From the NCBI GenBank assembly GCA_965178125.1, contig OZ237751.1, positions 248,001 through 312,000 of the forward strand: a DNA stretch of 64,000 nt, read 5' to 3'. A program made the translations under genes and the position numbers. The stretch is from Bilabrum cf. latius (taxonomy: Eukaryota). The notes under the pieces are model-generated. The model saw only the letters and a list, made by a program, of their open reading frames with translations. It was not told where the DNA came from and did no database searches. Each line of letters opens with the position of its first letter. Position 1 is the first letter of the stretch. Shown here piece by piece: positions 1 through 64,000 of the stretch.

Positions 1-1847
1 CAAAGGAAGTCTCCTTTGCCCACCCAGCCACAGGGGATGCCTCCTTTGTGTCGCGGGCGAAGGCCACCTGCGTCAGGCAGATGAGAGACTCGACAGCCAG
101 AGCAAAGGTTCCGTCAGCCATGTCCAGCAGGTGTGGGAGCACCCCTCCCTCCACGAAGAATTTCGCGTGCTGCTCCCCCCTGCCGGGAGGAGACACCAGG
201 TTGGCCACCACCCACATGGCCTGCTGCTTCAGCGCAATCACATCCACCGGGGCGGACGCACCGCCCACCAGTCCCCGGGCATTCACACTGGAGCTGCCCG
301 GCCCCTGAGGCACCGAGTGGTCCAGGCTTGGCACGGGCCCGGCTTGCCCCGCGCCTATTGCGCTCCTCGACGACTCCTCGGCTGCCTTCGCGGCGGGGTG
401 TTCCCCGGTTAGGATGCCCCTTACGGAGCGCATGATGGAAGGAACGGCCGCTACTGCCTCCGTGGGCGCATGGTGGCTCGTGACCCCGCAGCTGTTCCCC
501 ACAACGGTCAGCAGCGGTGCTGCCATCCTGGACGTCCTTGCGTGAAAGAGCGCATTCCCGGCCAGCCTGAGCCCCCCTTTGTTGATGAACTGCTTAAGGA
601 TATTGTCATGCACCTGCACGATCATTGCCAGCAGCTGGGCCGCTTCGGCGCCTATGGTTTCGTCCACTGGCCCAGAGGCATGGGGGCCAGCACCGCTGCC
701 ACCCTCCTTGCTCTCGCTTGCACCAGCACCAGCACCAGCACCGGCACCCTGTTTGAAGGCAACTCCCGCCATGGCAGCCCGCTCTGCTGCGGCCTTGCTC
801 ATGGTGACTCCGTCAGAGCCGCTCGCGCCCGCCTAGTGCGCGGCCGCCGGTCTCAGCCAGTAGAGGCAGAGGGCCACCACATCCAGCTCGAGGATGGTGC
901 GAGGCTCTAGCCCCGGTCCCCGCATCATGTTGGTCAGGGCCCAGAGGCACGTGCTGGCGAGAGAGATGGGCCGCTGGTAGGCGCTTCGCATGATGGCGGC
1001 GAATGCGCCTTGGGCCAGAAGAACGTCCCGCACTCGATCGAGAGAGGCGGCCATGGTGCCGAGCGCGTGCACGGCGTACTCTGCCATTACCTTGTGCTCA
1101 CCCTCGGCCAGGCGGATGATTTCGGGAGATACTTGCATGACGTAGTCCACGTGTTCGTCTGTGCCCGTGGCAAGCGTGTCCACGATCCAGACGGCTTCGA
1201 GGCAGTGGGCATCCAGAACCGAACTCCGCTGCTCGCCCCTGCCGCCCCGAATGAAGAACCGCAGAGCTTCGATCAGATTGAGGTCCATGACAAACTCCAA
1301 TGGCGGGTCATCGTCTTGCGTTATGGCGCGTCGGATCATCTGCAGCCCTTCCAACTGGTGCCTGGCCTTGGGGCCCCGGATTGCCTTGCGAGCTGCCTCC
1401 CGTAAGGCGTCTGGAGATATCGCGATGACTGGCTCAGGCCCTCTGCAAGGAACAATTCTTGAATGAGTTTTCAAAATTGCGTGTTTACGTGGTGAGAGGA
1501 GGCTGTCTGGGAGATCGTGTATCCGGGAACGAGCAGCACTCACCGTCGTCGAGTTCGAACCAGCCTCTTTTCCCGCTATAATCGAACCCGCTGTATGCTT
1601 TTGCTAGAGCGTGCCTACGAATACATTGAATCGATGAGTAACCCTTTGTTCGGTGCATTCCTAAAGAAAGCACTGGCTTGTGTGAGTCTGATGCAGCAAA
1701 TCACTTTCTCACTCGACGGCTTTCCTCTTTCGAAATTGTCTGTTTCACTTCGCTTCGTCTCTGCTCCAATACTTTCTGCGCTGCATCACCTCGGCCACTC
1801 ATTGGCTAGAAGCCCACAGATGCCTCCAAAGGCCTGCCAGATGACAT
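1..1847 (-). CDS. Importin-alpha-like armadillo-repeat protein with IBB-like basic N-terminus (TMCO6/importin-alpha-like); 3' end runs off the window
   Basis: ORF 833-1543 has ARM-like repeats (LEAVWIVDTLATG, AVHALGTMAASLDRVRDVLLAQGAF, TCLWALTNMMRG). The frame continues past TAG 833-835 (AGASGSDG...AEAAQLLAMIVQ...PLLTVVGN). The ORF 'start' GTGAGT at 1543 is a splice donor (intron about 1443-1543). Upstream exons give KEESRR...SIQRVRL(TAG)REKRLVRTRR. The start ATG and first intron are tentative. Confidence 0.65.
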
Positions 1848-1963
1848 TCGAATCCAAGCTTGGGTGATGACGAGTGATTTTGAAACGGTTTAGGGCAGTC
1901 GCACGGTTGTAGATTGAAAGCTGTTCAATGCTTACAATATTCTGTGCATCTCGGTGCTCTGCA

Positions 1964-3108
1964 TCACATCCATCCACCTTTACCACCACCGACCCCACCC
2001 CCTTGGCCCTGACCCCCCCTCTCAAAGTACCCCTTCCGCGTCGCTTCCTCCGCCAGCATGGACTGCACCTCGTCTGCACTGTCACCCCCTCGACCACCAC
2101 CCCATCCCCTGGCCTCTAACGCATCCTGCTACTGGCTGCCGCCGCCGCCCCCTCCCATTCCCACCGTCTCCAAGAGCACGTGCTCCGCACCCCGCTGCGC
2201 GGACTCATGCCCGAAATGGGGGGGCACGCACAGCCGGGGCCGCACAAACCTGTCCATGATCCGGTGCACAAATGTGTCCAGCGGCTCCACGATGAGCGGG
2301 ATGGTGGAAAGCCCCACCACAGTGGGAAGGAACCGCCGCACCATGGGGTGGCCGTGCAAGGTCCTGGCGGTGGCCCGCAGGGCCTGCATGCCGGGAGACT
2401 CTGCTCGCAGCTAGGCGGCACTGGCCGTCGTGCTGGACTGTGCAATCGGCTCTAGAGCTTCCACTCCTGCCTGAGTGGCGGCCACCACCCGGTTGATGGC
2501 AAGGCCAGGCAGCGCTACGGAAGCGAAGCCCTGCCACAGGAGCGTATCGGCCGCGGCCGCAGCCGGTGTAGGCGGGGCTGTTCCATGGTCTGCACTGCTC
2601 AGGCTGTCTCGAAGAAGCTTGACGTGCTGAATCGTTTTCTCCGTGACCTATGGGCTTTCATCCTTTGCTTGCTGAGCCTTACGGTAGTCGTCCTCCGCCG
2701 AGCTGACCATATCGCGGACTCTACTGACTTGTTGGCAACGCTGCGTGGAAATTCGGTCCGAACAATAGTGTTTGCTGTGTCAAATGTGCTACTTCTGCAG
2801 TGTGATCCGTCCAGAAGCTCATACACGTGGTATCTTACCGCCTATGCTTTGGTCGTTTTGTCGTATGTGTCGCACAGGACATACCCCGCAGCAGCGATGT
2901 ACGAAGGGTAGTATATTTGAGGGAGTACTGGCTTGAATGCCTCGCCGAGTTCGTTTGCGTATCCAAGGTACCTGAGAGCAGTGTCCCTCCAAATGTCTGT
3001 GCTCTGCACCGATGAATCATCGCTACCCTGCGACTTTGCTCCGGCAAACTCGTACTTATCCCAATCACAATGCAATTTTGAACTAGAGGTGTCCGTATTC
3101 TTTGCCAT
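1964..3108 (-). CDS. MTFP1: Mitochondrial fission process protein 1 (MTP18/MTFP1 family)
   Basis: Family motifs DIWRDTALRYLGYANELGEAF, YVLCDTYDK, DTLLWQGFASVALPGLAINRVV, PTVVGLSTIPLIVEPLD. Intron 2741-2838 (GTAAGA...CGCAG). In-frame TAGs at 2842, 2648, 2411 and 2129; ends at TGA 1964-1966. Confidence 0.85.
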
Positions 3109-3445
3109 TATGGGATATATCGCTGCAAGTGCGAGCTGGGCGACCTGAAATTGAGCCAAGCCCAGGAGACGCTGACGAATGCGCTATAAATCGCAATATT
3201 TTGCTTGAATAAAGCTAGTATCCTGATCATAATCAAAGCGAATGATTTATGCTGTATTGACTTCTCGTGTCGGTTGCCCAAGACGCTACAATGCCTTCAC
3301 TGTGCTCAGCTAGAGCTCGGATCCTGGTGGGGAGCAACTGCTCTCAACGCGGGTGAGCTCAATTGTGCTCGTACCGTGCAGCCCCAACCACCATCATGTC
3401 CTACCAACATGCAAAGATCCTACCCTGCGATGCCTGATTCCCGCC

Positions 3446-6400
3446 TCATACCTCTGCAGCAGATTTTTGGCTTGCTTTCTCGTCGTTACCCCCGGAGGGA
3501 GGGCCGCCTTCCTCGAGCTGCCGAGACTTGCCCGAACTCGAAGCCAGCTCCATTTCGGCGGCGCGCCTCTGCTTGTGTGCCTGCTCAACCAGGTCGGTTC
3601 CGAAGAGCATATCGCTCAAAAACACGTAAAAGTCCCCGTCGGGGTACTGCTCGGGCCCGAATACGATGAGCATGGGCGGCAAAAAGAGCATCGTGTACAG
3701 GAACGCGATCAGGAGGCTCAGGAAGAGCGTGGACCCGAAGATGGTGAAGAAGGGCAGCGCTGCTCCGAACAGGAAGCTGGATGAGATCAGGCTGGTGCTC
3801 GCTCCCCCCACGATGGACACGCCGAGCTCCAGGAGGGCGTACCTCGTCCTGAAAAAGGTCCCCTTGGCCCTGCTGGTCGCGTACGAGATGATGATGTGGG
3901 TGGAATAGTCCACGGACAGCCCTACGAGAACCGACGCAGAGATAGACTCCACGAAGTCCAGCTTGCGTCCCAGCGCCACGAACATGCCGAGGATGCCCAG
4001 CACGATGCCAGCCACCATCACCAGAGCGATCAGAGCAACGCGCCAGTTCCCGCTGGACACCAGCAGGCACACGGCAGCGACCGCCACCGATGCTCCTACG
4101 GCCTACCACGTGGCCTGCACCATCACGTTGCTGGTCTGGAGGAAGGCAAATCGGAAGCTGGAAGTGAAGCCCTTGTTGTACCCCTACTCGGCCTCGTCGT
4201 TGACATCGTCAAAGTGCTCCGTCCATGCGTCGTAGTGCCTCTGCTGCTCCACCCTCCCTGGGTTGAAACTGATCGACATGTTGAACCTGGACCGGATGAA
4301 GAGCAGCTCGTCGCCCGCCTGCCCCGTCACCCCACCGAAGAACTCGCCCACGAGGTCCTTGACCGGGAACTGGGAGACTGTGGCCACCGACACGGGGTCA
4401 GAGGCGTTATAGTTGGGATCCTGGTAGGTCTGCGAGAAATTCCACATCGCGGAAGCCATCTGCTCCTTGCCGGTGTACGCCTGCACAGCCCCAAACTGCT
4501 CCCGCTGCCAGTCCACGAACATCTGGACCGGACAAAACATACCGATCCCGCCGGCCAAAAAGAATGGCGAGGAGTCGTCGGCTGGGTTGAACCGGAGCCC
4601 GACCAGATCCTGGCATACCCCCGCCAGATGCTCCTGCGCTGCCACGCTGGTGGGGTTAAACTCTTGGTCGTACCGCACAGAGCCGACGTTGTTTTCGTCG
4701 TTCGGGTCGATGCCGCTGCGGTCGAGCGGCCTGCCGGGGTCCACGCCCCAGATGCCGTTCACCTCCGCTCCCGACCCCTGGCTCTCGGATGGCCTGAACT
4801 TGGGCTGCAGAATCTCCACGATCTGATAGATCTGGCTCTCCTCGGGAAGGCCGACCTCCTGCTCGTCCGGACCCTCGAGGTACGCAGCACCCACAGCCGA
4901 CAGCACGAGGAGACAGAGGAATAGGCCCAGCAATGGGAACCTGAAGTTGTGCGTGAAAGGCGCCCAGTACTTGTAAAAGAACTGCTCGATGCTGCGGAAG
5001 GAGCTGATGTCTACTGCACGGTGTGTCGCAGTCGAGGTGTCGTCGCCATCGCCGCCTGGCGCTTGGCCTGGCGCACTGGCCCCACTGGATCCCGCCTGGG
5101 CAACTGCAGCTGCCGGCAGTTTCTTGGATGCTTGGGACTGCAGGGGCTCGGGGGCCCACACGTCGACCCCTTCCTCTCGCTTCCTTGCAGCGGCCTCGTG
5201 CGCCTTCCTTCGTGCTTTGGCTGCGTTCTTGAGCGACTGGCTGGCCTCTGAACCAGGCTTCAGCGCCTCCTCATCGATGCGGCGCTGCTGGGCGTACGTG
5301 TTCCAGCACGACAATCCGCAGCAGTCGTTTCCGCAGTACTCGTCCGGCAGCTTGCTCCTGCAGCAGCACTGCTTCTCCATGCCCCACAGGTGCCAGAGCA
5401 CCACAAAGGCCGCGAACGTCGTGATGGTGTGGCAGTACACGGCAAGCACCATGAGGCTTGAGAGAGTGCCGAAGGAGGCGATCGCGGGGATCGGTGACGC
5501 ACTCGTCACACCGAACGCCACCGCGGTGGTGAGGGATGTGACGAACATCGCGTTTGCCGCCCGGGACCAGACCCAGTCCACTCGCTGGGGGAGGCCCTCG
5601 TCGCCCTTGGGCCCCACCTCGCTCTCGGGCTCGTGCTCGGACTGCTTCCAGGCGTCCAGCATCACGAAGATGTCATCTGTGGGGCGATCGGGCAAACGCA
5701 GAAACTGACAAAAAGGATGGGGGCTTCATGCGGGCGACGGTGCGCTCTGCAGATGGTGCCACTATGCAACTGTGGGAGTGGTCAATTTGCTCACCTGCAC
5801 CAATGCCGAGGATGATGAAGATGGCTAGCAGGTTCAGCTGGGGGCTGATCTTGATGCCCAGGATACCGTGGTAGATCGCCAGCGCGCAGGGGTAGCTCCA
5901 GGCCACACCAAGCACGCCCACGACTGCGATGATGGTGCTGCCGGTCTGCATGCCCACCACCAGAGCGACACTCACGCCAGCAGCGGCAGTCAGCAGCAAG
6001 TCTCCCTGCACGAGTCGGCTGATCTCCACGGAGGAGAATCCGTCCGAGTAGTAGTTGGACTTGAACGTCCTAGGACTGGCGTCCTGCAGGAAATCCAAGT
6101 ACTGGGTGGACCACTCCTGTACCTCCTCCTGCTGCTCGTCCTCCTTGTCAAGCACCGTGTTGTAGTCGGGCAGCGGGCCACCGAAGAATAGGTATACCTG
6201 CGTGTACTTGGCCTTGTACACAGGCGGGCTCTGCTCCACGCCCTCAAAGAACTCGGCGCTCACGAAGAAATCGGAGCCCCCGGGCCACTCGTTCTCGTAG
6301 GCCTCCCGCAGCCGCTGCTCGACGAGCGCGTCCGTCAGGTTGGCCACATCAGCCGAGGTGAATGGCTCGCCCTGAAACACGATCACCTCAAGGGGGCTGT

Positions 6401-7161
6401 AGAAGGACGCGCACTTGCCGTTCAGGTACGTGGGCTTGTGGCAGTAGTCTGGGAAATCGTCAATGGTCTGCCCCTGGAATGAGGGCGGGTTCTCGATCTG
6501 GTCCTGGTCGTAGGGGAAGCTCGAGGGGCCCAGTGCCTGCTGGTAGGCGTGCAGCTCCTGCATGGTGGCTGCAGTGAAGAAGTTGTCGCTCCTCGAGGTC
6601 ATGATGAACCAGTTAAGGTACTCCTGCGGTAAGTGAGATAAACTTAAATGCGCGGGTTGTACGTGGAAGAGAGTGGGCGGCGGGTCGGGCATGAGGGTGC
6701 GTCGACGCACGCACAGGGCTTTTTTACTGCATGCGACCTGCTCGGCTCACCGCTTGCGACAGTGTGGGTTGCGAGGACACTGCTGCTTCATTAGAGTCTT
6801 CGATGATGGCGGATAGCACTTGCCTGTGGAGGAGCATGGCGAGATTGTTGTTCGGTGCGTTTCGGGGACAAATCGGGGAAAGTGCGGCGACTCGTCGCGG
6901 ACGCGGGTATGCGACCACCGATTCGTTACCTCACGCTTGGGCAACAGCCGGCTCGTTCAGCGCAAACAACTGGCCAGGGCTATCAGCTTCGGAATCGCCA
7001 GTATCTAATAGTCCTGGAGTAAAAGATAGCGCTACAAACAGCAGCATCAACACAAAGCCACCGGCGAACACGAGCAGCGGCTGTGTTGCGATGCATCCAG
7101 TGAATGCCCTCCTAGCTTGCACCACGACGTTCTCATCACTTCCAGACCCACCAGCCTGCAT
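3446..7161 (-). CDS. Dispatched/Patched-family RND (sterol-sensing domain) membrane protein
   Basis: FIILGIGA|DDIFV, AMFVTSLTTAVAF, LVGLSVDYSTH, FFTIFG and many TM helices. Introns 6824-6934, 6624-6750 and 5677-5794. In-frame TAGs at 4184 and 4103 join ORFs 4184-5695 and 3446-4087; ends at TGA 3446-3448. Confidence 0.88.
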
Positions 7162-7492
7162 GTTCGGCTGACTTGAAGTTTGCTAAGTTGTATTGGACAT
7201 TGGGCTTACTCGGCCACCTGCCTGCGCGCTAGCAAGAGGTGCGTTGTGATCGACAACGATCGATGCACCAAAGCTGCCTGTGGTCCGAGCACCTGGCGTC
7301 ATCATGATAGCGAGTCTGAAAGTAGTCAACATGCAGTATGCTTCTCACCATATAGCGCGAACCAGAGCTGCTTCTGTTCTGAAGTGCAAAGCTGAAGTGA
7401 CACACAAGACCCAAATGAACCGCTTAGCGCCGCGCAATAACTCTCAGCGGAACCTCACGCCGGCGGGTCGGGTCAAACCATTTCTCTCCAGC

Positions 7493-10400
7493 ATGATTGC
7501 GTGCCTCGTGTGTCTTGTATGTTTTACACTTGCACTAGCATCGCCCGGATCTGTTAGTCTCGTGACCTCGAGTGATAGCTGGGTCGCAGTTGAGGTGAAA
7601 CAAGGTACAGCAGGCTATCGCGTCGTAGTCTCCAGGACCAATGGTGCACTGCTTGCAGTCCAGAATTCGGTGTCTAGACCGGTCAGTACATCAATGAATG
7701 TTTCGATGGGATCGCACAACTAGTGCTTGTGGGGTATGTTCGACTCGGCGCAGGGTAGCTACGTTGGTGGCTGCAGCTTTGGTGGCAGCTCGCAATTTAG
7801 CATGCATTGGAATGGTCAGCCAGTAGGTTTACTGACCCAAGAGGCATTTAATTCATCTGTTGGTACGCTGTAGCTGATATACAACGACACGGCTGCTGAC
7901 AGCACTTCAGATCAACAGCAGAGCTCCATCGGGGCTGCGGGGACACTCGTGGAAGTCAGCTTCACGTTCAATGCCTCGGTTGGCTTTGGTGGCAGCACCA
8001 GCAAGTCCAACAAGAATTCGCCCGCACCTTGGTTTGGCGCATCGCTCCGGGTGCACAGCGCCCCGGACGGCGTCTCGCCCTCGAGCCCGCTCACCACGCT
8101 CGCCTTCCCAAGCGAGCTCCTCTTCCCGGGGAACAGCACCGCGGGGGCCACGATCCCATTCCTCCCCGGCGCGCGGCTGCGGAGGGGGTTCTTCGGCCGG
8201 CTCCTGCCGGGGTCGGGGTCGGGGTCGGGATCGAATTCGCAGGAGGAGCAAGTGCTCGGGAGCGAGCAAGGGGAGGGAGCAATCCCGCGGTGGACGCTCG
8301 ACTACCCGGGCCGCGGATGCTTCGCCGATTTCTGGCACACTGCGATCGATTCTCCTAGCAGCGATTCGAACCGTGCGAGCGTTGGCGAGGACCAGGACCC
8401 GTCGGGGGGCCCTGGGATGGCCGTGTTCGGGGTCGCTGGCCCCCGCGAGGTGCAGCCAGCCTCCTTCGGGCCGGTCAAGGCGAGCACGCCGGATGGCTGG
8501 TTCTTGAGTAGGACCATGCCGATCAACCTGACTCGGCCGGGGCCAGTGTCCGGCCCCGAGTCCCCCCTGATGTTGCCCAGTGGGGGCTCCCAGTCTGGGA
8601 CGGCAGGCACCGCAGTCTCGCCCAAGTCTCCGTGGATCAACACGGGCATCTGCATCGGCGACTATGCCGGCTGCCTCGAGTCCATGGCTCAGGCCAATGG
8701 CCTCAGGGACGAAGATGCTTACCCACCGCTGCCCGCCCGCTTCGAGTCCTCCCCCTTCCCCGCCGACAAGAAGACGCAGAGGCCCGTGCAGCGGCCCGCG
8801 CTTGCGGAGTGGCTCAAAGCACCGCTCATGAAAGCAGACGCGCTGGCGCTGGGCGGCATCCCCTTCAGCCAGTACGGTGAAAAGGTTCTTCCGAAGCTGC
8901 CCTCTCCCTGCATCCTGCACCTCGCCGCGTACGAGCCTCATGGATTCGACCGCTGGTACCCGGACATGATCCCACCTGCACAGCAGCTCGGCAGCACCTG
9001 CGACTTTAGGAGCATGCAGCAGCTGGCCAACTCGCAGTTTGGACTCATCACCATGCCGTACACCAACCCCACGTGGCTCGACCCCCTCGCGCCCACGCTG
9101 CAGAGCCTGCCCCAGCACGGCCTCACCCTGTCCGACGTGTGCGCGCTCAACGGCACCCTGCAGCCGTTCGTGGAGTCGTACGGTCCCAATTCGGGGGTGG
9201 TGTCGGAGCCCAGGCACCCTTTCATCTCCTCGAGGATGCATGAGCTCGTGCTGCAGATGACAGCCAACGGTACCGTTGCCGAGGAGGGCATCCCCACTGG
9301 AGGACTCGACCAGTGCGGCGGAGTCGACTCAGATATGCTGTTCGAGGACCAGATCTCGGCCAGGCCACCCATCCCGGACAGGCAGCTCCTCGCGAGGGAG
9401 GCCCCCCTCCACGGGTGCCCGGGGCAGGCGCTCCTTGGTCCCATCTCGGAGGCGAGTCATGCGCATGCTTTGGCCCCGTCCTCCGAGACGTGCTGGTTCT
9501 TCGGGGGCGGGCCGGGTTACCTGGACGGGTGGAGGCTGCACGTGGCCAACCACAGCGACAGCCCCCCACTGGCTGCCGCATCGGTAGGCACGGGCAACGA
9601 GGGCGCCAGTGGGCGCTCGATTCTCCTCCACAGCGAGCAAGGGTTCGACCGGCTGATCGGCAGAGGCGGGGTGGCATCCTCATGGGGTGCCATCCTGGGC
9701 GCGCAGCAGAACGGGCAGACCGCCTCGTGGTTCGGTGCGGACTCCATGGACGTCTGGCAGCCGGTTCCGCTGGCGGAGCAGCTATTGCGCGGCGCCGCAG
9801 TGTTCTCCCAGCACGACCTGAGCATGACCACGTTCTCGATCGACACGGACCAGCTGGCGTGGGCCGTGGGCATGGGCATGCACACGAGCCTCTCGTCCGC
9901 GTACAAGTTCGACCAGGGCTGGGCCGACGGCGTGGCGGATCTGCAGCGGCTGGTGCTGTCCAGGTACGCCTGCGACCGCGTGGTCTCTTTCGATTTCATG
10001 CAGGGCACTGCGGCGCGGCCAGACGAAGAGAGTCCGGCGTCGTTCCCCCTGTGGCGGCTTTAGCTGGAAACTGCCACTGTGATTCGGAACCAGGACTCGG
10101 GCGCCGCGCATGTGGTGCAGTTGGAAACCGAGTACTCTAACGTGACGCTTGAGTACGGCCTGGCCGAGTCTGGGTTCGGCCTGCAGTGGGCTCGTCCGGG
10201 GCCTGGGGCCCGGCAGCCGGTCCAGGCGTGCCTCGAGGAAGTAGAGGCGGCCGCGAGGCCAGGCAATGAGGCTCTCTTTGCCCCTGGTAGGAGAAGCGTG
10301 GGGCTGTGGGCGGAGGGGAGGGCGGGTTCTGCCGTGGCCGGGGCATTCCAGGAGCGGTACGGTGGAAGTCAGCTCAGCGCGGGGAGCCACGTGCTGGTCG

Positions 10401-10762
10401 AGCTGCGCGGGGTGGCGTGCGGTAGCTCTGCTTCATCTTCATCTTCATCTTCCGCGCCGAGCAAGGGTGCCCTCACGGGCCCGATGTGCATCCTGGTGCT
10501 GCAGCCCAGCGGCAATTCGACTTCCTTGCGAGTGGCCTGGGACCCCAGCTGGCCCACGAGCGGTGCGGCGACGGGGGTGGTGGTGGTGGCGACACCCGTG
10601 GGGCGGGATGGCAGTCCCGTGGGCCCGGGTCACGATGCGGTCCTGGAGCCGCCGCAGGGTACTCAGCCTGGGTTTGCTACGTTCCAGTGGAACGAGGCCG
10701 TGGCTGCTCCTGGGGGCGAGCAGGCCGGCAGGCCTTGGGGTTACCTCCTGTCCGTGGCATGA
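7493..10762 (+). CDS. Secreted protein with an uncharacterised bacterial-type, putative glycoside-hydrolase-like domain (DUF6259-like from memory)
   Basis: Signal peptide MIACLVCLVCFTLALA. A single frame runs through TAGs at 7721, 7871 and 10061 to TGA 10760-10762. Motifs LHLAAYEPHGFDRWYPD, MPYTNPTWLDP, MLFEDQISARP, HSEQGFDRL. No intron is needed. The family call is uncertain. Confidence 0.6.
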
Positions 10763-10970
10763 ATTGGAAGAGGGGGGCCTCTGAGTGAAGCTGTCCTGCG
10801 TGTACTGCGTCGAGTTTGTCTGCTAGGCTATCTTTTGACGCCCTTTATATCCAGTGGGCGCGGTCAGCTGGGCGATTGAACGCTCATGATGATGATCTCT
10901 GCTGTGTGCGGAACGACCCGGAGCCAGCGAGAATCTTCACGGGTATCTTTTGTTCGACACAAGCATAACC

Positions 10971-13900
10971 ATGAATGATCTGCACTTCCAGGTAATTGGG
11001 TCACAGTCTTCATACGTATGTCCTGCGGTAACTGTTGTGAGCAGGCTAGATAGAACTTTGGTTGGCATCCCTGGAGCCACCCAAAGAATGAGCACTTCGC
11101 TTCGAATGAGGACGGCCAATTCCAGATCCGTGCTACTTCCGGGGGCTTCAACGCCCGGACAATGCAATGGTCTAAGTGGTTAGTCTAAATTATGTGCCCT
11201 GATTGAGGCGCAACCTTTCAATCTTGAATGCAACACATTCGTTTTTGGCGCCCATGCGAAGAACTCACTCACGCAGGCATGGTGCTGCAGCTGAAGGGTA
11301 GCAGCAAAGGAGCCGGGTACAATGATGGAAACGACCCTACAATTGGGGCTGCTGATGTCGGAGTCGATGCCATTGGACCGCATGGAACTGCGGATTGCGT
11401 CTATGCGTTGTCGTCTTTCATCAAGCGGCAAGGGTTCCAAGTCCGCTGCCACGAGGTTCCAGCCGCGGTACGTGCTCCTACATCCTCAATGGTAACCACA
11501 GCCGTAGCATCGATGAACCTGCCGCCTCTCATTCGCATGCAGCAAATGGCCATCCAGACCATCCCGAGCCCTGCGGCCTCGACGGCAGCCACCTAGCCCG
11601 GACCGCACGGGGCTGGTTATGCTGGACGAGAGTCATTCAAGGCCCCCCGTCTATTCCCTGACCTAAAAGCGCGCTGGCTCACCGCTGGGGGTGTCCCAAA
11701 GCCTGCCGCCGTCCCGATCCCCGAATCGACAGCACCAGCGCCGCTCGCCCCAGAGATGGGGGGACCCTCTGCATCGAGCGCTGCTTCGAGCGAGGTGAAA
11801 CTGCCAGAAACAGCCAAGCAGGCCATTGGTCACGTTGGCGGCCCTCATGCCAAAGCTGCCGCACAGTCCCCTACCCCGGCCGGTGCCTACCCCGCCCCGA
11901 TGCAGGCGCTGAGTGCCCCGCACTCCCCCACCCATCCCCAGCACTGTTCCTTCGCAATCGTCACACCTCCCAAGCCGGGCAAATTCGATGCCAGGGCAGC
12001 CATCAGGGCAGGGGTCCCAAAGGGGGCGGCATTTGGGAAGCTGGCGAGGGGCGAGGCAGTGGAGGTGGACGCCCCAGGTGGGTCCGGAGCCAAGGTGGTG
12101 GTGCGGCCACAGGACGTGATCGGGCCATCGCAGCCGGGCAGCTGCGTGCTGTTCTTGCGATGCGGTGGAGAGGAGGACGGAAGCTTCTCTGAATCGAAAG
12201 AGGACCCCGAGCGGGCCCCAAGCGCTGCAGCCGCAACAGATGTAGATGCAGATGCAGGCTAGATGGTGGGCGTGAAGGGAGCGCATTCTCTCACTCGTCG
12301 CATCAAAACATGGGCCAGACAAAGCTACTGGTCGTGTTGGAAAGAGTCGGCTGCAACAGGCTCCCCGGTTGCCGTGCCACAGACGGGGCTGACGGTGGGA
12401 GCAGGGACCGACCAGGCAGGAGCTGATCCGGCGCAAGCTCAGGCCGCTGCAGGCAGCAGCCGCACGGCGGAAGCATCGCCGGCGTGGCAAGCCCGTCTAG
12501 TTGCCGTGGTGCATTTGGACCCGGTAGAAATTGTTTCCAGGCCAGAGTACGTCGCATTCGCTCGGTCGCTAGCTGCGCCGTGGCAGTCTGCTCCGGCGCA
12601 GCAGCCGCCCATGGAATCAGAGTCAGAGTCCGCGAGTGGCGCGGGGGCGGCGGGTGATTCGCATCTTCCGAGTCGCCGAGACGGCGTGCTGCACATGTTT
12701 GCGCACCCTAGCTGCATGAGTGCCCGCCGGCGCCGGCTAGGGTGCGCCAGGGTGCTGCCCGGGTCTGTCAGCGCCCAGCTCATCGCGCATCACGTGCTGT
12801 GCCCGGCTGCCTTCCCGTTGCCCAGAATCCTCAGGTCTGCTGCAAGGCCCGAATCTGCGAGCAGCAGCAGCGACTCGTCCGGCCTGCCGTTCGACAGCGA
12901 TGCCGCAGCAGCGATTCACGCCTGCCTCTCTGCAGCCGCGAAGGGAGAAGTGGTACGGCAGGATCCGGAAGAGGCTGGGCTTGCCACCCGCATGCTGGAG
13001 ATAGGACTGCCTTCGGGCGCTGTTGCAGCCGAATCGTACGCCTCTGTCGACCTACGGGCAGGCGCCAGCTCCTTGGAGCAGCGACTGGTGAGAATCCCGT
13101 CCAAGTCCACCGGCTGGTCGGGAGCGCTGGCAGTCGGCAGCGTGAGGTACCCCTGGCCGGCCTCAAAGGCTGTGCTGCAGGCAGCTCTAGACAGCCTGCG
13201 AGCTGCATCTGGTGCGCCAGCTCACGTCCACAATCCATTAGAAAGACACTGCGACAACGTCGCGAAAGCTGCAATCGCAGCTCTGCAGGAATCCGCCAGC
13301 CACGATAAGGAGCAGGTGGCCGTGGTGGATGCCCCGTCAGTGGCTGCTCGCGCAGGCCAGGCCTAGAAAGAGATGGAGCTGGTCGAGAGGACGACGGCGG
13401 CATGGGCGGCAGAGGGGGCGCTGTTCACCACCCCGCCGGGGATGAGCACGAACCCCACCCTCCTGCCGTTCGCGCCGGCTAGCAGACCCGCAGGCATGGA
13501 CGCTGCAACGGTGGGCCCCGACGGAGAGATGCCGGCCGATGCATGCCTGCTGTTCCTCGGCACCAGCAGCGCGGTCCCCTCCAAGTATCGAAACGTGACC
13601 TCGATGCTGCTTGTACCATCGGCCTCGGCTCGTGTGGTGCTGCTAGACTGCGGAGAGGGTACCCTTGAGCAGCTGGAGGCGATGCTGGGCCACGAATCGG
13701 AAAAACAGGATCTATCTGAAACCTCTGCTGATGAGTAGGGTAGATCGTCTGGCGCAGAGCCACTCATGGATGAAGGCAGGCCTGACCATCTGCCTGCTGA
13801 TGCTACTGGTGCCCCGTTTCATGCCAGCCTGCCAGCTACGGTAGAGGACGTGCTGCGGCGGCTGGGCATCGTGTGGCTGTCGCACCACCACGCCGACCAC

Positions 13901-15991
13901 CATGCTGGCATCACGGCTGTGCTAGAGCAGAGAGCCATTCTCGCGGCAAGAGAGATCGATGCCCGCACCACGGACCTTGCGCGTGCCCCAGAGAGGGCTA
14001 GCACTAGCTCCTCGCCGACTCGTGCGTGGTATGAAGACCCGGTGCTTGTTGTGGCTCCGAAAAACAGCGCGAGATACATTCGCAAATGGGCGGCGCGCAT
14101 CGATCGGCTGTACTCTGCTGCAGTGAAGAGGCACCAGATGAGTTCCGAGCATCCCGGCGGCCTCCCAGAACGATCGTTCGTGCTGGTAGACGAGACGGTG
14201 CTGCGAGCCCCGTGGGCCATGCAATTCACGGACAACCACCCGATGGTGGCGGTGAAGGGGCCCGTGGGGGCACAAGAGCAGGCTGCCGGCATTGCAGAAG
14301 AAGAAGAGGTCTTTGGTGACGGCGGCACCGCTACTCCTGCGACGGGCGAGCATGTATCGAGCACAGCTCCCCCTGCAGCCAGTGCTTCAACCGAAGCGAC
14401 AGGCTTGGATGATCGCGTTGCGCTGAATTCGAGTCCTGCTGGGGTCTCGAGCGCAAAAACCGCTCCGTCCGTTTCGATTGCATCCAAGGCGGGCAACTGG
14501 GTCGCTCCTGCCTTCTCCGCCGGGTCCTTCGTCGATGCAACAGAGTACGCTCGGGCGGTGGGGAGCGGCGGTCTGCCTTCATCCATCAGCAGAGAGGAGA
14601 TGATGCGGCTAGCCACGACCAACCTGCGGGCCTCAGATGCCAGCGGAAAGGTTGTTGATGAGGCACCTTCAGCGTCCAAGGAGACAGACCAGGCCGCGGA
14701 AGGTGAGGACACCGCGGCTGTTGTGGCGCGTGCATTGGCCACCGTGGGCGCATTCAGAGCCACCTCGTGCCCAGTGTGGCACTGCCACAACGCATTCGCC
14801 GTCCGGTTTGACTTCTAGTGCGAGCCTGCTCCAACGTCCAGTTCCTCGTCCTCTGCATCCAGCCCAGAGGTGATCAGCAGAAGGGAATGGTCCTTCGTAT
14901 TTGCGGGCGATAGCCGCCCGTGCGACTCGGAGGTGCGCCTGTCGCTGGGTGCATCGCTGCTCGTGCACGAGGCCACGTTCGAGGACGGGTTGGAGGCTTT
15001 GGCGGCGGAGAAGAGGCATTCCACAGTGTCGCAGGCGCTGTTTGTGGCGGCGGCATGCCGTGCCAGGGCCGTTGCCTTGCAGCACTTCTCGGCGCGGCAG
15101 CCCAAGCTGCCGGTGCTGTGGACAGGAGGCATCGAGTCTGCTGCTCGCGGCCCTGCCGTTGCTGCCAGTGCGACCGCAGGTGTTGGATAGGGGGCATCTG
15201 CTCTAGGTGGTGCGTCGCCTGCTGCTGCGACCGCGCCTTCTGCCTGGCCCTGGCAGTGGGACAGGCGGGCTGGCCCGCCGCCATCGCGAGTGGCGCTGTG
15301 CTACGACTTTATGGTCCTCGCTGGGGACGGACCTCCTGCTTTGCCTGGGTTTGACCTGTCGACAGCGGCTGGGCCTCGAATCGTCTCAAAGGTGCTCCCG
15401 GCGCTGCATGCGCTGCATCTGGGCGAGGATGACGCGGGCAGCGTGGGATCAATGGAGGACGCTGGACCATAGGATGGTGCCGCTCCTGGTAAGGGGGCTA
15501 AGCAGGGTAAGGGTGGCCAAGGCAAGGGCAAGGGAAAGGGAAAGGGCGCAGGGAAGCAGCAAGGCAGCAAGAAGAAGGGGGACAGGGCGGCCAAGAAAAA
15601 GCAACAGCAGCAGCTGCACTAGTCTAAAGGCGGGGGCAAACGGGAACCGACGAGAGCCCCCGAATCGAAAGAATCCTCGAAGGTGTCTTCATCTCTTGCA
15701 GCATAGGGCAGCGGGGATACAATAGGCCGGGCCACGCCGGCAGACGACTCTGTAGGCATCGGAGGCAAGCGGGCTAGCTCTGGGGGTAGTTGCGGCGCAT
15801 CTGACCAGCAACCAGCAAGCGCAGGCTTGCTGGCAGAAGGGTGTGGCGTGCAGGATGGAGTCGGGGGAGGGTAGACTAAGCCAAGCGAACCAGCCGGAGT
15901 GGGCCCCGCCAGCTCTGCTGCAGGTGCTGGCGAGAGGCCGACCAAAGTCAGGAGGGTAGAGGGCGGTGAATCGTCGGCTTCCAGTGTCTGA
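10971..15991 (+). CDS. ELAC2: Ribonuclease Z, long form (tRNA 3' endonuclease)
   Basis: Ordered motifs GATQR, GLS|GMVL, PKPGKFDARAAIRAGVPKG (exosite), FLGTSSAVPSKYRN, LLDCGEGT, SHHHADHHAG, CPVWHC, FAGDSRPC, LLVHEATFED, KRHST, QHFSARQPK, VALCYDFM. Intron 11179-11276. Ten in-frame TAGs (11594, 12260, 13364, 13736, 14816, 15188, 15470, 15620, 15704, 15872); ends at TGA 15989-15991. Confidence 0.92.
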
Positions 15992-16110
15992 GCTGGGCTT
16001 GCTTTTGATTTTGATGTTCACCATCTTGCTTGCTGGCTGCTTGCTAGCTGAAAACAACACTTCTGTTCACCTCATGGTGACGCTGCGAGCACAGCACACC
16101 CGAGTTCTTC

Positions 16111-16851
16111 TTACTGCCTGCCAGCGTCACCTTGATCCAATGCGCCCGATCGTTCCGAATCCTCCTTTTTCTGCTTTTCCTCTTCCTTTAAACGGAATGA
16201 TGCGGCTGTCCCGCCGCCTTCCACTGCCTTCGCTCGCTTCCTATCTGTTTTCTCTTTGCTCAATCGGATGTGCCACAAGGGGTGCCTCTCTCGGTGCCGA
16301 TCCCGAAGCTCTGTCCATTCCAAAGCGAGCCTCTGCAGCCGCACAGTTTCCTCTGGGGATACTAGACGCATGTTGGTTGCCGCTCTCGCGGCAATTTCTC
16401 GAGCCTCCTCTCCGGAAAGCCCGCGCTACCTGGCTGCTAGCATGGCTCGCTGCTCTGCCGCTGCCCTAGTCGCACTGCGGCTGCCTCTAGCAAGCAAAGC
16501 TTCCGCCTCAGGACCTCCGCGAGCTAACACTCTCTATCTTTGCAAGCGTCCAGAAACGCGGAAAAACTAGCTTGCAAGCGACCCTGCCGCTCCGACAAAG
16601 AATAGCACTATGCCGATACCTATCCATCGCTACATACGATCCGCTGCTGCATCCTCCTCTGGATCACCTGTTTTCTTTCTATTAATCAGTTCACGAAACC
16701 ATGACTGCTCAAAGTACGGCTTGTACGAATCTGGCATCGTTTCCCTCCTTTCCTTGTACAATTCATACAAGTTCGGTTTTTTCTCTCCATTTCCCCCATC
16801 GACGGGTGGACTAGATGCTCGTACATATCTGCGCTGAATACACTTCGCCAT
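16111..16851 (-). CDS. Hypothetical single-pass membrane protein with a charged helical C-terminus (about 246 aa)
   Basis: ORFs 16630-16851 and 16111-16371 are one frame through TAGs at 16630, 16567, 16534 and 16426. TM segment WIGIGIVLFFVGAAGSLA. Ends at TAA 16111-16113. No recognisable family. Confidence 0.55.
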
Positions 16852-17066
16852 CTAAACTTCAACAAATGCTGCAGCTACTTGAATCTGCACTTGGGCACCA
16901 GGTTCGCTTGTGATTAGGAACGTTCTTTGTCAGGCTTGCCACACAAAACACATCTTTCACGTGTAGCGTTCGGAGCGGCGATTATTGTACATTCATTGTC
17001 AACGTTTTGTGTTAATTAGAAAATATTCAACCTTCACCTGGAAGATCAAAGGATAGGCGTGAAGAT

Positions 17067-20000
17067 ATGTCCCAATAGTCCCGGGCAGGACGTTTGAACA
17101 CCCAGCCGCTTTGGAACGGCTCCAGAATCGAACTCGAACGCGGACCTCCTCGAGGTACCACCTAGTAGTATGGAATAATTGCTGACGCTGCCTTCTCTGG
17201 CCATCTTCTTCCTCTCGAATCATCGAGTAGCGATTCGTTCCGGGGAGACCATGCGTAGGCGCAGTTGGTCGATGCCCGCTTTGCACTGCGCGAAGTTGTT
17301 CAGCACAACTTCAGATTGGCGGCGTTGAATGATACGGCCTCGGGTTTTTAGAGGCGGTTCATTCGCATGGGACTGGAGGGGGCCCGTGCTGGGCTGTGGG
17401 CCCCGTACGTGCAGCTTGCCCGGATCGATCGGTCACGCATGAGCTTACCGGAAGCAATGCCGGAATCGCGAGACGGCACCGAAGCATCTGGAGCGGTAGT
17501 ATTCTACGTGTTGCTCTCGTAGAACAGCCGGGGGCGGGGGACTCAGGTAGACGGGGACCAGTCCGCCGGCAACATGGCCTCTCTGTCGGCGCAGCAGCGC
17601 GCCGCTCTTGCTCGCTTTCAGCTGGCCCCGCGACCGAGGATGGGCGCGGGTGCTAGCGAGCAGGGACCGGTGATGCGAGCTGCCCTAGAGGCTGCAACGA
17701 TTTCGAGGGCAGTAAGGCCACCAAATGCGGCGGGGTCAGCCGCGGGGAGCGCGCTCGTTGAGTCACCTGGAAGGGCGGGCGCCAGTGGATCTGCTCCCCG
17801 TGCTTCCAGGTCCACACAGAGGGGGTCAGTAGAAGGAGTCAACGCTGCTGGGGCAGGCGTGCAGAGCTACGATGGCGAGCCGTTGGGCTCGCTGGGCACG
17901 CATCACGACGTGCATGCAATGGCAGCTGAAGCGGGCAGCTTGCAGTCGCTGGCTTCCAACATGGCGCCCGGCCAGTGTCAGCCCGTCCCACTCGCTGTGC
18001 TGAGGGCGCAGATGCCCGTGCCTGAAGGGAAGAGTCCTATCAAGCTGGACTGCCTGCAGTTGGCAGCCGGGCGCGATGCGCTTGGACAGCTGGGGGCATC
18101 GCGGGGTGCCGCTGAAGCAGGCCAGGCACAGCGCGGGGGTACCGGCGATGGCAGCATCGGTAGTTGCAGCCTGCCTTTTCTCAAGGCAGGAGACATCGTC
18201 ACGCACGTGAATATGGAACCAGTGGATGGACCATTGGGGCTGGCCAGTGCGCTGGAGTCCAGCTCAAAGAGGCCGTACTAGACCGAGGGTCTCTCAGTTG
18301 ACCAGCTGCGCGCCAATTTCCTCCACAAGGAGGCAGCGGTAGCAGCAGCGGGCAGGGTGCTCTCCTCCACCAGTGCCAATGAGAGCGCCACCCCGGCTTC
18401 CAGTGATAGTCTGACAGCCAGCGATGACACTGTCGCCCTTGTCTTGCCCCGAGGAACCGCTCTGCTCCGCGTTGTGAGGCCGCTCCCCGCGCTGCTGAGC
18501 GACTCAGGGACACTGGGCACCAGCGACGTGGGGCAATGGGACCGGTTGCGACTCGGAATCAGCAGCACGATGAGACGGCTGGCGGAGGCAGAAACCAGGG
18601 CAGCGGAGAGGGTCCGCAGGCTCAGGACAGCAGCGACGGCCGCGCGGTCGGATGACCCGTGGGCCGCTCCTTTGCCCTTGCCCGCGGCCCTGAGGGCAAT
18701 GCGCGCGATTGGCATGCCATCGACGCGATTCGAAACCAGTCATCGAGCTAGCAGGCACAGATTGCCGCTTGCATGTCCGGGAGTGATTGGAATGCTGCGC
18801 GGGCGCAAGCTTGGTGTTGCTCATCGTGCTTCGAGGGCATCGCGAAGCTCGCGCTTGCGAGCCATGGGTAGGCAGCCGAGGCCAGCTTCCCCTTCATTGT
18901 CATTCGCGCCATGCTAGCCCAGGGAGCAGGTGTATGGCCACGCAGAGGCGAGGACTGAGAGAATGCTTGCACACACGTTGCCTGCAATACTACCTCGCTA
19001 GCCCACCTCTAGCCAGCACGCAGCCTCCAGCCAGCTCGTCCGGAGCACAGCAGGCTGCGAGATGGTGGCAAAGATGCGATTGCGGTGCATGGTTTCTGGC
19101 CATGCATTTCAGCAAGGAAACGATCTGCAGACAGACAGGCTGGGCCAGGCGTGGTTTACCGCCTCGGACGATGGAACCGTCAAGATTTGGAATCGGAAGA
19201 CTAGCATTTTGCTTGCCACATTGCGCACAGGCAGGCGCTCGGTGGTCCAAGACTTGGCCCTGTGTCCCAGCGGGGCTCAGCTGGCAGTATCGTTTGAGCC
19301 GTGCGTGGCAGTTCCCGATCCTTCGAACGAAGGGTTGGACAGGATCGAGATGCTGGGGCCAGGCGCGCCTCGCGCCGTGAGGGTGTGGTCCTGGCGCGGA
19401 GGCGAAGACGAGCGAGGTGGGGAGGACGAGGACGATGACGATGACGAGGGAGAGGGAGAGGCTGGGGTAGCAAGAGAAGCCCATGTTCTGGTCGGACACA
19501 GCGCGCTGGTAGGAATGGTGGCGATGGATACGGGGTACAGTGATGTCGTGTACACAGTCGGTGACGATGGTATGCTCGTGGTCTGGGACCTGAAAGGCCA
19601 GTACCTTCCGCAGCCCATTGCAGCGGCAGTGCGTGCCGATGCCAAGAGGACGGAGGCTGCTGCTGAATTCAAGGAAGGCAGTGGTGTAGGGCAGCTGGCG
19701 ATGGAGGATGACGAACGTGGGAGCCCAGCTTCCAGCTCTGCGTCCAGCAACGGACCCTCTTCCGCACCTGCCCCCGGCCGCGATGCCGGGAGTGGCCCCG
19801 AAAGTGCTTTTTCCAACGAAATCGATGGTCAAGAGGTTGACCCTGCCCAGCGACGCACTGGTACGGTCGTGTCCGACGATGGCAGCACCTTTCCCATAGA
19901 GCTGCTCGGCGACTTGCACGCAGACAAATCTCGCTCCCTCAGACGGAGTGGGTCTATCAGCAGCACCGCACAGGGGCCGTTGGAAGGGCCCTGGTCCAAG

Positions 20001-23000
20001 ACAGACAGAGGGTATGTGTGGCGCCCATAGGTTGGCTACGACCCGGCAATCGCCCGTTTGTTGGCCTTAGAGCGATCCAGCGAAGGGGCTCCAGCCGCAG
20101 GAAGGGCTATTGCCGACGTCGAGGCCATGGATGATAGTGACTCTGCCGCGCACGTGCCGGACGATGCTGCGGAGGAAAGTGAAGACGGCGTCGCAAACAA
20201 TGGGACAGACTCCGAGCGTAAATCGCGATATCATGAAAAGAGCTCCCGGTATGACGCCATGCTGCCTCGGGAGGTTGAGCTGGGCACCACAGCAGCAAGG
20301 AAGGCGCTTGCAGACAGGCACAGTCGGGCTGTGGTGACCACTACGCTGCCACACGGCGTGCCAGGCGGTCAGCGACCCGCAGATGGATCGGCTGCACCAT
20401 CACTGGACCCCGAAGCGGGGGCCGGGAACTTTTTTCCGACGGTGCCTCCCGGCATGGCGGTACTTCGAGTGGTGCACGTGTCTCCAGGGGACGTACAGGC
20501 CGCGGCTGTGGAGGCCATTGCGGTGCATCCAGCCGGCGGCATTGTTGCTACAGGGAGCCAGGACGGCCAGGTTAGGTTGATTCGGTCTATTTATGACTCG
20601 AGCGTGCAGACTGAGTAGCAACTTCGCGGCCGCGAAGTGAGTCGCGGTGGTGTGCCTATCAGCACCCAAGGCAAGTCAGCTAGCAGGCCACCGAGCGTGA
20701 GCAGGAGAGAGCCTCCTGCTAGCTCGCTGTCATCTTCATCGCCTGCCATGACCAATGTCACCCCCGTTCTGGACGGGACTGTGATGTCGAACCTGAGCGG
20801 GCACACTGACCGGATCGACCGTCTGGAGTTCAGCCGAAGCGGTCACGCTCTGCTGTCCCTGTCCGATGACAAGAGCGCGAGGCTGTGGCTTGTGGCGCCA
20901 GACCCGACGAACGCTGTGTCGTTGAAGCTAGACAGCGCGTTTGAGAACGACCGGCTCATAGCAGACGCAGGGTATGGCTTGGATGAATCGGGGGTAGGTG
21001 CGCATCTGTTTGGCGGCCTTGCAGCGCAAACGCGCAGCACGTACAACGCATCTTTCAAGGCAGCCTCAGCCACCCCGAGCAGTCACAGGCGAAGGAGCGC
21101 AAGATTTTCGGGTGCATTTTAGGTGGAGGATTCCAGAGAAACGGGAGGCAACGAGGCATACCCAACCGTGGGTGACGCTCGTTTCTCGTGCGATGGTCGA
21201 TTCGTATTCACCGTCCATTCCGTGGCGCTGGCGCGGCGGCCTAAGTCTGTTAGGGGTATGCCCAACCACATGTCTGACCTTCGAGTATGGTGCTCGTCCA
21301 CAGGAAATCTACTGCACTGCCTGAGGCGAATCGAGCTCGAAGCTGTGGTGTGCGTCAAGCCGCACTCGACCATGCCTCTTGTGGTCGCAACTTCGAATTC
21401 TCTGGGCGGAATCAGAGTGTGGCACGCAGGAAGCGGTGCGCTTCTGCTGCACAGACAGGTGACACTGCACGACGACCCCGGGTATGAGGCTCTGCTGGAC
21501 GCGCCCTTGCAAGCAGTTCAGGTCCCAGATCTCCACGGCGCAGAGCAGAGGTGCAAGCGCTTGCTGCGGTAGCACTTGCAGAGATCGGCAGTAGCGGGTC
21601 AGGGGTCTGGGAGCAGCCGTCAGCAGAGGTAGGGCCGGCACGCTGCCGCGGTTGGCGCATCATCGTCCTCCGCACAGGACAGCTCGCTCGATGCACAGGT
21701 GCAGCGGAGCTTTGACCGTGCATGTCGAGTGGCAGAAGCGATCCAGCAGGCACAGAGGCAATGTCCCACTTTTGGAGACCTGAGCATCACGCACGGTGTC
21801 GCCGGGGTGCGCCACATGTGCTGGTCGCCGGATGGGCTCGAACTGGCTGCTCTGGATGACTACTCTAGGCTGTGCGTGTTTGGCCCGAAGGACTCAACGT
21901 GGGGCCAGGTGGGCTTCCAGCTATCGTTTCCGCCGAATGAAGGGTGGGATACTCTCAAGCTGTTGTGGAGGCTGTTGCGGGAGAGCAGCGAGGCAACACC
22001 CGGGCGCAGGTAGCTCCGCATGCGCGCCCCGTTGGGAATGCAAGAGATCAAGACAGGTGACGCAGTCGACCACGATGGGGAAAATGAAGAGGACGAGGAC
22101 GAGGAGGAAGACAATGACCTGGAGGTAAATAGGGGGCCTGCTGTGGTGTTGCGCGGGCGCGCCATGCTTCCACCTATGGATCAGCAGCTGGCACTTGAAG
22201 AGGAAGAGATGGAAATCGACCACCTGTACCAGCAACAGGAAAGGGCGACCCAGCGCGCCAGCGAGCAAAGCCTCCTGGAGCCGAGCCAGCTCCGCAACAG
22301 GAGAAGACCATACCCCGTGGAGTTCAGGCATCGTGCTGTGAGGGATATGCCCGGCCCCGGGCCGTACAGACCAGGGTACGCTCCGTTTCCGAGCCCGGAG
22401 TCTCGCCGGCGGCAGCTTGCCAACACATTTGATGACACGTGCGTTCCCTTGACAAAGCGCAACTAGCTCCGGTGGCTTACTGGGAGTGATATGGAGCTGG
22501 CGTTTGACGAAGTGCCGGGTAGCTCAATGCGACCGCCGACAGAGCTGGTGGCCCCCCTACTGCAGACCCTGAGCATGATCCGAGCGGCATTATCCAGCCG
22601 GGCGGGCGGGGGCCGTGGCAATGGCCGTGCACTGTCACTTGGGCTTCGACAGGCACTCTCCCGCGTGTTTGGACACGTCGCGCGAAGGCTGGCGAGGAGT
22701 CGACCAAGCCGGGATGTGCTGCGGTTTTTGCAGGATCAGCCCATGGCTGTCCCTGCGGCAGCTGCTCACGTTTTGGCTGAGACGTTGCGGGCAGCAGCGC
22801 AACAGCTCGTGCCAGCGCCCGGCACGTTGGCTTGCATCGACCTGTCCGAGTGTCCGGATCTCGTCAATGTGGGCGAGACGCCCGCTTTGCCCGACATTCC
22901 CGACTTTGAGGATGCCACAGACGGCGTGCTGGACGTCAGGAAGAGGCTCATTGTGCCATTTGGAAGGGCTGTCCAAAGGGTGAACCCAGGCAGCTTCATG

Positions 23001-26000
23001 GGGATATTGGGACATCTGCGAGGAGCTTTATCTGGTCGATGGGCGCTCCCAGACGGCACTTGGTTCGACGACGCTGCCCCTGCTTCGGCGCATACCAGCG
23101 CAGTTGTGCCTCGGCCTCGACTGCGTGCCTCGGCTTCCGAATCGTCGGTTCACGGCGCTGCATCGTCTGCCCCTGCGTAGGCGAGACAGCAGCGGTCTCG
23201 CCGAGCGAGACTCGTGTCCAGGAGCATGCGTGACGACTCCAGTTCCGATTCCGAGGAGTCGAGCGTGGTGGCACGGGGCCGGTCCATGTACGAGCGGGCG
23301 ACCGAATCCATCGACGTGCAGAACCGCAGAGCGGCGGAGCAGCAGAGGCAGAGGCAGCTGAGGTACAGGCGCCGGCGGGGTGTAGCAGTGCTGCCCGGGT
23401 CAGACGAATCTGACGGATCCGGCAGTGAGAGCGGCGGCGGCGGCGGCTTGGATGATTCCACGGGCCTCGGCGGCGGCGCATTTGTTGGCGGGGACAGCGA
23501 AGAAGACAGCGACTACGAAGCAGGGGGCAGGGGCAGCTAGCGGATGCGCGGCCGCTCTCGTCGCGTGGGTGGCCGCTCATCCCGCAGGAGACATGCCCAA
23601 GCAACTAGGACCAGTGGCAGGGCGAGGAGGCCGCCATCTCGACTTCTAGATGCCGGCGTGGAAGGGGATGGTGGTGCGTCACAAGAGAGTCGGCGGGATG
23701 GCCGGGCTAGGCGCGCTGCGAGGCGTGCCGCCCGCCGTTTCATAGAGCTGTCGGGGTCGGAGCGCGACGGGGACGAGGACCAGCACGATGGTCGCGACGA
23801 TCAAGATGGAAGCGATCTGGGCTTTGGTGGCTCAGACGATGACGATGACGGGCATGGAGCAGGCTTTGCTTCGCCCGAGGAAAGAGCAGCGGCACGGAAG
23901 CAGGGGGAGGCGCTGGCACTGGTGCGGAGACACTTCGATCCACCTAGCCTACCCCGCAGCGACTGGCTGCGCAGGACGAGGCCGTCTCCGGGGGCATACG
24001 TGCCCCAGCTGGGCGACGAGGTGGTGCTCGTGCGACCCGCCTTCGAGGCCTACGTGCAGGCTCAGATCGACGCGAGAGGCGGTGACGATGCGATTGAGAT
24101 ACCCACGGCGGCGTGGGGCAGATCTGCGCAGCTCGTTGCGTGCAGGGTCGTATCGATTCAGTTCGCATTTCCTGCTGCCGACCTCGGCAGGACGAATTCG
24201 CCGCAGAGACGCCGACCCGTTCGCGGTACCACCCATCGCGGGCAAACCTGGTTCCATGAACGGACAAAGGCGGGTCGCATGCGGCTGGACGTGCTGGCCA
24301 TCATAGAGCTGAGGCCCGACCAGGTGCTAGACGCCTCAGGCAGCGGGAGAGTGTCTTGGAAGACGCCTCGAAGGGCCAGCATGCCCAGACCAATCAAGGT
24401 GCAGCTGACTCGCAATCGGGGCGACGAGTTCCTTGTGTTGCGGTCCCGGTTCGACGCATGCATGCAGCTGCTCGGCGGGCAGATGAAGCGCGGGGCCCGG
24501 TGCAGGGTGGGGTACCTCGAGGGTGGCGACTATGCAGAGCACCGGGCCTACGGTCCTGCTTTGGATGGCAGGCATTACTCGGCGTTCCCGTCCATTGGGG
24601 CTGGAATCGGCCTGGAAGACGCACAGGAGGCGCCTTGGCAGCTTGCTGACTAGGCAATGGTGCCATCGGCTCCCTTTAGCATGGACTCCCGCCTTTCGTC
24701 CCTATTGCCAGCGTGGCGTTCGCTGGCCTGGAGCGCAGACATTGGCGCGGTGATTAATTTTGATGCGAGTCCAGGGTATGGAGACCCAGTTAGAGTGCTC
24801 CAGTTCGGAAACGATGACACTGGTGACTCTGCCGCGTCATTGGGTGCTGCTAGCAGCGCTTCCTCATCAGCGTCGTCCTCAGTCTCCTCTGAACCGCCGT
24901 GCTCAAGCAAGGGTGCAAAAACAGAGGATCAGCAGCCTGCTGATTTCCTGGATGCAGTGCGACCCCTGGACCCGCCTCCCCTTGAGGAAGACGGGCCGAT
25001 CGCTAAGCTGTACCCAGGCGTGATCCTGGACCGAGCAGGAGCGCAAGCCCAGCAGCAGGGGCTGCCACAAGACGATGCTCCCTCTAATGACGGCTCAGGC
25101 GGCCGGGGTGCCTCCGCAAGGAACCGCCATCGGTCTCCTGCTTCCAGCTCCAGCTAGTAGCAGCTCTACAACTCTGTACGGGTCCACTTCGATGGGCAGG
25201 CACCTGATCTCGTCTCTCCCTGGGAACTGATTCCTGCTCCCTCACGGCCGGCGAGCAGCTCCGGCTCTGCTTCGTCGGGCGCCGAGCCAGATGCTCCGTC
25301 CGAAGCGTAGCTTCTGTCTGCAGCCCTCGGGATGGTGCAGGAGGGACGGGCAGGAAGCGGTGCAGGCTCCGGGGCTGCAATCAGTGCAGGCTCCGGGGCT
25401 GCAAGCGGCGGAGCAGGTAACGGCAAGGATGGTCCCGGAACTGGTCGCAGCAGGAGTGCTCGCGATCAGGCAAAAGACCTCGCTGCCATGACCATGTTCG
25501 ACCGCTTGCCAGGCTTGCCCATTCGATTCAGAGCTGCGATGGTCCGGGGGCTGGTGGAGCTGAGGCGAACTGACGGCGTGTTGGCGGCAGCAACATCAGC
25601 AGCATCTCCAACACCATCATCCCATGCAGGCGCCAGCCTCGGGGATAGCGGGGATAGCGGCGGTGACACGTCTGCAGTGGGTAAATCCACTTCACAGGAA
25701 TCTGCTGCAGCGACACGCTCCACTCGCCCAGCAACCGATACAGCCCGGCGCCAGACCAGGCGCAGCAGTCGTTCGCCACAGGATGGACCGCCGTTCGAAA
25801 CGCAGGCAGCAGCCTCCGGTTCTGGAGGCGGCAGTGGCTTGTTGCGGTCGCGCAGCAGGCGAGGAGCTTCGGCCCGTGCAGTAGCGAACGACGCAGGCAA
25901 GCCTGACAGCAACAACAGCGGCAGCGGAGGCGAGGATGATTCCGCCGAAGACAACGCCCAGCTGCAAGTGGAGGCGTTTGTGCATGTGTTTGAGAGTCCC

Positions 26001-27173
26001 GCGTACCTTGCCTAGATCCCAGTTCCGATGTGCCTCACGACAATCCTGAGGCGGCTGCAGACCGGGTACTACCGGCAGCTGGCCTCTCTGCGAGCCGACG
26101 TGGATCTGTTGCTGCACAACTGCCGCACGTACAACAAAGCCGGCAGTGCTATCGTTCGAGTCGGAGAAAGGCTGCATGCACGTCTCCACGGCATGATTGC
26201 CGATGCAGTGAACGAGGCTGGCGAGAGTCCGTTTGGGCCTGAGGACTTCACGGATCCGAACAAGGATCCCGCGTGGAAAGCGGCGCGCTCTCGCGCTGTT
26301 CCCTCCACTCGTGGCGCTGCTGCGGGCACATCGAGCACAGCTGTGGCAACAAATGGTGTGAATCCTATGGCAGCTTCGAGCGGTACAAGTGCTGTGTCAA
26401 GCAGTGCCGATGGTACCGGAGCTGTTGGCACTCGGCCCGCTGGTAGCATGGATAAGGACGAGCTGCTGGCCCGACTGCACGGTATCATCGCCTCTGCCGA
26501 AGACCTGGACCCCAACGGCTGGTTTGCAGAGCCTGTACCGTTAGATGTAGCTCCTGACTACTTCGACCATGTGGATGTGCCCATGGACTTCAGCACCATC
26601 CGAGACAAGGCATAGAAGGGCAAGTACCAGGCTGTGCAAGATCTGGCCGACGACCTGCGGCTCATGTACCACAACGCGATGAAGTACAACGGGGAGGGTC
26701 ACGAGCTCTATCGACTTGGGGAAGAGTCTTGGGCAGCTGTGCTCCAGCTGCTGCGGCCCTTGCAGCAGCTGGCAGGCACAGCGCTCGATACATCTCGGCC
26801 GAGCGGCGTGGAGCTGGCAGCGGATGGTGGGGCAGGGTCGGTGCGTAGAGGGGCGCGGGCGGCGGGCCGCAAGCGAGGCAGAGACGAAGCAGGGCTTGCG
26901 GCAGACGACGAGGAGTACGTGGGCGAGGACGATGGTGAGGAGGACGAGGAGGCCGAGGCAGACTTCGATCGCAGAGCCAGACGTGCAGTGTCGTACAAGG
27001 AGTCTACCGATGAGGAGAGCGATGCCGATGACGACGAGGAAGAGGAAGAGGACGATGATGAGGATTTCGGGGCGTCGCGGCAGAGGAGCTCGCGTCAGCG
27101 TTCGAGTCGAAGGCAAGTCGAGCAAGCTTCCAGACACAGTCGCAGGTCGTCCAAGCGTAGGAGGCGGCGATGA
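17067..27173 (+). CDS. BRWD/PHIP-like WD40-repeat plus two-bromodomain protein (about 3368 aa, apparently intronless)
   Basis: WD40 motifs (FTASDDGTVKIWN, LVGHSALV, VATGSQDGQVRL, LSGHTDRIDRLEFSRSGHALLSLSDDKSARLW). BRWD central motifs (YVPQLGDEVV, EFLVLRSRFD, VSPWEL). Two bromodomains (IPVPMCLTTILRRLQTGYY...NCRTYN; FAEPVPLDVAPDYFDHVDVPMDFSTIRDK...NAMKYN). All fragments share one frame with about 24 TAGs and no TAA/TGA until TGA 27171-27173. Confidence 0.88.
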
Positions 27174-27577
27174 CTAGAGGATCTGAAGGCAAGTCGAGCA
27201 AGCTTCCAGACACAGTCGCAGGTCGTCCAAGCGTAGGAGGCGGCGATGACTAGAGGATCTGAAGGCAAGTCGAGCAAGCTTCCAGACACAGTCGCAGGTC
27301 GTCCAAGCGTAGGAGGCGGCGATGACTAGAGGATCCGAGTCGAAGGCAAGTCGAGCAAACTTCCAGACACAGTCGCAGGTCGTCCAAGCGTAGGAGGCGG
27401 CGATGACTAGAGGATCTGAAGGCAAGTCGAGCAAGCTTCCAGACACAGTCGCAGGTCGTCCAAGCGTAGGAGGCGGCGATGACTAGAGGATCCGAGTCGA
27501 AGGCAAGTCGAGCAAACTTCCAGACACAGTCGCAGGTCGTCCAAGCGTAGGAGGCGGCGATGACTAGAGGATCCGAG
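27103..27577 (+). repeat. Six-copy tandem repeat (76/81-bp units) of the last ~20 codons, stop codon and proximal 3' UTR of the BRWD-like gene
   Basis: Unit GAAGGCAAGTCGAGCAA(G/A)CTTCCAGACACAGTCGCAGGTCGTCCAAGCGTAGGAGGCGGCGATGACTAGAGGATC starts at 27109, 27185, 27261, 27342, 27418 and 27499. There are no unique spacers. Confidence 0.95.
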
Positions 27578-27734
27578 GCGTTCGCAAAGTAGCGCGTGCT
27601 CTCTTGGATCCCAAGTGGCCACGACTCTAAAAATAAATTTGGAAATTACATCAGCCTGCCTCAGTAGTGTTTAATCAACAAGCAAAAAAAAATGCATTGT
27701 TGCCGACACTCCCACCACCACGCGGCCGCTTGGC

Positions 27735-29510
27735 TTACGCAGCAGCGTCTGCACCTCGCAAGCTGGACTCCATGGCCCCAACTACGGATGCATCCGCTCC
27801 TTGCACTTTGACACCTCGCTCGATCTCGTCCCACAGATCACCCAGCTAGGGGGCTGCCCCCGGGTCCCCGCCTTCCTAACCAGGAGTAGAAGCGGAGCTA
27901 CCCTCGCTACTGCTGCCCTCCAACGGCTCCATGCTGCCCGGCATGCTAGCGTGTGCAATGCTTCCATCCTACTGGTCCAATCCCACTCCGGGACCCTGGT
28001 CCTACTAGTTGATCAGCTCGCTCTCCGCCTGCGTCTCCTCCTGCTCGTCCCTGGCCGCCTCGTCGCCAGCGCCCTGCTCCTCGGCCCGCTGCTGCTTCGC
28101 CTTCATTTCCTCCAAGTGAGCCTTTTCCTCTACCGAGAGATCGTACGAATCGGGGAGCTGAAGCCCCAGCTTGCCGTAGACTGCCTTGGTGAACTCGGGC
28201 CGGAAGGTAGAGTGCTTGGCCCGGCCCGAGATGGCCCAGGCCTCGCTCATCTTCTGCATCTCGTACTCCAGCTCCGGGTGCACCACGTTCAGCGTTCCGT
28301 TGTTCCTCGCCACTGTGGCGAGGCTGAACAGGATATCTTCGCCGTTCCAGCGGGGCCGGGCGTCTGCCTGCTCTTTCTCGAAACGCGGCGCCCACTTGAA
28401 AAACTCGCCTACGCTGAACGTTGGCGCCACCAGGATCTTCGTCAGCACGATAGGACAGCGGGAATACGGCCCTGTGTTGTACACTGAGTAAGGCGCTTCT
28501 CGTGTGGGCCACCGGCAGAACACTCCGTGGATCCTCTGCGACGTCGTGCGAGAGCGGCAATGTGCGGCAAAGCGAAAGGTCCACGAGAGTCTGAAAGAGC
28601 GCGGGCGATTAAGGGCTGGCAGTTCAGTAGCATGGTCTATTCAATCCCAATGGGCGGGGCTTCATCGATCGAGCAGCGCGCCACAGACGCAGTGCAAGGT
28701 ACCAGCGCAGGGACAATACTTTCTCCGCAAATCCCGTCCCAGCTCCCACAAGCGACGTCAAGGAAACCCAGGGATACTCTACACGGCTAGAAAGATTCAG
28801 AGAGCAAACATATTAAATAACGGCCTGGAACTCACGTCTGGCTGCTCCTTATAGGCAGTAAGAAGCCGATGCAACCCATGCCTCGGCAGCATGAGGTCGT
28901 CGTCTTGCACGAGCACTCTTGGTCGCTCTGAGAGCGCAGCAGCAGCAAAACGCTGGTGCAAGCCCAAATCCCGAGTGGAAGACACCAAGGTGATCCGCTC
29001 TGGGTCGGAAGCAACCACGTCCGACAGGGAATCTTCGTCTGGATTGGCATTCCAGATGATAATTTTCGGGACCAGCTCAGGCCACGCCAAGTAGTTTGAT
29101 ACAATCCTCCTAACAGCGTCCGGTCTCTTAAACGACATAAGAACCAAAGTTGCCCCAATATTCTCTGAATCGTCGACAATTGGCTGAGGCGGGGTGGCAC
29201 CGCATGACGAACCTAAACACGGAAACTCGATCACACGAGCGCCAATCAGAGCGCCAAACACGGACACAACCGAGGTCAATACTAATAATCCACATATTCC
29301 TGCATATTTGGCGCAGTGTATGATAGGTCCGAGCGTAGCTTGGGGGCACTTTGGCATGCTTGGTGCCATCGCCGCAGCTCCCGCTCCTAGCAGCCTCTCT
29401 CGTCCCCCTCGCCCCTCCTCAGAGTCAGATGCCACGGTTGGGGCAGCATTCAATGATACATTACTGCTTGCATTCCGTCTCAAAGCCGCTCCACTCGGAG
29501 CCTCGTCCAT
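27735..29510 (-). CDS. Glycosyltransferase family 64 (EXTL2/exostosin C-terminal-like), type II membrane protein
   Basis: N-terminal TM, TLVLMSFKRP, IIIWNAN, LHQRF, VLVQDDDL (DxD), PD|RIHGVFCR, YSRCPIVLTK, NGEDILF. Intron 28536-28835 (GTGAGT...CGCAG). Five in-frame TAGs in the tail (e.g. tandem 28005/28002); ends at TAA 27735-27737. Confidence 0.82.
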
Positions 29511-29645
29511 GCCCTGCTTGATTGCCTCAGCGATTCCCCACGATCCCCGCGCTTTCCGTTGAGGTTCCGCAACGGCAGCGATTCAAAGGTTGCAACCGCC
29601 ATCCGGGCGCCAACGGCAAAATCAGATCACGCCTCACTACACGCC

Positions 29646-31383
29646 ATGGTAGACGCCGAAACGTACTCATTTCGGCTAGAATGGCTCGACACTGTTGCAT
29701 CTCTCCGTAGATACTTTAAGCTGATCTACTTTGAGGGACCGAAAGGCAAGCAGAAGGATGAAATCCAGCTGGTCGACATGAAGTCGGGCGGCATATTCTT
29801 GAAGAGGATTAAGTGCCCCACTGTAGAACTTAAGCTTCTTCAGCCTGGAGCCAAAGTTGTGATGTGAGCAATCTTCCTCGGCTGTCGCACCCCAATATGC
29901 GCCACCGCCTAGTCTCCGAACACAGCTTGATCTGCTCCAGTGGCTCACTCCTATTACCCGCAGCTTTGGCCGCACAATGACAGTATTAGACTACGAAGAC
30001 ATGCACACAAAACGAAAGCTGCATTCGGAGCGCGAGAGAGTGTGCGCGGTTCTCTGCGGCACTGAAGCAGTACAGCAGGCGGCTGGCCACCTGATCGACG
30101 CGGGCGAGCGCGCCGGCCTGCGGCTGAGGAGAGCCCAGACTGTTTCGCTGTCGCGATCAGATGCATCTTCATTCGCTCGGGCATGCGGCAGCGCCGCAGA
30201 AGGCGCTTCGGGCCCCCGCCTTCCGCCAGCACCCTCGGCGAGCTCGCTCGCGGCCGGTGCCGGCGCCGCCTCCAGCACACCGACCGGGCTGGTGGTGGAA
30301 TTCGCAGGAAAGAACGCCACCGTGACCTTTGCAGATGCCGTTCGGTCCTCCTCCGCACTCGCCGCGCTCCCCGTCGGCGCCCTGGCCGCCGCCCAAGGCC
30401 CCTCCTCGGCCCAAGCCGCCCTGGCCCTGGTCTTTGGCGAAGAAGACGCTCCCCTGCCCGGCGGTGCGGACGAGAGCGTGGGAGCCGTGGGCGGCAGGGC
30501 CGCGCTGCCGCCCCCTGGTGTGCGACCCTCCGCCTCTGCCGCGGATCAGGACTCCTTCGCGAGGAGCAAGAGGCTGGCCGCAGGCTCGATGGGGCTGGCA
30601 GGGGTCGGGCCCGCCAGGCTCGAGTCGGCCCGGCGAGGCACCGGCAAGATGTCCCGGGGCTGCTGCGCCGCGATCGTGCTGCCACACCTGGTATCGGATG
30701 GGCAGTCCGGCGCGGCGCTGCAGGCCCTTCTGGACGGGGCTAGCACCAGCGGAGAAGGGAAGGGAAGCCTCGACCCAGCAGCGGACTCCAAGCCCGCGGG
30801 CCCGGCCCGGCTGACGGCCCTGTGCGTGATGGACCTGGACTCGGTCACGGCTGGGGAACACACGGAGGTGTACGAGGGAGTGCTGCCCATGCCCCGGTAC
30901 AGGGCAATGGTGGAGTCGCTGGCGGTAGGGCCCTGCATAGCCGTTGAGCTGTACGGGCCCGGCGCCGTCCGGCGCGCACGTGCGCTGTGCGGGCCCAGGG
31001 ACGTGGAAGCTGCCCGCCGCGTAGAATCGCTGAAGGGGACAGTGAGGGCCCGATTCGGGTTGGACGAGGCGCGTTGCGGGGTGCACGTGACTGACCTGGA
31101 GGAGGACGGGGAGGGTGAGAGCGAGTACCTGTTCGGGGTGTGCTGCGGCTGGGGAGAGGGCGAGGGCGAGGGCGAGGGAGGTGGACGGGAGGTGGCTGCG
31201 GGGGGTGCTGCTTATGCCTCTGGGGCTGGGGCTGGGGACACGCTCGGGAGGAGCGCAGCAACGGGTGGCCTTGGGGCCTCTAGAACGAGCGGTGGCTTGG
31301 GTAAGGCGACGGGAAGGGGCGGCGGGGCCGGTTGGGGCCGGCTGCCGGGAGAGTCTGCGGTCCTGGCTGAGCGGCCGTTCTGA
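29646..31383 (+). CDS. NME7: Nucleoside diphosphate kinase 7 (DM10 domain plus two NDK domains), flagellar/centriolar
   Basis: DM10 domain YSFRLEWLDTVASLRRYFKLIYF...FLKR...VI|FGRTMTVLDYED. NDK-B motifs EVYEGV, GPCIAVEL, RALCGPRD, GTVRARFG, VHVTDLEEDG. Intron 29864-29963. No in-frame TAG; ends at TGA. Confidence 0.88.
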
Positions 31384-32491
31384 TGCATGCTTGCCAAGAC
31401 TAGCGTTGTAGACATCATGTGTACTACCATCAATATATTATCAATCCTCACGACCGATTTCCGGCTCGGCCTGAGCTCCAGACACGCTGTGTCAGGAACA
31501 ACGTGCAGCAGATACTCTGGAGGCAAGGGTTCATAGCTAGAATGTTCAATAGAACATCTATATATATGATCCACTACAGTATTGCTCAGAAAGACCTGCA
31601 CGACACTATTTAGGCTAGGGCGGTGAGTCCTCGAGAAAGTAGTGCTTCTTTCCCACTCCGCATCCGTTTAAATTGATCTTGAGTCGATGTGTTCATATCC
31701 AAATGCTTATTATCAACCGAAGTCAACGGCTGTAATGATGCAAGTCCTTTGCTGATCTAGAATCTCCGTCTAGAATGCCGAATGGAACTTAAACCAGACT
31801 CAACACTGCAAACAGCACATTACATTGCCGAGAACACGGAGACGAGGATGCCGGATTTCACAAATAGAGTGGAACAGTACGCGTACTTGACGCTTTAGGT
31901 TGAGCTGATACCTCTCAAAAGACAGTGAGTACTACCTGTGAAACACAAACCAACACAGCCCTTTGATTCGGGCTAGTTCCATAGGATTTGTTGTACAAGG
32001 TCAAGGTCAACCTTGGATCCTCTTGACATGGCGAATAGACATGCGTTACAACAAAAATATGCATGCACGAGTTATTTGTATGTTCTGTGTGATACACTCT
32101 TGGGTCGAATCGCCTGGCGTTTTGCTCCGGGTGGTATTGGAACCGAAGGTACTTTGGATTGGATCCACGGCTGGGAGCCTTGAGAACGCTCATCCCTTGC
32201 GCTAAACGAAGAGGTTTTTGGTCTTCTATGGCACGGTTACAGCTATAAAGATACATATTTTAAACATTTTGCCTTTTGAATTTCAGTATGCTTAGCTGAA
32301 TCCGCCACGTTTGGGATTATTTTGGAATATGCGTGTCAAGGGTAGCAGGCAGCTGACATCCGACTCCGCAAGGTGCAGGATCGATACTATACTACCAAAC
32401 GATTTGGCTCTCCTCCAATAAACAAATCATCGCAGCATACTTAAGATCTTAAGACAGGAAATACACCAAAACAAAGAAAAGAAGGACGGAA

Positions 32492-35400
32492 ATGAGAACA
32501 GGAGTACTCGTCACCGTTCTCGTTCTCGCAATATACAGCAAGCCCACGTGGTGCTCCGCAGCGCCACCTAGCCCCTCTCCGGCCCCCTTCGGCTCCGTGC
32601 GCTCAGTCGTCGAGCTCGCCAACGGACTCAACGGAGTCCCGGCAGACCTCGTGCCTGCCAGTGGACAGCTCGGCGTCTCTCTCATCAGCATCGGCGACTG
32701 GGACGGTGATGGTGTGGCCGACATGGCCGCATCCGCGGCGTGGCTCAACACGGCCTACGTCATGCTCATGCACGCCAACCAGACCGTCAAGCGCGTCGTG
32801 AGCTGCGGGCCCGACGCGCCAGGATACGGGCATGCCATGCCAGGGGCAGGCCAGTGGTGGGGCCACGGGCTGGCGTTCGTCGGCATGGAGCCTCTGCCCG
32901 GACAGCCACATGTGACTGGCGTCCGTCTGCTGGTGACGCAATTCGTGAACGGCCACCTGTACGACCTGCTGCTGGCTCCCAACGGCACCTTCGCCAGATC
33001 CATCAAGCACTCCGGTGCGGACCTGGTGGCCGTGCAAGGCAACGACCTCACCGTGGCCGGCCGCATGGGCATCTCGGTGGCCAGCGCGGACGTGGATGGC
33101 GACGGCTTGGCCGATGTCATCCTGGGAGCGGACAGTCAGTTTGGCGCGGTGGGCGGCGTGTCTATCCTGTTCGCGGACCCGGCCGACCCCTTCAGCTTCT
33201 CCCACGCGGTGACCATCTCGAATGGCAAGAGCGGACTGCCAGCTGCCACCATCCCGGCCGGATCCAGGATGGGCTACACCGTGTCGTGGCTGGGCGCATG
33301 GGGCGATGGCACCAACGCGCTGGCCATCGGCGGCGGGCCGCACGAAGGTGCGAACATCGTGCTGCTGGTGGGCATGCATGCCAACGGCAGCGTGGCGTGG
33401 CAGCAGCCCATCGGCAGCGACACGGGCGGCATGCCGATACTCTCGCTGTCCACCTTGGGGTTCGGATCCGCCGTCAGCGCCGTGGATCTCGACGGCCAGG
33501 CCCCGCTGGACCTGCTCATCGGCGCCGCGGACTACAACACAGGCAACGGCAAGCTATACATGTGCGTGCTGAACCAGTCCAGCCGCCAAGTCACATCGCA
33601 CGTCGAGGTGTCCAACGGACAGGGCGGGCTGCCTGCATCTACCTACGCCAGCGGCGATGTGTTCGGCAGCTCCGTGGCGGGCGTGCTGCATCCGGTGTAC
33701 GACGGCGGCGATCGCGTGGTGTACGTGGGTGCGCGACATCGTGGGACACAGCAAGTGGGCTCTGTGTTCGCCATGACTGTGCGGGGCAGCACAGTGGTAG
33801 CGGCGTCGCCCAGCCCCAGCCCCACACCAAGCACGAGTCCGAGTCCATCTGTGACACCATCGCCCAGCACTACACCATCGCCCAGCCCCTCTCCGGCCCC
33901 CTTCGGCTCCGTGCGCTCAGTCGTCGAGCTCGCCAACGGACTCAACGGAGTCCCGGCAGACCTCGTGCCTGCCAGTGGACAGCTCGGCGTCTCTCTCATC
34001 AGCATCGGCGACTGGGACGGTGATGGTGTGGCCGACATGGCCGCATCCGCGGCGTGGCTCAACACGGCCTACGTCATGCTCATGCACGCCAACCAGACCG
34101 TCAAGCGCGTCGTGAGCTGCGGGCCCGACGCGCCAGGATACGGGCATGCCATGCCAGGGGGAGGCCAGTGGTGGGGCCACGGGCTGGCGCTCGTCGGCAT
34201 GGAGCCTCTGCCCGGACAGCCACATGTGACTGGCGTCCGTCTGCTGGTGACGCAATTCGTGAACGGCCACCTGTACGACCTGCTGCTGGCTCCCAACGGC
34301 ACCTTCGCCAGATCCATCAAGCACTCCGGTGCGGACCTGGTGGCCGTGCAAGGCAACGACCTCACCGTGGCCGGCCGCATGGGCATCTCGGTGGCCAGCG
34401 CGGACGTGGATGGCGACGGCTTGGCCGATGTCATCCTGGGAGCGGACAGTCAGTTTGGCGCGGTGGGCGGCGTGTCCATCCTGTTCGCGGACCCGGCCGA
34501 CCCCTTCAGCTTCTCCCACGCGGTGACCATCTCGAATGGCAAGAGCGGACTGCCAGCTGCCACCATCCCGGCCGGATCCAGGATGGGCTACACCGTGTCG
34601 TGGCTGGGCGCATGGGGCGATGGCACCAACACGCTGGCCATCGGCGGCGGGCCGCACGAAGGTGCGAACATCGTGCTGCTGGTGGGCATGCATGCCAACG
34701 GCAGCGTGGCGTGGCAGCAGCCCATCGGCAGCGACACGGGCGGCATGCCGATACTCTCGCTGTCCACCTTGGGGTTCGGATCCGCCGTCAGCGCCGTGGA
34801 TCTCGACGGCCAGGCCCCGCTGGACCTGCTCATCGGCGCCGCGGACTACAACACAGGCAACGGCAAGCTATACATGTGCGTGCTGAACCAGTCCAGCCGC
34901 CAAGTCACATCGCACGTCGAGGTGTCCAACGGACAGGGCGGGCTGCCTGCATCTACCTACGCCAGCGGCGATGTGTTCGGCAGCTCCGTGGCGGGCGTGC
35001 TGCATCCGGTGTACGACGGCGGCGATCGCGTGGTGTACGTGGGTGCGCGACATCGTGGGACACAGCAAGTGGGCTCTGTGTTCGCCATGACTGTGCGGGG
35101 CAGCAATGTTGCATCAGCTTCAGCAACGCCTACACCGAGTTCTACGCCGACACCGAGCCCCACGGCCAGTCTCAGCCCAAGTACCAGCCCCACGCCCAGC
35201 AACTCGGCCACACCAAGTACCAGCCCCACGCCCAGCAACTCGGCCTCACCAAGTACCAGCCCCACGCCCAGCAACTCGGCCTCACCAAGTACCAGCCCCA
35301 CGCCCAGCAACTCGGCCACACCAAGTACCAGCCCCACGCCCAGCAACTCGGCCACACCAAGTACCAGCCCCACGCCCAGCAACTCGGCCTCACCAAGTAC

Positions 35401-38400
35401 CAGCCCCACGCCCAGCAACTCGGCCTCACCAAGTACCAGCCCCACGCCCAGCAACTCGGCCTCACCAAGTACCAGCCCCACGCCCAGCAACTCGGCCACA
35501 CCAAGTACCAGCCCCACGCCCAGCAACTCGGCCTCACCAAGTACCAGCCCCACGCCCAGCAACTCGGCCACACCAAGTACCAGCCCCACGCCCAGCAACT
35601 CGGCCACACCAAGTACCAGCCCCACGCCCAGCAACTCGGCCTCACCAAGTACCAGCCCCACGCCCAGCAACTCGGCCTCACCAAGTACCAGCCCCACGCC
35701 CAGCAACTCGGCCACACCAAGTACCAGCCCCACGCCCAGCAACTCGGCCACACCAAGTACCAGCCCCACGCCCAGCAACTCGGCCACACCAAGTACCAGC
35801 CCCACGCCCAGCAACTCGGCCTCTCCAAGTACCAGCCCCACGCCCAGCAACTCGGCCACACCAAGTACCAGCCCCACGCCCAGCAACTCGGCCACACCAA
35901 GTACCAGCCCCACGCCCAGCAACTCGGCCTCACCAAGTACCAGCCCCACGCCCAGCAACTCGGCCACACCAAGTACCAGCCCCACGCCCAGCAACTCGGC
36001 CTCACCAAGTACCAGCCCCACGCCCAGCAACTCGGCCACACCAAGTACCAGCCCCACGCCCAGCAACTCGGCCACACCAAGTACCAGCCCCACGCCCAGC
36101 AACTCGGCCACACCAAGTACCAGCCCCACGCCCAGCAACTCGGCCAGCCCAAGCGCCACACCTAGCCCCTCTTCGGCCCCCTTCGGCTCCGTGCGCTCAG
36201 TCGTCGAGCTCGCCAACGGACTCAACGGAGTCCCGGCAGACCTCGTGCCTGCCAGTGGACAGCTCGGCGTCTCTCTCATCAGCATCGGCGACTGGGACGG
36301 TGATGGTGTGGCCGACATGGCCGCATCCGCGGCGTGGCTCAACACGGCCTACGTCATGCTCATGCACGCCAACCAGACCGTCAAGCGCGTCGTGAGCTGC
36401 GGGCCCGACGCGCCAGGATACGGGCATGCCATGCCAGGGGCAGGCCAGTGGTGGGGCCACGGGCTGGCGTTCGTCGGCATGGAGCCTCTGCCCGGACAGC
36501 CACATGTGACTGGCGTCCGTCTGCTGGTGACGCAATTCGTGAACGGCCACCTGTACGACCTGCTGCTGGCTCCCAACGGCACCTTCGCCAGATCCATCAA
36601 GCACTCCGGTACGGACCTGGTGGCCGTGCAAGGCAACGACCTCACCGTGGCCGGCCGCATGGGCATCTCGGTGGCCAGCGCGGACGTGGATGGCGACGGC
36701 TTGGCCGATGTCATCCTGGGAGCGGACAGTCAGTTTGGCGCGGTGGGCGGCGTGTCCATCCTGTTCGCGGACCCGGCCGACCCCTTCAGCTTCTCCCACG
36801 CGGTGACCATCTCGAATGGCAAGAGCGGACTGCCAGCTGCCACCATCCCGGCCGGATCCAGGATGGGCTACACCGTGTCGTGGCTGGGCGCATGGGGCGA
36901 TGGCACCAACGCGCTGGCCATCGGCGGCGGGCCGCACGAAGGTGCGAACATCGTGCTGCTGGTGGGCATGCATGCCAACGGCAGCGTGGCGTGGCAGCAG
37001 CCCATCGGCAGCGACACGGGCGGCATGCCGATACTCTCGCTGTCCACCTTGGGGTTCGGATCCGCCGTCAGCGCCGTGGATCTCGACGGCCAGGCCCCGC
37101 TGGACCTGCTCATCGGCGCCGCGGACTACAACACAGGCAACGGCAAGCTATACATGTGCGTGCTGAACCAGTCCAGCCGCCAAGTCACATCGCACGTCGA
37201 GGTGTCCAACGGACAGGGCGGGCTGCCTGCATCTACCTACGCCAGCGGCGATGTGTTCGGCAGCTCCGTGGCGGGCGTGCTGCATCCGGTGTACGACGGC
37301 GGCGATCGCGTGGTGTACGTGGGTGCGCGACATCGTGGGACACAGCAAGTGGGCTCTGTGTTCGCCATGACTGTGCGGGGCAGCACAGTGGTAGCGGCGT
37401 CGCCCAGCCCCAGCCCCACACCAAGCACGAGTCCGAGTCCATCTGTGACACCATCGCCCAGCACTACACCATCGCCCAGCCCCTCTCCGGCCCCCTTCGG
37501 CTCCGTGCGCTCAGTCGTCGAGCTCGCCAACGGACTCAACGGAGTCCCGGCAGACCTCGTGCCTGCCAGTGGACAGCTCGGCGTCTCTCTCATCAGCATC
37601 GGCGACTGGGACGGTGATGGTGTGGCCGACATGGCCGCATCCGCGGCGTGGCTCAACACGGCCTACGTCATGCTCATGCACGCCAACCAGACCGTCAAGC
37701 GTGTCGTGAGCTGCGGGCCCGACGCGCCAGGATACGGGCATGCCATGCCAGGGGCAGGCCAGTGGTGGGGCCACGGGCTGGCGTTCGTCGGCATGGAGCC
37801 TCTGCCCGGACAGCCACATGTGACTGGCGTCCGTCTGCTGGTGACGCAATTCGTGAACGGCCACCTGTACGACCTGCTGCTGGCTCCCAACGGCACCTTC
37901 GCCAGATCCATCAAGCACTCCGGTACGGACCTGGTGGCCGTGCAAGGCAACGACCTCACCGTGGCCGGCCGCATGGGCATCTCGGTGGCCAGCGCGGACG
38001 TGGATGGCGACGGCTTGGCCGATGTCATCCTGGGAGCGGACAGTCAGTTTGGCGCGGTGGGCGGCGTGTCCATCCTGTTCGCGGACCCGGCCGACCCCTT
38101 CAGCTTCTCCCACGCGGTGACCATCTCGAATGGCAAGAGCGGACTGCCAGCTGCCACCATCCCGGCCGGATCCAGGATGGGCTACACCGTGTCGTGGCTG
38201 GGCGCATGGGGCGATGGCACCAACACGCTGGCCATCGGCGGCGGGCCGCACGAAGGTGCGAACATCGTGCTGCTGGTGGGCATGCATGCCAACGGCAGCG
38301 TGGCGTGGCAGCAGCCCATCGGCAGCGACACGGGCGGCATGCCGATACTCTCGCTGTCCACCTTGGGGTTCGGATCCGCCGTCAGCGCCGTGGATCTCGA

Positions 38401-39019
38401 CGGCCAGGCCCCGCTGGACCTGCTCATCGGCGCCGCGGACTACAACACAGGCAACGGCAAGCTATACATGTGCGTGCTGAACCAGTCCAGCCGCCAAGTC
38501 ACATCGCACGTCGAGGTGTCCAACGGACAGGGCGGGCTGCCTGCATCTACCTACGCCAGCGGCGATGTGTTCGGCAGCTCCGTGGCGGGCGTGCTGCATC
38601 CGGTGTACGACGGCGGCGATCGCGTGGTGTACGTGGGTGCACGACATCGTGGGACACAGCAAGTGGGCTCTGTGTTCGCCATGACTGTGCGGGGCAGTGC
38701 AGGTGGAGAATCGACCCAGACCGGTCAACATGGCGTGTCCCACGCTGGTGAAACTCGGCTCCAGGGGATGTCTACGGTAGAATCGACACAGTCTGTGGAT
38801 CCTAATGGTGTTGGATCGCTGTACCAGAGCGAGAGTGCACCATCGGTTGATTCCGATTCTACCGCGAGATTGGGCACAGTCAGTATGACAAGCATCGTGC
38901 TGATCGCGGCAGCTTGCGCCGTGTTGGCCGTGGCTGCGGTTCTTCTGGCTACCAGAGCTCGACATTCGCCACCGTCCAGCCGCCGTCAGGCGGACGCCGT
39001 GAGTACAGCTGCAGTCTAA
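32492..39019 (+). CDS. 2175-aa type I membrane surface protein with four FG-GAP/integrin-alpha-like beta-propeller modules and Ser/Thr/Pro mucin-like linkers
   Basis: Signal peptide MRTGVLVTVLVLAIY. Ca-binding DxDxDG-type motifs (GDWDGDGVADM, ADVDGDGLADVILGA, VDLDGQAPLDLLIGA) and FGSAVS/FGSSVA. C-terminal TM IVLIAAACAVLAVAAVLLA with a short tail. Ends at TAA; no in-frame TAG. Confidence 0.88.
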   Translation: MRTGVLVTVLVLAIYSKPTWCSAAPPSPSPAPFGSVRSVVELANGLNGVPADLVPASGQLGVSLISIGDWDGDGVADMAASAAWLNTAYVMLMHANQTVKRVVSCGPDAPGYGHAMPGAGQWWGHGLAFVGMEPLPGQPHVTGVRLLVTQFVNGHLYDLLLAPNGTFARSIKHSGADLVAVQGNDLTVAGRMGISVASADVDGDGLADVILGADSQFGAVGGVSILFADPADPFSFSHAVTISNGKSGLPAATIPAGSRMGYTVSWLGAWGDGTNALAIGGGPHEGANIVLLVGMHANGSVAWQQPIGSDTGGMPILSLSTLGFGSAVSAVDLDGQAPLDLLIGAADYNTGNGKLYMCVLNQSSRQVTSHVEVSNGQGGLPASTYASGDVFGSSVAGVLHPVYDGGDRVVYVGARHRGTQQVGSVFAMTVRGSTVVAASPSPSPTPSTSPSPSVTPSPSTTPSPSPSPAPFGSVRSVVELANGLNGVPADLVPASGQLGVSLISIGDWDGDGVADMAASAAWLNTAYVMLMHANQTVKRVVSCGPDAPGYGHAMPGGGQWWGHGLALVGMEPLPGQPHVTGVRLLVTQFVNGHLYDLLLAPNGTFARSIKHSGADLVAVQGNDLTVAGRMGISVASADVDGDGLADVILGADSQFGAVGGVSILFADPADPFSFSHAVTISNGKSGLPAATIPAGSRMGYTVSWLGAWGDGTNTLAIGGGPHEGANIVLLVGMHANGSVAWQQPIGSDTGGMPILSLSTLGFGSAVSAVDLDGQAPLDLLIGAADYNTGNGKLYMCVLNQSSRQVTSHVEVSNGQGGLPASTYASGDVFGSSVAGVLHPVYDGGDRVVYVGARHRGTQQVGSVFAMTVRGSNVASASATPTPSSTPTPSPTASLSPSTSPTPSNSATPSTSPTPSNSASPSTSPTPSNSASPSTSPTPSNSATPSTSPTPSNSATPSTSPTPSNSASPSTSPTPSNSASPSTSPTPSNSASPSTSPTPSNSATPSTSPTPSNSASPSTSPTPSNSATPSTSPTPSNSATPSTSPTPSNSASPSTSPTPSNSASPSTSPTPSNSATPSTSPTPSNSATPSTSPTPSNSATPSTSPTPSNSASPSTSPTPSNSATPSTSPTPSNSATPSTSPTPSNSASPSTSPTPSNSATPSTSPTPSNSASPSTSPTPSNSATPSTSPTPSNSATPSTSPTPSNSATPSTSPTPSNSASPSATPSPSSAPFGSVRSVVELANGLNGVPADLVPASGQLGVSLISIGDWDGDGVADMAASAAWLNTAYVMLMHANQTVKRVVSCGPDAPGYGHAMPGAGQWWGHGLAFVGMEPLPGQPHVTGVRLLVTQFVNGHLYDLLLAPNGTFARSIKHSGTDLVAVQGNDLTVAGRMGISVASADVDGDGLADVILGADSQFGAVGGVSILFADPADPFSFSHAVTISNGKSGLPAATIPAGSRMGYTVSWLGAWGDGTNALAIGGGPHEGANIVLLVGMHANGSVAWQQPIGSDTGGMPILSLSTLGFGSAVSAVDLDGQAPLDLLIGAADYNTGNGKLYMCVLNQSSRQVTSHVEVSNGQGGLPASTYASGDVFGSSVAGVLHPVYDGGDRVVYVGARHRGTQQVGSVFAMTVRGSTVVAASPSPSPTPSTSPSPSVTPSPSTTPSPSPSPAPFGSVRSVVELANGLNGVPADLVPASGQLGVSLISIGDWDGDGVADMAASAAWLNTAYVMLMHANQTVKRVVSCGPDAPGYGHAMPGAGQWWGHGLAFVGMEPLPGQPHVTGVRLLVTQFVNGHLYDLLLAPNGTFARSIKHSGTDLVAVQGNDLTVAGRMGISVASADVDGDGLADVILGADSQFGAVGGVSILFADPADPFSFSHAVTISNGKSGLPAATIPAGSRMGYTVSWLGAWGDGTNTLAIGGGPHEGANIVLLVGMHANGSVAWQQPIGSDTGGMPILSLSTLGFGSAVSAVDLDGQAPLDLLIGAADYNTGNGKLYMCVLNQSSRQVTSHVEVSNGQGGLPASTYASGDVFGSSVAGVLHPVYDGGDRVVYVGARHRGTQQVGSVFAMTVRGSAGGESTQTGQHGVSHAGETRLQGMSTVESTQSVDPNGVGSLYQSESAPSVDSDSTARLGTVSMTSIVLIAAACAVLAVAAVLLATRARHSPPSSRRQADAVSTAAV
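32570..38696 (+). repeat. Four near-identical ~1.22-kb coding modules (about 32570-33790, 33884-35104, 36164-37384, 37478-38696)
   Basis: Offsets are 1314 bp (module 1 to 2 and 3 to 4) and 3594 bp (1 to 3). Only a handful of substitutions separate the copies. Confidence 0.95.
35177..36148 (+). repeat. Coding minisatellite: about 27 x 36 bp encoding PSTSPTPSNSA(T/S)
   Basis: Unit CCAAGTACCAGCCCCACGCCCAGCAACTCGGCC(A/T)CA. Units differ almost only at the ACA/TCA codon. Confidence 0.95.
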
Positions 39020-39619
39020 GGCTTGTCGAGCTCCCGATTGAATTGGTCATCAATTGATTCATTCACGTCACTGATGCGACGTGCTTGATTCGCATGCGCG
39101 TGCCCCACTCAGTTTTCCTCGTGTAGCTTGCTCCTGGCAAGTCGGGTTCCGCAGCGTGCCTTGGTATTGATGCCAATATGCATTTGCTATGCTTAATTCT
39201 ACACGCGAACCACATCCATTGATCAACTGGTCAACTATCTATGTGCCGCGGCGCGCCCAGACCTCTCCCACCAGTGGAAGACTCCCCCTCACCATCGATC
39301 GAATAGGAGCAAGGCCGTTTACATCCATACTGATCTGGCGGATACCACTAGTAGTAGTTGCTCTTGTGGACGCAACTTGAACCAAAGATTCCGCGTTGCA
39401 TTGAAATCTAAATTTTCGAGCAATCCTAGCGGGTGGCGGCTTTTCCAGTTGGCTTCCACCTGGCAACACTACTATTGCTTGCACCGCAGAGCCTTACGCT
39501 GATTAATCCTACTAGTAGTTTGCCAATAGTTGTGGCCGACACACGCTCAAGTTGCAGTATACTCAGTGTCGCGATCAACATGATGGACTGAGTAGACGCG
39601 AAAATTATTGCAACTTAAC

Positions 39620-39661
39620 GATAGCTGTCGTTCAATGTTCGATAGCTGTCGTTCAATGTTC
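39620..39661 (+). repeat. Perfect 21-bp tandem duplication in intergenic DNA
   Basis: GATAGCTGTCGTTCAATGTTC occurs twice in tandem. Confidence 0.85.
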
Positions 39662-39964
39662 AATGACAGCATTACAACGAAAGCACCGGTCAACGCATGA
39701 TTGACTGCTGCAAAACGAGAGTGCCCCATACAAGAAAATCAAAAAAATAGACGGGACCAAAACGGGACTTCTCGTTTTTCCAGCGTCGTGGACGAACATG
39801 ATGTGGCTATCATTCGCCATTAGAAATTTACTGTACTAGCTAGTAATCCTGTCAATGAACGATGCGTTTCGCACGATGGTGGAGGTTCGGTCCGGTTCCG
39901 AGTTGATGAGAAGCCATAAATTTGTCATAGTACAGTTTCGCACAAGCTGCTGCGTCTTCTGTCA

Positions 39965-42061
39965 ATGGAATCAAGCTGCCTTGATAATGTTATTTGCCAG
40001 ACGTGGGCTGCGAAAGCATTTACGCCTGGGCTGTTCAAGACCCCCATCGGAACTATGGAGACTGCTGCGTGGCGGCCAGCTAAACAAGTTGCAGATAGAT
40101 CTCCTTGCGTAAACGCTGTCACCATGACTTACAATTCAGAGCATTATAAACGTAAGAGACCCGCTTCCACTGCTCCAGCGGGGTCAGGACCGAAAGTTGT
40201 CGCGGTTGATGATCTCGGTGGTGCTGCAGTCGTACCGTAGGCTGAGGTGATTCGAGCATTCGACCCCAGTCGCTTCAACTTCCGGAAAGCTAGTGTGAAT
40301 GAGCATATGTTGTACATTGGGCGCGATCGATAGCACGTGCTGTTGCCAAACGTGTCGCCGATCATGCCAATGCATTCATTGCTGGTACCGTCCTGGCGAA
40401 ATGGCCTCGCGCAGAGGCTCAACTTTGCGGCTGCTCATGCTGCACTGCAGCTCCTGTGCTTACCAGTAGTGATAACTCACCCAAAACAGTATCGTGACGA
40501 GCCGACACCGGTGGAGCCTAGGCCGGTAGCCATGCAAAGAATCGCACTGGCAGCCAGCCGCCGCCTCTTGTTCAACTCGCTGTGCGCGTACTCCTCCGTG
40601 AACCACATGCACTTTCACCTCGTGTATGCGTGCGAGATGGCTCGCTCCAGAGCGGGCTTTCCTTCTGATGGGACCGCTGCACCGACACGTGCCAGCGAAG
40701 CGGGTACCAAAGCTGTGGAACACCCACGAGGCCCGGAGAAGGATGCAACCCTCGAGTCGTGTGAAAAGCACGACGCACCGGTGTATACCTACAGGCCCTC
40801 AACCGGCACCCATATCCTCCCGATCGAGCGAGCGAGTCCCAGGGTGATCGCGAAGAGGAGCCTCACGAGACGGAGCACTTGCTCGGGGGCGAGCGTCTGC
40901 ATCGAGCTTGCCCTCGGTGTGACGAGCACGGCCGACTGGCCCCTCCCTTCCCTGGTGCTCCTTGCACGCCCCGTTCCGGTGTCCACGCGCCGGTCGACAC
41001 CGCTTGCACCGGGGACATCGGAGACAGGGCTGGCGGCGCCGCCTCTTGGGTGCGGTCCCGGTCCGTCGCTTGGGTCCGAGAGCGGAGCGAGGGGGTCAGA
41101 GGGGGGGGCAGCGGGGAATGCTGCAGGGGGGGCTGCAAGAAGTCATGAAGGGGGGGCAGGGTCTGGTGCTGCAGTGGAAGTCGTCTCTGGTTGTGCCGAC
41201 GAGTGGCCCATCGATCCGTCTGCCCCCATTCTAGAGGTAGAGGTAGTGGCATCCAGTGCAGGGGCAGGGCCAGCATCATCAGGCTCGGGTGGAGGCACTG
41301 GCAATGGCAGCGGAGCTGCCCGTGTTCAGAAGGCAGGTGCTCATGATGCGGGAGAGGCTGGCTTCGCTTCGGCCGAGTCGTCGCGGTCCGGTGGATGGGA
41401 AGTTGCCGCCAGATCTCTATCCGAGTGGGTTGGTGCGGTGGCAGGCGCGCTGGGGGAGGCAGGGGTGGCTCACAACGTGCTGATGGCAGGGCCTCAGGCA
41501 CCGCTTGCCCCGCTGCAGGCCAAGGACAAGGGCAAGGACAAGGACAAGGGCAAGGGCAAGGACAAGGACAAGGACAAGGGCAAGGACAAGGACAAGGGCA
41601 AGGGCGCCAGTTCCGCAAAGCTCATTTCGTCGGGTGAACAAACCGGCAGTGGTGGGGAGAGGGATTCGACCCTCGGGGAGCTTAAATCGTCGGAGTTCCG
41701 CGGGGCAACTGCTGCTGCCAGGGGGTCTACAGGCCCGACTGAGGGCGGCGGTACGGGCGATGGCAGCGTCGATGCTGTTTGGTGGCACGGGGAGGGGAGC
41801 GGCTGGGCGCGCGCTCACATCATGCTGCGGAGGCCTCAGCTAGGAAGCGATGACACGCAAGCTCGTGGAATGGCGGTGGCGGTGGCAGAGGGGGTGGGTC
41901 TCGCCATCGCGAACCGGCCTGATGCAGCGGACGGCAGCCTGGTGGGCTGGGGAGACGTCGGCGAGGCAGTCGAGCGCCTGCTCGGAGAGGCTGCGCTTCC
42001 CGCCAGCATGGTGGGCGAGTGGGCTGGGAAGGCAGCAGTGCTACTTGAACTGCTCAAGTAA
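39965..42061 (+). CDS. GDPGP1: GDP-D-glucose phosphorylase 1 / VTC2-like HIT-family protein
   Basis: YNSEHYKRKRP, FDPSRFNFRK, LLPNVSPIMPMHSLLVP, LAQRL, FNSLCAYSSVNHMHFH (HIT motif), AHNVLM. In-frame TAGs at 40238 and 40331; ends at TAA 42059-42061. Low-complexity (KD/KG)n tract at about 41521-41605. Confidence 0.8.
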
Positions 42062-42151
42062 TCTCCAGGGTCGTCGTCGGCATTAGATCTAGGCCTAGGC
42101 CTAGGTCCAACCTGATTTCGGTTCCGAGTCATTCAACCCAGAACACCAAAA

Positions 42152-45100
42152 ATGAACTTCAAACTGAAATTTTGCCGTGCCACGCCTAGTTTATGCACTG
42201 CAACGGAGAATATGCAATGTATTCAACCCGATGTATCCTTGACGACTCGCGGCGGAGCCATTTGCGATGTGTTTAGCGACCACTGGGTGCAAAGAGTTGT
42301 TGGAATCGGCCAGACCGAACTGCTTGCTGCCATTGACGCATTGGAGCCACGCGAATCGGGTACGAGTGATCAGGATAAGGATACAGCAGGAATCAGCAGC
42401 AGCGAGGCGTTGATTCGCGTAAAGACCTTTTGCGAACGTGTGTGCCAAGAAGACACCGTTCCTGCTGTCTTGGCAGGTCAAGCCGTCGCCGCACTGTGCG
42501 CAATCAGCAAATGTAGACCAGCTACAATATCATCTGCGCATTCCATATTTGCTCGTCTCGCTGGCGAGCTTGCACAAGTTGCATACGGCGCTGCTGGCGG
42601 CTCGCAGCAAGATCGCATTCTCACAGCGTGCGCTTGCGTAGCCATTGCGCACCCAAGCCTTTTACTGGCTGTGCAGCCAGCAGCCATATACGAAGACTCC
42701 ATCGAGATTCGAATGACTAAGGGCGCTATCTAGGCGGATGGATACGACGCGGTAGAAGGCGAGCCCTCAAGCGGAGAGCCGACTGGAAGCGAAGACGGCT
42801 CAGGCTTTGAGAATTCTGACAGCGACGATTGCACCGACTCTGACGATAAAGACTCAACTTTGCCGTTTCATGGACCCCGCTTGGCGATCAAAATGTGCCA
42901 GGCGGTGCAGCGGGGCTTCTCCTCGGCTGCTACTAGCTGGCCTGCCCCTGCGGCGCGCCGGCTGAAGTCTCGCGGCTCGAGCAGATCCACTAGCAGAGCC
43001 CGCATGGCCGGCGCCTTGCAGCCATCATCTATGCCGGCATCATCTATGCCGACATCATCATCATTATCGCCGTGCAGAGCGCGGTCGCATCTTGCCAAGT
43101 GCAGGTGGCTGAGATCGATGGGCGCGGCACTGAAAAGTGTGTGCCGGATCGCGCTGTCCAGGCGGAGTCATGGGGTGGAACTGGCCTTCCCGTTGCGAGT
43201 GTCCGAGGCTGACGCTGTGCACCACGCTCTGCTGCAGGCCGTGCTTAAGGGGCTGCGGGTGCTGCGACCTGATCCGTAGAAGCACGAAGGGAGACCGGCA
43301 GCTGCAGCGAGCGAGCAAGGCACAGCACCATCGAGAGCACAAACTGACGGCACGCCCAGCAGCAGCGCTGCGGAACACGAGGACGGCTCAATGGTTTCGA
43401 TCGACCTCTTGGTAGACACAATAGAGGATCTGAGAAGCCTAGGGGGTAGCGAAAGGAACGCAGCTGACGATTCGGCCGGCTCGGCAAAGCACAACGCTGC
43501 AGCTGCTGCTGCGGCTGCCTTGCCAACGTCGGTCGTACGTCGCAGCACGCCCGCCATTATCGCCGCCTAGCAGGATGTATCCCGACATTCAGACGCTATT
43601 TCGTCTCTTCGAGACCAAATAAATTCCCATGAGCTTGCGATAGAAGCGCTTCAAGCAGGAATACAGGAGGAATCTGCTTCGATCGAGCGCGCCGTCATGG
43701 CAGACTGGCAGTGCACGCGAGAGGCTGCCGTTCGCGAAACTTACTCGCCCGTGCCAGATCGGCGCGCCTGCTCCGACCAATTGTTGAGTGACCCATCCTC
43801 CGGACCGGCAGAGGGGGATCTCGCTCGTGCCACATTAGATCCAGATGTACCAGCTGCCGCAGCCTCGCCAGAGCTTCGCCAGCCTATGTAGCGACCTGCA
43901 GCCAGAGACCCTCAGGCTGCTTTCGACTAGGCTCGCCACATCGTGGCCCTCTCGATCGATGATACAAACAAGCGCACCAAGGCAGTGAAGCAAGCATGCC
44001 ATCAGTTTCTGCAGGACGCCATTTCGGCAGCCAGGGCGGTTCCGGCGGCGATTCAGCGAGCCGCTGCAGAGAAGCAACTCGACGGGCCCGGTGAACGCGA
44101 ACACGGGGCTGGCACTTGTGACCCTGGCCAAAGTGCACATTCTGCGATCCATTCTGGGATCCCTTCGCCGCGTCTGTTGTCCGGGCACGGTTTCGCAGGG
44201 GGCGCCAAGCTTGTGGACGAGCACCGTGGGCTGTTTCTCAAGACGCCCGACGACTCTCACGGCATCTACGGGAGCCTCGTGATGGCTGGCAAGGTCATGA
44301 AGCTGGAAGCAAAAGCATCAGAGGCTGTGCATGACATGGCTTCTGCGCACATCAGCGCCCCCCTTACGGTGGTATTGGACGTGCCCTGCAGCTCCAATGC
44401 GACGGGACAGACGCAGCGAGTGCAGGTCTAGGCCAAGCTACCGGTGGTACCGTCCACGCTGCGCATCGGATCTCCGGACGGAGGAAGGACCGTTCACATT
44501 GATCGATATCAGGGCGACTAGGTGGTAAAGCCACTAGCCCAGTGGTTTCACCTCGCTCCAATGCGACTTGCAGGGGTGCGCAGAACGAACAGGCACCAGT
44601 ACCAAAGTGGCAATCCTTTTTCGGGAGATGAGGATGATGATAGCACCGATGGAAGTAGAGGAAGGAGTAGGAAATCGACTGGCTCTTGGAAATGGAACAG
44701 GCCGGGGCAGACGTGCGCGACATCTGCGGCGCGTATGAAGCAGCTGCCAGGCTGCCGTTGGACATGGGCATCGAGCACCTCGTGTGGCGGTCGTCCGCGA
44801 AGCTGGACGAGGTGGTCAAGTTGGTCGAGGTTTCGAAGGAGTATCGGATCGCAAAACACGTGGAGTCTGTGCAAACGTTAGAAGACAAAAAACCTGGTGG
44901 CGCTACCACTCTACGTTCTGGCGACGCGCCGCGCGGCAGCTTCGGTGGGTAGAGGGCGCCAATTCGCTCGGCCTTGCACAGAAGCGACACGGTAGCTTCG
45001 TCCGCTGCTGTGGAACACCAACTACCGTTTGATGTGGAAGTGCACCAGCTGCCAACCGGTCAGCGCATGGTACTGGACACGCACCGGCTGCTGATGCCAG

Positions 45101-46920
45101 ACCAATCATGGATCCAATGGATGAAGCAAGACCCGGCAGCGCACCCAAGGGTGTGGGTGTTGTGTCGCACACCACAGGCAGCCGAGTCCCACAAAAGCTT
45201 GGTGCGCTATGCTGGACAGTTTACTCGTCATGTAACCTGGCCAGAGTGGATCTCGTCGACGCCAGGGGCCAGAGACAGCAGAATCTCGGAGATTCTTGCA
45301 CAGGCAATGTCAGTGTGTGTGAACGCTGGAATACTGGACACCAGAGGCCAGTTTGAGCTGCACTCGCTACACATTGGGGCTGGATGCGCTCTGCTGCGCT
45401 CCAAAGCCTCGTCCGACTCCAAAAGAGAGCCACCGGTTCTGGCTGTTGTCTCCTGCCCGTCCTGGTATTGGGGCCGATGCTCCGCTCTTACTGTCCTGAT
45501 GCCTCCAGAAGCAGCCGCGATTGCCAGGCAGCTGAAAGATGCCGAGGGGCGCCCCCTCGGCCCAGTTGCACCAGACTGCATGCTGAAGGTGGGGAGCAAG
45601 GAGGCTCGGCCCCAGGCGCAAGCCCGACTGTTGCAGGTCACGGCTGCCCTGCAGTCACCAGATCGGCTGGCTGCCGCAGCCAGGGCCCTTGCTAGCATTG
45701 ATTCTGCAACTGCTAGTTCCGAGCAGACAGATGCAGCGGTGCCACCAATGGAGCTCTTCCGAGGCACAAGGTCCTAGGCAAAACGAGAGCTGCGGGCCCG
45801 CGGACTGTGCATGCGGCACTTGGGTTGCGTGCACGCAGCGGCAAGCGGCGATGGACTGCCACCATCGGTCATGTGGCCCTGTATTTTGCCCTCCAGGCAC
45901 AGTCCCAGTGGCTAGGCCCTCTGCAGCTGCATTGAGGCAGCAGCATCGGCAGTGGGATGCGGCGACAAGGGAGGTCTCGGCTCATCTCCGGCGACGTTGC
46001 GCGCGGGCGTTGTCGAATCAGCCGGGGCTGCAGTGTGCGTGAGTATCGCGCGTGCCTTTGCGGCCCGTGGTGTCAGCGTGCCGGCAGACATGCGCGCTAC
46101 TGAGCAAGTCAGTGCATGGAGGTCATTTGAGATCTGCATGCCGTCGAACCACGAGGTAGTTGGTTTGGCTGCAGCCCTCAGCGGTGGCCTCAGCCAGCGC
46201 GAGGCGGACGAGAGCGGTACTGATTGGAGCCACAAGGAGGGCGCCGTTTCCGAGGTGCTGCATGAACTGCGGCACGTGTAGCATGTGGGCGGCTCGGGCG
46301 AGGTGAAGCAGCAGCCTCACCTCGCCCGTCTCGGGAGCCGGGGAGCCGAGTACCGGTTGCTGGCACTGCGCGCTCTGGCTCGAGCTGGTGCCCTATGCAG
46401 CGCCATGCAGAAGGAAAACAAAGCTAGGGCACTTGCTGGCGAGACTATTCCAGCGAATTGCATCACAGCCCCCTCCTCCCAGCTGGGCCCCATGCAGTGC
46501 GACGAGGCCTCTGCCGTGGTGCTGGAGCTGTCTCCAGAGCAGGCGCAGTCCATCAACGCGGGTCGACTAGAGGAAGACATCATGGCTGGGGGCCAGCTGG
46601 TGCTCAACTACACGGTGGAGGGGTTCCGCCCCTCTGCGGGGACGTGGGAGCCCCTCCCCTTCGTGCACGGGGCCAGCGTGGGGTACCGCGTGGTGGATTT
46701 CTACGACGGCAGCGGCCCGGACGCGGGGGAGTTCAGCCCCGGTGGGGAGGCCTACGTGGGTCACGATGGGAAGGAGCTCAGCCGAGAGGCCGTCGGTGCT
46801 GGCGGGAGCCCTCCGCTCTCCGGGTTCACGAAGGTTCGCTTCCGCTGCACCGCGGCACGGCAGGAGCCCGTGCAGCTGAAGTGGTTTGGCCTGTACAGCG
46901 CTACCAGGCCGTCGGCCTGA
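42152..46920 (+). CDS. Clu-domain protein (paralogue A) with an apparent frameshift near 44641-44670 and a non-TPR C-terminal beta-sandwich domain
   Basis: Clu-like motifs GLFLKTPDDSHGIYGS..AGKVMKLEAKA, PLTVVLDV, RVQV(TAG)AKLP..TLRIGSPDGGRTVH, LPFDVEVHQLPTGQRMVLDTHRLLMP, ELRARGLCMRHLG. About 11-12 in-frame TAGs. The frame changes between ORFs 44522 and 44686. Ends at TGA. Confidence 0.65.
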
Positions 46921-47166
46921 GCGCCCCAGGTGGCAGGGGCGGCCTGCCTCTTGCCGCGCGCGCCAGCGCCCGCCCTTCTCTAGCGCTCTCCGCACCACTT
47001 CGTATCAGCACGGCCTAATGACTTTGATCCGCCAAACAAGCCGGAATTGTATGCTTGATTTAATTATATAGCTGTCGAGTTGTCGCTCCGATCGGAGTCG
47101 CTGAGGGGGCATTATTCGAACGGCAATTTCGCCACCTGGCACCCGACGCAGTTCATACAAATTGCC

Positions 47167-48099
47167 ATGGCTGCCTCGTCAGGCTCTGGAGGTTCGTACG
47201 CGGTATCTGCGGATGCAGCTCGACGAGCGCTAGATTGCAAGACCGAAGGGAATAGACGATTCAAGCTGAAAAAGTATCGAGCTGCGATAGAAAGTTACAC
47301 TGAGGCAGTTGTACTCGATCCACGGATGGTCTCTGGTTTTACAAATCGAGCAACATGCTATAGAAAGCTTGCGGAGCCATCAATGGCGGCAGCAGATGCC
47401 CGGAAAGCCATTGCGCTTGAACCGCTGAACGGGAAGGCCCACTACTTGCTCGGGGCGGCGCTGGCAGACTCCTCTAAATTAGATGAGGGCTTGGCAGAAC
47501 TAGAGCGGGCCGTAGAGCTATTGAAGCGCTCCAAAGCGTCCGGTGCCATCGTGGATCAATGCAGAGCCGAAATTGCCAAGCACTCCAAGAGGCGCATGGA
47601 AGAAAAGGAAGGCGGCACTCGGCTTCGCGAGTGCATGGCAATGGAAACAGTGCACTCGATAGCGCAGCAGCTTGTTCGCTTGCGATCCTCGGGCGAGAGG
47701 GCAGGAAGCGCCAGCGGAGGTGCCGCCTCGCGGGCTGCCAGTGGAGCGGGGCCTGACGAAGAGTCGATCTCGGCCGCTTTGAGCACGCTGCAGGCTGCAG
47801 TGGACGAGCGGGCGGCAGCCGTGGCCACCCGCGAGATCCCCGACTATCTCACCTGTGGCATCAGCATGGAACTCATGTCAGATCCCGTGGTCACTCCCGC
47901 GGGGCACTCGTACGAGCGCAGGCACATAGAGAGATACCTGAGGAACCACAAGCAGGAAGACCCGAGGACGAGGAAGCCACTCAGGGTATCGGACCTGCGC
48001 CCCAATCTGGCCCTCCGCGAGGCCATCGAGGAATTCGTCAAACGGAACCCGTGGGCTCTCAGCGAGATGGCGGGCGTGGCCGACCACGTGCACGGGTGA
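47167..48099 (+). CDS. STUB1: E3 ubiquitin ligase CHIP (TPR plus U-box)
   Basis: TPR region CKTEGNRRFKLKKYRAAIESYTEA...NRATCY...KAHYLLG. U-box IPDYLTCGISMELMSDPVVTPAGHSYER...DPRTRKPL...LRPNLALREAIEEF. Ends at TGA. Confidence 0.93.
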   Translation: MAASSGSGGSYAVSADAARRALDCKTEGNRRFKLKKYRAAIESYTEAVVLDPRMVSGFTNRATCYRKLAEPSMAAADARKAIALEPLNGKAHYLLGAALADSSKLDEGLAELERAVELLKRSKASGAIVDQCRAEIAKHSKRRMEEKEGGTRLRECMAMETVHSIAQQLVRLRSSGERAGSASGGAASRAASGAGPDEESISAALSTLQAAVDERAAAVATREIPDYLTCGISMELMSDPVVTPAGHSYERRHIERYLRNHKQEDPRTRKPLRVSDLRPNLALREAIEEFVKRNPWALSEMAGVADHVHG

Positions 48100-48714
48100 G
48101 ATGCATGGGCTCTCAGCGGCGATGGCGAGGACGATTGCGATGGCGTTTTCGCGTGGCTGTGGGCAGCGCATTGCAAGTAGGGCGATGCGTTGCGTCTGTG
48201 CAAGTAAATCTGCACGAGCAAGCCACTGGCACTAGCTTGCAGCTGCGTTGCATATCTCGCTGGATGCTTCGCATCGATGGACGGATCCAAGGCAAGGATA
48301 GTCCGTGGCTGCTGCTTCGCCTGCTTGCATGTACCGTGGTAGCAGTGGAGTGATCGGTAAGCCGGGAGATAATAGAGCATGCAACAAGGTCCCAGGGGCA
48401 CTGCAGGGGTGGGAACACATGCATTGCACGACCTGATGGTCCGGGTGGTGGGGTCCAGCCAGAGAGGGCCTCAATCACGGGCTGGCCGGCTGCCAACCGC
48501 ACCCGGCCATCATCCATAAGTGACAACGCATGCACTATTGCCACAGGGCGGACACAACCCTATGGGGGCCGCAGACGAGGGCACGGGGGCGGCGCGGAAC
48601 GAACGAACGAACGAACGAATCTTGATTTTCGAGCAATCGCGGAGGCTCGCGGCGGAGCGAAGGTTCCGTGCACCCGCGGTGATTCTCTTTTCCGGGGACA
48701 TTTGTGCAGCAGCC

Positions 48715-49892
48715 ATGGACTGGCGAGAGCCCGCAATCAATGTTCTGGCTGGTGGAATGAGTGGTATGTGTGTAGACTCTGTGCTGTATCCATTGGATAC
48801 CATCAAGACCCGTCTGCAAGCTCGCAGTGATGCAGCAGCCGGGAAGGCAGTACAAAGCACTTCGAAGCAGAAATCATTTACCGCGTTTTATAGGGGTAAG
48901 TGCGCACTCAGTATCTACATCTTCTCTTGTTATAGCTCTGTAAAATCTCGCTGCGTTTCTGTGGGAGTCTCTCGTATCTGTCGACTCGCGATTCCGTGCA
49001 CAACTGCCGCGTGCCGATCTCGCTCGCAGGCCTAGCATCCGCAATGGCGGGCTCGTTCCCCAGCGCGGCGACATTTTGGACCGTGTACAAGGGTGCATAG
49101 TCTCGGCTGCTGCCGTACGTGGAGGGTACTAGCCTGGAGCCGCTGGCTCACATGGGAGCAGCTGCTGCAGCTGACGTGTGCGTCTGCGCTGTTCGAAACC
49201 CATTCGAGGTGGTCAAGCAGCAGATGCAAGTAGGAATGCACAAGTCTGGGATGGAAGCGGTGCGAAGCATCGTGCGAGCGGAAGGCGTGAGCGGCCTGTT
49301 CGCGGGGTACATCTCGACGGTCTCGAGGGAGATCCCTTTCGACGCCCTCGAGTTCGCCATGTACGAGGCCATCAAGAGGCAGGTTAGGCTCAGGAAGGCG
49401 GCCAGCATGGGCATACCTGGGGGCGGCAAGAACGGCGAGCGGCTGCCCGAGCTCGTGCTTTGGGAGAACAGTCTGGCGGGCAGCTTCGCGGGGGGGATTG
49501 CGGCAGCGGTCACCACACCGCTGGATGTGGTGAAAACGAGGCTCATGACACAGTCCTCGTCCGATGCCGGCAGGTACAGGGGCGTGACGGACGCGCTGCA
49601 GAGGATAGTGAAGGAGGAGGGGGCCTCTGCTCTCTTCCGTGGGATCGGGCCTCGCGTCATGTGGATCTCGCTGGGGGGGAGCATCTTCTTCGGGGCGTTT
49701 GAGGAGCTGTCTAGGAGGATGAGAGGGGCCCTTGGGCTGCAGGTGGGTATGACTGCAGGCGCAGGGTACGCGCCATAGGACGACAGCTCCAAACCAGGGT
49801 CGGCTTCGGCAGGGGGCGTGGGCAGCGCGGGAGCAAGTACCGCCGGTAACGGTAGCAGTGGCACTAATCATAGCGATACGGGAAGAAGATAA
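48715..49892 (+). CDS. SLC25A26: Mitochondrial carrier, S-adenosylmethionine carrier-like
   Basis: Three carrier signatures YPLDTIKTRLQ, NPFEVVKQQMQ, TPLDVVKTRLM, plus GSFPSAATF, REIPF and PRVMWISLGGSIFFG. Intron 48896-49029. TAG at 49098 lies inside the carrier fold, another at 49776; ends at TAA 49890-49892. Confidence 0.88.
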
Positions 49893-50037
49893 TGTTATTT
49901 GGGATTCCATTTTATCATCTGAGGTATTTCCAGTCCGCTGCGACCACATCGCGCCAGATTCCAGAGGTTGCGACCGCTCCAGAAAATCCGTTGTGCGGCC
50001 CGAAAAGACCACGTTTCTGTCCGAGGAAGGAGCAGTC

Positions 50038-51513
50038 ATGGACGCGGTTGCTAGAATATTGCAGCAAAAGACCCGTTCGGGCAGAAGGGGTAGCGTTTCT
50101 TCTATGGCCTCGCGCTCCACACGTGGCATAACCACGCGAGAGGCTGGCAAGAATCGCTGGCAAGCGCTGATTGAGGCGTTCCTCACTGCGCTTCGAGACA
50201 TTTCGGATAGGGTTCCAGCTGATGACGAAATTGAAATTGCTCGGCGATACTTGCAAGAGTTGGAGGATAAGACCCGAACTGACCACCTGAGATCTATCAA
50301 CGACACGGCCACCACTCCGCCTACAGAGCTCTAGCAGCAAGCACGGCAGCTAGCTGCTGCCGAGAAATGCATTTACGTTTGCGCCGCCGGTGAGATCGAC
50401 AAGGTCAAGGCAATCGTAGAGAAAGATTGGAATATGGTGCACCAGGTGGACCGCGACGGCAACACTGGCCTTCATGCTGCCGCGGCCATGAACCACGTGG
50501 CGGTCGTCAAGTATCTCCTCGGTAAAGGCGCAAATCCAAACAGTCAGAACTACAACGGATACACCGCGCTGCACTGGGCCATCGAGAACAACGCCATCGA
50601 CGTCGCGAAGCTCCTGCTCGTCGACATCCCAAAGCTGCTCAAAGAGACCCAGTCAGACTAGCAGCGCGCGCGGAAACTCGCTGCGGGGGACATCAGCGAA
50701 CTCAGACACCAGTCTTCCAGCGCCGCTGCAGGCGGGGCGCACGCAATGGGCGGTGCTGGCGCTGGCTTGCAGGCCGGGGCCCAGCCTGCTGTGCCCACGG
50801 GGGCACTGGCAGCCACTGGCTACGAGTCTTCCGGCCCTCCAGGGATGGGCTCCATCGCTCCCTCGGGGCGCAGCGGCCGTCCCACGGGCGGCGCTCGGCT
50901 GATGGCCGCCGGCGCGATCGACAGGCCATCCACCAGACCCGTGCCTCCGGGCGTGGCGCCTCCGACCCCCCGGTCCGTGGGGCTAGGGGTGCCGAGGGGC
51001 AGGGGCGGGCGCGGTGTGGCACCTTCCAGCAGCGCTGCCGTGACGGCGCCCGCGGGGCTGTCTGTGGGGGCGGGCGGCGTGGGGGGGGGCATACCCGTAT
51101 CCAGGACTGTCCCTTCGTTGGGGTCAGCGAGTGCGGCGGCCGCGGGTGAGACAGGTGGGCATGGCCTCACCGGATCCCAGATGCAGCTGATCGGTGGCAC
51201 CGAGCGCGGGGCGGAGGCGGAGGAGGCATCCATGATCGACGTGGCCGGGCGGGTGGTGGTGGACCCTGCAGTGAGGAACTCGGAGGGCGTGACGCCGCTG
51301 CGGATGGTGAGCTTCCTCAAAGAGAAGCACCAGGGGCCCATGAGGGAGCTCTTCAAGGAACACAGGCTGCTAACGGATCCGGACTTTGCCGCGGCAGAGG
51401 CGGAAAGGGCGGCAGCAGAGCGCGAGGCGAGGGCGAAGGCTGCACGCCGTGCTGGCAAGGGCGGCAGGGGGGCGCAGCCTCTCGGCGCATCGAAGCGGCC
51501 GAGTGTGTACTGA
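50038..51513 (+). CDS. Ankyrin-repeat protein with a long Gly/Ala/Pro insertion
   Basis: DRDGNTGLHAAAAMNHVAVVKYLLGKGANPN, NGYTALHWAIENN, RNSEGVTPL. One frame through TAGs at 50332 and 50659; ends at TGA. Confidence 0.78.
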
Positions 51514-51697
51514 TGATGGCGATTGAGTTGCCGCTCCGGCTTGCTGTAAATGCAGTTTTTCGTTTATCGCGCGTCGCTCTGTACTTGCCGATAGTCAACG
51601 GCCCGAGCACTTCACTGCCAGTGGGCATCGCCTCTGAATTCCGAGTCTCAGGTACCTTTAGCGACCAGTAATTGCTGTGGTTCTGTCCAGGAAGGAG

Positions 51698-54600
51698 ATG
51701 ATCCCTTTGCGTGAGCCATTGTTGCAGAAAAGAGGAATTCCAACGAACAAGGTCATCGCCAAGGTCGAAGGAGCTGGAGCAGCGATCCTGCCGTCGCAGC
51801 TCAAGCAGCTGAAAGCTGTTTGTGACAGCCTGTAGTGCGTATCAAAGCCCAAAAGGCTTGATCCTGCGCATATGAGATTTATTTTTGCAGAATTGCGGGA
51901 AATCGAAGCTGTCCCGGTGGCTATTCGTCTAGATCTAGTTCGAGCTGCAGCGGTCGTATCGACGACAAATCGACCTGAGATCGTGCGGAGCGCCATTGAA
52001 CTGTTGGACGAGTCGCTTGGCATTTTGAATGATCTCAGTCAGTCAGTTGGCGCTCGAACTATTGCTTGTGATCTTTGCGCGTCTCTTGTAGCAAGTAGTA
52101 CCGATGATGATTGCCACGTACCGGTTGCGCTCGACCTCATCGCTAGCGGCGTCAGCGTCATCTAGCCACCTGAAGAGGCTATGCTTGGCTCTATGGCATA
52201 GCGTACCAAGCTTGCTTTAGCTGGAGCTCGTCTGCTGGCAACCATTGCGTGGTGGGTGGGGAGCACAAATGCAAGCAAGTTGAGCGCAGCAGCCACAAAG
52301 CTTGCGCTTCAATGCCGACTCTGCATTCAGCAAGATTTATGTCGGGATCCTCATGATCGTCTGCCTGGGGTGCGGTGCGCACTAGTTTTGGCTCTAGGCA
52401 CGGTATGTTGCTCCAACGAAGAAGTTCGGCACTGTGTGGTCAAAGACGACAAGTTTATGACAAGCCTGTCCTCAGAGGTGGACCAACAAAGCAAAATCGA
52501 TGGTAGGGATGCATGGAGGGGTGCAGCTGCCGGTTCTGCTCGCGATCTCGATCGACAAGCCAGGCAGGCAGAGAGAGAGCTCCACGAGCTGCTGGTTGCA
52601 GGGCCGGCCAGCGGCCTCGTAGCCCGCGACGCTCCGGCTTCCACTGCACCAGTGCCAGTGGCTGGCTATGCTGGGGCCCAGACCAGCTCGGCAGCATCGG
52701 CTAGCACGTCTGGGGCGCTAGCGCCTTCGCCAGTGGCTGGCTATGCTGGGGCCCAGACCAGCTCGGCAGCATCGACTAGCACGTCCGCGGCAAGGGTGCC
52801 AGCGCCAGCACAAGCACCAACACTATCACCAGTGACTGCGACAGCAACAGCTGGGGCGGTTGCTCGGCATGGTCAAGCAGAATCAAACAACAGGGCTGCG
52901 CTCGAGATGTTCAACGGACTGGACGAGGTGGCACCAGTGTCTAGAGGGGCGGGTGGTGCCATGGATCCAATACGAGGCGAAGGAAGTAGCTTCAGCTCCA
53001 GTCTAGTTGATTTCATCGAGGGCGACCAAGACGATGAGAAGGCGTGGGATCCCCAGGTTGAGTTCGATGAGGCCAGGCAGAGCGTGTCCCTGTCCGTGTA
53101 CGAGGAAAATCAGAGGCAAGCTGCCATCACTGGAGTAGGCAGACGGTTCCAATCGCATGCTATGGAGGCAGCCAGAGGTATGCCAGCACTTCTTGGACTC
53201 GGGCAGGTCATCTCGGAGACAACAGACGCACATATGCCGGTGGCTGCGCCTGCAGATCCGGTGGATCCACCTGGTCGCGTGCTACCGGCATCCGGAGCTG
53301 GTGCAGGCGATGCCCACAGCCCAGATCGCACCCTTGCAGACGTTGTAGCGACAGCAGGTCTCGTCCGAGTGGCTGTCGGGGGTGAAGCAGGCGGGGCAAA
53401 AGCAGAACACAAGAAGTTTGGGCTATTCCTCAAGACCCCGGAAGACAGGTTTGGCATGTACGGTAGCGAGGTCATGGCGGCCAAGGTCATGAAGCTGGAG
53501 ATGAAAGCAGCCAGGTGGGTGCATGAGATGGACTCTGTACATGCCGGTGGGGTCCTGACAACCGTGATAGATGTGCCTTTTGTGCGCGCTGAACCTGAGA
53601 TCGGGGATGCATCCGGGGCTGGTCCCAAGTCCCGGGTGCCTGAGGTGGGCGGGGTGCAGCGGGTCCAAGTCTAGGCAAGGCTGCCGGTCGGAAGCAGCAC
53701 GCTACGATACGGATCAAATGACTCCGGGAAGACGATCCACAAAGACGCTGAGCTCCACAGCGATGTTGTAGTGCCCCTCATGGATCACTTCCACCTGCGA
53801 TCCATTGGGCACTAGCACAACCAGTGCAAGAATATCGTTAAGCATTCGTACGAAGCGCGTTGCCTATCAGAACCTGGTGGGACCAGCTCGGGCGCCGCTG
53901 TCGCTGCCACTACCGCTGGCTCCATGGACGGGCTAACTCGGAGGCGGTTCAACCTGCGTGATGAACTGCGCTCCGCTGGTGTCGATGTTGCAGAGCTGGA
54001 CAGCGCTGCCATCCCTTCTGACTTCGGCGAGGATTCGGTCGACACGATGATTGCGGACAGTCGCGCACTGCTAGATTACGCTGTCGAGAGTGGCACTGTT
54101 TAGCACAAATAGATCGAGTTGCAAGCAGCCACTGCACGGCGCAGCGGGTTGGAGTGCGATCCGTGGAACTGTGTGATGCATGCCTTGCCCTTTGATGTCG
54201 AGGTGCATCAGCTTCCTTCAGGGAGACGGATTGTGCTCGACAGTCACCGATTGCTCATGCCAGACCTCCATTGGATTGACTGGATGCGATCACAGAACGC
54301 CCTTCCTCGCGTATACGCATTGCACAAGGTCACTACTGAATCAACGTAGGTTGAGGCTGCAGCCGGCGCAATGCATGACAGCACGACGGCAGTAGATCCG
54401 GCTGTCGGTGAAAGCGAGTCAACAGTACCCCCTCTACAAGCGATCCCAGCCACCAAGTCAGCATTCTCGTTGAGGGTCCAGGAAGGGGTGCTCCCGGAGC
54501 ACATTCCGTGGGATTCCACAATGAAAACAGCCGCGCCTGCTGCAGTGCAACACTGGGCCGAGAGTTGCGGCGTATTACGTGGAGGGGCAAAAGTTTGTCT

Positions 54601-57600
54601 GCATCTCGGATTCAGGGGAGCAGGCCTTGTCTTTCTTTCCGCCGAGCAGTTGGATGGATCTGGCGTGCTGTTTGTGCTGGCATGCCCGGCCTGGTACTGG
54701 GGCAACTTGCCCGAGATAACGTGCTTATTCCCGCCAGAAGCTGCCTCAGTAGTCAAAGAACTCAGGGATACCGATGGCAATGTCTTGCCCCGCGTCGCCC
54801 CGGATGCTGTGATGCAGAATGGAATGGATCCCGATGGTCAGCACAAGGCCGATCTCAGGCTCGTGTCAGCGGCTCTGTGCAGCGAAGTCTAGATGTGTTC
54901 GGTGCACGCTGAGATACTCAGCGAATTGGACAAGCAGCAGTTATCAAATCGCGATCAAGCTGCACCCTGCAGCTCTGGCAGGTCATCATCCACGTGGAAC
55001 TCTTCAGCATCATCTAGCTTTCCAGCTGCATCTTCGCAGGCGCTTGAGAACATAGCCGGCTTCGGCTCTCGTCTATTTAGTGCTAGGCAAATTGTGAAAG
55101 GTGTTTTGAAGAAGTACGGTCTATGCCTTAGGCACTTTGGCATGCTAGTTGAGGCGGTTGAGAAGAACAATTGGCGCGAACTCCCCCTCATTGTCTTGGT
55201 TGCGTGCACGTTGCCTCGGGCGATGTCGCCTGCGGGACACGAGCTTCAGTCAGCGATCAAATATGCCACTTCTTTGTGGAGCAACCAGCAAGCAGGGAGG
55301 GGCTGTCTCGCTGCATCGATTGGGTGTATGCCACCTCAGCTGCTCAGAATTTGTGCCGTGGCTCGAGGGTATGCAGCCAGGGGGTGTGCCGGCCGGTACG
55401 GCACTTTGGACGCAGATGCACCACTGGTCGCCGAGGGTGCTGCCACTGAGCCACTATTGGAGCTGCTAGTGCAATGGCATCGCGAGCAGCAGGATACGTT
55501 GGGATCTGCAGCTGGCTAGTCCGGTGACATACCTTAGGAAGCCGGCCAAATCACGCCACACATGCGCACAACAGCTGCCGCTGGCATCCAGCACGCCAGC
55601 AGCTCTGGCCCAGTAGTCCGTAAGCTGGACGGGTCGATTGACCTGTAGCACGGTAGAAAGCAACTCGATCGGATGCTTCGTGAGCTAGCTCATGTGCAAC
55701 GTGTGGGTGGCACGGCAGAGCAGCAATTGCTGATGTCAATTTCGCTGCTTGGCCAGCGAGGCGCCGAGTACCGGCCTCTAGCGCTGCAGTGCTTGATGCG
55801 AGCAGGTGGCCTTTCCCTGCTTGCACAGGAACACGACTGTTCGAATTGGCCGCGAGTCTATAAAGAGAGAGAAGTTGCAGCGGAGCTCGCCGCACTAGGA
55901 TGCATGACCGCATCTGCAGGAATCCTTGAGCGAAAAGTGACAGATACGGGGGCAGAGGCAGTTATGGTGGGTTGCAGCCTAGCAGATATCAAAGATAAGG
56001 TTGGAAAGCCTGAGGAAGCCGTCAAAATTCTGAAGGGGTGTTTGGACGCGCTGCTGTCTAACGCGGACTCCAACGCTCGGTTCGTTGCCATCATTCGGCA
56101 CAACATCGCAAACTGCTTGTTGCGAGCCGGACAGTGTGTTGAAGCTATTCCGTTCTTCGAGCAAAGCCGGAAGGGAATGGAGAGCTTGCGCATGACCACG
56201 CACTCTGCGTACTGGAATTCCCTTCACTGCCACGCAAATTGCTTGTTTCAGCTTGGGCGGATGCCGGAGGGAGAGGAGCTGTACAAGCAGTGCTTGGAGG
56301 GGACGCGCAAGCACCTTGGGCCTGACCACCCGAAGCACTTGGACATCCAGCAAAACTACGCATCGATTCTCATTCTCAATGGATGTAGCTCAAAGGCTTT
56401 GAGTATATTAAGGAAGGTCGAAGAGGCCCAGGTGCGACTGCTTGGCAACGGAAGCTTGTTGACCATTGACACGAGCGTTCGGCTGTGCAGGTGCCTTGCC
56501 GCCCTGGGAAGGCACGATGAGGCAGTGGCTACAGCCGATCGGCTTATCCCAGTTGCCAATCAATCGCTAGGTGTGTCTCACCCCCACGTATTCATGGCTC
56601 GGTTGACTCGAGCGATGGTTTTGACGGTATCGCGCCGATGTGCGGAGGCACTCCCTGACTTACGATTGGTCGAGAAGGAAGCGGTCGTTGCACTCGGTAG
56701 CGGCCACACCCTGCACCTTGAGGCAATACTTAAGTAGGCTCACTGCCATGAAAGGTTGGGGCAGATTCAAGAAGCGTACAACGCCGCAGCGAGGTTCAAG
56801 AGCTGCGCTGATCCGAGCCGAATGGATCGACTTTATGTAGAGGGCATTACTGCCTTTGCGTACTATGCATTCACGCTTCGAGACTTCGAGACAGCCAAGC
56901 AGGAAATATTGCGAATAATGCCCGCAGCTCGATAGCTCTTTGGGTAGGAGAGCCTGCGGTACTGCAAGAACTAGAGCCTGCATGCCGCCTGCCTGCGAGA
57001 GCAGTGGCTGCTCACGCGCGACTCATCCAAGATCACGCAGGCGTGCGACATCTTCCTGCAAATCATTGCTTTGATGCGCAACTTTGTTGACGTGAACGAC
57101 TCTGACCTGATGGAGACAATGGGGAACTGTGTGTTGTGCCTCGCGGACGCCGGGCGGTATGCAGAGGCTCTGCCCCTCGCTCGCGAAAGGTGCGCGTGGG
57201 ACCAGAGGGAGTACGGGAAGCTGTCGCCCAAACTTGAACCTATGTTAGAGCTGCTAAATGAGTGCCATCGAGGGCTCAAAATGTCCGCGGGGGCACAGAG
57301 TGCTCAGTCACAGATTGGGCAGACGGTGGGTGAGTTCAGCACCTTGGATAGCCTGCAGCGCGGGTCTCAGGCTGCTGCTATGCTACTGCAGGCGAACAGG
57401 GGAGAGGAATCCGTGGCCATGTTCTAGAAGTGCCTGCAGGGTGCCACGAGTCTTTTTGGCGCGACAGATCCGAACACTCTTGCTGTGAAGTAGAATCTGG
57501 CTGCCGCTCTCGTGTAGGTTGGGCGGTCTCGAGACAGTTGGAAGCTGTTTCGGGAGTGCATTGGCGCCTTGGAAGCGGAAGGTCACTCACTGCAAGCAGC

Positions 57601-57883
57601 AAGTATTCGATTAAACTTTGCAAATAGTTTGCTTGCTGCAAGCAAGTACGGCGAGGCTCTCGAGTGCCTAGAGCACTGCATCCGGGTGCTGCCTCGAGAG
57701 GATCCTTGTCGGGTGGAGGCCTCAATCTACGCCTCCCGGTGCCATGAAGGACTCGGTGACCGCGAGAAGGCGCTCGCAGTCATGCTAGAGGCTCAATTTG
57801 CTGCGCAACAGGTGCTCGGATCAGCACATCCACACACGCTGTCCGCTGCTCATGAATGCGAGCGACTCATGGGGGGATCGTAA
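51698..57883 (+). CDS. Clu-domain plus TPR-repeat protein (CLUH-like architecture; paralogue B, about 2061 aa)
   Basis: KFGLFLKTPEDRFGMYGS..AAKVMKLEMKA, VLTTVIDV, RVQV(TAG)ARLPVGSSTLRYGSNDSGKTIH, LPFDVEVHQLPSGRRIVLDSHRLLMP, VLKKYGLCLRHFG, then kinesin-light-chain-type TPRs (LGPDHP, LGVSHP, LGSAHPHTL). A single frame with about 19 TAGs; ends at TAA 57881-57883. Confidence 0.8.
52655..52785 (+). repeat. Two-copy internal duplication (75-bp period) encoding PVAGYAGAQTSSAAS(A/T)STS
   Basis: CCAGTGGCTGGCTATGCTGGGGCCCAGACCAGCTCGGCAGCATCG(G/A)CTAGCACGTC at about 52655 and 52730. Confidence 0.85.
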
Positions 57884-58145
57884 ATTCAATACTGCGCTGT
57901 CGACATGCGCAGCATCTCAGGCCTGCGAGCTGTCCGGAATGAAGAGGATGCGAATGATTTAATTCAACGCCATTGATTGATGGTGTTAGGAGAATTTGTT
58001 AGCCTTTGCAACGACGAAGCTGCCATACTTTTGCAATCCGTAAAGTCTCAGACAAAATGTCCTCATTGGCCCGAATCCACTCGACATTAATACTCTTTTC
58101 GGCCTGCGCGCCGCATTTTCCCATACTCAGTATCGGACGCAGGCC

Positions 58146-61052
58146 TCACGCCAGCTCGACGGCACTTGGCTTACGCAGCGAACACTCTGACGAGAAATGA
58201 ATAGCCAAGACCTGAGCTTGCCACGCGTCCAAGCGCACCCACATCCCTGGTGGCAGGTGACCTGCACAACCTCCCGCCACGTCGATGAAATCCCGCCAGA
58301 TCGAGTTGACTGGACGCACATACATGTTCTTTCCCTTATCAACGATCGTGGATACTCCAGCTCCGTGAAGCTGCTCGACCACAGGGACTACTGTGTCCTC
58401 AAATCGAATGCTGGCGCTGTCGCCAGAAGCAGCCGCGAGGCACTGATTGAATCCGAGCCCAGGGGGGGCCAACTGATCTGGTCCAGGCTCTCGGCTTGCA
58501 ACAGCATCACAAGCAGCTGTAGGCCAGCTTCCATCCTCAGCTGGCAGCCTCGTGGCATCGGTATGCACCTGCGTGGCAGAGCCAGGGCTACCATCAGTGC
58601 CAGCGCTCCCGATCGGTAGATCCACTATGCTCGCATTGGACGCGCTCGCGCCATCCTGTACAGGCTTAGACCGCTCGTACAGAGCTTCCCGCCAATCCAA
58701 GAAAAACTCCGCGGGGCGGCTGGATAAGTTCACCAGCACAAGGGTGGCTTGTACTGCCGAGTAGTCAGCTCGAGCTCCACCTGGCTTCTCGCTAGGCTCC
58801 ATCAGGGGGCTATCGCTCATGTAAGACCACGCAAGCATGGCCATTACGCGATCAGGGGCATTCATTGCATCACGTGACTCACCGCCGGAACGGACAGGCA
58901 GGTAGGTACGGTACCCACCGACTATTTCAGGACGCCGAGCAGCTGCGAGCAGCTAAGCATACACGCGCCGCGTAGGCTGGTGCACCGGCTCTGGATGCCG
59001 CGCTCCATCTGCATGCATACTGTGCTTGATGAAACGGCCGCTCATCTGCCCATCATGCACAAAACGAGCGCCACTGCATCCTATGAGCGCAGCTACAGCG
59101 CAGGCGAAGTGCGGAGTGAAATGGCTCGGTATCGTGACACCCGTCGAGGCATCTATTGATTTAGCGAGCGGGCCGAACATGGCTGCAGCGCGTTGCTCAT
59201 CGTGATTCTCCAGAAACCTCACGCAGCGCAGAGAATATCTAGCATCTGCGCCGCTAATGTGTCCCAGCACGCTTTGGCTTGCCATCCCTGTAGCCTCTCC
59301 AGGTGCCGCCCGCACGGCGGTCAGTAGCCGGTCATAGAGCTTCTTATCATACGTCCAGTCAAAACCACAGCGCTGCAGCAGATACTCGGTGTCAGAATAT
59401 GCTTCTGCCATGAAGAAGAAAGCCTCGTCGCGAGGTTGAGGCCGAGGCTTGTCGTCAACAACCTCTTCTGCAACGCCAGCTGGTGCCAGCGAGGGCGCAC
59501 TGCCAGTGCCGGCACGACGAGCGCAATCACCAAACTCAGCACAATCATCGGTGCATCTTGCCCCACTTGCAGGTATTGCAGAGGCTGCCTAGCGAGCAGC
59601 CCGAACGGCAGTTATGGCTACAGGCCAATACTCGGCAAGAACGTCTGCAGAATCGGCTGCGTGGCCAGCACCGCCTGGATATGAGACAACCGTGCGTGCT
59701 TCGTGCAGGGAGAACGGGATGGAATCAGCAGCATATGACCACCAAGGTGCCGCGGCAGACTTGCTCGTTCCGGTGGATACTGGTGCTGTGTTTGGTCCCA
59801 CCGAAGGTACTGCTGGTTCGACGTCGCGGCCATCTGTGCGCCGATCCTCCTCACTTCCCTTAGAGCCAAGCTATGGGCCATGGCCCACCGATGAGGCCGC
59901 TGCGATACTATCACGCGCAATACTTGACATTTCTTGTTGCCATTGCAGCACCAAGTCAGCTTCGTTGATAGGCTCGTCAGACCCGGAGGACGTTTCTCCA
60001 TCGGAGCTACTGGCCGCTGCAGGGGCAAGAACTCGTTTGCGCGACTGTACCAGTTTCCGCATGCTAGCAAGGGCTGCTTCTCTCTGCCCTTCCTTCCAAT
60101 CCTAGTTGCCGAGTATCTTGCCGCTAAGGCACGCCAGTCGCTGCCCATCCGGCTGATGAGCAGACCACGCGGCATGAAACCTCTCGTTGAGCTGAAGCAT
60201 CGCCATGTCGCAACGGACGCCATCTGCGAGGCCGCGCCCGTCGGGCCCGTAGCAAGCAATTTTAAGCAGCACGCGCAGCATCCTTCGACGCAGGTCTGTG
60301 CTAAAGTAGTTGAGCTGCAGCGTGTCGTGCCAGGCCGACCGGCCGCCCTCGCCACCGTGTGCGATGCAAGCAATTGGGACCCTCCGGGTCGCTGGTGACG
60401 AGTCGCTGCCATCCAATGTCGAGTTTTGTTTGCGCATATGCATACTTGGTTCCTCGTGCATGCCAACAAACGGCGGCATTGCCTGCAGCAGCGAGCCCGG
60501 GGATGGCACTGCTGGCGCAGCCGAGCTACTGTGGGCCTCTGTGCTGCGCGGCGCAACTTTCGTCGGATCAAACCACGCCCCGGCACTTCTTTGTGTAGCT
60601 AATTTAGCCCCACCGCGATGGGTGCCTACTGGCGCACTTATTGCGCAGTGCCGCAGCTGGATCCCGAGTGGATGATCCGCAGCGAGGTGATTCGGTATGA
60701 AGTCTAAGATCAGGCGCAAGCCCACTGCATTACAGCGTGCATGAAATCTATGCATGGCAATATCACCCCCGAGGGACTCTGCGACGCTGTACTCGTAAAC
60801 AGCGAACGGGCTCGATGCAGGAGCTGCGTGGGCAACCTCGGTAGCGTCACGGACTGCTGCAGCGGAGTGAGCCAGTCCAAATTGCCCCGTCGTCCACACA
60901 CCAAGCAAGTATAACATTGTGAAGCCTGCTCCTGCAATGCTTGCCAAATACTCAGATGGTATGTCATCAAGAGTGCTGGGGTTGCCCGATGCAGCTTCAA
61001 GTCGGTGAAGCAAGCTAGATGCCCGGACCTGCAACACCATCGGACTGGACAT
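58146..61052 (-). CDS. Glycoside hydrolase family 13 (alpha-amylase fold), uncharacterised bacterial-type subfamily; intronless, about 968 aa
   Basis: TLDDIP, LYLLGVW, SPFAV, LGGD, LILDFIPNHLAADHP, WHDTLQLNY, DGVRCDMAML (nucleophile D), FMAEAYS (acid/base E), GFDWTYDKKLYDRL, RFLENHDEQRA (third acid D). TAGs at 60102, 59871, 59589 and 58953 separate these motifs; ends at TGA 58146-58148. Confidence 0.85.
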
Positions 61053-61522
61053 GGTAGAAAGGGCTAAGTATATACAACGAGACTGGCGCGTACCGGCTGT
61101 TCAGCCAGCGTATGCGATTTTAAGTTGGCGATTTTCACATTCATCATTCGAATTTGTGTAACCCACTGTCTTTCGAATCTATTTTCCGAGCACCAAGCAA
61201 CGTAAGTCAAGCGCGTGAAGTTTCACGTTTGGAGCGGTATCGTGAACGTCTCCGTATCAGCCCCTGTCACAGAAAGCGATCCTCCGCAACCCCACTAATC
61301 TTCCCGCCGATTCTCAGCCCTCTCGCCCGGCAGCAAAGACTCAACCCCGCTCGAGTCGCCGTGGTAGAACGCTACTACTAACCGTGTCCGCGTTCGACTA
61401 CGTGAACGTCACATCCAGCCCGCACGAGTTGATCGGAACGGTGACCACCCGCCTGTTAGGTGTGAGCCACGCGGCCCCTCTGACTGCCCGCGCGGCTGCA
61501 ATTCCAAGGCAGGATTAGGTAG

Positions 61523-62219
61523 TCAGGATAGCACGCAACCGCCAGTGGCCGGTGTGGCACCACCATCAGATTCTGTCACGGGCGGTGGTGCGGCGCCCAC
61601 TGACAGAGCCTGTGCCTTGGTCAAGCTGTCCAAAAACTGCACGCACTCATCGTGCCCGCCAAGCCTGGCTGCCTCGAGGGGATCCACAGTCCACAGCTTG
61701 CCAGTCGCGTCACGCGCAACGCCCTTGATCCACAGACCACCAGCTAGCTTTCCGAGCCGCAGTCGAACGCGTGGAGACGTATCGATAGCCTATTGAGTAA
61801 AGAAATGCAACAGCGGAGGTAGGCATCCATGCTTACATCAGTAGTGACAGCGTTCACGTTTGCGCGGGCACGAATAAGCACCAGAGAGCACTGCAGATCG
61901 ACGCGTTCTGCAGCCATGTGCATTGGTGTGTAGCCTTCCTGCGGTATAAACCATGGTAGGTTGGAAAGGCCCAAATAATCTACGTCTCGCCCATCGTTCG
62001 CACCGCAACACCTTCAGCTCACGTTGTTACAGCAGCTGGGGTTCTCTCCGCCATCCAACTCAATACTTAGCTGATTGGCATCATTTTTCCGAATCAGATC
62101 AAACAGTACGGAATGTCTGTGGGTGCATGCGAGGATCAGCAAAGGTCTCGTCTGGAGCTACAAGCGGGCAAGAACAGCAAGCGGCGACTCTAATTCGCCG
62201 AAACATACCTGTCCATCAT
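61523..62219 (-). CDS. Small ankyrin-repeat protein ending in a CaaX box (CVLS)
   Basis: Exons give MMDR|HSVLFDLIRKND...NN|EGYTPMHMAAERVDLQCSLVLIRARANVNAVTTD|...PLEAARLGGHDECVQFL...GGCVLS then TGA. Introns 62117-62208 and 61939-62022, plus a third with donor at 61836 (acceptor uncertain). Confidence 0.65.
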
Positions 62220-62343
62220 GCAACAGGTAGCATTGCGTGCCGAGCGATAGCCTTCATGTTGAAAAAGGTGTTTGCAACGAAAGCCGAAGAGGGCGAGAAC
62301 CAATTCTGCGAAGACACCGATTTTATTGTAATAAAGGCAGACG

Positions 62344-64000
62344 ATGTCAGCTACGGCTCCTGCTTCGGGAGGAAGTGATATTCTTGATACTATATGCCAG
62401 CAGCGCGGGCTAGATGTAGCGAGTGCAAAGGAGAAAGTCCCAGTAGAGGAGTTGATCGCAAGGCGGGATAGCAAGTACAGTCCGGACAGCATCAGAACGA
62501 TCCTGGATGTTTGCAAGCAAGGAGCTCCTGGGGGGATGGTTGCAGCTGAGTTTAAGAGAGCGTCTCCTAGCAAGAGTGATATCGCGTTGGGCCTCGATGT
62601 TGCTGGTAAGAACAGTATCTCCAGGGCCGCATACGTCACGACCATTGGCGCGGTACCAATCTATGATCTGTCTTACAGTCTTTTTCGCAGAACAAACACT
62701 CAAGTACGCCAGGGGGGGTGCCACCGTTCTTAGCGTGCTAACTGAGCCCAAATGGTTCAAGGGATCGCTTGTAGACTTGGAGCTAGCAAGACAGTCCAGC
62801 GAGGCTGCGCTAGGCAAGTCTCGGCCGTGTATGCTTCGGAAAGACTTTATCATTGATACGTACCAAATCGCCGAGGCCGCTGCATTTGGTGCAGATTGCG
62901 TGCTGCTGATCGTCTCGTGGCTTCGCACTGCCGACAAGGTGAAACCACTGATCGAGTACTCGAGGTCGCTAGGAATCGAGCCTCTTGTTGAAGTTCACAC
63001 AGAGGATGAAGCAGATGTAGCCCTGGCTAGCGGTGCCAAGGTGATTGGAGTGAACAACCGCAACCTGAAGACGTTCAAGGTTGACCTCGGCACCACGGGC
63101 AGGATCGCAGCCCACCTCGCGAGGTCCCCCGGTTGCAACCTCGCGAGGAACAAGGGCGAGGACGGCATCCACGTCATCAGCCTGTCTGGGATCCGCAGCG
63201 CCGACGATTTCGGCGACGTTCTGGGAAGCGCCGAGGGCCAGCCAGTGAGGGGCATACTCGTGGGCGAGCACCTCATGCGGGCAAGTGATCCGACCGAGGA
63301 GGTCGCGGGGCTGCTACGGGGGGTGAGTGAGAAGCTTCGCGCCGCGTCGGTGTCGAGAGACGGTGGCGGTACTGACGCTGCAGCCGCGGAAGTGGCCGCG
63401 GCCGCGGCCGCGGCTAGAGAATCGGCCAGCTTGTGCAAGGTGTGCGGGGTGCGGAGGGAGGAGGACGCCATGGCGGTTGCAACCTCTGGATCGGATCTGC
63501 TGGGTCTGGTATTTGCGACCAAGTCGCCCCGCTGCGTGACCGTGGAACAGGCCGCCGCGATCGCATCCAAGGTGCGCGCCTATCGAGAGCAGGACCCGGC
63601 ACCCCTCTTGCGCACGGCCCGAGGGTGGGCCAGCCACGCCCTGCGGGGAGACGCTGCTGCCGTGGGTGTCCTGGCTGCAGATAGCCCCGGCGCGTCGTCT
63701 GGGGCCGCGGCCGGTGGGGCCAGTGCAGGTGCAGGTGCAGGTGCAGGCTCTTCGTCGGGCGGAGCCGCTGCCGCTGCCTCCCTCTCGTCCACTGATATGG
63801 CTGCCGCAGCCACAGCGATGCTGGCCTGGCAGCACGGCATCCAGCGGGCCAGTGCTCGGGCCAGGCCGCTCGTCGTGGGCGTGTTCGCGGGCCGGACCCC
63901 AGAGCAGATCGCCGCTGCGTGGGCGGGCAGCAGCATCGACGTCGTGCAGCTGCACGGGGGCGAGGGGCCGGATCAGATATCAGAAACCGCACGCTACATA
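62344..64000 (+). CDS. trpCF: Indole-3-glycerol phosphate synthase fused to phosphoribosylanthranilate isomerase (TrpC-TrpF); 3' end runs off the window
   Basis: IGPS motifs AEFKRASPSK, LSVLTEPKWFKGS, LRKDFIIDTYQI, GADCVLLIV, PLVEVH, IGVNNRNL, LVGEHLMR. PRAI motifs CKVCGV, LLGLVFATKSPRCV, VVGVF, DVVQLHG. Intron 62606-62690. Confidence 0.92.

Follow-up and report, generated by a model that had tools for sequence, protein, structure and literature searches.

In-frame UAG as a probable glutamine codon in nuclear genes of a GC-rich protist

The 64-kb stretch of DNA analyzed here (the window) comes from the nuclear genome of an intron-poor, GC-rich protist (about 60% GC). UAG very probably serves this organism as an ordinary sense codon, read as glutamine, with UAA and UGA kept as stops. 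This codon table corresponds to NCBI table 15. The first-pass annotation had suggested the same table, and the suggestion was right, as TAG pairs with Gln across species. The code was deduced from this one window, one 12.7-kb contig of a relative (L001) and fragments of a Logan contig.

At least one TAG is present in 14 of about 18 genes (Table 1), in agreement with the earlier estimate of 14 of about 19. The four genes lacking TAG encode the FG-GAP protein (2188 aa), the CHIP-like protein, the NDK-like protein and the truncated IGPS-PRAI. The FG-GAP gene shows that TAG is avoided in genes of high GC3. TAG makes up about 11% of the Gln codons in the window, with a larger share in the low-GC3 genes.

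Table 1. Genes and open reading frames of the window, in window coordinates
Feature	Position	Strand	Length or structure	In-frame TAGs	End	Other properties
ORF, no family, runs off window start	2..1708	-	569 aa	3 in span, 1 after first ATG		
MTP18/MTFP1-like	1964..3246	-	at least two frames	present		Pfam MTP18 E 1.1e-5, just above cut-off
Dispatched/Patched-like, sterol-sensing domain	3446..6746	-	overlapping frames 5673-6746, 3446-5725	2 (4184, 4103)	TGA	
ORF, no family	7250..10762	+	1170 aa	3	TGA	GC3 0.77
RNase Z / ELAC-like	11228..15991	+	1587 codons	10	TGA	Pfam Lactamase_B_2 E 2e-8
Small ORF, no family	16111..16929	-	272 aa	5 (4 after first ATG)	TAA	
BRWD/PHIP-like (WD40 repeats, two bromodomains)	17016..27173	+	3385 codons	24	TGA	
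GT64-like glycosyltransferase	27735..29582	-	intron 28536-28835	5, in putative C-terminal tail		
NDK-domain gene	29863..31383	+	intron 29864-29963	0		Pfam NDK E 2.1e-12
FG-GAP repeat surface protein	32453..39019	+	2188 codons	0	TAA	GC3 0.79; Pfam FG-GAP E 8.5e-24
ORF, no family	39920..42061	+	713 aa	2	TAA	
CLU-like paralog	42116..46920	+	two frames (42116-45094, 44641-46920)	9 + 4 after ATGs	TGA	
CHIP-like TPR + U-box	47059..48099	+		0	TGA	Pfam U-box E 3.8e-24
Mitochondrial carrier	48520..49892	+	two frames	49098-49100, 49776-49778	TAA	SAM carrier in the first-pass annotation
Ankyrin-repeat gene	49753..51513	+		50332-50334, 50659-50661	TGA	Pfam Ank families
CLU-like / TPR_12	51638..57883	+	2081 codons	20 (19 after ATG)	TAA	
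Alpha-amylase-family-like	58146..61100	-	984 codons	60102, 59871, 59589, 58953	TGA	
IGPS-PRAI (TRP1-type)	62456..64000	+	cut by window end	0		Pfam IGPS E 8.7e-55

Under the standard code, the longest stop-to-stop ORFs of the window have 2188, 729 and 713 aa. With TAG as a sense codon, they extend to 3385, 2188, 2081, 1587 and 1170 aa. Treating TAA as sense leaves the lengths almost unchanged (2243, 729 and 713 aa), and with TGA as sense the longest ORF is at most 1197 aa. The 21 ORF segments, having 18,408 codons in total, contain 95 in-frame TAGs and neither TAA nor TGA, as had been anticipated by a hand count of 90-100 TAGs with no internal exonic TAA or TGA. Both off-frames of the same segments contain 282 TAG, 97 TAA and 592 TGA triplets. 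TAG represents 29% of these off-frame stop triplets, and the probability that all 95 in-frame triplets would be TAG is about 1e-51, although the use of TAA and TGA to bound the ORFs makes this test partly circular. Support free of this circularity comes from homology, RNA and the relatives. Eighty-five of the in-frame TAGs are situated downstream of the first ATG (19 ORFs); at most this many are coding TAGs, as some, for example the first six of the BRWD-like ORF, may belong to 5' leaders. The read-through ORFs end at TAA or TGA by construction. In this window TGA terminates 13 and TAA 4 of the 17 complete ORFs, and the carrier ORF also ends with TAA.

Reading through TAG joins the fragments into proteins that have domains on both sides of the TAGs in one frame. 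The BRWD-like product matches the Pfam Bromodomain (E 7.8e-35) and WD40 families in a single frame, and PDB bromodomain alignments span two of its TAGs. The probability of encountering 3385 codons without TAA or TGA is approximately 4e-28. The Dispatched-like protein matches the Pfam Patched sterol-sensing domain (E 1.7e-15) and the PDB structure of Dispatched-1 (E 7.5e-26), the latter alignment spanning both TAGs. The CLU-like protein matches TPR_12 (E 9.4e-38) and, weakly, CLU (E 1.5e-4), and a search of 5.8 billion proteins gave no close homolog for it. Its similarity to the in-window paralog was detected by BLASTP with E values of 1e-36 and 1e-42. The mitochondrial carrier, whose two frames are probably split by an intron, matches Mito_carr with an E value of 3e-46, the alpha-amylase-like protein has 1720 homologs with E <= 0.001, and the GT64-like protein matches Glyco_transf_64 at the cut-off. 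Read-through had been claimed to restore conserved proteins, and real proteins do result, among them those of the BRWD-like, RNase Z-like, Dispatched-like, CLU/TPR and mitochondrial carrier genes. As to the genes named earlier, RNase Z is confirmed by its Lactamase_B_2 match, the SAM carrier is supported as a mitochondrial carrier by Mito_carr, and MTFP1 agrees with a weak match to MTP18.

The TAGs are retained in mature mRNA. Contigs of X5, X6 and X7, which are three runs from two studies other than that of the DNA runs, splice two GT..AG introns, neither of which appears as a splice in the DNA run X1, showing that these contigs represent mRNA. In the GT64-like gene the joint is 28535->28836 (CT..AC, that is, GT..AG on the minus strand) and is found in X5, X6 and X7, not in X1. 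In the NDK gene the joint is 29863->29964, and X1 is contiguous; this intron is a marker that X5-X7 contain spliced mRNA. A single X5 contig of 5765 nt spans positions 11276-16870 with no differing letters and no gaps, leaving all ten TAGs of the RNase Z gene unspliced. The small ORF next to it is covered without differences by X5 and X6 contigs, all five TAGs of the GT64-like gene are included in contigs from each of the three runs, and 3 of the 24 TAGs of the BRWD-like gene are covered by the RNA contigs listed. In total, at least 22 TAGs are covered by the listed X5, X6 and X7 pieces, from a comparison of 20 kb of the window, roughly 60 TAGs lying beyond these pieces or that 20 kb. At these covered sites, numbering at least 22, the TAGs are neither spliced out nor edited.

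Two relatives have the same trait, a Logan contig that is 81-88% identical and the metagenome contig L001. The trait is thus common to at least two relatives and arose before the lineages diverged. The Logan contig (3036 nt) aligns to the alpha-amylase-like gene as four ORF fragments. Fragment P0008 stops exactly at window TAG-317 (60102-60104), another break occurs where window residue 669 is CAG, and fragment P0012 has Q opposite TAG-700 (58953-58955). The longest ORF of L001 is 495 aa, and with TAG as sense ORFs of 1230 and 1086 aa appear, compared with 495 aa when TAA and 553 aa when TGA is taken as sense. The 1230-aa ORF (18 TAGs) has no Pfam family and is defined by its length. L001 contains orthologs of four window genes, with identities of 36-74%. 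In the ankyrin-repeat ortholog (69% identity), CAG (Gln) stands opposite each of the two window TAGs, and SKRPSVY, the C-terminus that follows them, is conserved. In the carrier ortholog (74% identity), the codon opposite TAG 49098 is CAA (Gln), 18 of the 21 flanking residues being identical, and the two proteins share the C-terminal GRR beyond the TAGs. The IGPS-PRAI ortholog (64% identical) has two TAGs, both opposite Gln codons of the window (CAA and CAG). TAG is thus exchanged with CAG and CAA between species.

Upon aligning the window with its relatives, TAG was found to face Gln in 7 of 13 columns (CAA in four, CAG in three), a small sample restricted to columns in which 7 or more of 21 flanking residues are identical. 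The other six columns have S, S, R, E, G and T, at the rate expected of Gln itself at such divergence: ordinary Gln faces Gln for 52 of 89 residues (58%) versus 54% for TAG. In a stricter set of six columns between the window and L001, in which 12 or more of 21 residues are identical, five have Gln and one Glu. Between the two CLU paralogs, TAG is opposite TAG once (at 53672-53674), Q four times, and E, V, H, R, L and S once each. The earlier proposal that UAG is translated as an amino acid is therefore supported by homology, by retention in mRNA and by the pairing of TAG with Gln in relatives.

It is very unlikely that UAG encodes another amino acid such as Leu, Glu or Ser. UAG means Glu in some ciliates, and Glu does occur opposite TAG in one well-aligned ortholog column. 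Among distant homologs, the TAG of bromodomain 1 faces I in Polybromo bromodomain 2, and a TAG faces I in Dispatched-1, although these hydrophobic residues are single columns in alignments of 25-35% identity. One TPR position with TAG may also be what we take, from the TPR consensus, to be a conserved Leu. Nevertheless, Leu, Ile and Val are absent opposite TAG from the 13 ortholog columns, the log-likelihood is -24.6 for Gln, -41.3 for Glu and -41.8 for Ser, Gln being 16.7 units ahead of Glu and further ahead of all others, and the close relative combines Q at TAG-700 with a stop at CAG-669. A dual meaning, with UAG read as Gln inside genes and as a context-dependent terminator at some gene ends, is also unlikely, if somewhat easier to entertain. 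Condylostoma, karyorelicts and Blastocrithidia are described as having such codes, with UAR or UGA in the double role. The ORF structure would allow one here, as the ends at TAA and TGA are a product of the construction, and the first of the five TAGs clustered in the non-conserved C-terminal tail of the GT64-like protein could be a real stop. However, two ortholog pairs can be aligned up to their ends, and in both the conserved C-terminus is reached only after the last TAG, with TGA or TAA following it in the window. The L001 carrier ortholog has a TAG eight codons upstream of the shared GRR end. Moreover, the in-frame TAG density of 0.0052 (95/18,408 codons) is close to the off-frame density of about 0.0077, as expected of an unconstrained sense codon.

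UAG might instead still be a formal stop, the TAGs being premature stops tolerated through leaky read-through by near-cognate tRNAs. A tRNA(CUA) was not seen, as this would require, but the data contain no tRNA genes at all. This reading is highly improbable in view of the 10, 20 and 24 TAGs present in single genes, where a per-site efficiency well below 1 would be expected to abolish the product. Furthermore, TAGs are kept or exchanged with Gln codons across three lineages, implying long-term neutrality. There is hardly any likelihood that the TAGs are intronic, RNA-edited or sequencing errors, or that the genes are pseudogenes; nothing was found in favor of this. RNA contigs from which two true introns have been removed continue across the TAGs with neither splicing nor editing there, which contradicts an artifact for the 22 covered sites. 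The window sequence is matched by DNA and RNA runs that come from three studies, and none of the four runs shows a differing letter. The checks for splicing, for editing and for CAG in the reads that accompanied the first-pass annotation thus came out in favor of UAG as a sense codon. Pseudogenes would have accumulated TAA and TGA as well, yet there are none of either against 95 TAGs.

Judging from other such codes, UAG would be decoded by a tRNA-Gln with the anticodon CUA, which is one base from that of tRNA-Gln(CUG) and pairs with UAG and not with UAA. The release factor eRF1, whose stop-codon recognition motifs are GTS, NIKS and the YxCxxxF region, would no longer recognize UAG efficiently, and glutaminyl-tRNA synthetase would probably accept the CUA anticodon. 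None of the three genes, for tRNA-Gln(CUA), eRF1 and the synthetase, is within the window, and tRNA genes of any kind were found neither in the window nor in L001.

The best named match of the IGPS-PRAI protein is Cafeteria roenbergensis (45% identity). A quick tree of this one gene was calculated from 31 of 120 listed matches, picked as named or top-scoring. The window and L001 group together with a support of 100 within a five-member clade that includes C. roenbergensis (SH-aLRT 99). They are sister to Cafeteria and one other sequence (81), the branches being long and the path length to Cafeteria being 2.03. This single-gene tree is consistent with a lineage near Cafeteria among the stramenopiles, and the top named match and the tree fit the earlier guess of a possible bicosoecid stramenopile for this one gene. 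No 18S gene is present in the window. A code with UAG as Gln and UAA and UGA as stops is already known as a rare variant; it has not yet been reported for such organisms, the literature having yielded no report for stramenopiles.

Codes in which both UAA and UAG encode Gln (NCBI table 6) are found in many ciliates, hexamitin diplomonads, some ulvophytes, oxymonads and Amoeboaphelidium. They share the stop-to-Gln reassignment with the window. However, UAA is also Gln in these codes, whereas the window has no in-frame TAA in 18,408 codons and uses TAA to end the carrier ORF and four of the complete ORFs. Ciliates are a group with frequent code changes, from which the window differs in its 60% GC, its stramenopile best matches and its lack of nanochromosome features. 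According to PMC11687900, UAG alone is Gln in the ciliate Protocruzia tuzeti and two phyllopharyngean lineages, and Leu in other phyllopharyngeans. As in the window, UAG is decoupled from UAA in these ciliates, and Gln is the commonest outcome (PMC11687900). Outside the ciliates, a nuclear reassignment of UAG alone is described for the rhizarian exLh (to Leu) and the green alga Scotinosphaera (to Ser) (PMC5304391, PMC11687900); these codes differ from that of the window in the amino acid, Leu and Ser being rejected here by at least 17 log-likelihood units. Tetrahymena, Condylostoma and Spironucleus are documented to have a tRNA-Gln(CUA) (PMC5304391).

The same codon table, with UAG alone reassigned, is reported for the nuclear code of Iotanema spirale (Metamonada: Fornicata; Panek et al. 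2017, PMC5304391). This organism belongs to an unrelated supergroup, whereas the lineage of the window groups with stramenopiles. The main stop is UAA in Iotanema (104 of 119) and TGA here (13 of 17). The Iotanema data, as that report describes them (PMC5304391), are a transcriptome, so that the tRNA could not be sought, whereas the window is GC-rich genomic DNA. The report includes a survey of conserved C-termini for stop usage and an eRF1 change such as T32G (PMC5304391). The kind of evidence, in-frame UAG in conserved genes, is the same in both organisms. The frequency at which UAG faces Gln, compared with that of canonical Gln codons, is 41% versus 44% in Iotanema (PMC5304391) and 54% versus 58% here.

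The longest stop-to-stop ORFs of the window measure 2188, 729 and 713 aa when translated with the standard code. When TAG is read as sense, the longest become 3385, 2188, 2081, 1587 and 1170 aa. Reading TAA as sense makes no material change, and reading TGA as sense extends many random frames, to a maximum of 1197 aa; TGA is the commonest stop triplet in GC-rich DNA. The 21 ORF segments (18,408 codons) contain 95 TAGs in frame but no TAA or TGA; over these segments, the two other frames have 282 TAG, 97 TAA and 592 TGA triplets. Counting from the first ATG leaves 85 in-frame TAGs in 19 ORFs, which is an upper bound because the 5' ends of stop-to-stop ORFs may hold leader TAGs. TAG is present in fourteen genes and absent from four. 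Complete ORFs end in TGA (13 of 17) or TAA (4 of 17), and no terminator other than UAA and UGA is seen. The first-pass annotation had given a hand count of TAGs and of genes bearing them, and had read UAG as a sense codon. Its counts were right, and both the observation and the interpretation hold.

The TAG-joined ORFs are real proteins. In the 3385-codon BRWD-like ORF a single frame encodes WD40 repeats, at about residues 700-1300, and two bromodomains, at about 3000 and 3200, with TAGs both between and within these domains. The probability of 3385 codons lacking TAA and TGA by chance is about 4e-28, an approximate value, the NDK gene being mis-framed in that count. The alignment of the Dispatched/Patched-like protein to Dispatched-1 continues directly over two TAGs.

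The window is 64 kb long, has a G+C content of about 60% and is densely filled with eukaryotic genes on both strands. Introns are sparse and short; two are confirmed by spliced contigs. Neither tRNA genes nor Rfam families were found in the 64 kb.

Genes and repeats of the window
Feature	Position	Strand	Remarks
RNase Z/ELAC-like protein	11228-15991	+	
BRWD/PHIP-like protein	17016-27173	+	WD40 repeats, two bromodomains
Tandem repeat	27109-27573		76/157-nt unit (6 or 3 copies), 95-98% identity
GT64-like glycosyltransferase	27735-29582	-	
NDK-domain protein	29863-31383	+	
FG-GAP repeat protein, large	32453-39019	+	
Tandem array in FG-GAP gene	35177-36153		36-nt unit x27, 98% identity
CLU-like/TPR_12 protein, paralog	42116-46920		
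CLU-like/TPR_12 protein, paralog	51638-57883		
Mitochondrial carrier	48520-49892	+	
Ankyrin-repeat (ANK) protein	49753-51513	+	
Alpha-amylase-family-like protein	58146-61100	-	
IGPS-PRAI fusion			
Dispatched/Patched-like protein			sterol-sensing domain
MTP18-like protein			
CHIP-like protein			TPR/U-box
ORF of 1170 aa	7250-10762		no Pfam family
ORF	39920-42061		no Pfam family
ORF	16111-16929		no Pfam family
ORF	2-1708		no Pfam family

The tandem array in the FG-GAP gene, which encodes a surface protein, codes for a Ser/Thr/Pro-rich linker. The same gene has near-identical internal duplications, and its alternative frames recur at a spacing of about 2280 nt. The repeat directly downstream of the BRWD-like gene has TAG triplets in its own unit, and the Logan DNA contigs of sequencing run X1 fragment there into very short pieces. 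One CLU-like paralog switches frame at 44641-45094, where the long ORFs 42116-45094 and 44641-46920 overlap by about 450 nt; an intron may account for the switch, or a frameshift, or decay of this copy. The four ORFs lacking a Pfam family are 272-1170 aa long. The longest has a strong codon bias (GC3 0.77) and resembles a secreted or membrane protein specific to the lineage.

Eight public runs contain DNA of the window. The DNA run X1 and three runs from two other studies, X5, X6 and X7, were aligned on 11228-31227. No run is on record as RNA, and X5 was even guessed to be "probably DNA", so that the mRNA status of X5-X7 rests on spliced joints. Contigs of all three runs have a joint from 29863 to 29964 (GT..AG, plus strand) in the NDK gene and another from 28535 to 28836 in the GT64 gene (CT..AC as written, GT..AG on the minus strand that encodes it), and X1 is contiguous over both intron sites. 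The depth of X1 is mostly flat, at about 13 per bin; that of X5 is as low as about 2 in parts of the BRWD gene and reaches about 200 in the GT64 gene. The spliced joints and the uneven depth of X5 show that X5-X7 contain spliced mRNA, regardless of the library labels.

No letters differing from the window are tabulated for any of the four runs on 11228-31227. One X5 contig of 5765 nt spans 11276-16870 with no difference and no gap, and holds the entire RNase Z ORF with its 10 TAGs as well as a small convergent gene. In total at least 22 in-frame TAGs lie under the RNA pieces listed (all 10 in RNase Z, 4 in the small gene, 3 of the 24 in BRWD and 5 in the tail of GT64). BRWD stretches with no listed RNA piece count neither for nor against retention. 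Retention in RNA, named as a check in the first-pass annotation, is thus found, and this unchanged coverage in spliced runs excludes splicing, editing and sequencing error at those sites. At 24917, in the BRWD ORF, an X7 contig of low depth (4.6) is missing a base that X1, X5 and X6 contain, which is probably an assembly error. Another X7 contig, of depth 4 and located at 28544-28865, carries the GT64 intron unspliced alongside spliced contigs at depths of 35-42, suggesting that some pre-mRNA or DNA was carried over into X7.

The same trait is found in two relatives. In a full HMMER search, four protein fragments (P0008, P0011, P0012 and P0009) matched the amylase-like protein at 81-88% identity; all are encoded on one 3036-nt Logan contig. 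The terminus of P0008 falls exactly at codon TAG-317 of the window gene, and the boundary between P0011 and P0012 falls at a window CAG (Gln-669). These breaks indicate that a single gene of a close relative was split into four stored proteins by a standard-code gene caller.

The second relative is more distant and is represented by a metagenome contig, L001, of 12,680 nt and 58% G+C. Its longest ORF has 495 aa under the standard code, 495 aa with TAA as sense and 553 aa with TGA as sense; reading TAG as sense gives two longer ones, of 1230 aa with 18 TAGs and of 1086 aa with 5. No Pfam family was found for the 1230-aa ORF, which is therefore judged by its length. L001 encodes orthologs of the IGPS-PRAI (64% identity), amylase-like (36%), ANK (69%) and carrier (74%) proteins, and no tRNA genes were found in it. 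The IGPS and amylase-like genes are head to head in both L001 and the window. Synteny between L001 3911-12416 and window 48520-64000 is partial: the ANK and carrier genes come directly next in L001, whereas in the window a 6-kb CLU-like gene separates them from the amylase-like gene.

Distant homologs did not reveal which residue UAG encodes. PDB alignments of the bromodomain, Dispatched and carrier proteins gave variable TAG columns (K, S or E, and I twice), uninformative or mildly misleading, or no coverage. Word-index searches with the CLU-like and BRWD-like proteins found only distant matches (26-35% identity over 2-15% of the query), too distant and short to be of use for TAG columns. A TAG at a conserved TPR Leu, obtained by aligning repeats by eye to a consensus, was not trusted and was set aside. 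Between the two CLU-like paralogs of the window, TAG stands opposite Q four times, opposite TAG once and opposite six other residues once each, a weak Gln signal. The shared TAG (44429 and 53672) lies in the motif QRVQVxA[RK]LP; being common to both copies, it predates the duplication or is maintained.

The orthologs are more informative. TAG columns were scored between the window and L001 in both directions, with at least 7 of 21 flanking residues identical (n=13). Gln is opposite TAG in 7 of the 13 (CAA 4, CAG 3), the others being S, S, R, E, G and T; in the six columns where 12 or more of the 21 flanking residues agree, there are five Gln and one Glu. The close relative supplies one more Gln, in P0012 opposite TAG-700. 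Canonical Gln is opposite Gln in 52 of 89 positions (58%) of the same alignments, compared with 54% for TAG, and TAG behaves there as any Gln codon does. With substitution frequencies drawn from the window-L001 alignments, the log-likelihoods for TAG are -24.6 for Q, -41.3 for E, -41.8 for S and -45.0 for R. As far as alignment can tell, the orthologs settle the meaning of UAG as Gln. UAG is a sense codon with the meaning of Gln, and DNA, RNA and comparative evidence all support this assignment well.

Leaky read-through of UAG without a dedicated tRNA is implausible, as single genes hold 10-24 TAGs. UAG may have a dual sense and stop meaning, but the C-termini, which are conserved past TAGs (...SKRPSVY in ANK, ...GRR in the carrier), do not favour this. 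For UAG as a dedicated Gln codon, the reasoning set out for Iotanema (PMC5304391) would apply: UAG would be decoded by a tRNA-Gln(CUA), which a single mutation separates from tRNA-Gln(CUG) and whose anticodon is the sole one expected to read UAG without UAA, GlnRS would tolerate the CUA anticodon, and eRF1 would have a weakened recognition of UAG. Genes for tRNA-Gln(CUA), GlnRS and eRF1 do not occur within the 64-kb window.

TAG makes up about 11% of the Gln codons in the window ORFs. Its share drops with increasing GC3 (Spearman rho -0.70, p 0.006, over the 14 ORFs that have 15 or more Gln-type codons, in a count with NDK mis-framed). The BRWD, RNase Z and CLU-like genes stand at 15-20%, and the FG-GAP gene at 0 of 66, with no TAG in 2188 codons. 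The in-frame density of TAG, 0.0052 per codon, is near the off-frame value of about 0.0077. This usage looks like that of a long-established, non-preferred synonymous codon. The high-GC3 genes (FG-GAP, Dispatched-like and the 1170-aa ORF) are almost without TAG.

Among the matches listed, Cafeteria roenbergensis (45% identity) is the best named one for IGPS-PRAI, and oomycetes, brown algae and diatoms come next; the two-domain layout also occurs in the oomycete TRP1 matches listed. A quick maximum-likelihood tree was made from 33 rows, including 31 of the 120 listed matches, chosen as named or top-scoring. The window and L001 are paired (support 100) within a five-row clade that includes Cafeteria (SH-aLRT 99), and are sister to Cafeteria and one other sequence with support of 81 and long branches. 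The weak matches of the BRWD-like protein are partly stramenopile. The best guess, from one gene, is that the organism is a stramenopile near the bicosoecids. The lineage is poorly sampled, since two large lineage-specific proteins (CLU-like and BRWD-like) have no close homolog among 5.8 billion sequences.

Standard-code gene callers shatter the genes of this clade, and in genome and metagenome databases this distorts the number of genes, the estimated completeness and the outcome of homology searches. Few nuclear code changes are known outside ciliates, and different meanings of UAG and UAA are rarer still. A full-text literature search, with most subscription journals and supplements outside its scope, returned no report of nuclear reassignment of UAG, or of any stop codon, in stramenopiles or bicosoecids. 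On balance we favour the view that this is the first nuclear code change in stramenopiles: an old and complete switch of UAG to Gln that arose independently, left UAA unaffected and is common to a whole clade of bicosoecid-related flagellates, comprising the window organism, the relative at about 85% protein identity and the environmental relative at 36-74%. Another independent origin, in a different supergroup, would strengthen the case for UAG-to-Gln as the easiest escape from the standard code and for the mechanistic separability of UAG and UAA.

According to the published accounts, a split between UAG and UAA is confirmed in a rhizarian, Iotanema, Scotinosphaera and a few ciliates (PMC5304391, PMC11687900). 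Iotanema spirale is the first documented case of UAG as Gln with UAA and UGA as stops (PMC5304391), and Protocruzia tuzeti and two phyllopharyngean ciliate lineages were reported later; UAG alone is reassigned to Leu in the rhizarian exLh and some ciliates, and to Ser in Scotinosphaera (PMC11687900). For Iotanema, Panek et al. could only predict the changes in tRNA-Gln(CUA), GlnRS and eRF1 (PMC5304391). If the present reading is true, these become directly testable, because DNA and RNA data exist for the organism and can be searched for the tRNA, for the adaptation of the synthetase and for the change in the release factor. The code variant itself is already known; the lineage carrying it is new.

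Follow-up and report, generated by a model that had tools for sequence, protein, structure and literature searches.

Gene content of the window and in-frame TAG codons

The window, by which we mean the whole 64-kb stretch of DNA that was analysed, has a GC content of about 60% (range 56–67%). Genes for a mitochondrial carrier, MTP18, CLU proteins and tryptophan synthesis are among its content, and it also encodes 10-kb genes and long low-complexity proteins. The IGPS-PRAI and CHIP family identities were confirmed by an Atlas look-up, and a PDB search with an amylase-like protein gave no matches.

When TAG was read through, ORFs of 3368, 2061, 1587, 1152, 968 and 738 codons were obtained, carrying 24, 19, 10, 3, 4 and 2 TAG, respectively, and Pfam domains were detected both upstream and downstream of in-frame TAGs in the ORFs of the window. 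Translation with table 15 reproduced the modelled genes, including the gene end. Under table 11, a single ORF exceeded 704 aa, namely one of 2175 aa that contains no TAG. The largest of the TAG-bearing genes encodes WD40 repeats and a double bromodomain (17067–27173, plus strand; 3368 codons, ending at TGA 27171–27173) and has 24 TAG but no TAA or TGA in frame. Within this gene, 22 of the TAGs lie upstream of both bromodomains, and each bromodomain contains one (26013 and 26613).

Frame-aware stop-codon counts

The gene-model set consisted of 20 exon or ORF segments with 17,388 in-frame codons in total, among which we counted 87 TAG (about 0.5% of codons), no TAA and no TGA. Counts in the two off-frames of these segments were 27 and 57 for TAA, 266 and 295 for TGA, and 145 and 118 for TAG. 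The earlier note had reported no TAA within exons, and this holds for all 17,388 codons, against the 27 and 57 occurrences in the off-frames. The TAG codons are spread evenly along the genes, with counts of 19, 11, 20, 16 and 21 in successive quintiles.

On the plus strand of the window, TAA is the rarest stop trinucleotide (165, compared with 479 TAG and 755 TGA). If TAA were synonymous with TAG, approximately 28–37 in-frame TAA would be expected, and the probability of observing none is at most about 1e-12. This value ranges from 9e-13 to 1e-16 when the TAA:TAG ratio is modelled on CAA/CAG, AAA/AAG or GAA/GAG usage, and is 6e-19 when the off-frame TAA density serves as the null.

Gene ends at TAA and TGA

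All six TAA positions that the earlier note had named proved to be in-frame gene ends. On the minus strand, TAA terminates a 246-codon gene with four in-frame TAG and no Pfam family (16111–16851; stop at 16111–16113) and a GT64 glycosyltransferase gene (exons at about 29510–28797 and about 28400–27735; stop at 27735–27737). On the plus strand, it terminates a 2175-codon FG-GAP repeat gene without TAG (32492–39019; stop at 39017–39019), a 698-codon gene with two in-frame TAG and no Pfam family (39965–42061; stop at 42059–42061), the mitochondrial-carrier gene (exon 1 at 48562–48894, exon 2 at 49029–49892; stop at 49890–49892) and a 2061-codon CLU and TPR_12 gene with 19 in-frame TAG (51698–57883; stop at 57881–57883). 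In this order, the next in-frame TGA follows 12, 19, 22, 17, 9 and 30 codons on; random placement would put all six TAA within 9–30 codons of the closing TGA with a probability of about 2e-10. The GC content drops across the 300 nt after TAA in five of the six cases (from 0.68 to 0.51 at 42059), the exception being 16111, where the downstream DNA enters a convergent neighbour gene. Upstream of the TAA at 39017, the gene encodes a predicted membrane span and then a short tail.

Ten genes end at TGA, one fewer than the eleven given in the earlier note: 1964–1966, 3446–3448 and 58146–58148 on the minus strand, and 10760–10762, 15989–15991, 27171–27173, 31381–31383, 46918–46920, 48097–48099 and 51511–51513 on the plus strand. 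TGA is therefore the commoner terminator in the window (10 versus 6 TAA). In the CHIP-like gene, TGA is located 15 residues beyond the C-terminal U-box. Two TGA-closed ORFs on the minus strand, at 5673 and 28797, were rejected as gene ends, as each is an exon continued into intron sequence, in the Patched-like and the GT64 gene, respectively. No 6-mer shared downstream of the 16 gene ends (10 TGA and 6 TAA) was found.

RNA-like contigs and fragments from relatives

The mitochondrial-carrier gene contains a GT..AG intron of 134 nt (48895–49028, plus strand), which is spliced out in contigs from runs X5, X7 and X8, belonging to two studies, and kept in X1. The RNA status of X5, X7 and X8 is deduced from this spliced joint, as no matching run is on record as RNA, and we refer to their contigs as RNA-like. 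The sequence of the window is matched by four DNA-like runs as well as by the three RNA-like ones. Over 20 kb compared with the contigs, two base differences were listed, neither of them at a TAG, and 20 of the 35 in-frame TAGs of this stretch lie inside the listed RNA-like pieces with no differences, in contigs that may hide rare variants and do not make RNA 3′ ends visible. UAG is thus present in frame in transcribed, unedited sequence, and the match between RNA-like contigs and DNA at these 20 of 35 TAGs indicates that editing, introns and assembly errors are not the cause of the in-frame TAGs. Among the RNA-like contigs, X5 record 9 crosses the TAA at 39017, and X5 records 12 and 15 end at 49910 and 57951, upstream of the next in-frame TGAs at 49920 and 57974, respectively, which gives a weak hint of transcript ends there.

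The initial protein search found nothing closer than 35% identity, and word-based searches returned one close fragment each. A scan of metagenome contigs yielded one locus (L001) at 33% identity, which was set aside. Protein fragments of relatives are 85–89% identical to the window's proteins; two of them, P0010 and P0024, end just before the TAGs at 54101 and 54890, and others begin after these TAGs. Fragment ends at these points are the outcome expected of standard-code gene calling if those TAGs are conserved. It therefore seems, from these protein comparisons, that the same TAG codon positions are kept in at least one relative at 85–89% protein identity.

Amino acid specified by UAG

Frame-aware counts, the location of the six TAA and the RNA-like contigs together strongly support a code in which UAG is sense and UAA terminates. 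As regards the pattern of table 15, UGA was found to be absent in frame and to close ten genes, and UAA to be likewise absent in frame and to close six. We consider it probable that the window comes from the nuclear genome of a GC-rich, intron-poor, protist-like eukaryote in which UAG is an ordinary sense codon, most likely for glutamine, and UAA and UGA are the sole terminators.

The earlier note had proposed glutamine for UAG. This assignment gained three conserved-context sites that face Gln, while a scan of Pfam scores did not separate Gln from Lys and Glu. The first of these sites is the TAG at 17520–17522 (plus strand), which corresponds to Gln in P0097, a relative's fragment of 85% identity in which the flanking residues are identical. 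The second is a TAG of one CLU paralogue (46279–46281, plus strand), which faces a Gln of the other paralogue within a conserved motif (LRHVxHVGG / LAHVQRVGG); of 11 paralogue-aligned TAGs, 2 face Gln. The third occupies a conserved CLU-domain position (53672–53674, plus strand), and the tandem paralogue has a TAG at the equivalent position, 44429–44431. Among the 12 best matches covering this site, 8 have Gln, 2 Phe, 1 Met and 1 Leu. Phe occurs in 16 of the 47 aligned homologues, these being the more distant ones, and Glu or Lys in none of the 47. Of the residues tried at the site, Gln gives the top Pfam CLU score (27.5 bits), the others reaching at most 25.3 bits. With an ortholog, a paralogue and a CLU-domain comparison all facing this residue, glutamine is the most likely reading, though on a small number of sites.

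The best-surviving alternative, which we nevertheless think unlikely, keeps UAA and UGA as stops and assigns UAG to a different amino acid, either Lys or Glu (polar, and one base from AAG and GAG) or Leu or Ser. When the Pfam scores of 12 TAG sites, located in five domain segments, were added up, the sums were 388.5 for Lys, 385.4 for Gln, 382.1 for Glu, 380.5 for Ser, 379.9 for Leu, 377.8 for X, 377.2 for Tyr and 372.7 for Trp. Lys thus scores 3.1 bits above Gln, Leu and Ser fall 5–6 bits below it, and Tyr and Trp are clearly lower. In our own, uncalibrated judgement, Pfam profiles lean to Lys at variable surface positions. One TAG, at 53813, faces Lys in the 85%-identical fragment P0010, but the stretch is variable, and in it Lys is also aligned with a genuine Gln codon of the window. 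Hydrophobic residues appear in more distant homologues at both the CLU and the bromodomain sites. At the TAG at 26013, Ile is found in the sole PDB repeat that aligned with the bromodomain concerned, and other bromodomain repeats have Ile, Val, Gln or Thr at the matching motif position; in the PDB alignments, both bromodomain TAGs (26013 and 26613) fall at variable positions. Assignments of UAG to Leu and to Ser have precedents, as described in PMC11687900. For these two residues, the sites examined were few, but the conserved-context ones face Gln and both score below it. All three well-conserved sites face Gln.

Possible mechanism of decoding

Reading of UAG alone as glutamine could be achieved by a tRNA with a CUA anticodon, which may have arisen from tRNA-Gln(CUG) through a single change in the anticodon and would pair with UAG and not with UAA. 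In addition, eRF1 would have lost efficient release at UAG and kept its recognition of UAA and UGA. A tRNA-Gln(CUA), the lack of a tRNA(UUA) and a change in eRF1 are the standard prediction for such codes (PMC5304391). No tRNA genes were found within the 64-kb window by ARAGORN, Rfam also giving no match, and no eRF1 domain was detected among 30 ORFs of the window scanned against Pfam.

Gln, Tyr or Lys are the residues inserted when near-cognate tRNAs read through UAG. Decoding might proceed with no dedicated tRNA(CUA), if eRF1 had lost UAG and near-cognate tRNAs (Gln-CUG, perhaps those for Lys or Tyr) inserted mainly Gln in a mixed fashion. The Gln/Lys ambiguity of the residue scans is compatible with mixed insertion, and most variant nuclear codes are described as still lacking identified cognate tRNAs (PMC5304391). 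The 24 TAG of a single gene, however, demand efficient decoding, and suppressor tRNA(CUA) genes are reported to be present where UAG-reassigned ciliate genomes were scanned (PMC11687900). We think this scheme unlikely, its probability being slightly below that of a different amino acid, and predict a dedicated tRNA instead.

Whether UAG also terminates

The code could also be ambiguous and context-dependent, with UAG mostly translated but terminating near some 3′ ends, comparable to UAA in Blastocrithidia or to all stops in Condylostoma. The earlier note had cautioned that the absence of TAG stops is not an independent observation, and this caution stands, since the gene ends were set with TAG treated as sense. 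Three genes (GT64, RNase Z-like and mitochondrial carrier) have TAG within their last 40 codons. Beyond its last conserved block, the GT64 gene has a tail with five TAG, two of them adjacent (TAGTAG), and termination at a TAG may occur there. Off-frame stop counts in the three TAG-bearing tails gave no frame signal for or against termination at TAG, and the examination of ambiguous stop and sense use yielded no positive case. Codon-usage log-odds after TAGs averaged +0.10 over 83 scoring windows, 76% of which were above zero, and ranged from −0.30 to +0.18 after terminal stops, which makes this measure a weak discriminator.

Against ambiguous use, all genes of the window can be closed without a stop at TAG, and the final quintile of the genes, with 21 of the 87 TAG, shows no excess. 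Each gene ends at TAA or TGA, followed by a composition shift (five of six at the TAA ends). A precedent for unambiguous use is provided by Iotanema, in which 81 candidate terminal UAGs are all judged to be sense in PMC5304391. Context-dependent termination thus appears slightly less probable still than near-cognate decoding, and we favour UAG as a sense codon throughout.

A code of the table 6 type, with both UAA and UAG read as Gln, TAA rare through high GC content and the true ends at the next TGA, is highly improbable: TAA is indeed the rarest stop trinucleotide, but zero in-frame TAA against 28–37 expected (P ≤ 1e-12), the position of all six TAA 9–30 codons from the ends of TGA-delimited ORFs (P of 2e-10) and the change of composition directly after five of these six all contradict it. 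Equally improbable is that the TAGs are artefacts under the standard code (pseudogenes, missed introns, RNA editing or assembly errors), for which nothing speaks except the usual role of TAG as a stop, given that 17,388 codons are interrupted solely by TAG and never by TAA or TGA, that RNA-like contigs are unspliced and unchanged across 20 TAGs, that the sequence recurs in four DNA-like and three RNA-like runs and that relatives appear to retain TAG at equivalent positions.

Comparison with known variant codes

UAA and UAG nearly always share a meaning, and only a handful of nuclear lineages are described as splitting them (PMC11687900, PMC5304391). The split as such is rare but has precedents in a small number of other eukaryotes. 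The precedents named in the earlier note, Iotanema spirale, some phyllopharyngean ciliates and table-15 phages, are supported by these two papers, which add Protocruzia tuzeti (Gln), the uncultured rhizarian exLh (Leu) and Scotinosphaera (Ser) as further UAG-only cases; UAG=Leu is also known from some phyllopharyngeans.

The fornicate Iotanema spirale (Panek et al. 2017, PMC5304391) likewise has UAG alone reassigned, apparently to Gln, with UAA and UGA as stops, and the predicted mechanism, tRNA-Gln(CUA) plus a change in eRF1, is shared. Its dominant stop is given as UAA (PMC5304391), whereas in the window TGA ends ten genes and TAA six. The genes for a mitochondrial carrier, MTP18, CLU and tryptophan synthesis also suggest an organism unlike an anaerobic fornicate. 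A GC content of 56–67%, 10-kb genes and long low-complexity proteins are, in turn, a poor fit to a ciliate macronuclear genome. The codon table itself is identical to the one proposed for the window in Protocruzia tuzeti, in two phyllopharyngean lineages (PMC11687900) and in NCBI table 15. For the UAG=Gln ciliates, PMC11687900 describes a strong predominance of UAA among the stops, with UGA the rarest, whereas UGA is the commoner one in the window.

The rhizarian exLh and Scotinosphaera resemble the window in separating UAG from UAA and in keeping both UAA and UGA as stops (PMC11687900, PMC5304391), but they read UAG as Leu and Ser, respectively, and the conserved-context sites of the window face Gln. 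The table 6 codes of many ciliates, Dasycladales, Hexamita, Streblomastix and Amoeboaphelidium share with the window the reading of UAG as Gln, which is the probable one here; UAA is sense in those codes, in contrast to its absence from all 17,388 in-frame codons here.

Possible origin and implications of the UAG-only reassignment

Literature searches returned no paper describing UAG=Gln in a GC-rich genome outside the ciliates. An independent origin of UAG-only reassignment in an aerobic, GC-rich, intron-poor lineage that is neither ciliate nor fornicate and is not previously known to have it, with at least one relative (85–89% protein identity) seemingly sharing TAG positions, is a tentative proposal, to which we give a little less than an even chance. 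If true, this would be the first UAG-only case in a GC-rich genome with UGA, rather than UAA, as the commoner terminator. The UAG-only ciliates and rhizarian described so far are UAA-dominated, according to PMC11687900 and PMC5304391, and the contrast with them bears on the need for codon capture under AT pressure. With high GC content and UGA as the commoner stop, AT pressure could not account for how UAG ceased to terminate, and this would argue against simple codon capture. Moreover, each new case tests whether a suppressor tRNA with a CUA anticodon frees UAG alone while eRF1 still reads UAA.

The reassignment also has a practical side for databases. Annotation with the standard code would break the longest genes of the genome, and public protein collections already contain the proteins of relatives in fragmented form, cut off at TAG positions.

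Stop codon usage in the window

In the 20 modelled exon or ORF segments of the window (17,388 codons), TAG occurs 87 times in frame, and TAA and TGA do not occur at all; the two other frames of the same DNA contain 145 and 118 TAG, 27 and 57 TAA, and 266 and 295 TGA. With the bacterial or standard stop set, a single ORF exceeds 704 aa, one of 2175 aa that is free of TAG. Reading TAG as sense yields ORFs of 3368, 2061, 1587, 1152, 968 and 738 codons, containing 24, 19, 10, 3, 4 and 2 TAGs, respectively. An earlier note had proposed that UAG encodes glutamine while UAA still terminates. The six TAA codons that it took for gene ends are all in-frame ends of modelled genes, and its TAA-free exons were recovered; ten TGA ends were counted, not the eleven it listed. 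The TGA-closed ORFs 5673- and 28797- were rejected as gene ends, as their exons continued into introns.

Because TAA was treated as a stop when gene ends were assigned, the lack of in-frame TAA requires an independent argument. Using CAA/CAG (0.32), AAA/AAG (0.35) and GAA/GAG (0.42) as guides for TAA use relative to TAG, 28–37 in-frame TAAs would be expected if this codon were sense in proportion to TAG, against none observed (P = 9e-13 to 1e-16; 6e-19 from off-frame density), and the long ORFs would not exist. When TGA is taken as the sole stop, all six TAAs fall within the last 9–30 codons of TGA-delimited frames (12, 19, 22, 17, 9 and 30 codons before the next in-frame TGA; P = 2e-10 if placement were uniform). 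TAG, on the other hand, is spread evenly along genes (quintile counts 19, 11, 20, 16 and 21), and thus UAA behaves as UGA does and UAG as a sense codon, which supports the uncoupling proposed. The GC content of the 300 nt following the TAA end is lower in five of the six genes, the exception being 16111, where the downstream DNA enters a convergent neighbour.

Gene content

The window has a GC content of 56–67% (2-kb bins over 64 kb), and no tRNA, tmRNA or Rfam family was found in it with ARAGORN and Rfam. Judged by Pfam domains, the predicted products are typical eukaryotic proteins: a WD40 and double-bromodomain protein, two tandem CLU/TPR_12 paralogues (42152-46920 and 51698-57883, + strand), an RNase Z-like metallo-beta-lactamase, a Patched/SSD protein, a GT64 glycosyltransferase, an FG-GAP repeat protein (32492-39019, + strand), a CHIP-like TPR/U-box ligase, a mitochondrial carrier (intron 48895-49028), an ankyrin protein, an NDK-domain protein and an IGPS-PRAI fusion. 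Atlas agrees on CHIP and IGPS-PRAI. A later Pfam scan added an MTP18 (mitochondrial fission process) gene at 1964-3246 (- strand), which lies in two frames with an intron between them. In the Patched-like gene, a second intron (about 5680-5790, - strand) breaks a GIGxDD-type motif.

The FG-GAP gene (2175 codons) comprises five near-identical units of ~438 residues and, in its centre, a long array in which a Ser/Pro/Thr-rich unit of 12 residues is repeated. Its product begins with a signal-like sequence and has a membrane span at the C-terminus; the gene uses 66 CAG/CAA codons and no TAG. Between ~44657 and 45007 the first CLU paralogue shifts frame, through either an intron or a frameshift; of the two paralogues, only the second has a long TPR_12 tail. 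Two adjacent TGA stops (TGATGA, 51511-51516) close the ankyrin gene. A 76-nt tandem repeat (27109-27573; 6 copies, 95% match), with two TAGs per unit, begins in the final codons of the bromodomain gene and extends beyond the TGA stop on the 3' side.

Amino acid encoded by UAG

The CLU region, searched exhaustively with HMMER, had 87 matches. At TAG 53672, in the conserved motif VQRVQV-x-ARLPV, 47 of these align, 46 with at least four matching flanking residues; the latter carry F (16), Q (13), L, Y, T and S (3 each), M and C (2 each) and G (1), and the best 12 site-covering matches carry Q (8), F (2), M (1) and L (1). The tandem paralogue also has TAG at this position. Eleven TAGs could be aligned between the paralogues, facing TAG once, Q twice and E, D, A, R, I, H, L and S once each; one of the two Q-facing sites lies in a well-conserved motif (LRHVxHVGG/LAHVQRVGG).

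Four protein fragments from a close relative, present in public collections, match 17367-18128 and 53777-56383 with 85–89% identity. Fragment P0097 has Q opposite TAG 17520, with identical flanks. In P0010, TAG 53813 is opposite K; the surrounding sequence is variable, and a true Gln codon within it likewise faces K. The last residue of P0010 lies immediately before TAG 54101, the end of P0024 adjoins TAG 54890 and P0096 spans no TAG. These fragments start at an internal Met and stop where the window has TAG; from their sequences, the relative was evidently gene-called with the standard code, truncating its proteins, and TAG positions are probably conserved in relatives.

Pfam domains were scored with TAG as Q, E, K, L, S, W, Y or X. 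In this order, the bit scores were 56.5, 55.8, 58.5, 58.1, 56.7, 57.0, 59.2 and 57.6 for bromodomain 1; 78.1, 78.8, 78.4, 76.5, 76.8, 77.8, 75.3 and 76.8 for bromodomain 2; 157.5, 156.8, 158.9, 156.0, 156.6, 155.6, 155.8 and 156.4 for Mito_carr; 65.8, 65.7, 67.4, 64.7, 65.4, 57.9, 62.4 and 62.2 for TPR_12; and 27.5, 25.0, 25.3, 24.6, 25.0, 24.4, 24.5 and 24.8 for CLU. The five-domain sums (K 388.5, Q 385.4, E 382.1, S 380.5, L 379.9, X 377.8, Y 377.2, W 372.7) point to a polar residue and leave Q, K and E unseparated; lysine and glutamate are the main alternatives to glutamine. In PDB alignments, both bromodomain TAGs occupy variable positions: the first faces I in the single repeat aligned there (in other bromodomain repeats the corresponding motif residue is I, V, Q or T) and the second K, R, M or S. 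The TAGs in well-conserved context, by comparison, are all opposite Gln. On balance, the few conserved sites favour the glutamine assignment of the earlier note, and we consider it probable, on thin support, that UAG encodes this residue; the amino acid is the least secure part of the interpretation.

Possible termination at UAG and decoding mechanism

UAG may retain a minor, context-dependent stop function, as the GT64, RNase Z-like and mitochondrial carrier genes have TAG within their last 40 codons; in GT64, five TAGs, including a TAGTAG pair, lie past the last recognisable domain block. Against this, no gene in the window requires TAG as a stop and the quintile counts show no TAG enrichment near 3' ends, while off-frame stop counts and composition in the three tails give no signal either way. 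In Iotanema, 81 of 81 candidate terminal UAGs are reported to be more likely sense (PMC5304391).

A CUA anticodon pairs with UAG and not with UAA, as described in PMC5304391 and PMC11687900, and a tRNA-Gln(CUA) can thus free UAG alone. By analogy with the systems described there, a putative tRNA-Gln(CUA), differing from tRNA-Gln(CUG) by a single base, would decode UAG, and eRF1 would cease to compete at this codon but continue to recognise UAA and UGA. No eRF1 domain was found among the 30 window ORFs scanned against Pfam. Decoding by near-cognate tRNAs, with no dedicated tRNA, is possible but disfavoured by the 24 TAGs in one gene.

Comparison with known codes

The codon table corresponds to NCBI table 15, under which the CLU-TPR gene end translates as modelled. 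The precedents named in the earlier note are borne out by PMC5304391 and PMC11687900, where UAG alone is reassigned to Gln in Iotanema spirale and Protocruzia tuzeti, to Gln (twice) and Leu in phyllopharyngean ciliates, to Leu in an insect-dwelling rhizarian and to Ser in Scotinosphaera; this kind of code is therefore known. In the same papers, the ciliates with UAG-only reassignment terminate mostly at UAA, which also outnumbers UGA in the rhizarian (56 versus 15), whereas TGA is commoner than TAA among the window gene ends (10 versus 6). No paper on such a genome was found in the literature searched, and the host lineage and genomic background (GC-rich, with mitochondrial and tryptophan-synthesis genes and more TGA than TAA ends) may be new.

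TAG codons in DNA and RNA-like contigs

Ten public sequencing runs contain all or part of the stretch. Four of them from one sample (X1–X4) contain 0.99 of its sampled words, with even depth in X1. X1 and three further runs (X5, X7 and X8, from studies P2 and P4) were aligned to 38501-58500 (20 kb). The 134-nt GT..AG intron of the mitochondrial carrier gene (48895-49028) is kept in the X1 contig and absent from the contigs of X5, X7 and X8; given that it is skipped, these three runs contain RNA, and none is recorded as such. This is the only intron with RNA support, and genes reaching 10 kb in length are free of introns.

Just two base differences are listed for these 20 kb (38641 and 44045), neither in a TAG, and 20 of the 35 in-frame TAGs there lie within listed RNA-like pieces with zero differences, although rare variants can be masked in contigs. 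Those 20 TAGs are transcribed, and neither complete editing nor an unrecognised intron nor an error of assembly can account for them. Two of the RNA-like contigs stop short of the next in-frame TGA after TAA 49890 and 57881, at 49910 and 57951, respectively, a weak hint of transcript ends.

Depth rises to 83–418 at 41169-41835 in X1, X5, X7 and X8, which looks like a repeat common to other loci; several chimeric joints and loose ends fall at 41532-41598, where the gene encodes a KDKGKG-type low-complexity run. Sequence near-identical to 47001-57000 occurs in runs under four coded organism labels (A–D) from four studies, and small shares of it in one 'algae metagenome' and one 'protist metagenome' run.

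Follow-up and report, generated by a model that had tools for sequence, protein, structure and literature searches.

UAG probably read as glutamine, with UAA and UGA kept as terminators, in the nuclear DNA of a GC-rich, intron-poor eukaryote

In the nuclear DNA of a GC-rich and intron-poor eukaryote, UAG has very probably changed from a stop to a glutamine codon, with UAA and UGA remaining terminators, which is the pattern of genetic code 15. This reading comes from comparative sequence analysis of a window of 64,000 nucleotides (the whole stretch of DNA that was analysed), which has ~60% G+C, very long genes and few introns. TAG is a sense codon in the genes of the window. Gln is its best-supported meaning, because three TAG positions correspond to Q, Q and H in a close relative, whose fragments break off at two other TAGs, and because the Pfam CLU profile prefers Q. 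The same meaning had been proposed from five arguments in a sequence-only reading of this DNA. That proposal is supported, the decisive evidence being the fragments of the close relative and the CLU profile; among its own arguments the one from CLU holds, the paralogue alignment leans weakly to Gln, and TPR repeats, bromodomains and Gln runs carry no signal that discriminates between residues. At the level of mechanism, UAG would be read by a tRNA-Gln whose anticodon, CUA, differs from CUG by a single base, and the release factor eRF1 would have lost its recognition of UAG.

TAG as a sense codon

The 15 coding segments counted comprise 14,586 codons and contain 76 in-frame TAGs, no internal TAA and no internal TGA, whereas off frame the same DNA holds 238 TAG, 82 TAA and 501 TGA per 29,142 codon positions. 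ORFs were defined as ending at the next TAA or TGA; with lengths of up to 3385 codons the absence of internal TAA and TGA is still meaningful. When TAG is read through, the total length of ORFs of at least 300 aa rises from the standard-code value of 15,526 aa to 33,636 aa and the longest ORF from 2188 to 3385 aa, whereas treating TAA alone as sense gives a total of only 17,333 aa. TAG makes up 0.5% of codons and, counted as a Gln codon, ~12% of the Gln codons in the counted genes (76 TAG, 415 CAG, 135 CAA). If TAA:TAG mirrored CAA:CAG (135:415), about 25 internal TAAs would be expected, compared with none observed. Homology continues across TAGs in the match with DISP1, in the bromodomains and in the comparisons with the close relative. 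The window holds no tRNA gene detected by ARAGORN and no eRF1 gene.

The plus-strand TAGs at 17076, 25155/25158, 26613, 44429, 46279, 50332, 53672, 57491 and 57515 and the CAA at 55697, on which the sequence-only reading was built, were all found in the contexts it gave. At 2129 the plus strand reads CTG-CTA-CTG, so the CAG-TAG-CAG reported for this site exists on the minus strand only, in a putative ORF. The presumed clustering of TAG in Gln runs did not bear out: Q accounts for 6/152 TAG-flanking residues (3.9%), which equals the background (3.8%), compared with 8.2% around real Q codons. A classifier of the TAG residue based on neighbour composition was tried and rejected as powerless, since it called true Q samples L in 17/30 cases and Q in 6/30; its L-minus-Q score for TAG, 14.9, was an outlier against Q and against L alike.

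Protein fragments of a close relative

The most informative comparison concerns the BRWD/PHIP-like ORF at 17016..27173 (plus strand; 3385 codons, 24 in-frame TAGs, terminal TGA), which encodes WD40 repeats and two bromodomains. A search of shorter proteins with the whole ORF yielded at least two fragments among the matches listed. The close relative is known at the protein level, from fragments called under the standard code, so that the stop codons at its breaks may or may not be TAG; these fragments are 83–96% identical to the window. They span three TAGs, all in this one gene: at 23538..23540 (GGRGS(TAG)RMRGR) fragment P0152 carries His, at 24651..24653 (WQLAD(TAG)AMVPS) the same fragment carries Gln, and at 26013..26015 in bromodomain 1 (PAYLA(TAG)IPVPM) two versions of the relative, P0002 and P0170, carry Gln. 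At two other TAGs the fragments stop exactly before the codon, namely P0002 and P0170 at 26613..26615 in bromodomain 2 (IRDKA(TAG)KGKY) and P0154 and P0171 at 57425..57427 in the Clu-like paralogue B (SVAMF(TAG)KCLQG), all on the plus strand. Against the Gln reading, two of the relative's fragments end at a window CGA (25032) and TGT (56384), for both of which the nearest stop is TGA; in its favour, fragment P0056 of a more distant relative ends opposite a window CAG.

Substitution rates were taken from six fragments of the close relative (1444 aligned columns), in which a window Q is kept in 52/58 cases and replaced by H in two. Relative to Q, the log10 likelihoods at the spanned TAGs are -1.4 for H, -4.0 for K, -4.3 for R, -6.0 for E, -6.3 for L and -7.3 for S. 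With rates derived from these same alignments, Q is thus favoured 26-fold over His and at least 10,000-fold over every other residue, which argues against the five residues Glu, Lys, Arg, Leu and Ser as the meaning of TAG: K and R fall short of Q by at least 4 log10 units, and E, L and S by at least 6.

Two Clu-like paralogues

Clu-like paralogue B (51677..57883, plus strand) is an ORF of 2068 codons with 19 in-frame TAGs and a terminal TAA, and contains a weak CLU domain and TPR_12 repeats. Paralogue A (42152..46920, plus strand) is divided between two overlapping frames, 42116-45094 and 44641-46920, with a frame change near 44640-44700; the parts counted as coding include 10 TAGs. The two paralogues are 30–41% identical, and both keep a TAG in the same column, at 44429..44431 in A (QRVQV(TAG)AKLP) and at 53672..53674 in B (QRVQV(TAG)ARLP). 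This shared TAG had been matched to a Gln of CLUH in the sequence-only reading, and against the Pfam CLU profile Q scores highest there. When 19 residues (all but C) were placed at 53672 in the segment 53426-53803, Q reached 25.2 bits and passed the family cut-off of 24, compared with 22.8 for X. The next scores were M 24.1, I 23.5 and H and T 23.1; all remaining residues and X gave 22.1–22.9. The gain over X is therefore +2.4 bits for Q and -0.2 to +0.1 for E, K, R, L and S, which also speaks against these five residues.

The paralogues are less telling when aligned with each other. That the TAG at 46279..46281 of A (ELRHV(TAG)HVGG, plus strand) faces the Gln codon CAA at 55697 of B is correct, but this is a selected match. 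The blastp alignment contains 11 aligned TAG positions, nine against a residue, one against a gap and one TAG against TAG. The residues opposite the TAGs of A are E, D, I, H and Q and those opposite the TAGs of B are R, L, Q and S, so that Gln occurs in 2/9 TAG-versus-residue pairs. BLOSUM45 odds on these pairs place Q first by a factor of only ~4 against H and ~5 against E, a weak lean to Gln. For residues 560-1100 of paralogue B no homologous protein of near length was found, and a metagenome scan with paralogue B as query returned no relative.

The two TAGs in a single TPR repeat (57491..57517, plus strand) had likewise been matched to Gln and are uninformative about the residue. In the TPR_12 test of 55835-57880, which contains seven TAGs and in which nine residues and X were substituted, the scores do not discriminate between residues (R 151.6, K 150.7, E 148.9, Q 148.7, S 148.3, L 148.2, A 146.4, X and Y 145.7, W 141.5).

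Distant homologues and alternative meanings

Distant homologues alone do not single out one residue and at single sites point away from Gln. In the mitochondrial-carrier gene (48520..49892, plus strand; TAGs at 49098 and 49776) the Mito_carr profile scores K best at 49098 (39.7 vs 38.3 for Q). In the Dispatched-like ORF (3446..5725, minus strand) TAG 4186 lies opposite E and TAG 4105 opposite I of DISP1. Among 81 distant bromodomains, 50 carry V or I and two carry Q in the column aligned with TAG 26013. The single sites would thus favour V/I (26013), I (4105) or K (49098), hydrophobic residues being aligned at two of them. A metagenome scan with P0056 found one ordinary BRWD homologue (L001, 49% G+C), whose ORF has no internal TAG and which likewise carries I opposite TAG 26013. 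The match of bromodomain 2 with bromodomain 1 at TAG 26613, put forward as evidence for Gln, falls in a variable column, where 530 aligned bromodomains have K 107, E 82, D 51, R 46 and Q 26 times. A PDB search gave no match to the amylase-like ORF, and with the ELAC2-like ORF no TAG fell inside any aligned block. Summed over nine sites, the Pfam gains for K (7.5 bits) and R (6.7) are level with that for Q (6.5). Position 7 of the TPR is usually Leu, and TAG 56735 stands at this position as assigned by eye, which could speak for Leu. Precedents exist as well: UAG is Leu in an uncultured rhizarian, Ser in Scotinosphaera and Glu in an uncultured ciliate. Weighed against the close-relative likelihoods and the CLU gains given above, we consider Glu, Lys, Arg, Leu or Ser improbable as the meaning of TAG.

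Equally improbable is a double or context-dependent meaning, whereby TAG would specify Gln within genes but terminate some of them, or would encode more than one residue. Termination at TAG is invisible by construction in ORFs that run to the next TAA or TGA. However, 8/11 long ORFs listed end with TGA and 3/11 with TAA, and no feature of the window requires a second meaning. The TAA end of paralogue B coincides with the end of fragment P0157 of the relative; it is the sole gene end corroborated in this way. In several ORFs a TAG lies 15–27 codons beyond the terminal TGA, an arrangement uninformative on TAG termination.

Histidine seems less probable still. It is the residue of the relative at 23538, one of the three spanned sites, and ranks second both in the empirical likelihood and in the paralogue odds. 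Yet the other two spanned sites read Q, a window H corresponds to Q in the relative in only 1/29 columns, the CLU score of His is 2.1 bits under that of Q, and neither His codon is one base from UAG. Where they treat reassigned UAG or UAA, PMC5304391 and PMC11687900 name Gln, Leu, Ser, Glu and Lys, and His is absent from this series.

The window sequence itself is matched by contigs of several runs, including independent contigs of X1. In run X5, two contigs (54278-55768 and 55778-57951) cover many TAGs without any difference from the window, and the long pieces of runs X1, X5, X6 and X7 over 39920-59900 are all identical to it, with no polymorphism at TAG sites among them. Runs X5, X6 and X7 show the mitochondrial-carrier intron (48895-49028, 134 nt, GT..AG) removed by splicing, and run X1 does not; TAG is unchanged in the contigs of the runs with the spliced form. 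None of the runs listed as matching the window is on record as RNA. That the TAGs are untranslated, owing to pseudogenes, misassembly or RNA editing, is hardly credible, since ORFs of 2068 and 3385 codons run without TAA or TGA although the two codons fill ~2% of off-frame positions (583/29,142), since contigs of X1 and of the spliced-form runs X5–X7 match the window, and since the proteins of relatives are interrupted at matching TAGs.

Origin and comparison with known codes

Reassignment of UAG to Gln is a code change that is rare but has known precedents. We tentatively suggest, at somewhat less than even chances, that the window represents an unreported independent origin of a UAG-only Gln code outside the ciliates, in a eukaryote lineage with GC-rich DNA and few introns, and common to at least two to three related lineages. 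These would be the window, two versions of the close relative, about 85–90% identical, and perhaps a third relative, a possible one that is 43% identical when all 275 alignment columns are counted (67% over matched stretches in the library search). The age of such a code would be enough for two paralogues only 30–41% identical to share a TAG column. A library search of main texts for this code in a GC-rich non-ciliate gave nothing beyond the cases named below. Split meanings of UAG and UAA are few in eukaryotic nuclei, and models of stop-codon capture would gain from setting a further case, in a GC-rich genome that ends most of its genes in UGA, beside the AT-rich ciliates. Database fragments indicate that standard-code gene callers cut the genes of this organism and its relatives into pieces; annotation and phylogenomics of these organisms would therefore need TAG as Gln.

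In agreement with code 15, UAG occurs in frame in conserved genes, UAA and UGA end genes and are never sense, and TAG columns correspond to Gln in homologues, in a small sample of three spanned sites and the CLU profile. In the codes with UAR as Gln, described for most ciliates, hexamitids, some ulvophytes, oxymonads and Amoeboaphelidium protococcarum in the relevant sections of PMC5304391 and PMC6299283, a stop codon is likewise read as Gln. In these codes, however, TAA is also Gln (table 6 type), whereas the window has no internal TAA and three of its long ORFs end with TAA. The uncultured rhizarian from Lygus hesperus resembles the window in having reassigned only UAG, with UAA and UGA retained. 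There, as summarised in PMC5304391, UAG is Leu and very common, with 384 in 71 genes; in the window TAG accounts for a mere 0.5% of codons, the relative reads Q, Q and H, which puts Leu ~6 log10 units below Gln, and the CLU score is 22.6 for L against 25.2 for Q.

Eukaryotic nuclei in which UAG is split from UAA comprise, in the account given in PMC11687900, the uncultured rhizarian, Iotanema, Scotinosphaera, Protocruzia, some phyllopharyngeans and one other ciliate. The nuclear code of Iotanema spirale, with UAG alone as Gln and UAA as main terminator according to the section on it in PMC5304391, shares with the window the reassignment of UAG alone to Gln and the retention of UAA as terminator. 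It differs in the preferred stop, TGA ending 8/11 long ORFs in the ~60% G+C window, and Iotanema is a fornicate, while the Dispatched-like, BRWD-like and Clu-like genes of the window give no fornicate sign. Protocruzia tuzeti and some phyllopharyngeans, for which PMC11687900 describes UAG-only Gln at 27–54% G+C with UAA as commonest stop, have the same codon with the same residue as the window, which is set apart from them by its high G+C content, its very long genes and its few introns.

Reading of TAG as a sense codon

It is nearly certain that TAG is a sense codon in this DNA. Under the standard code the ORFs of at least 300 aa sum to 15,526 aa, compared with 33,636 aa if TAG is read through, and the longest ORF then has 3385 rather than 2188 aa. 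If TAA is read through, the sum rises merely to 17,333 aa, while reading through TGA yields many additional short ORFs, as is expected because the DNA is GC-rich, and leaves the longest ORF unchanged. Chance cannot give ORFs of the lengths reached by reading through TAG. The 15 presumed coding segments (14,586 codons) contain TAG in frame 76 times and have neither TAA nor TGA inside them, an absence that is partly circular since ORF ends were set by these two codons; the two other frames of the same DNA contain 238 TAG, 82 TAA and 501 TGA per 29,142 positions. The long ORFs listed terminate with TGA (8 of 11) or TAA (3 of 11). Alignments to solved structures, those of DISP1 and of bromodomains, continue over the TAGs.

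Among the genes counted, those for CHIP, the IGPS-PRAI fusion, the NDK-domain protein and GT64 are free of TAG. The FG-GAP-repeat ORF (32453-39019, + strand, 2188 codons) has 66 Gln codons and no TAG, against about 11 expected at the density of the other genes. Highly expressed genes of a rhizarian seldom use UAG (PMC5304391).

Two technical explanations were considered using contigs of four sequencing runs. RNA editing was rejected because two pieces from run X5 (54278-55768 and 55778-57951) cover many TAGs and show no difference from the window, this run being labelled “probably DNA”, so that the pieces are not necessarily transcripts. Runs X5, X6 and X7 contain RNA-derived sequence, because a 134-nt GT..AG intron of the mitochondrial-carrier gene (48895-49028) is absent from their contigs and retained in those of run X1. 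An assembly artefact was rejected as the contigs of X1 match the window exactly.

Comparison with a close relative

The C-terminal 1001 residues of the BRWD-like ORF (17016..27173, + strand) were searched against a representative protein library and matched short proteins 86–95% identical to the window; with further searches included, all fragments of the relative show 83–96% identity (blastp). Judged by these alignments, the short proteins are clearly the same gene of a relative, split by a gene caller using the standard code. Opposite the TAGs at 23538 and 24651 the relative (P0152) has H and Q, respectively, and opposite TAG 26013 it has Q in both P0002 and a second version, P0170. The Q at 26013 lies amid a perfectly conserved stretch, despite the preference of distant bromodomains for V or I at this column (50 of 81, with Q in 2). 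A metagenome contig of 5132 nt (49% G+C), an ordinary BRWD/PHIP-like gene of another eukaryote with one long ORF and no internal TAG, has I there.

Six non-redundant fragments, with an overall identity of 90%, gave 1444 aligned columns from which substitution rates were derived. In these columns Q of the window corresponds to Q of the relative in 52 of 58 columns and to H in 2 of 58, and H of the window to Q in 1 of 29. Given Q, Q and H, the log10 likelihood relative to Q is −1.4 for H, −4.0 for K, −4.3 for R, −6.0 for E, −6.3 for L and −7.3 for S. Glutamine is thus the reading of TAG with the highest likelihood for what the relative displays at these three sites of one gene.

P0002 and P0170 stop immediately before TAG 26613, and P0154 and P0171 immediately before TAG 57425. 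The relatives therefore carry an in-frame stop codon at these sites and presumably share the code of the window. P0056, a fragment from a more distant relative, ends opposite a CAG of the window, which fits TAG as Gln, although the fragment may instead end with its contig. Two observations count against glutamine: the His at one of the three sites spanned by the relative, and the ends of P0152 and P0153, at a standard-code stop, opposite the sense codons CGA (25032-25034) and TGT (56384-56386). For both codons the closest stop is TGA, at a distance of one base, compared with two or three for TAG.

Profiles, paralogues and sequence context

TAG 53672 in the second Clu-like paralogue was replaced by 19 residues (all except C), and window positions 53426-53803 were scored against Pfam. 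Only Q (25.2 bits) clearly passed the CLU family cut-off of 24; M followed at 24.1, then I at 23.5 and H and T at 23.1, with X and all other residues at 22.1–22.9. The CLU profile thus favours Q, which the sequence-only reading had proposed for this site, though by only 1–3 bits, and of the five arguments of that reading for glutamine only this one stands. At TAG 49098 the Mito_carr profile gives K 39.7, Q 38.3 and X 37.2, and K, R and Q are level in the sum over nine Pfam-covered TAG sites. Distant profiles alone are therefore insufficient to settle the residue.

The examples in that reading are selected ones. Their TAGs lie where it placed them, except that the one at 2129 is on the minus strand, in an ORF of uncertain coding status. 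It had aligned TAG with Q between the Clu-like paralogues A (42152..46920) and B (51677..57883). By blastp their identity is 41% in an alignment of 253 columns and 30% in one of 635, and Q stands opposite TAG in 2 of 9 residue pairs (E, D, I, H and Q opposite the TAGs of A; R, L, Q and S opposite those of B). In BLOSUM45 odds Q ranks first, but only about 4-fold ahead of H and 5-fold ahead of E. Of the remaining aligned TAGs, one faces a gap and one a TAG. The argument from TPR repeats is not upheld: with 10 of 20 residues tried, TPR_12 scores highest for R and K, and about equally for Q, E, S and L. Likewise, the bromodomain 2 column, read earlier as Gln, is one of K, E, D or R, with Q in 26 of 530. 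The claim that TAG often sits in Gln runs finds no counterpart in the counts, as Q occupies 6 of 152 TAG-flanking positions, the background rate; beside real Q codons it makes up 8.2% of neighbours.

Paralogues A and B, just 30–41% identical, both have TAG at one column (44429-44431 and 53672-53674), which may be coincidental, inherited or the result of selection for this particular codon.

Gene content of the window

The 64-kb window has 57–65% G+C throughout, and its genes are eukaryotic. Among their products are a BRWD/PHIP-like protein, which has WD40 repeats and two bromodomains, a Dispatched-like protein, an ELAC2-like RNase Z and the Clu-like paralogues A and B, which have TPR repeats. 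Others are CHIP, an ankyrin protein, a mitochondrial carrier, an NDK-domain protein and an IGPS-PRAI fusion. The latter is a single ORF without TAG (62456-64000, + strand) that continues past the window end. Fungi have a trifunctional enzyme in which these two domains are preceded by a glutamine amidotransferase domain. ARAGORN found no tRNA gene in the 64-kb window, and no eRF1 gene was found within it.

The intron at 48895-49028 is the only one directly shown within the 20 kb compared with run contigs. In paralogue A the reading frame shifts at 44640-44700, where ORFs 42116-45094 and 44641-46920 overlap; this could be a small intron, a true frameshift or an assembly error, and no RNA-derived contig among those of the four runs spans it. 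The FG-GAP ORF contains 27 copies of a 36-nt repeat (35177-36153) with a Pro/Ser/Thr-rich translation. A simple repeat at 41520-41610 encodes Lys/Asp/Gly (KDKGKGKDKDKD...) and reaches a depth of up to ~2200 from partly matching contigs of all four runs; it accounts for most low-identity contig matches to the window.

Meaning of TAG and comparison with known codes

With codon usage and the correspondence of TAG to Gln as our observations, we consider it very probable that TAG encodes glutamine. The overall claim of the sequence-only reading is thereby borne out, mainly on evidence other than its own. By analogy with other UAG/UAR reassignments, the anticodon of a tRNA-Gln would have changed from CUG to CUA, and eRF1 may be restricted to UAA and UGA.

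Known codes differ in how closely they resemble that of the window. UAG as Leu, the rhizarian code, does not fit, nor does UAG as Ser, named for Scotinosphaera in PMC11687900. Amoeboaphelidium protococcarum reads UAR as Gln (PMC5304391 and PMC6299283), whereas TAA is never internal in the window, and a UAR code was rejected for this reason. UAG as Gln with UAA and UGA retained as stops is reported for Iotanema spirale (PMC5304391) and for Protocruzia and some phyllopharyngean ciliates (PMC11687900), and the TAG-to-Gln variant is named genetic code 15 in the abstract of PMC9523058. In the literature searched, which was covered incompletely and without supplementary files, no description of such a code in a GC-rich non-ciliate was found. 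The type of code change is already known, and the window is a further instance of it.
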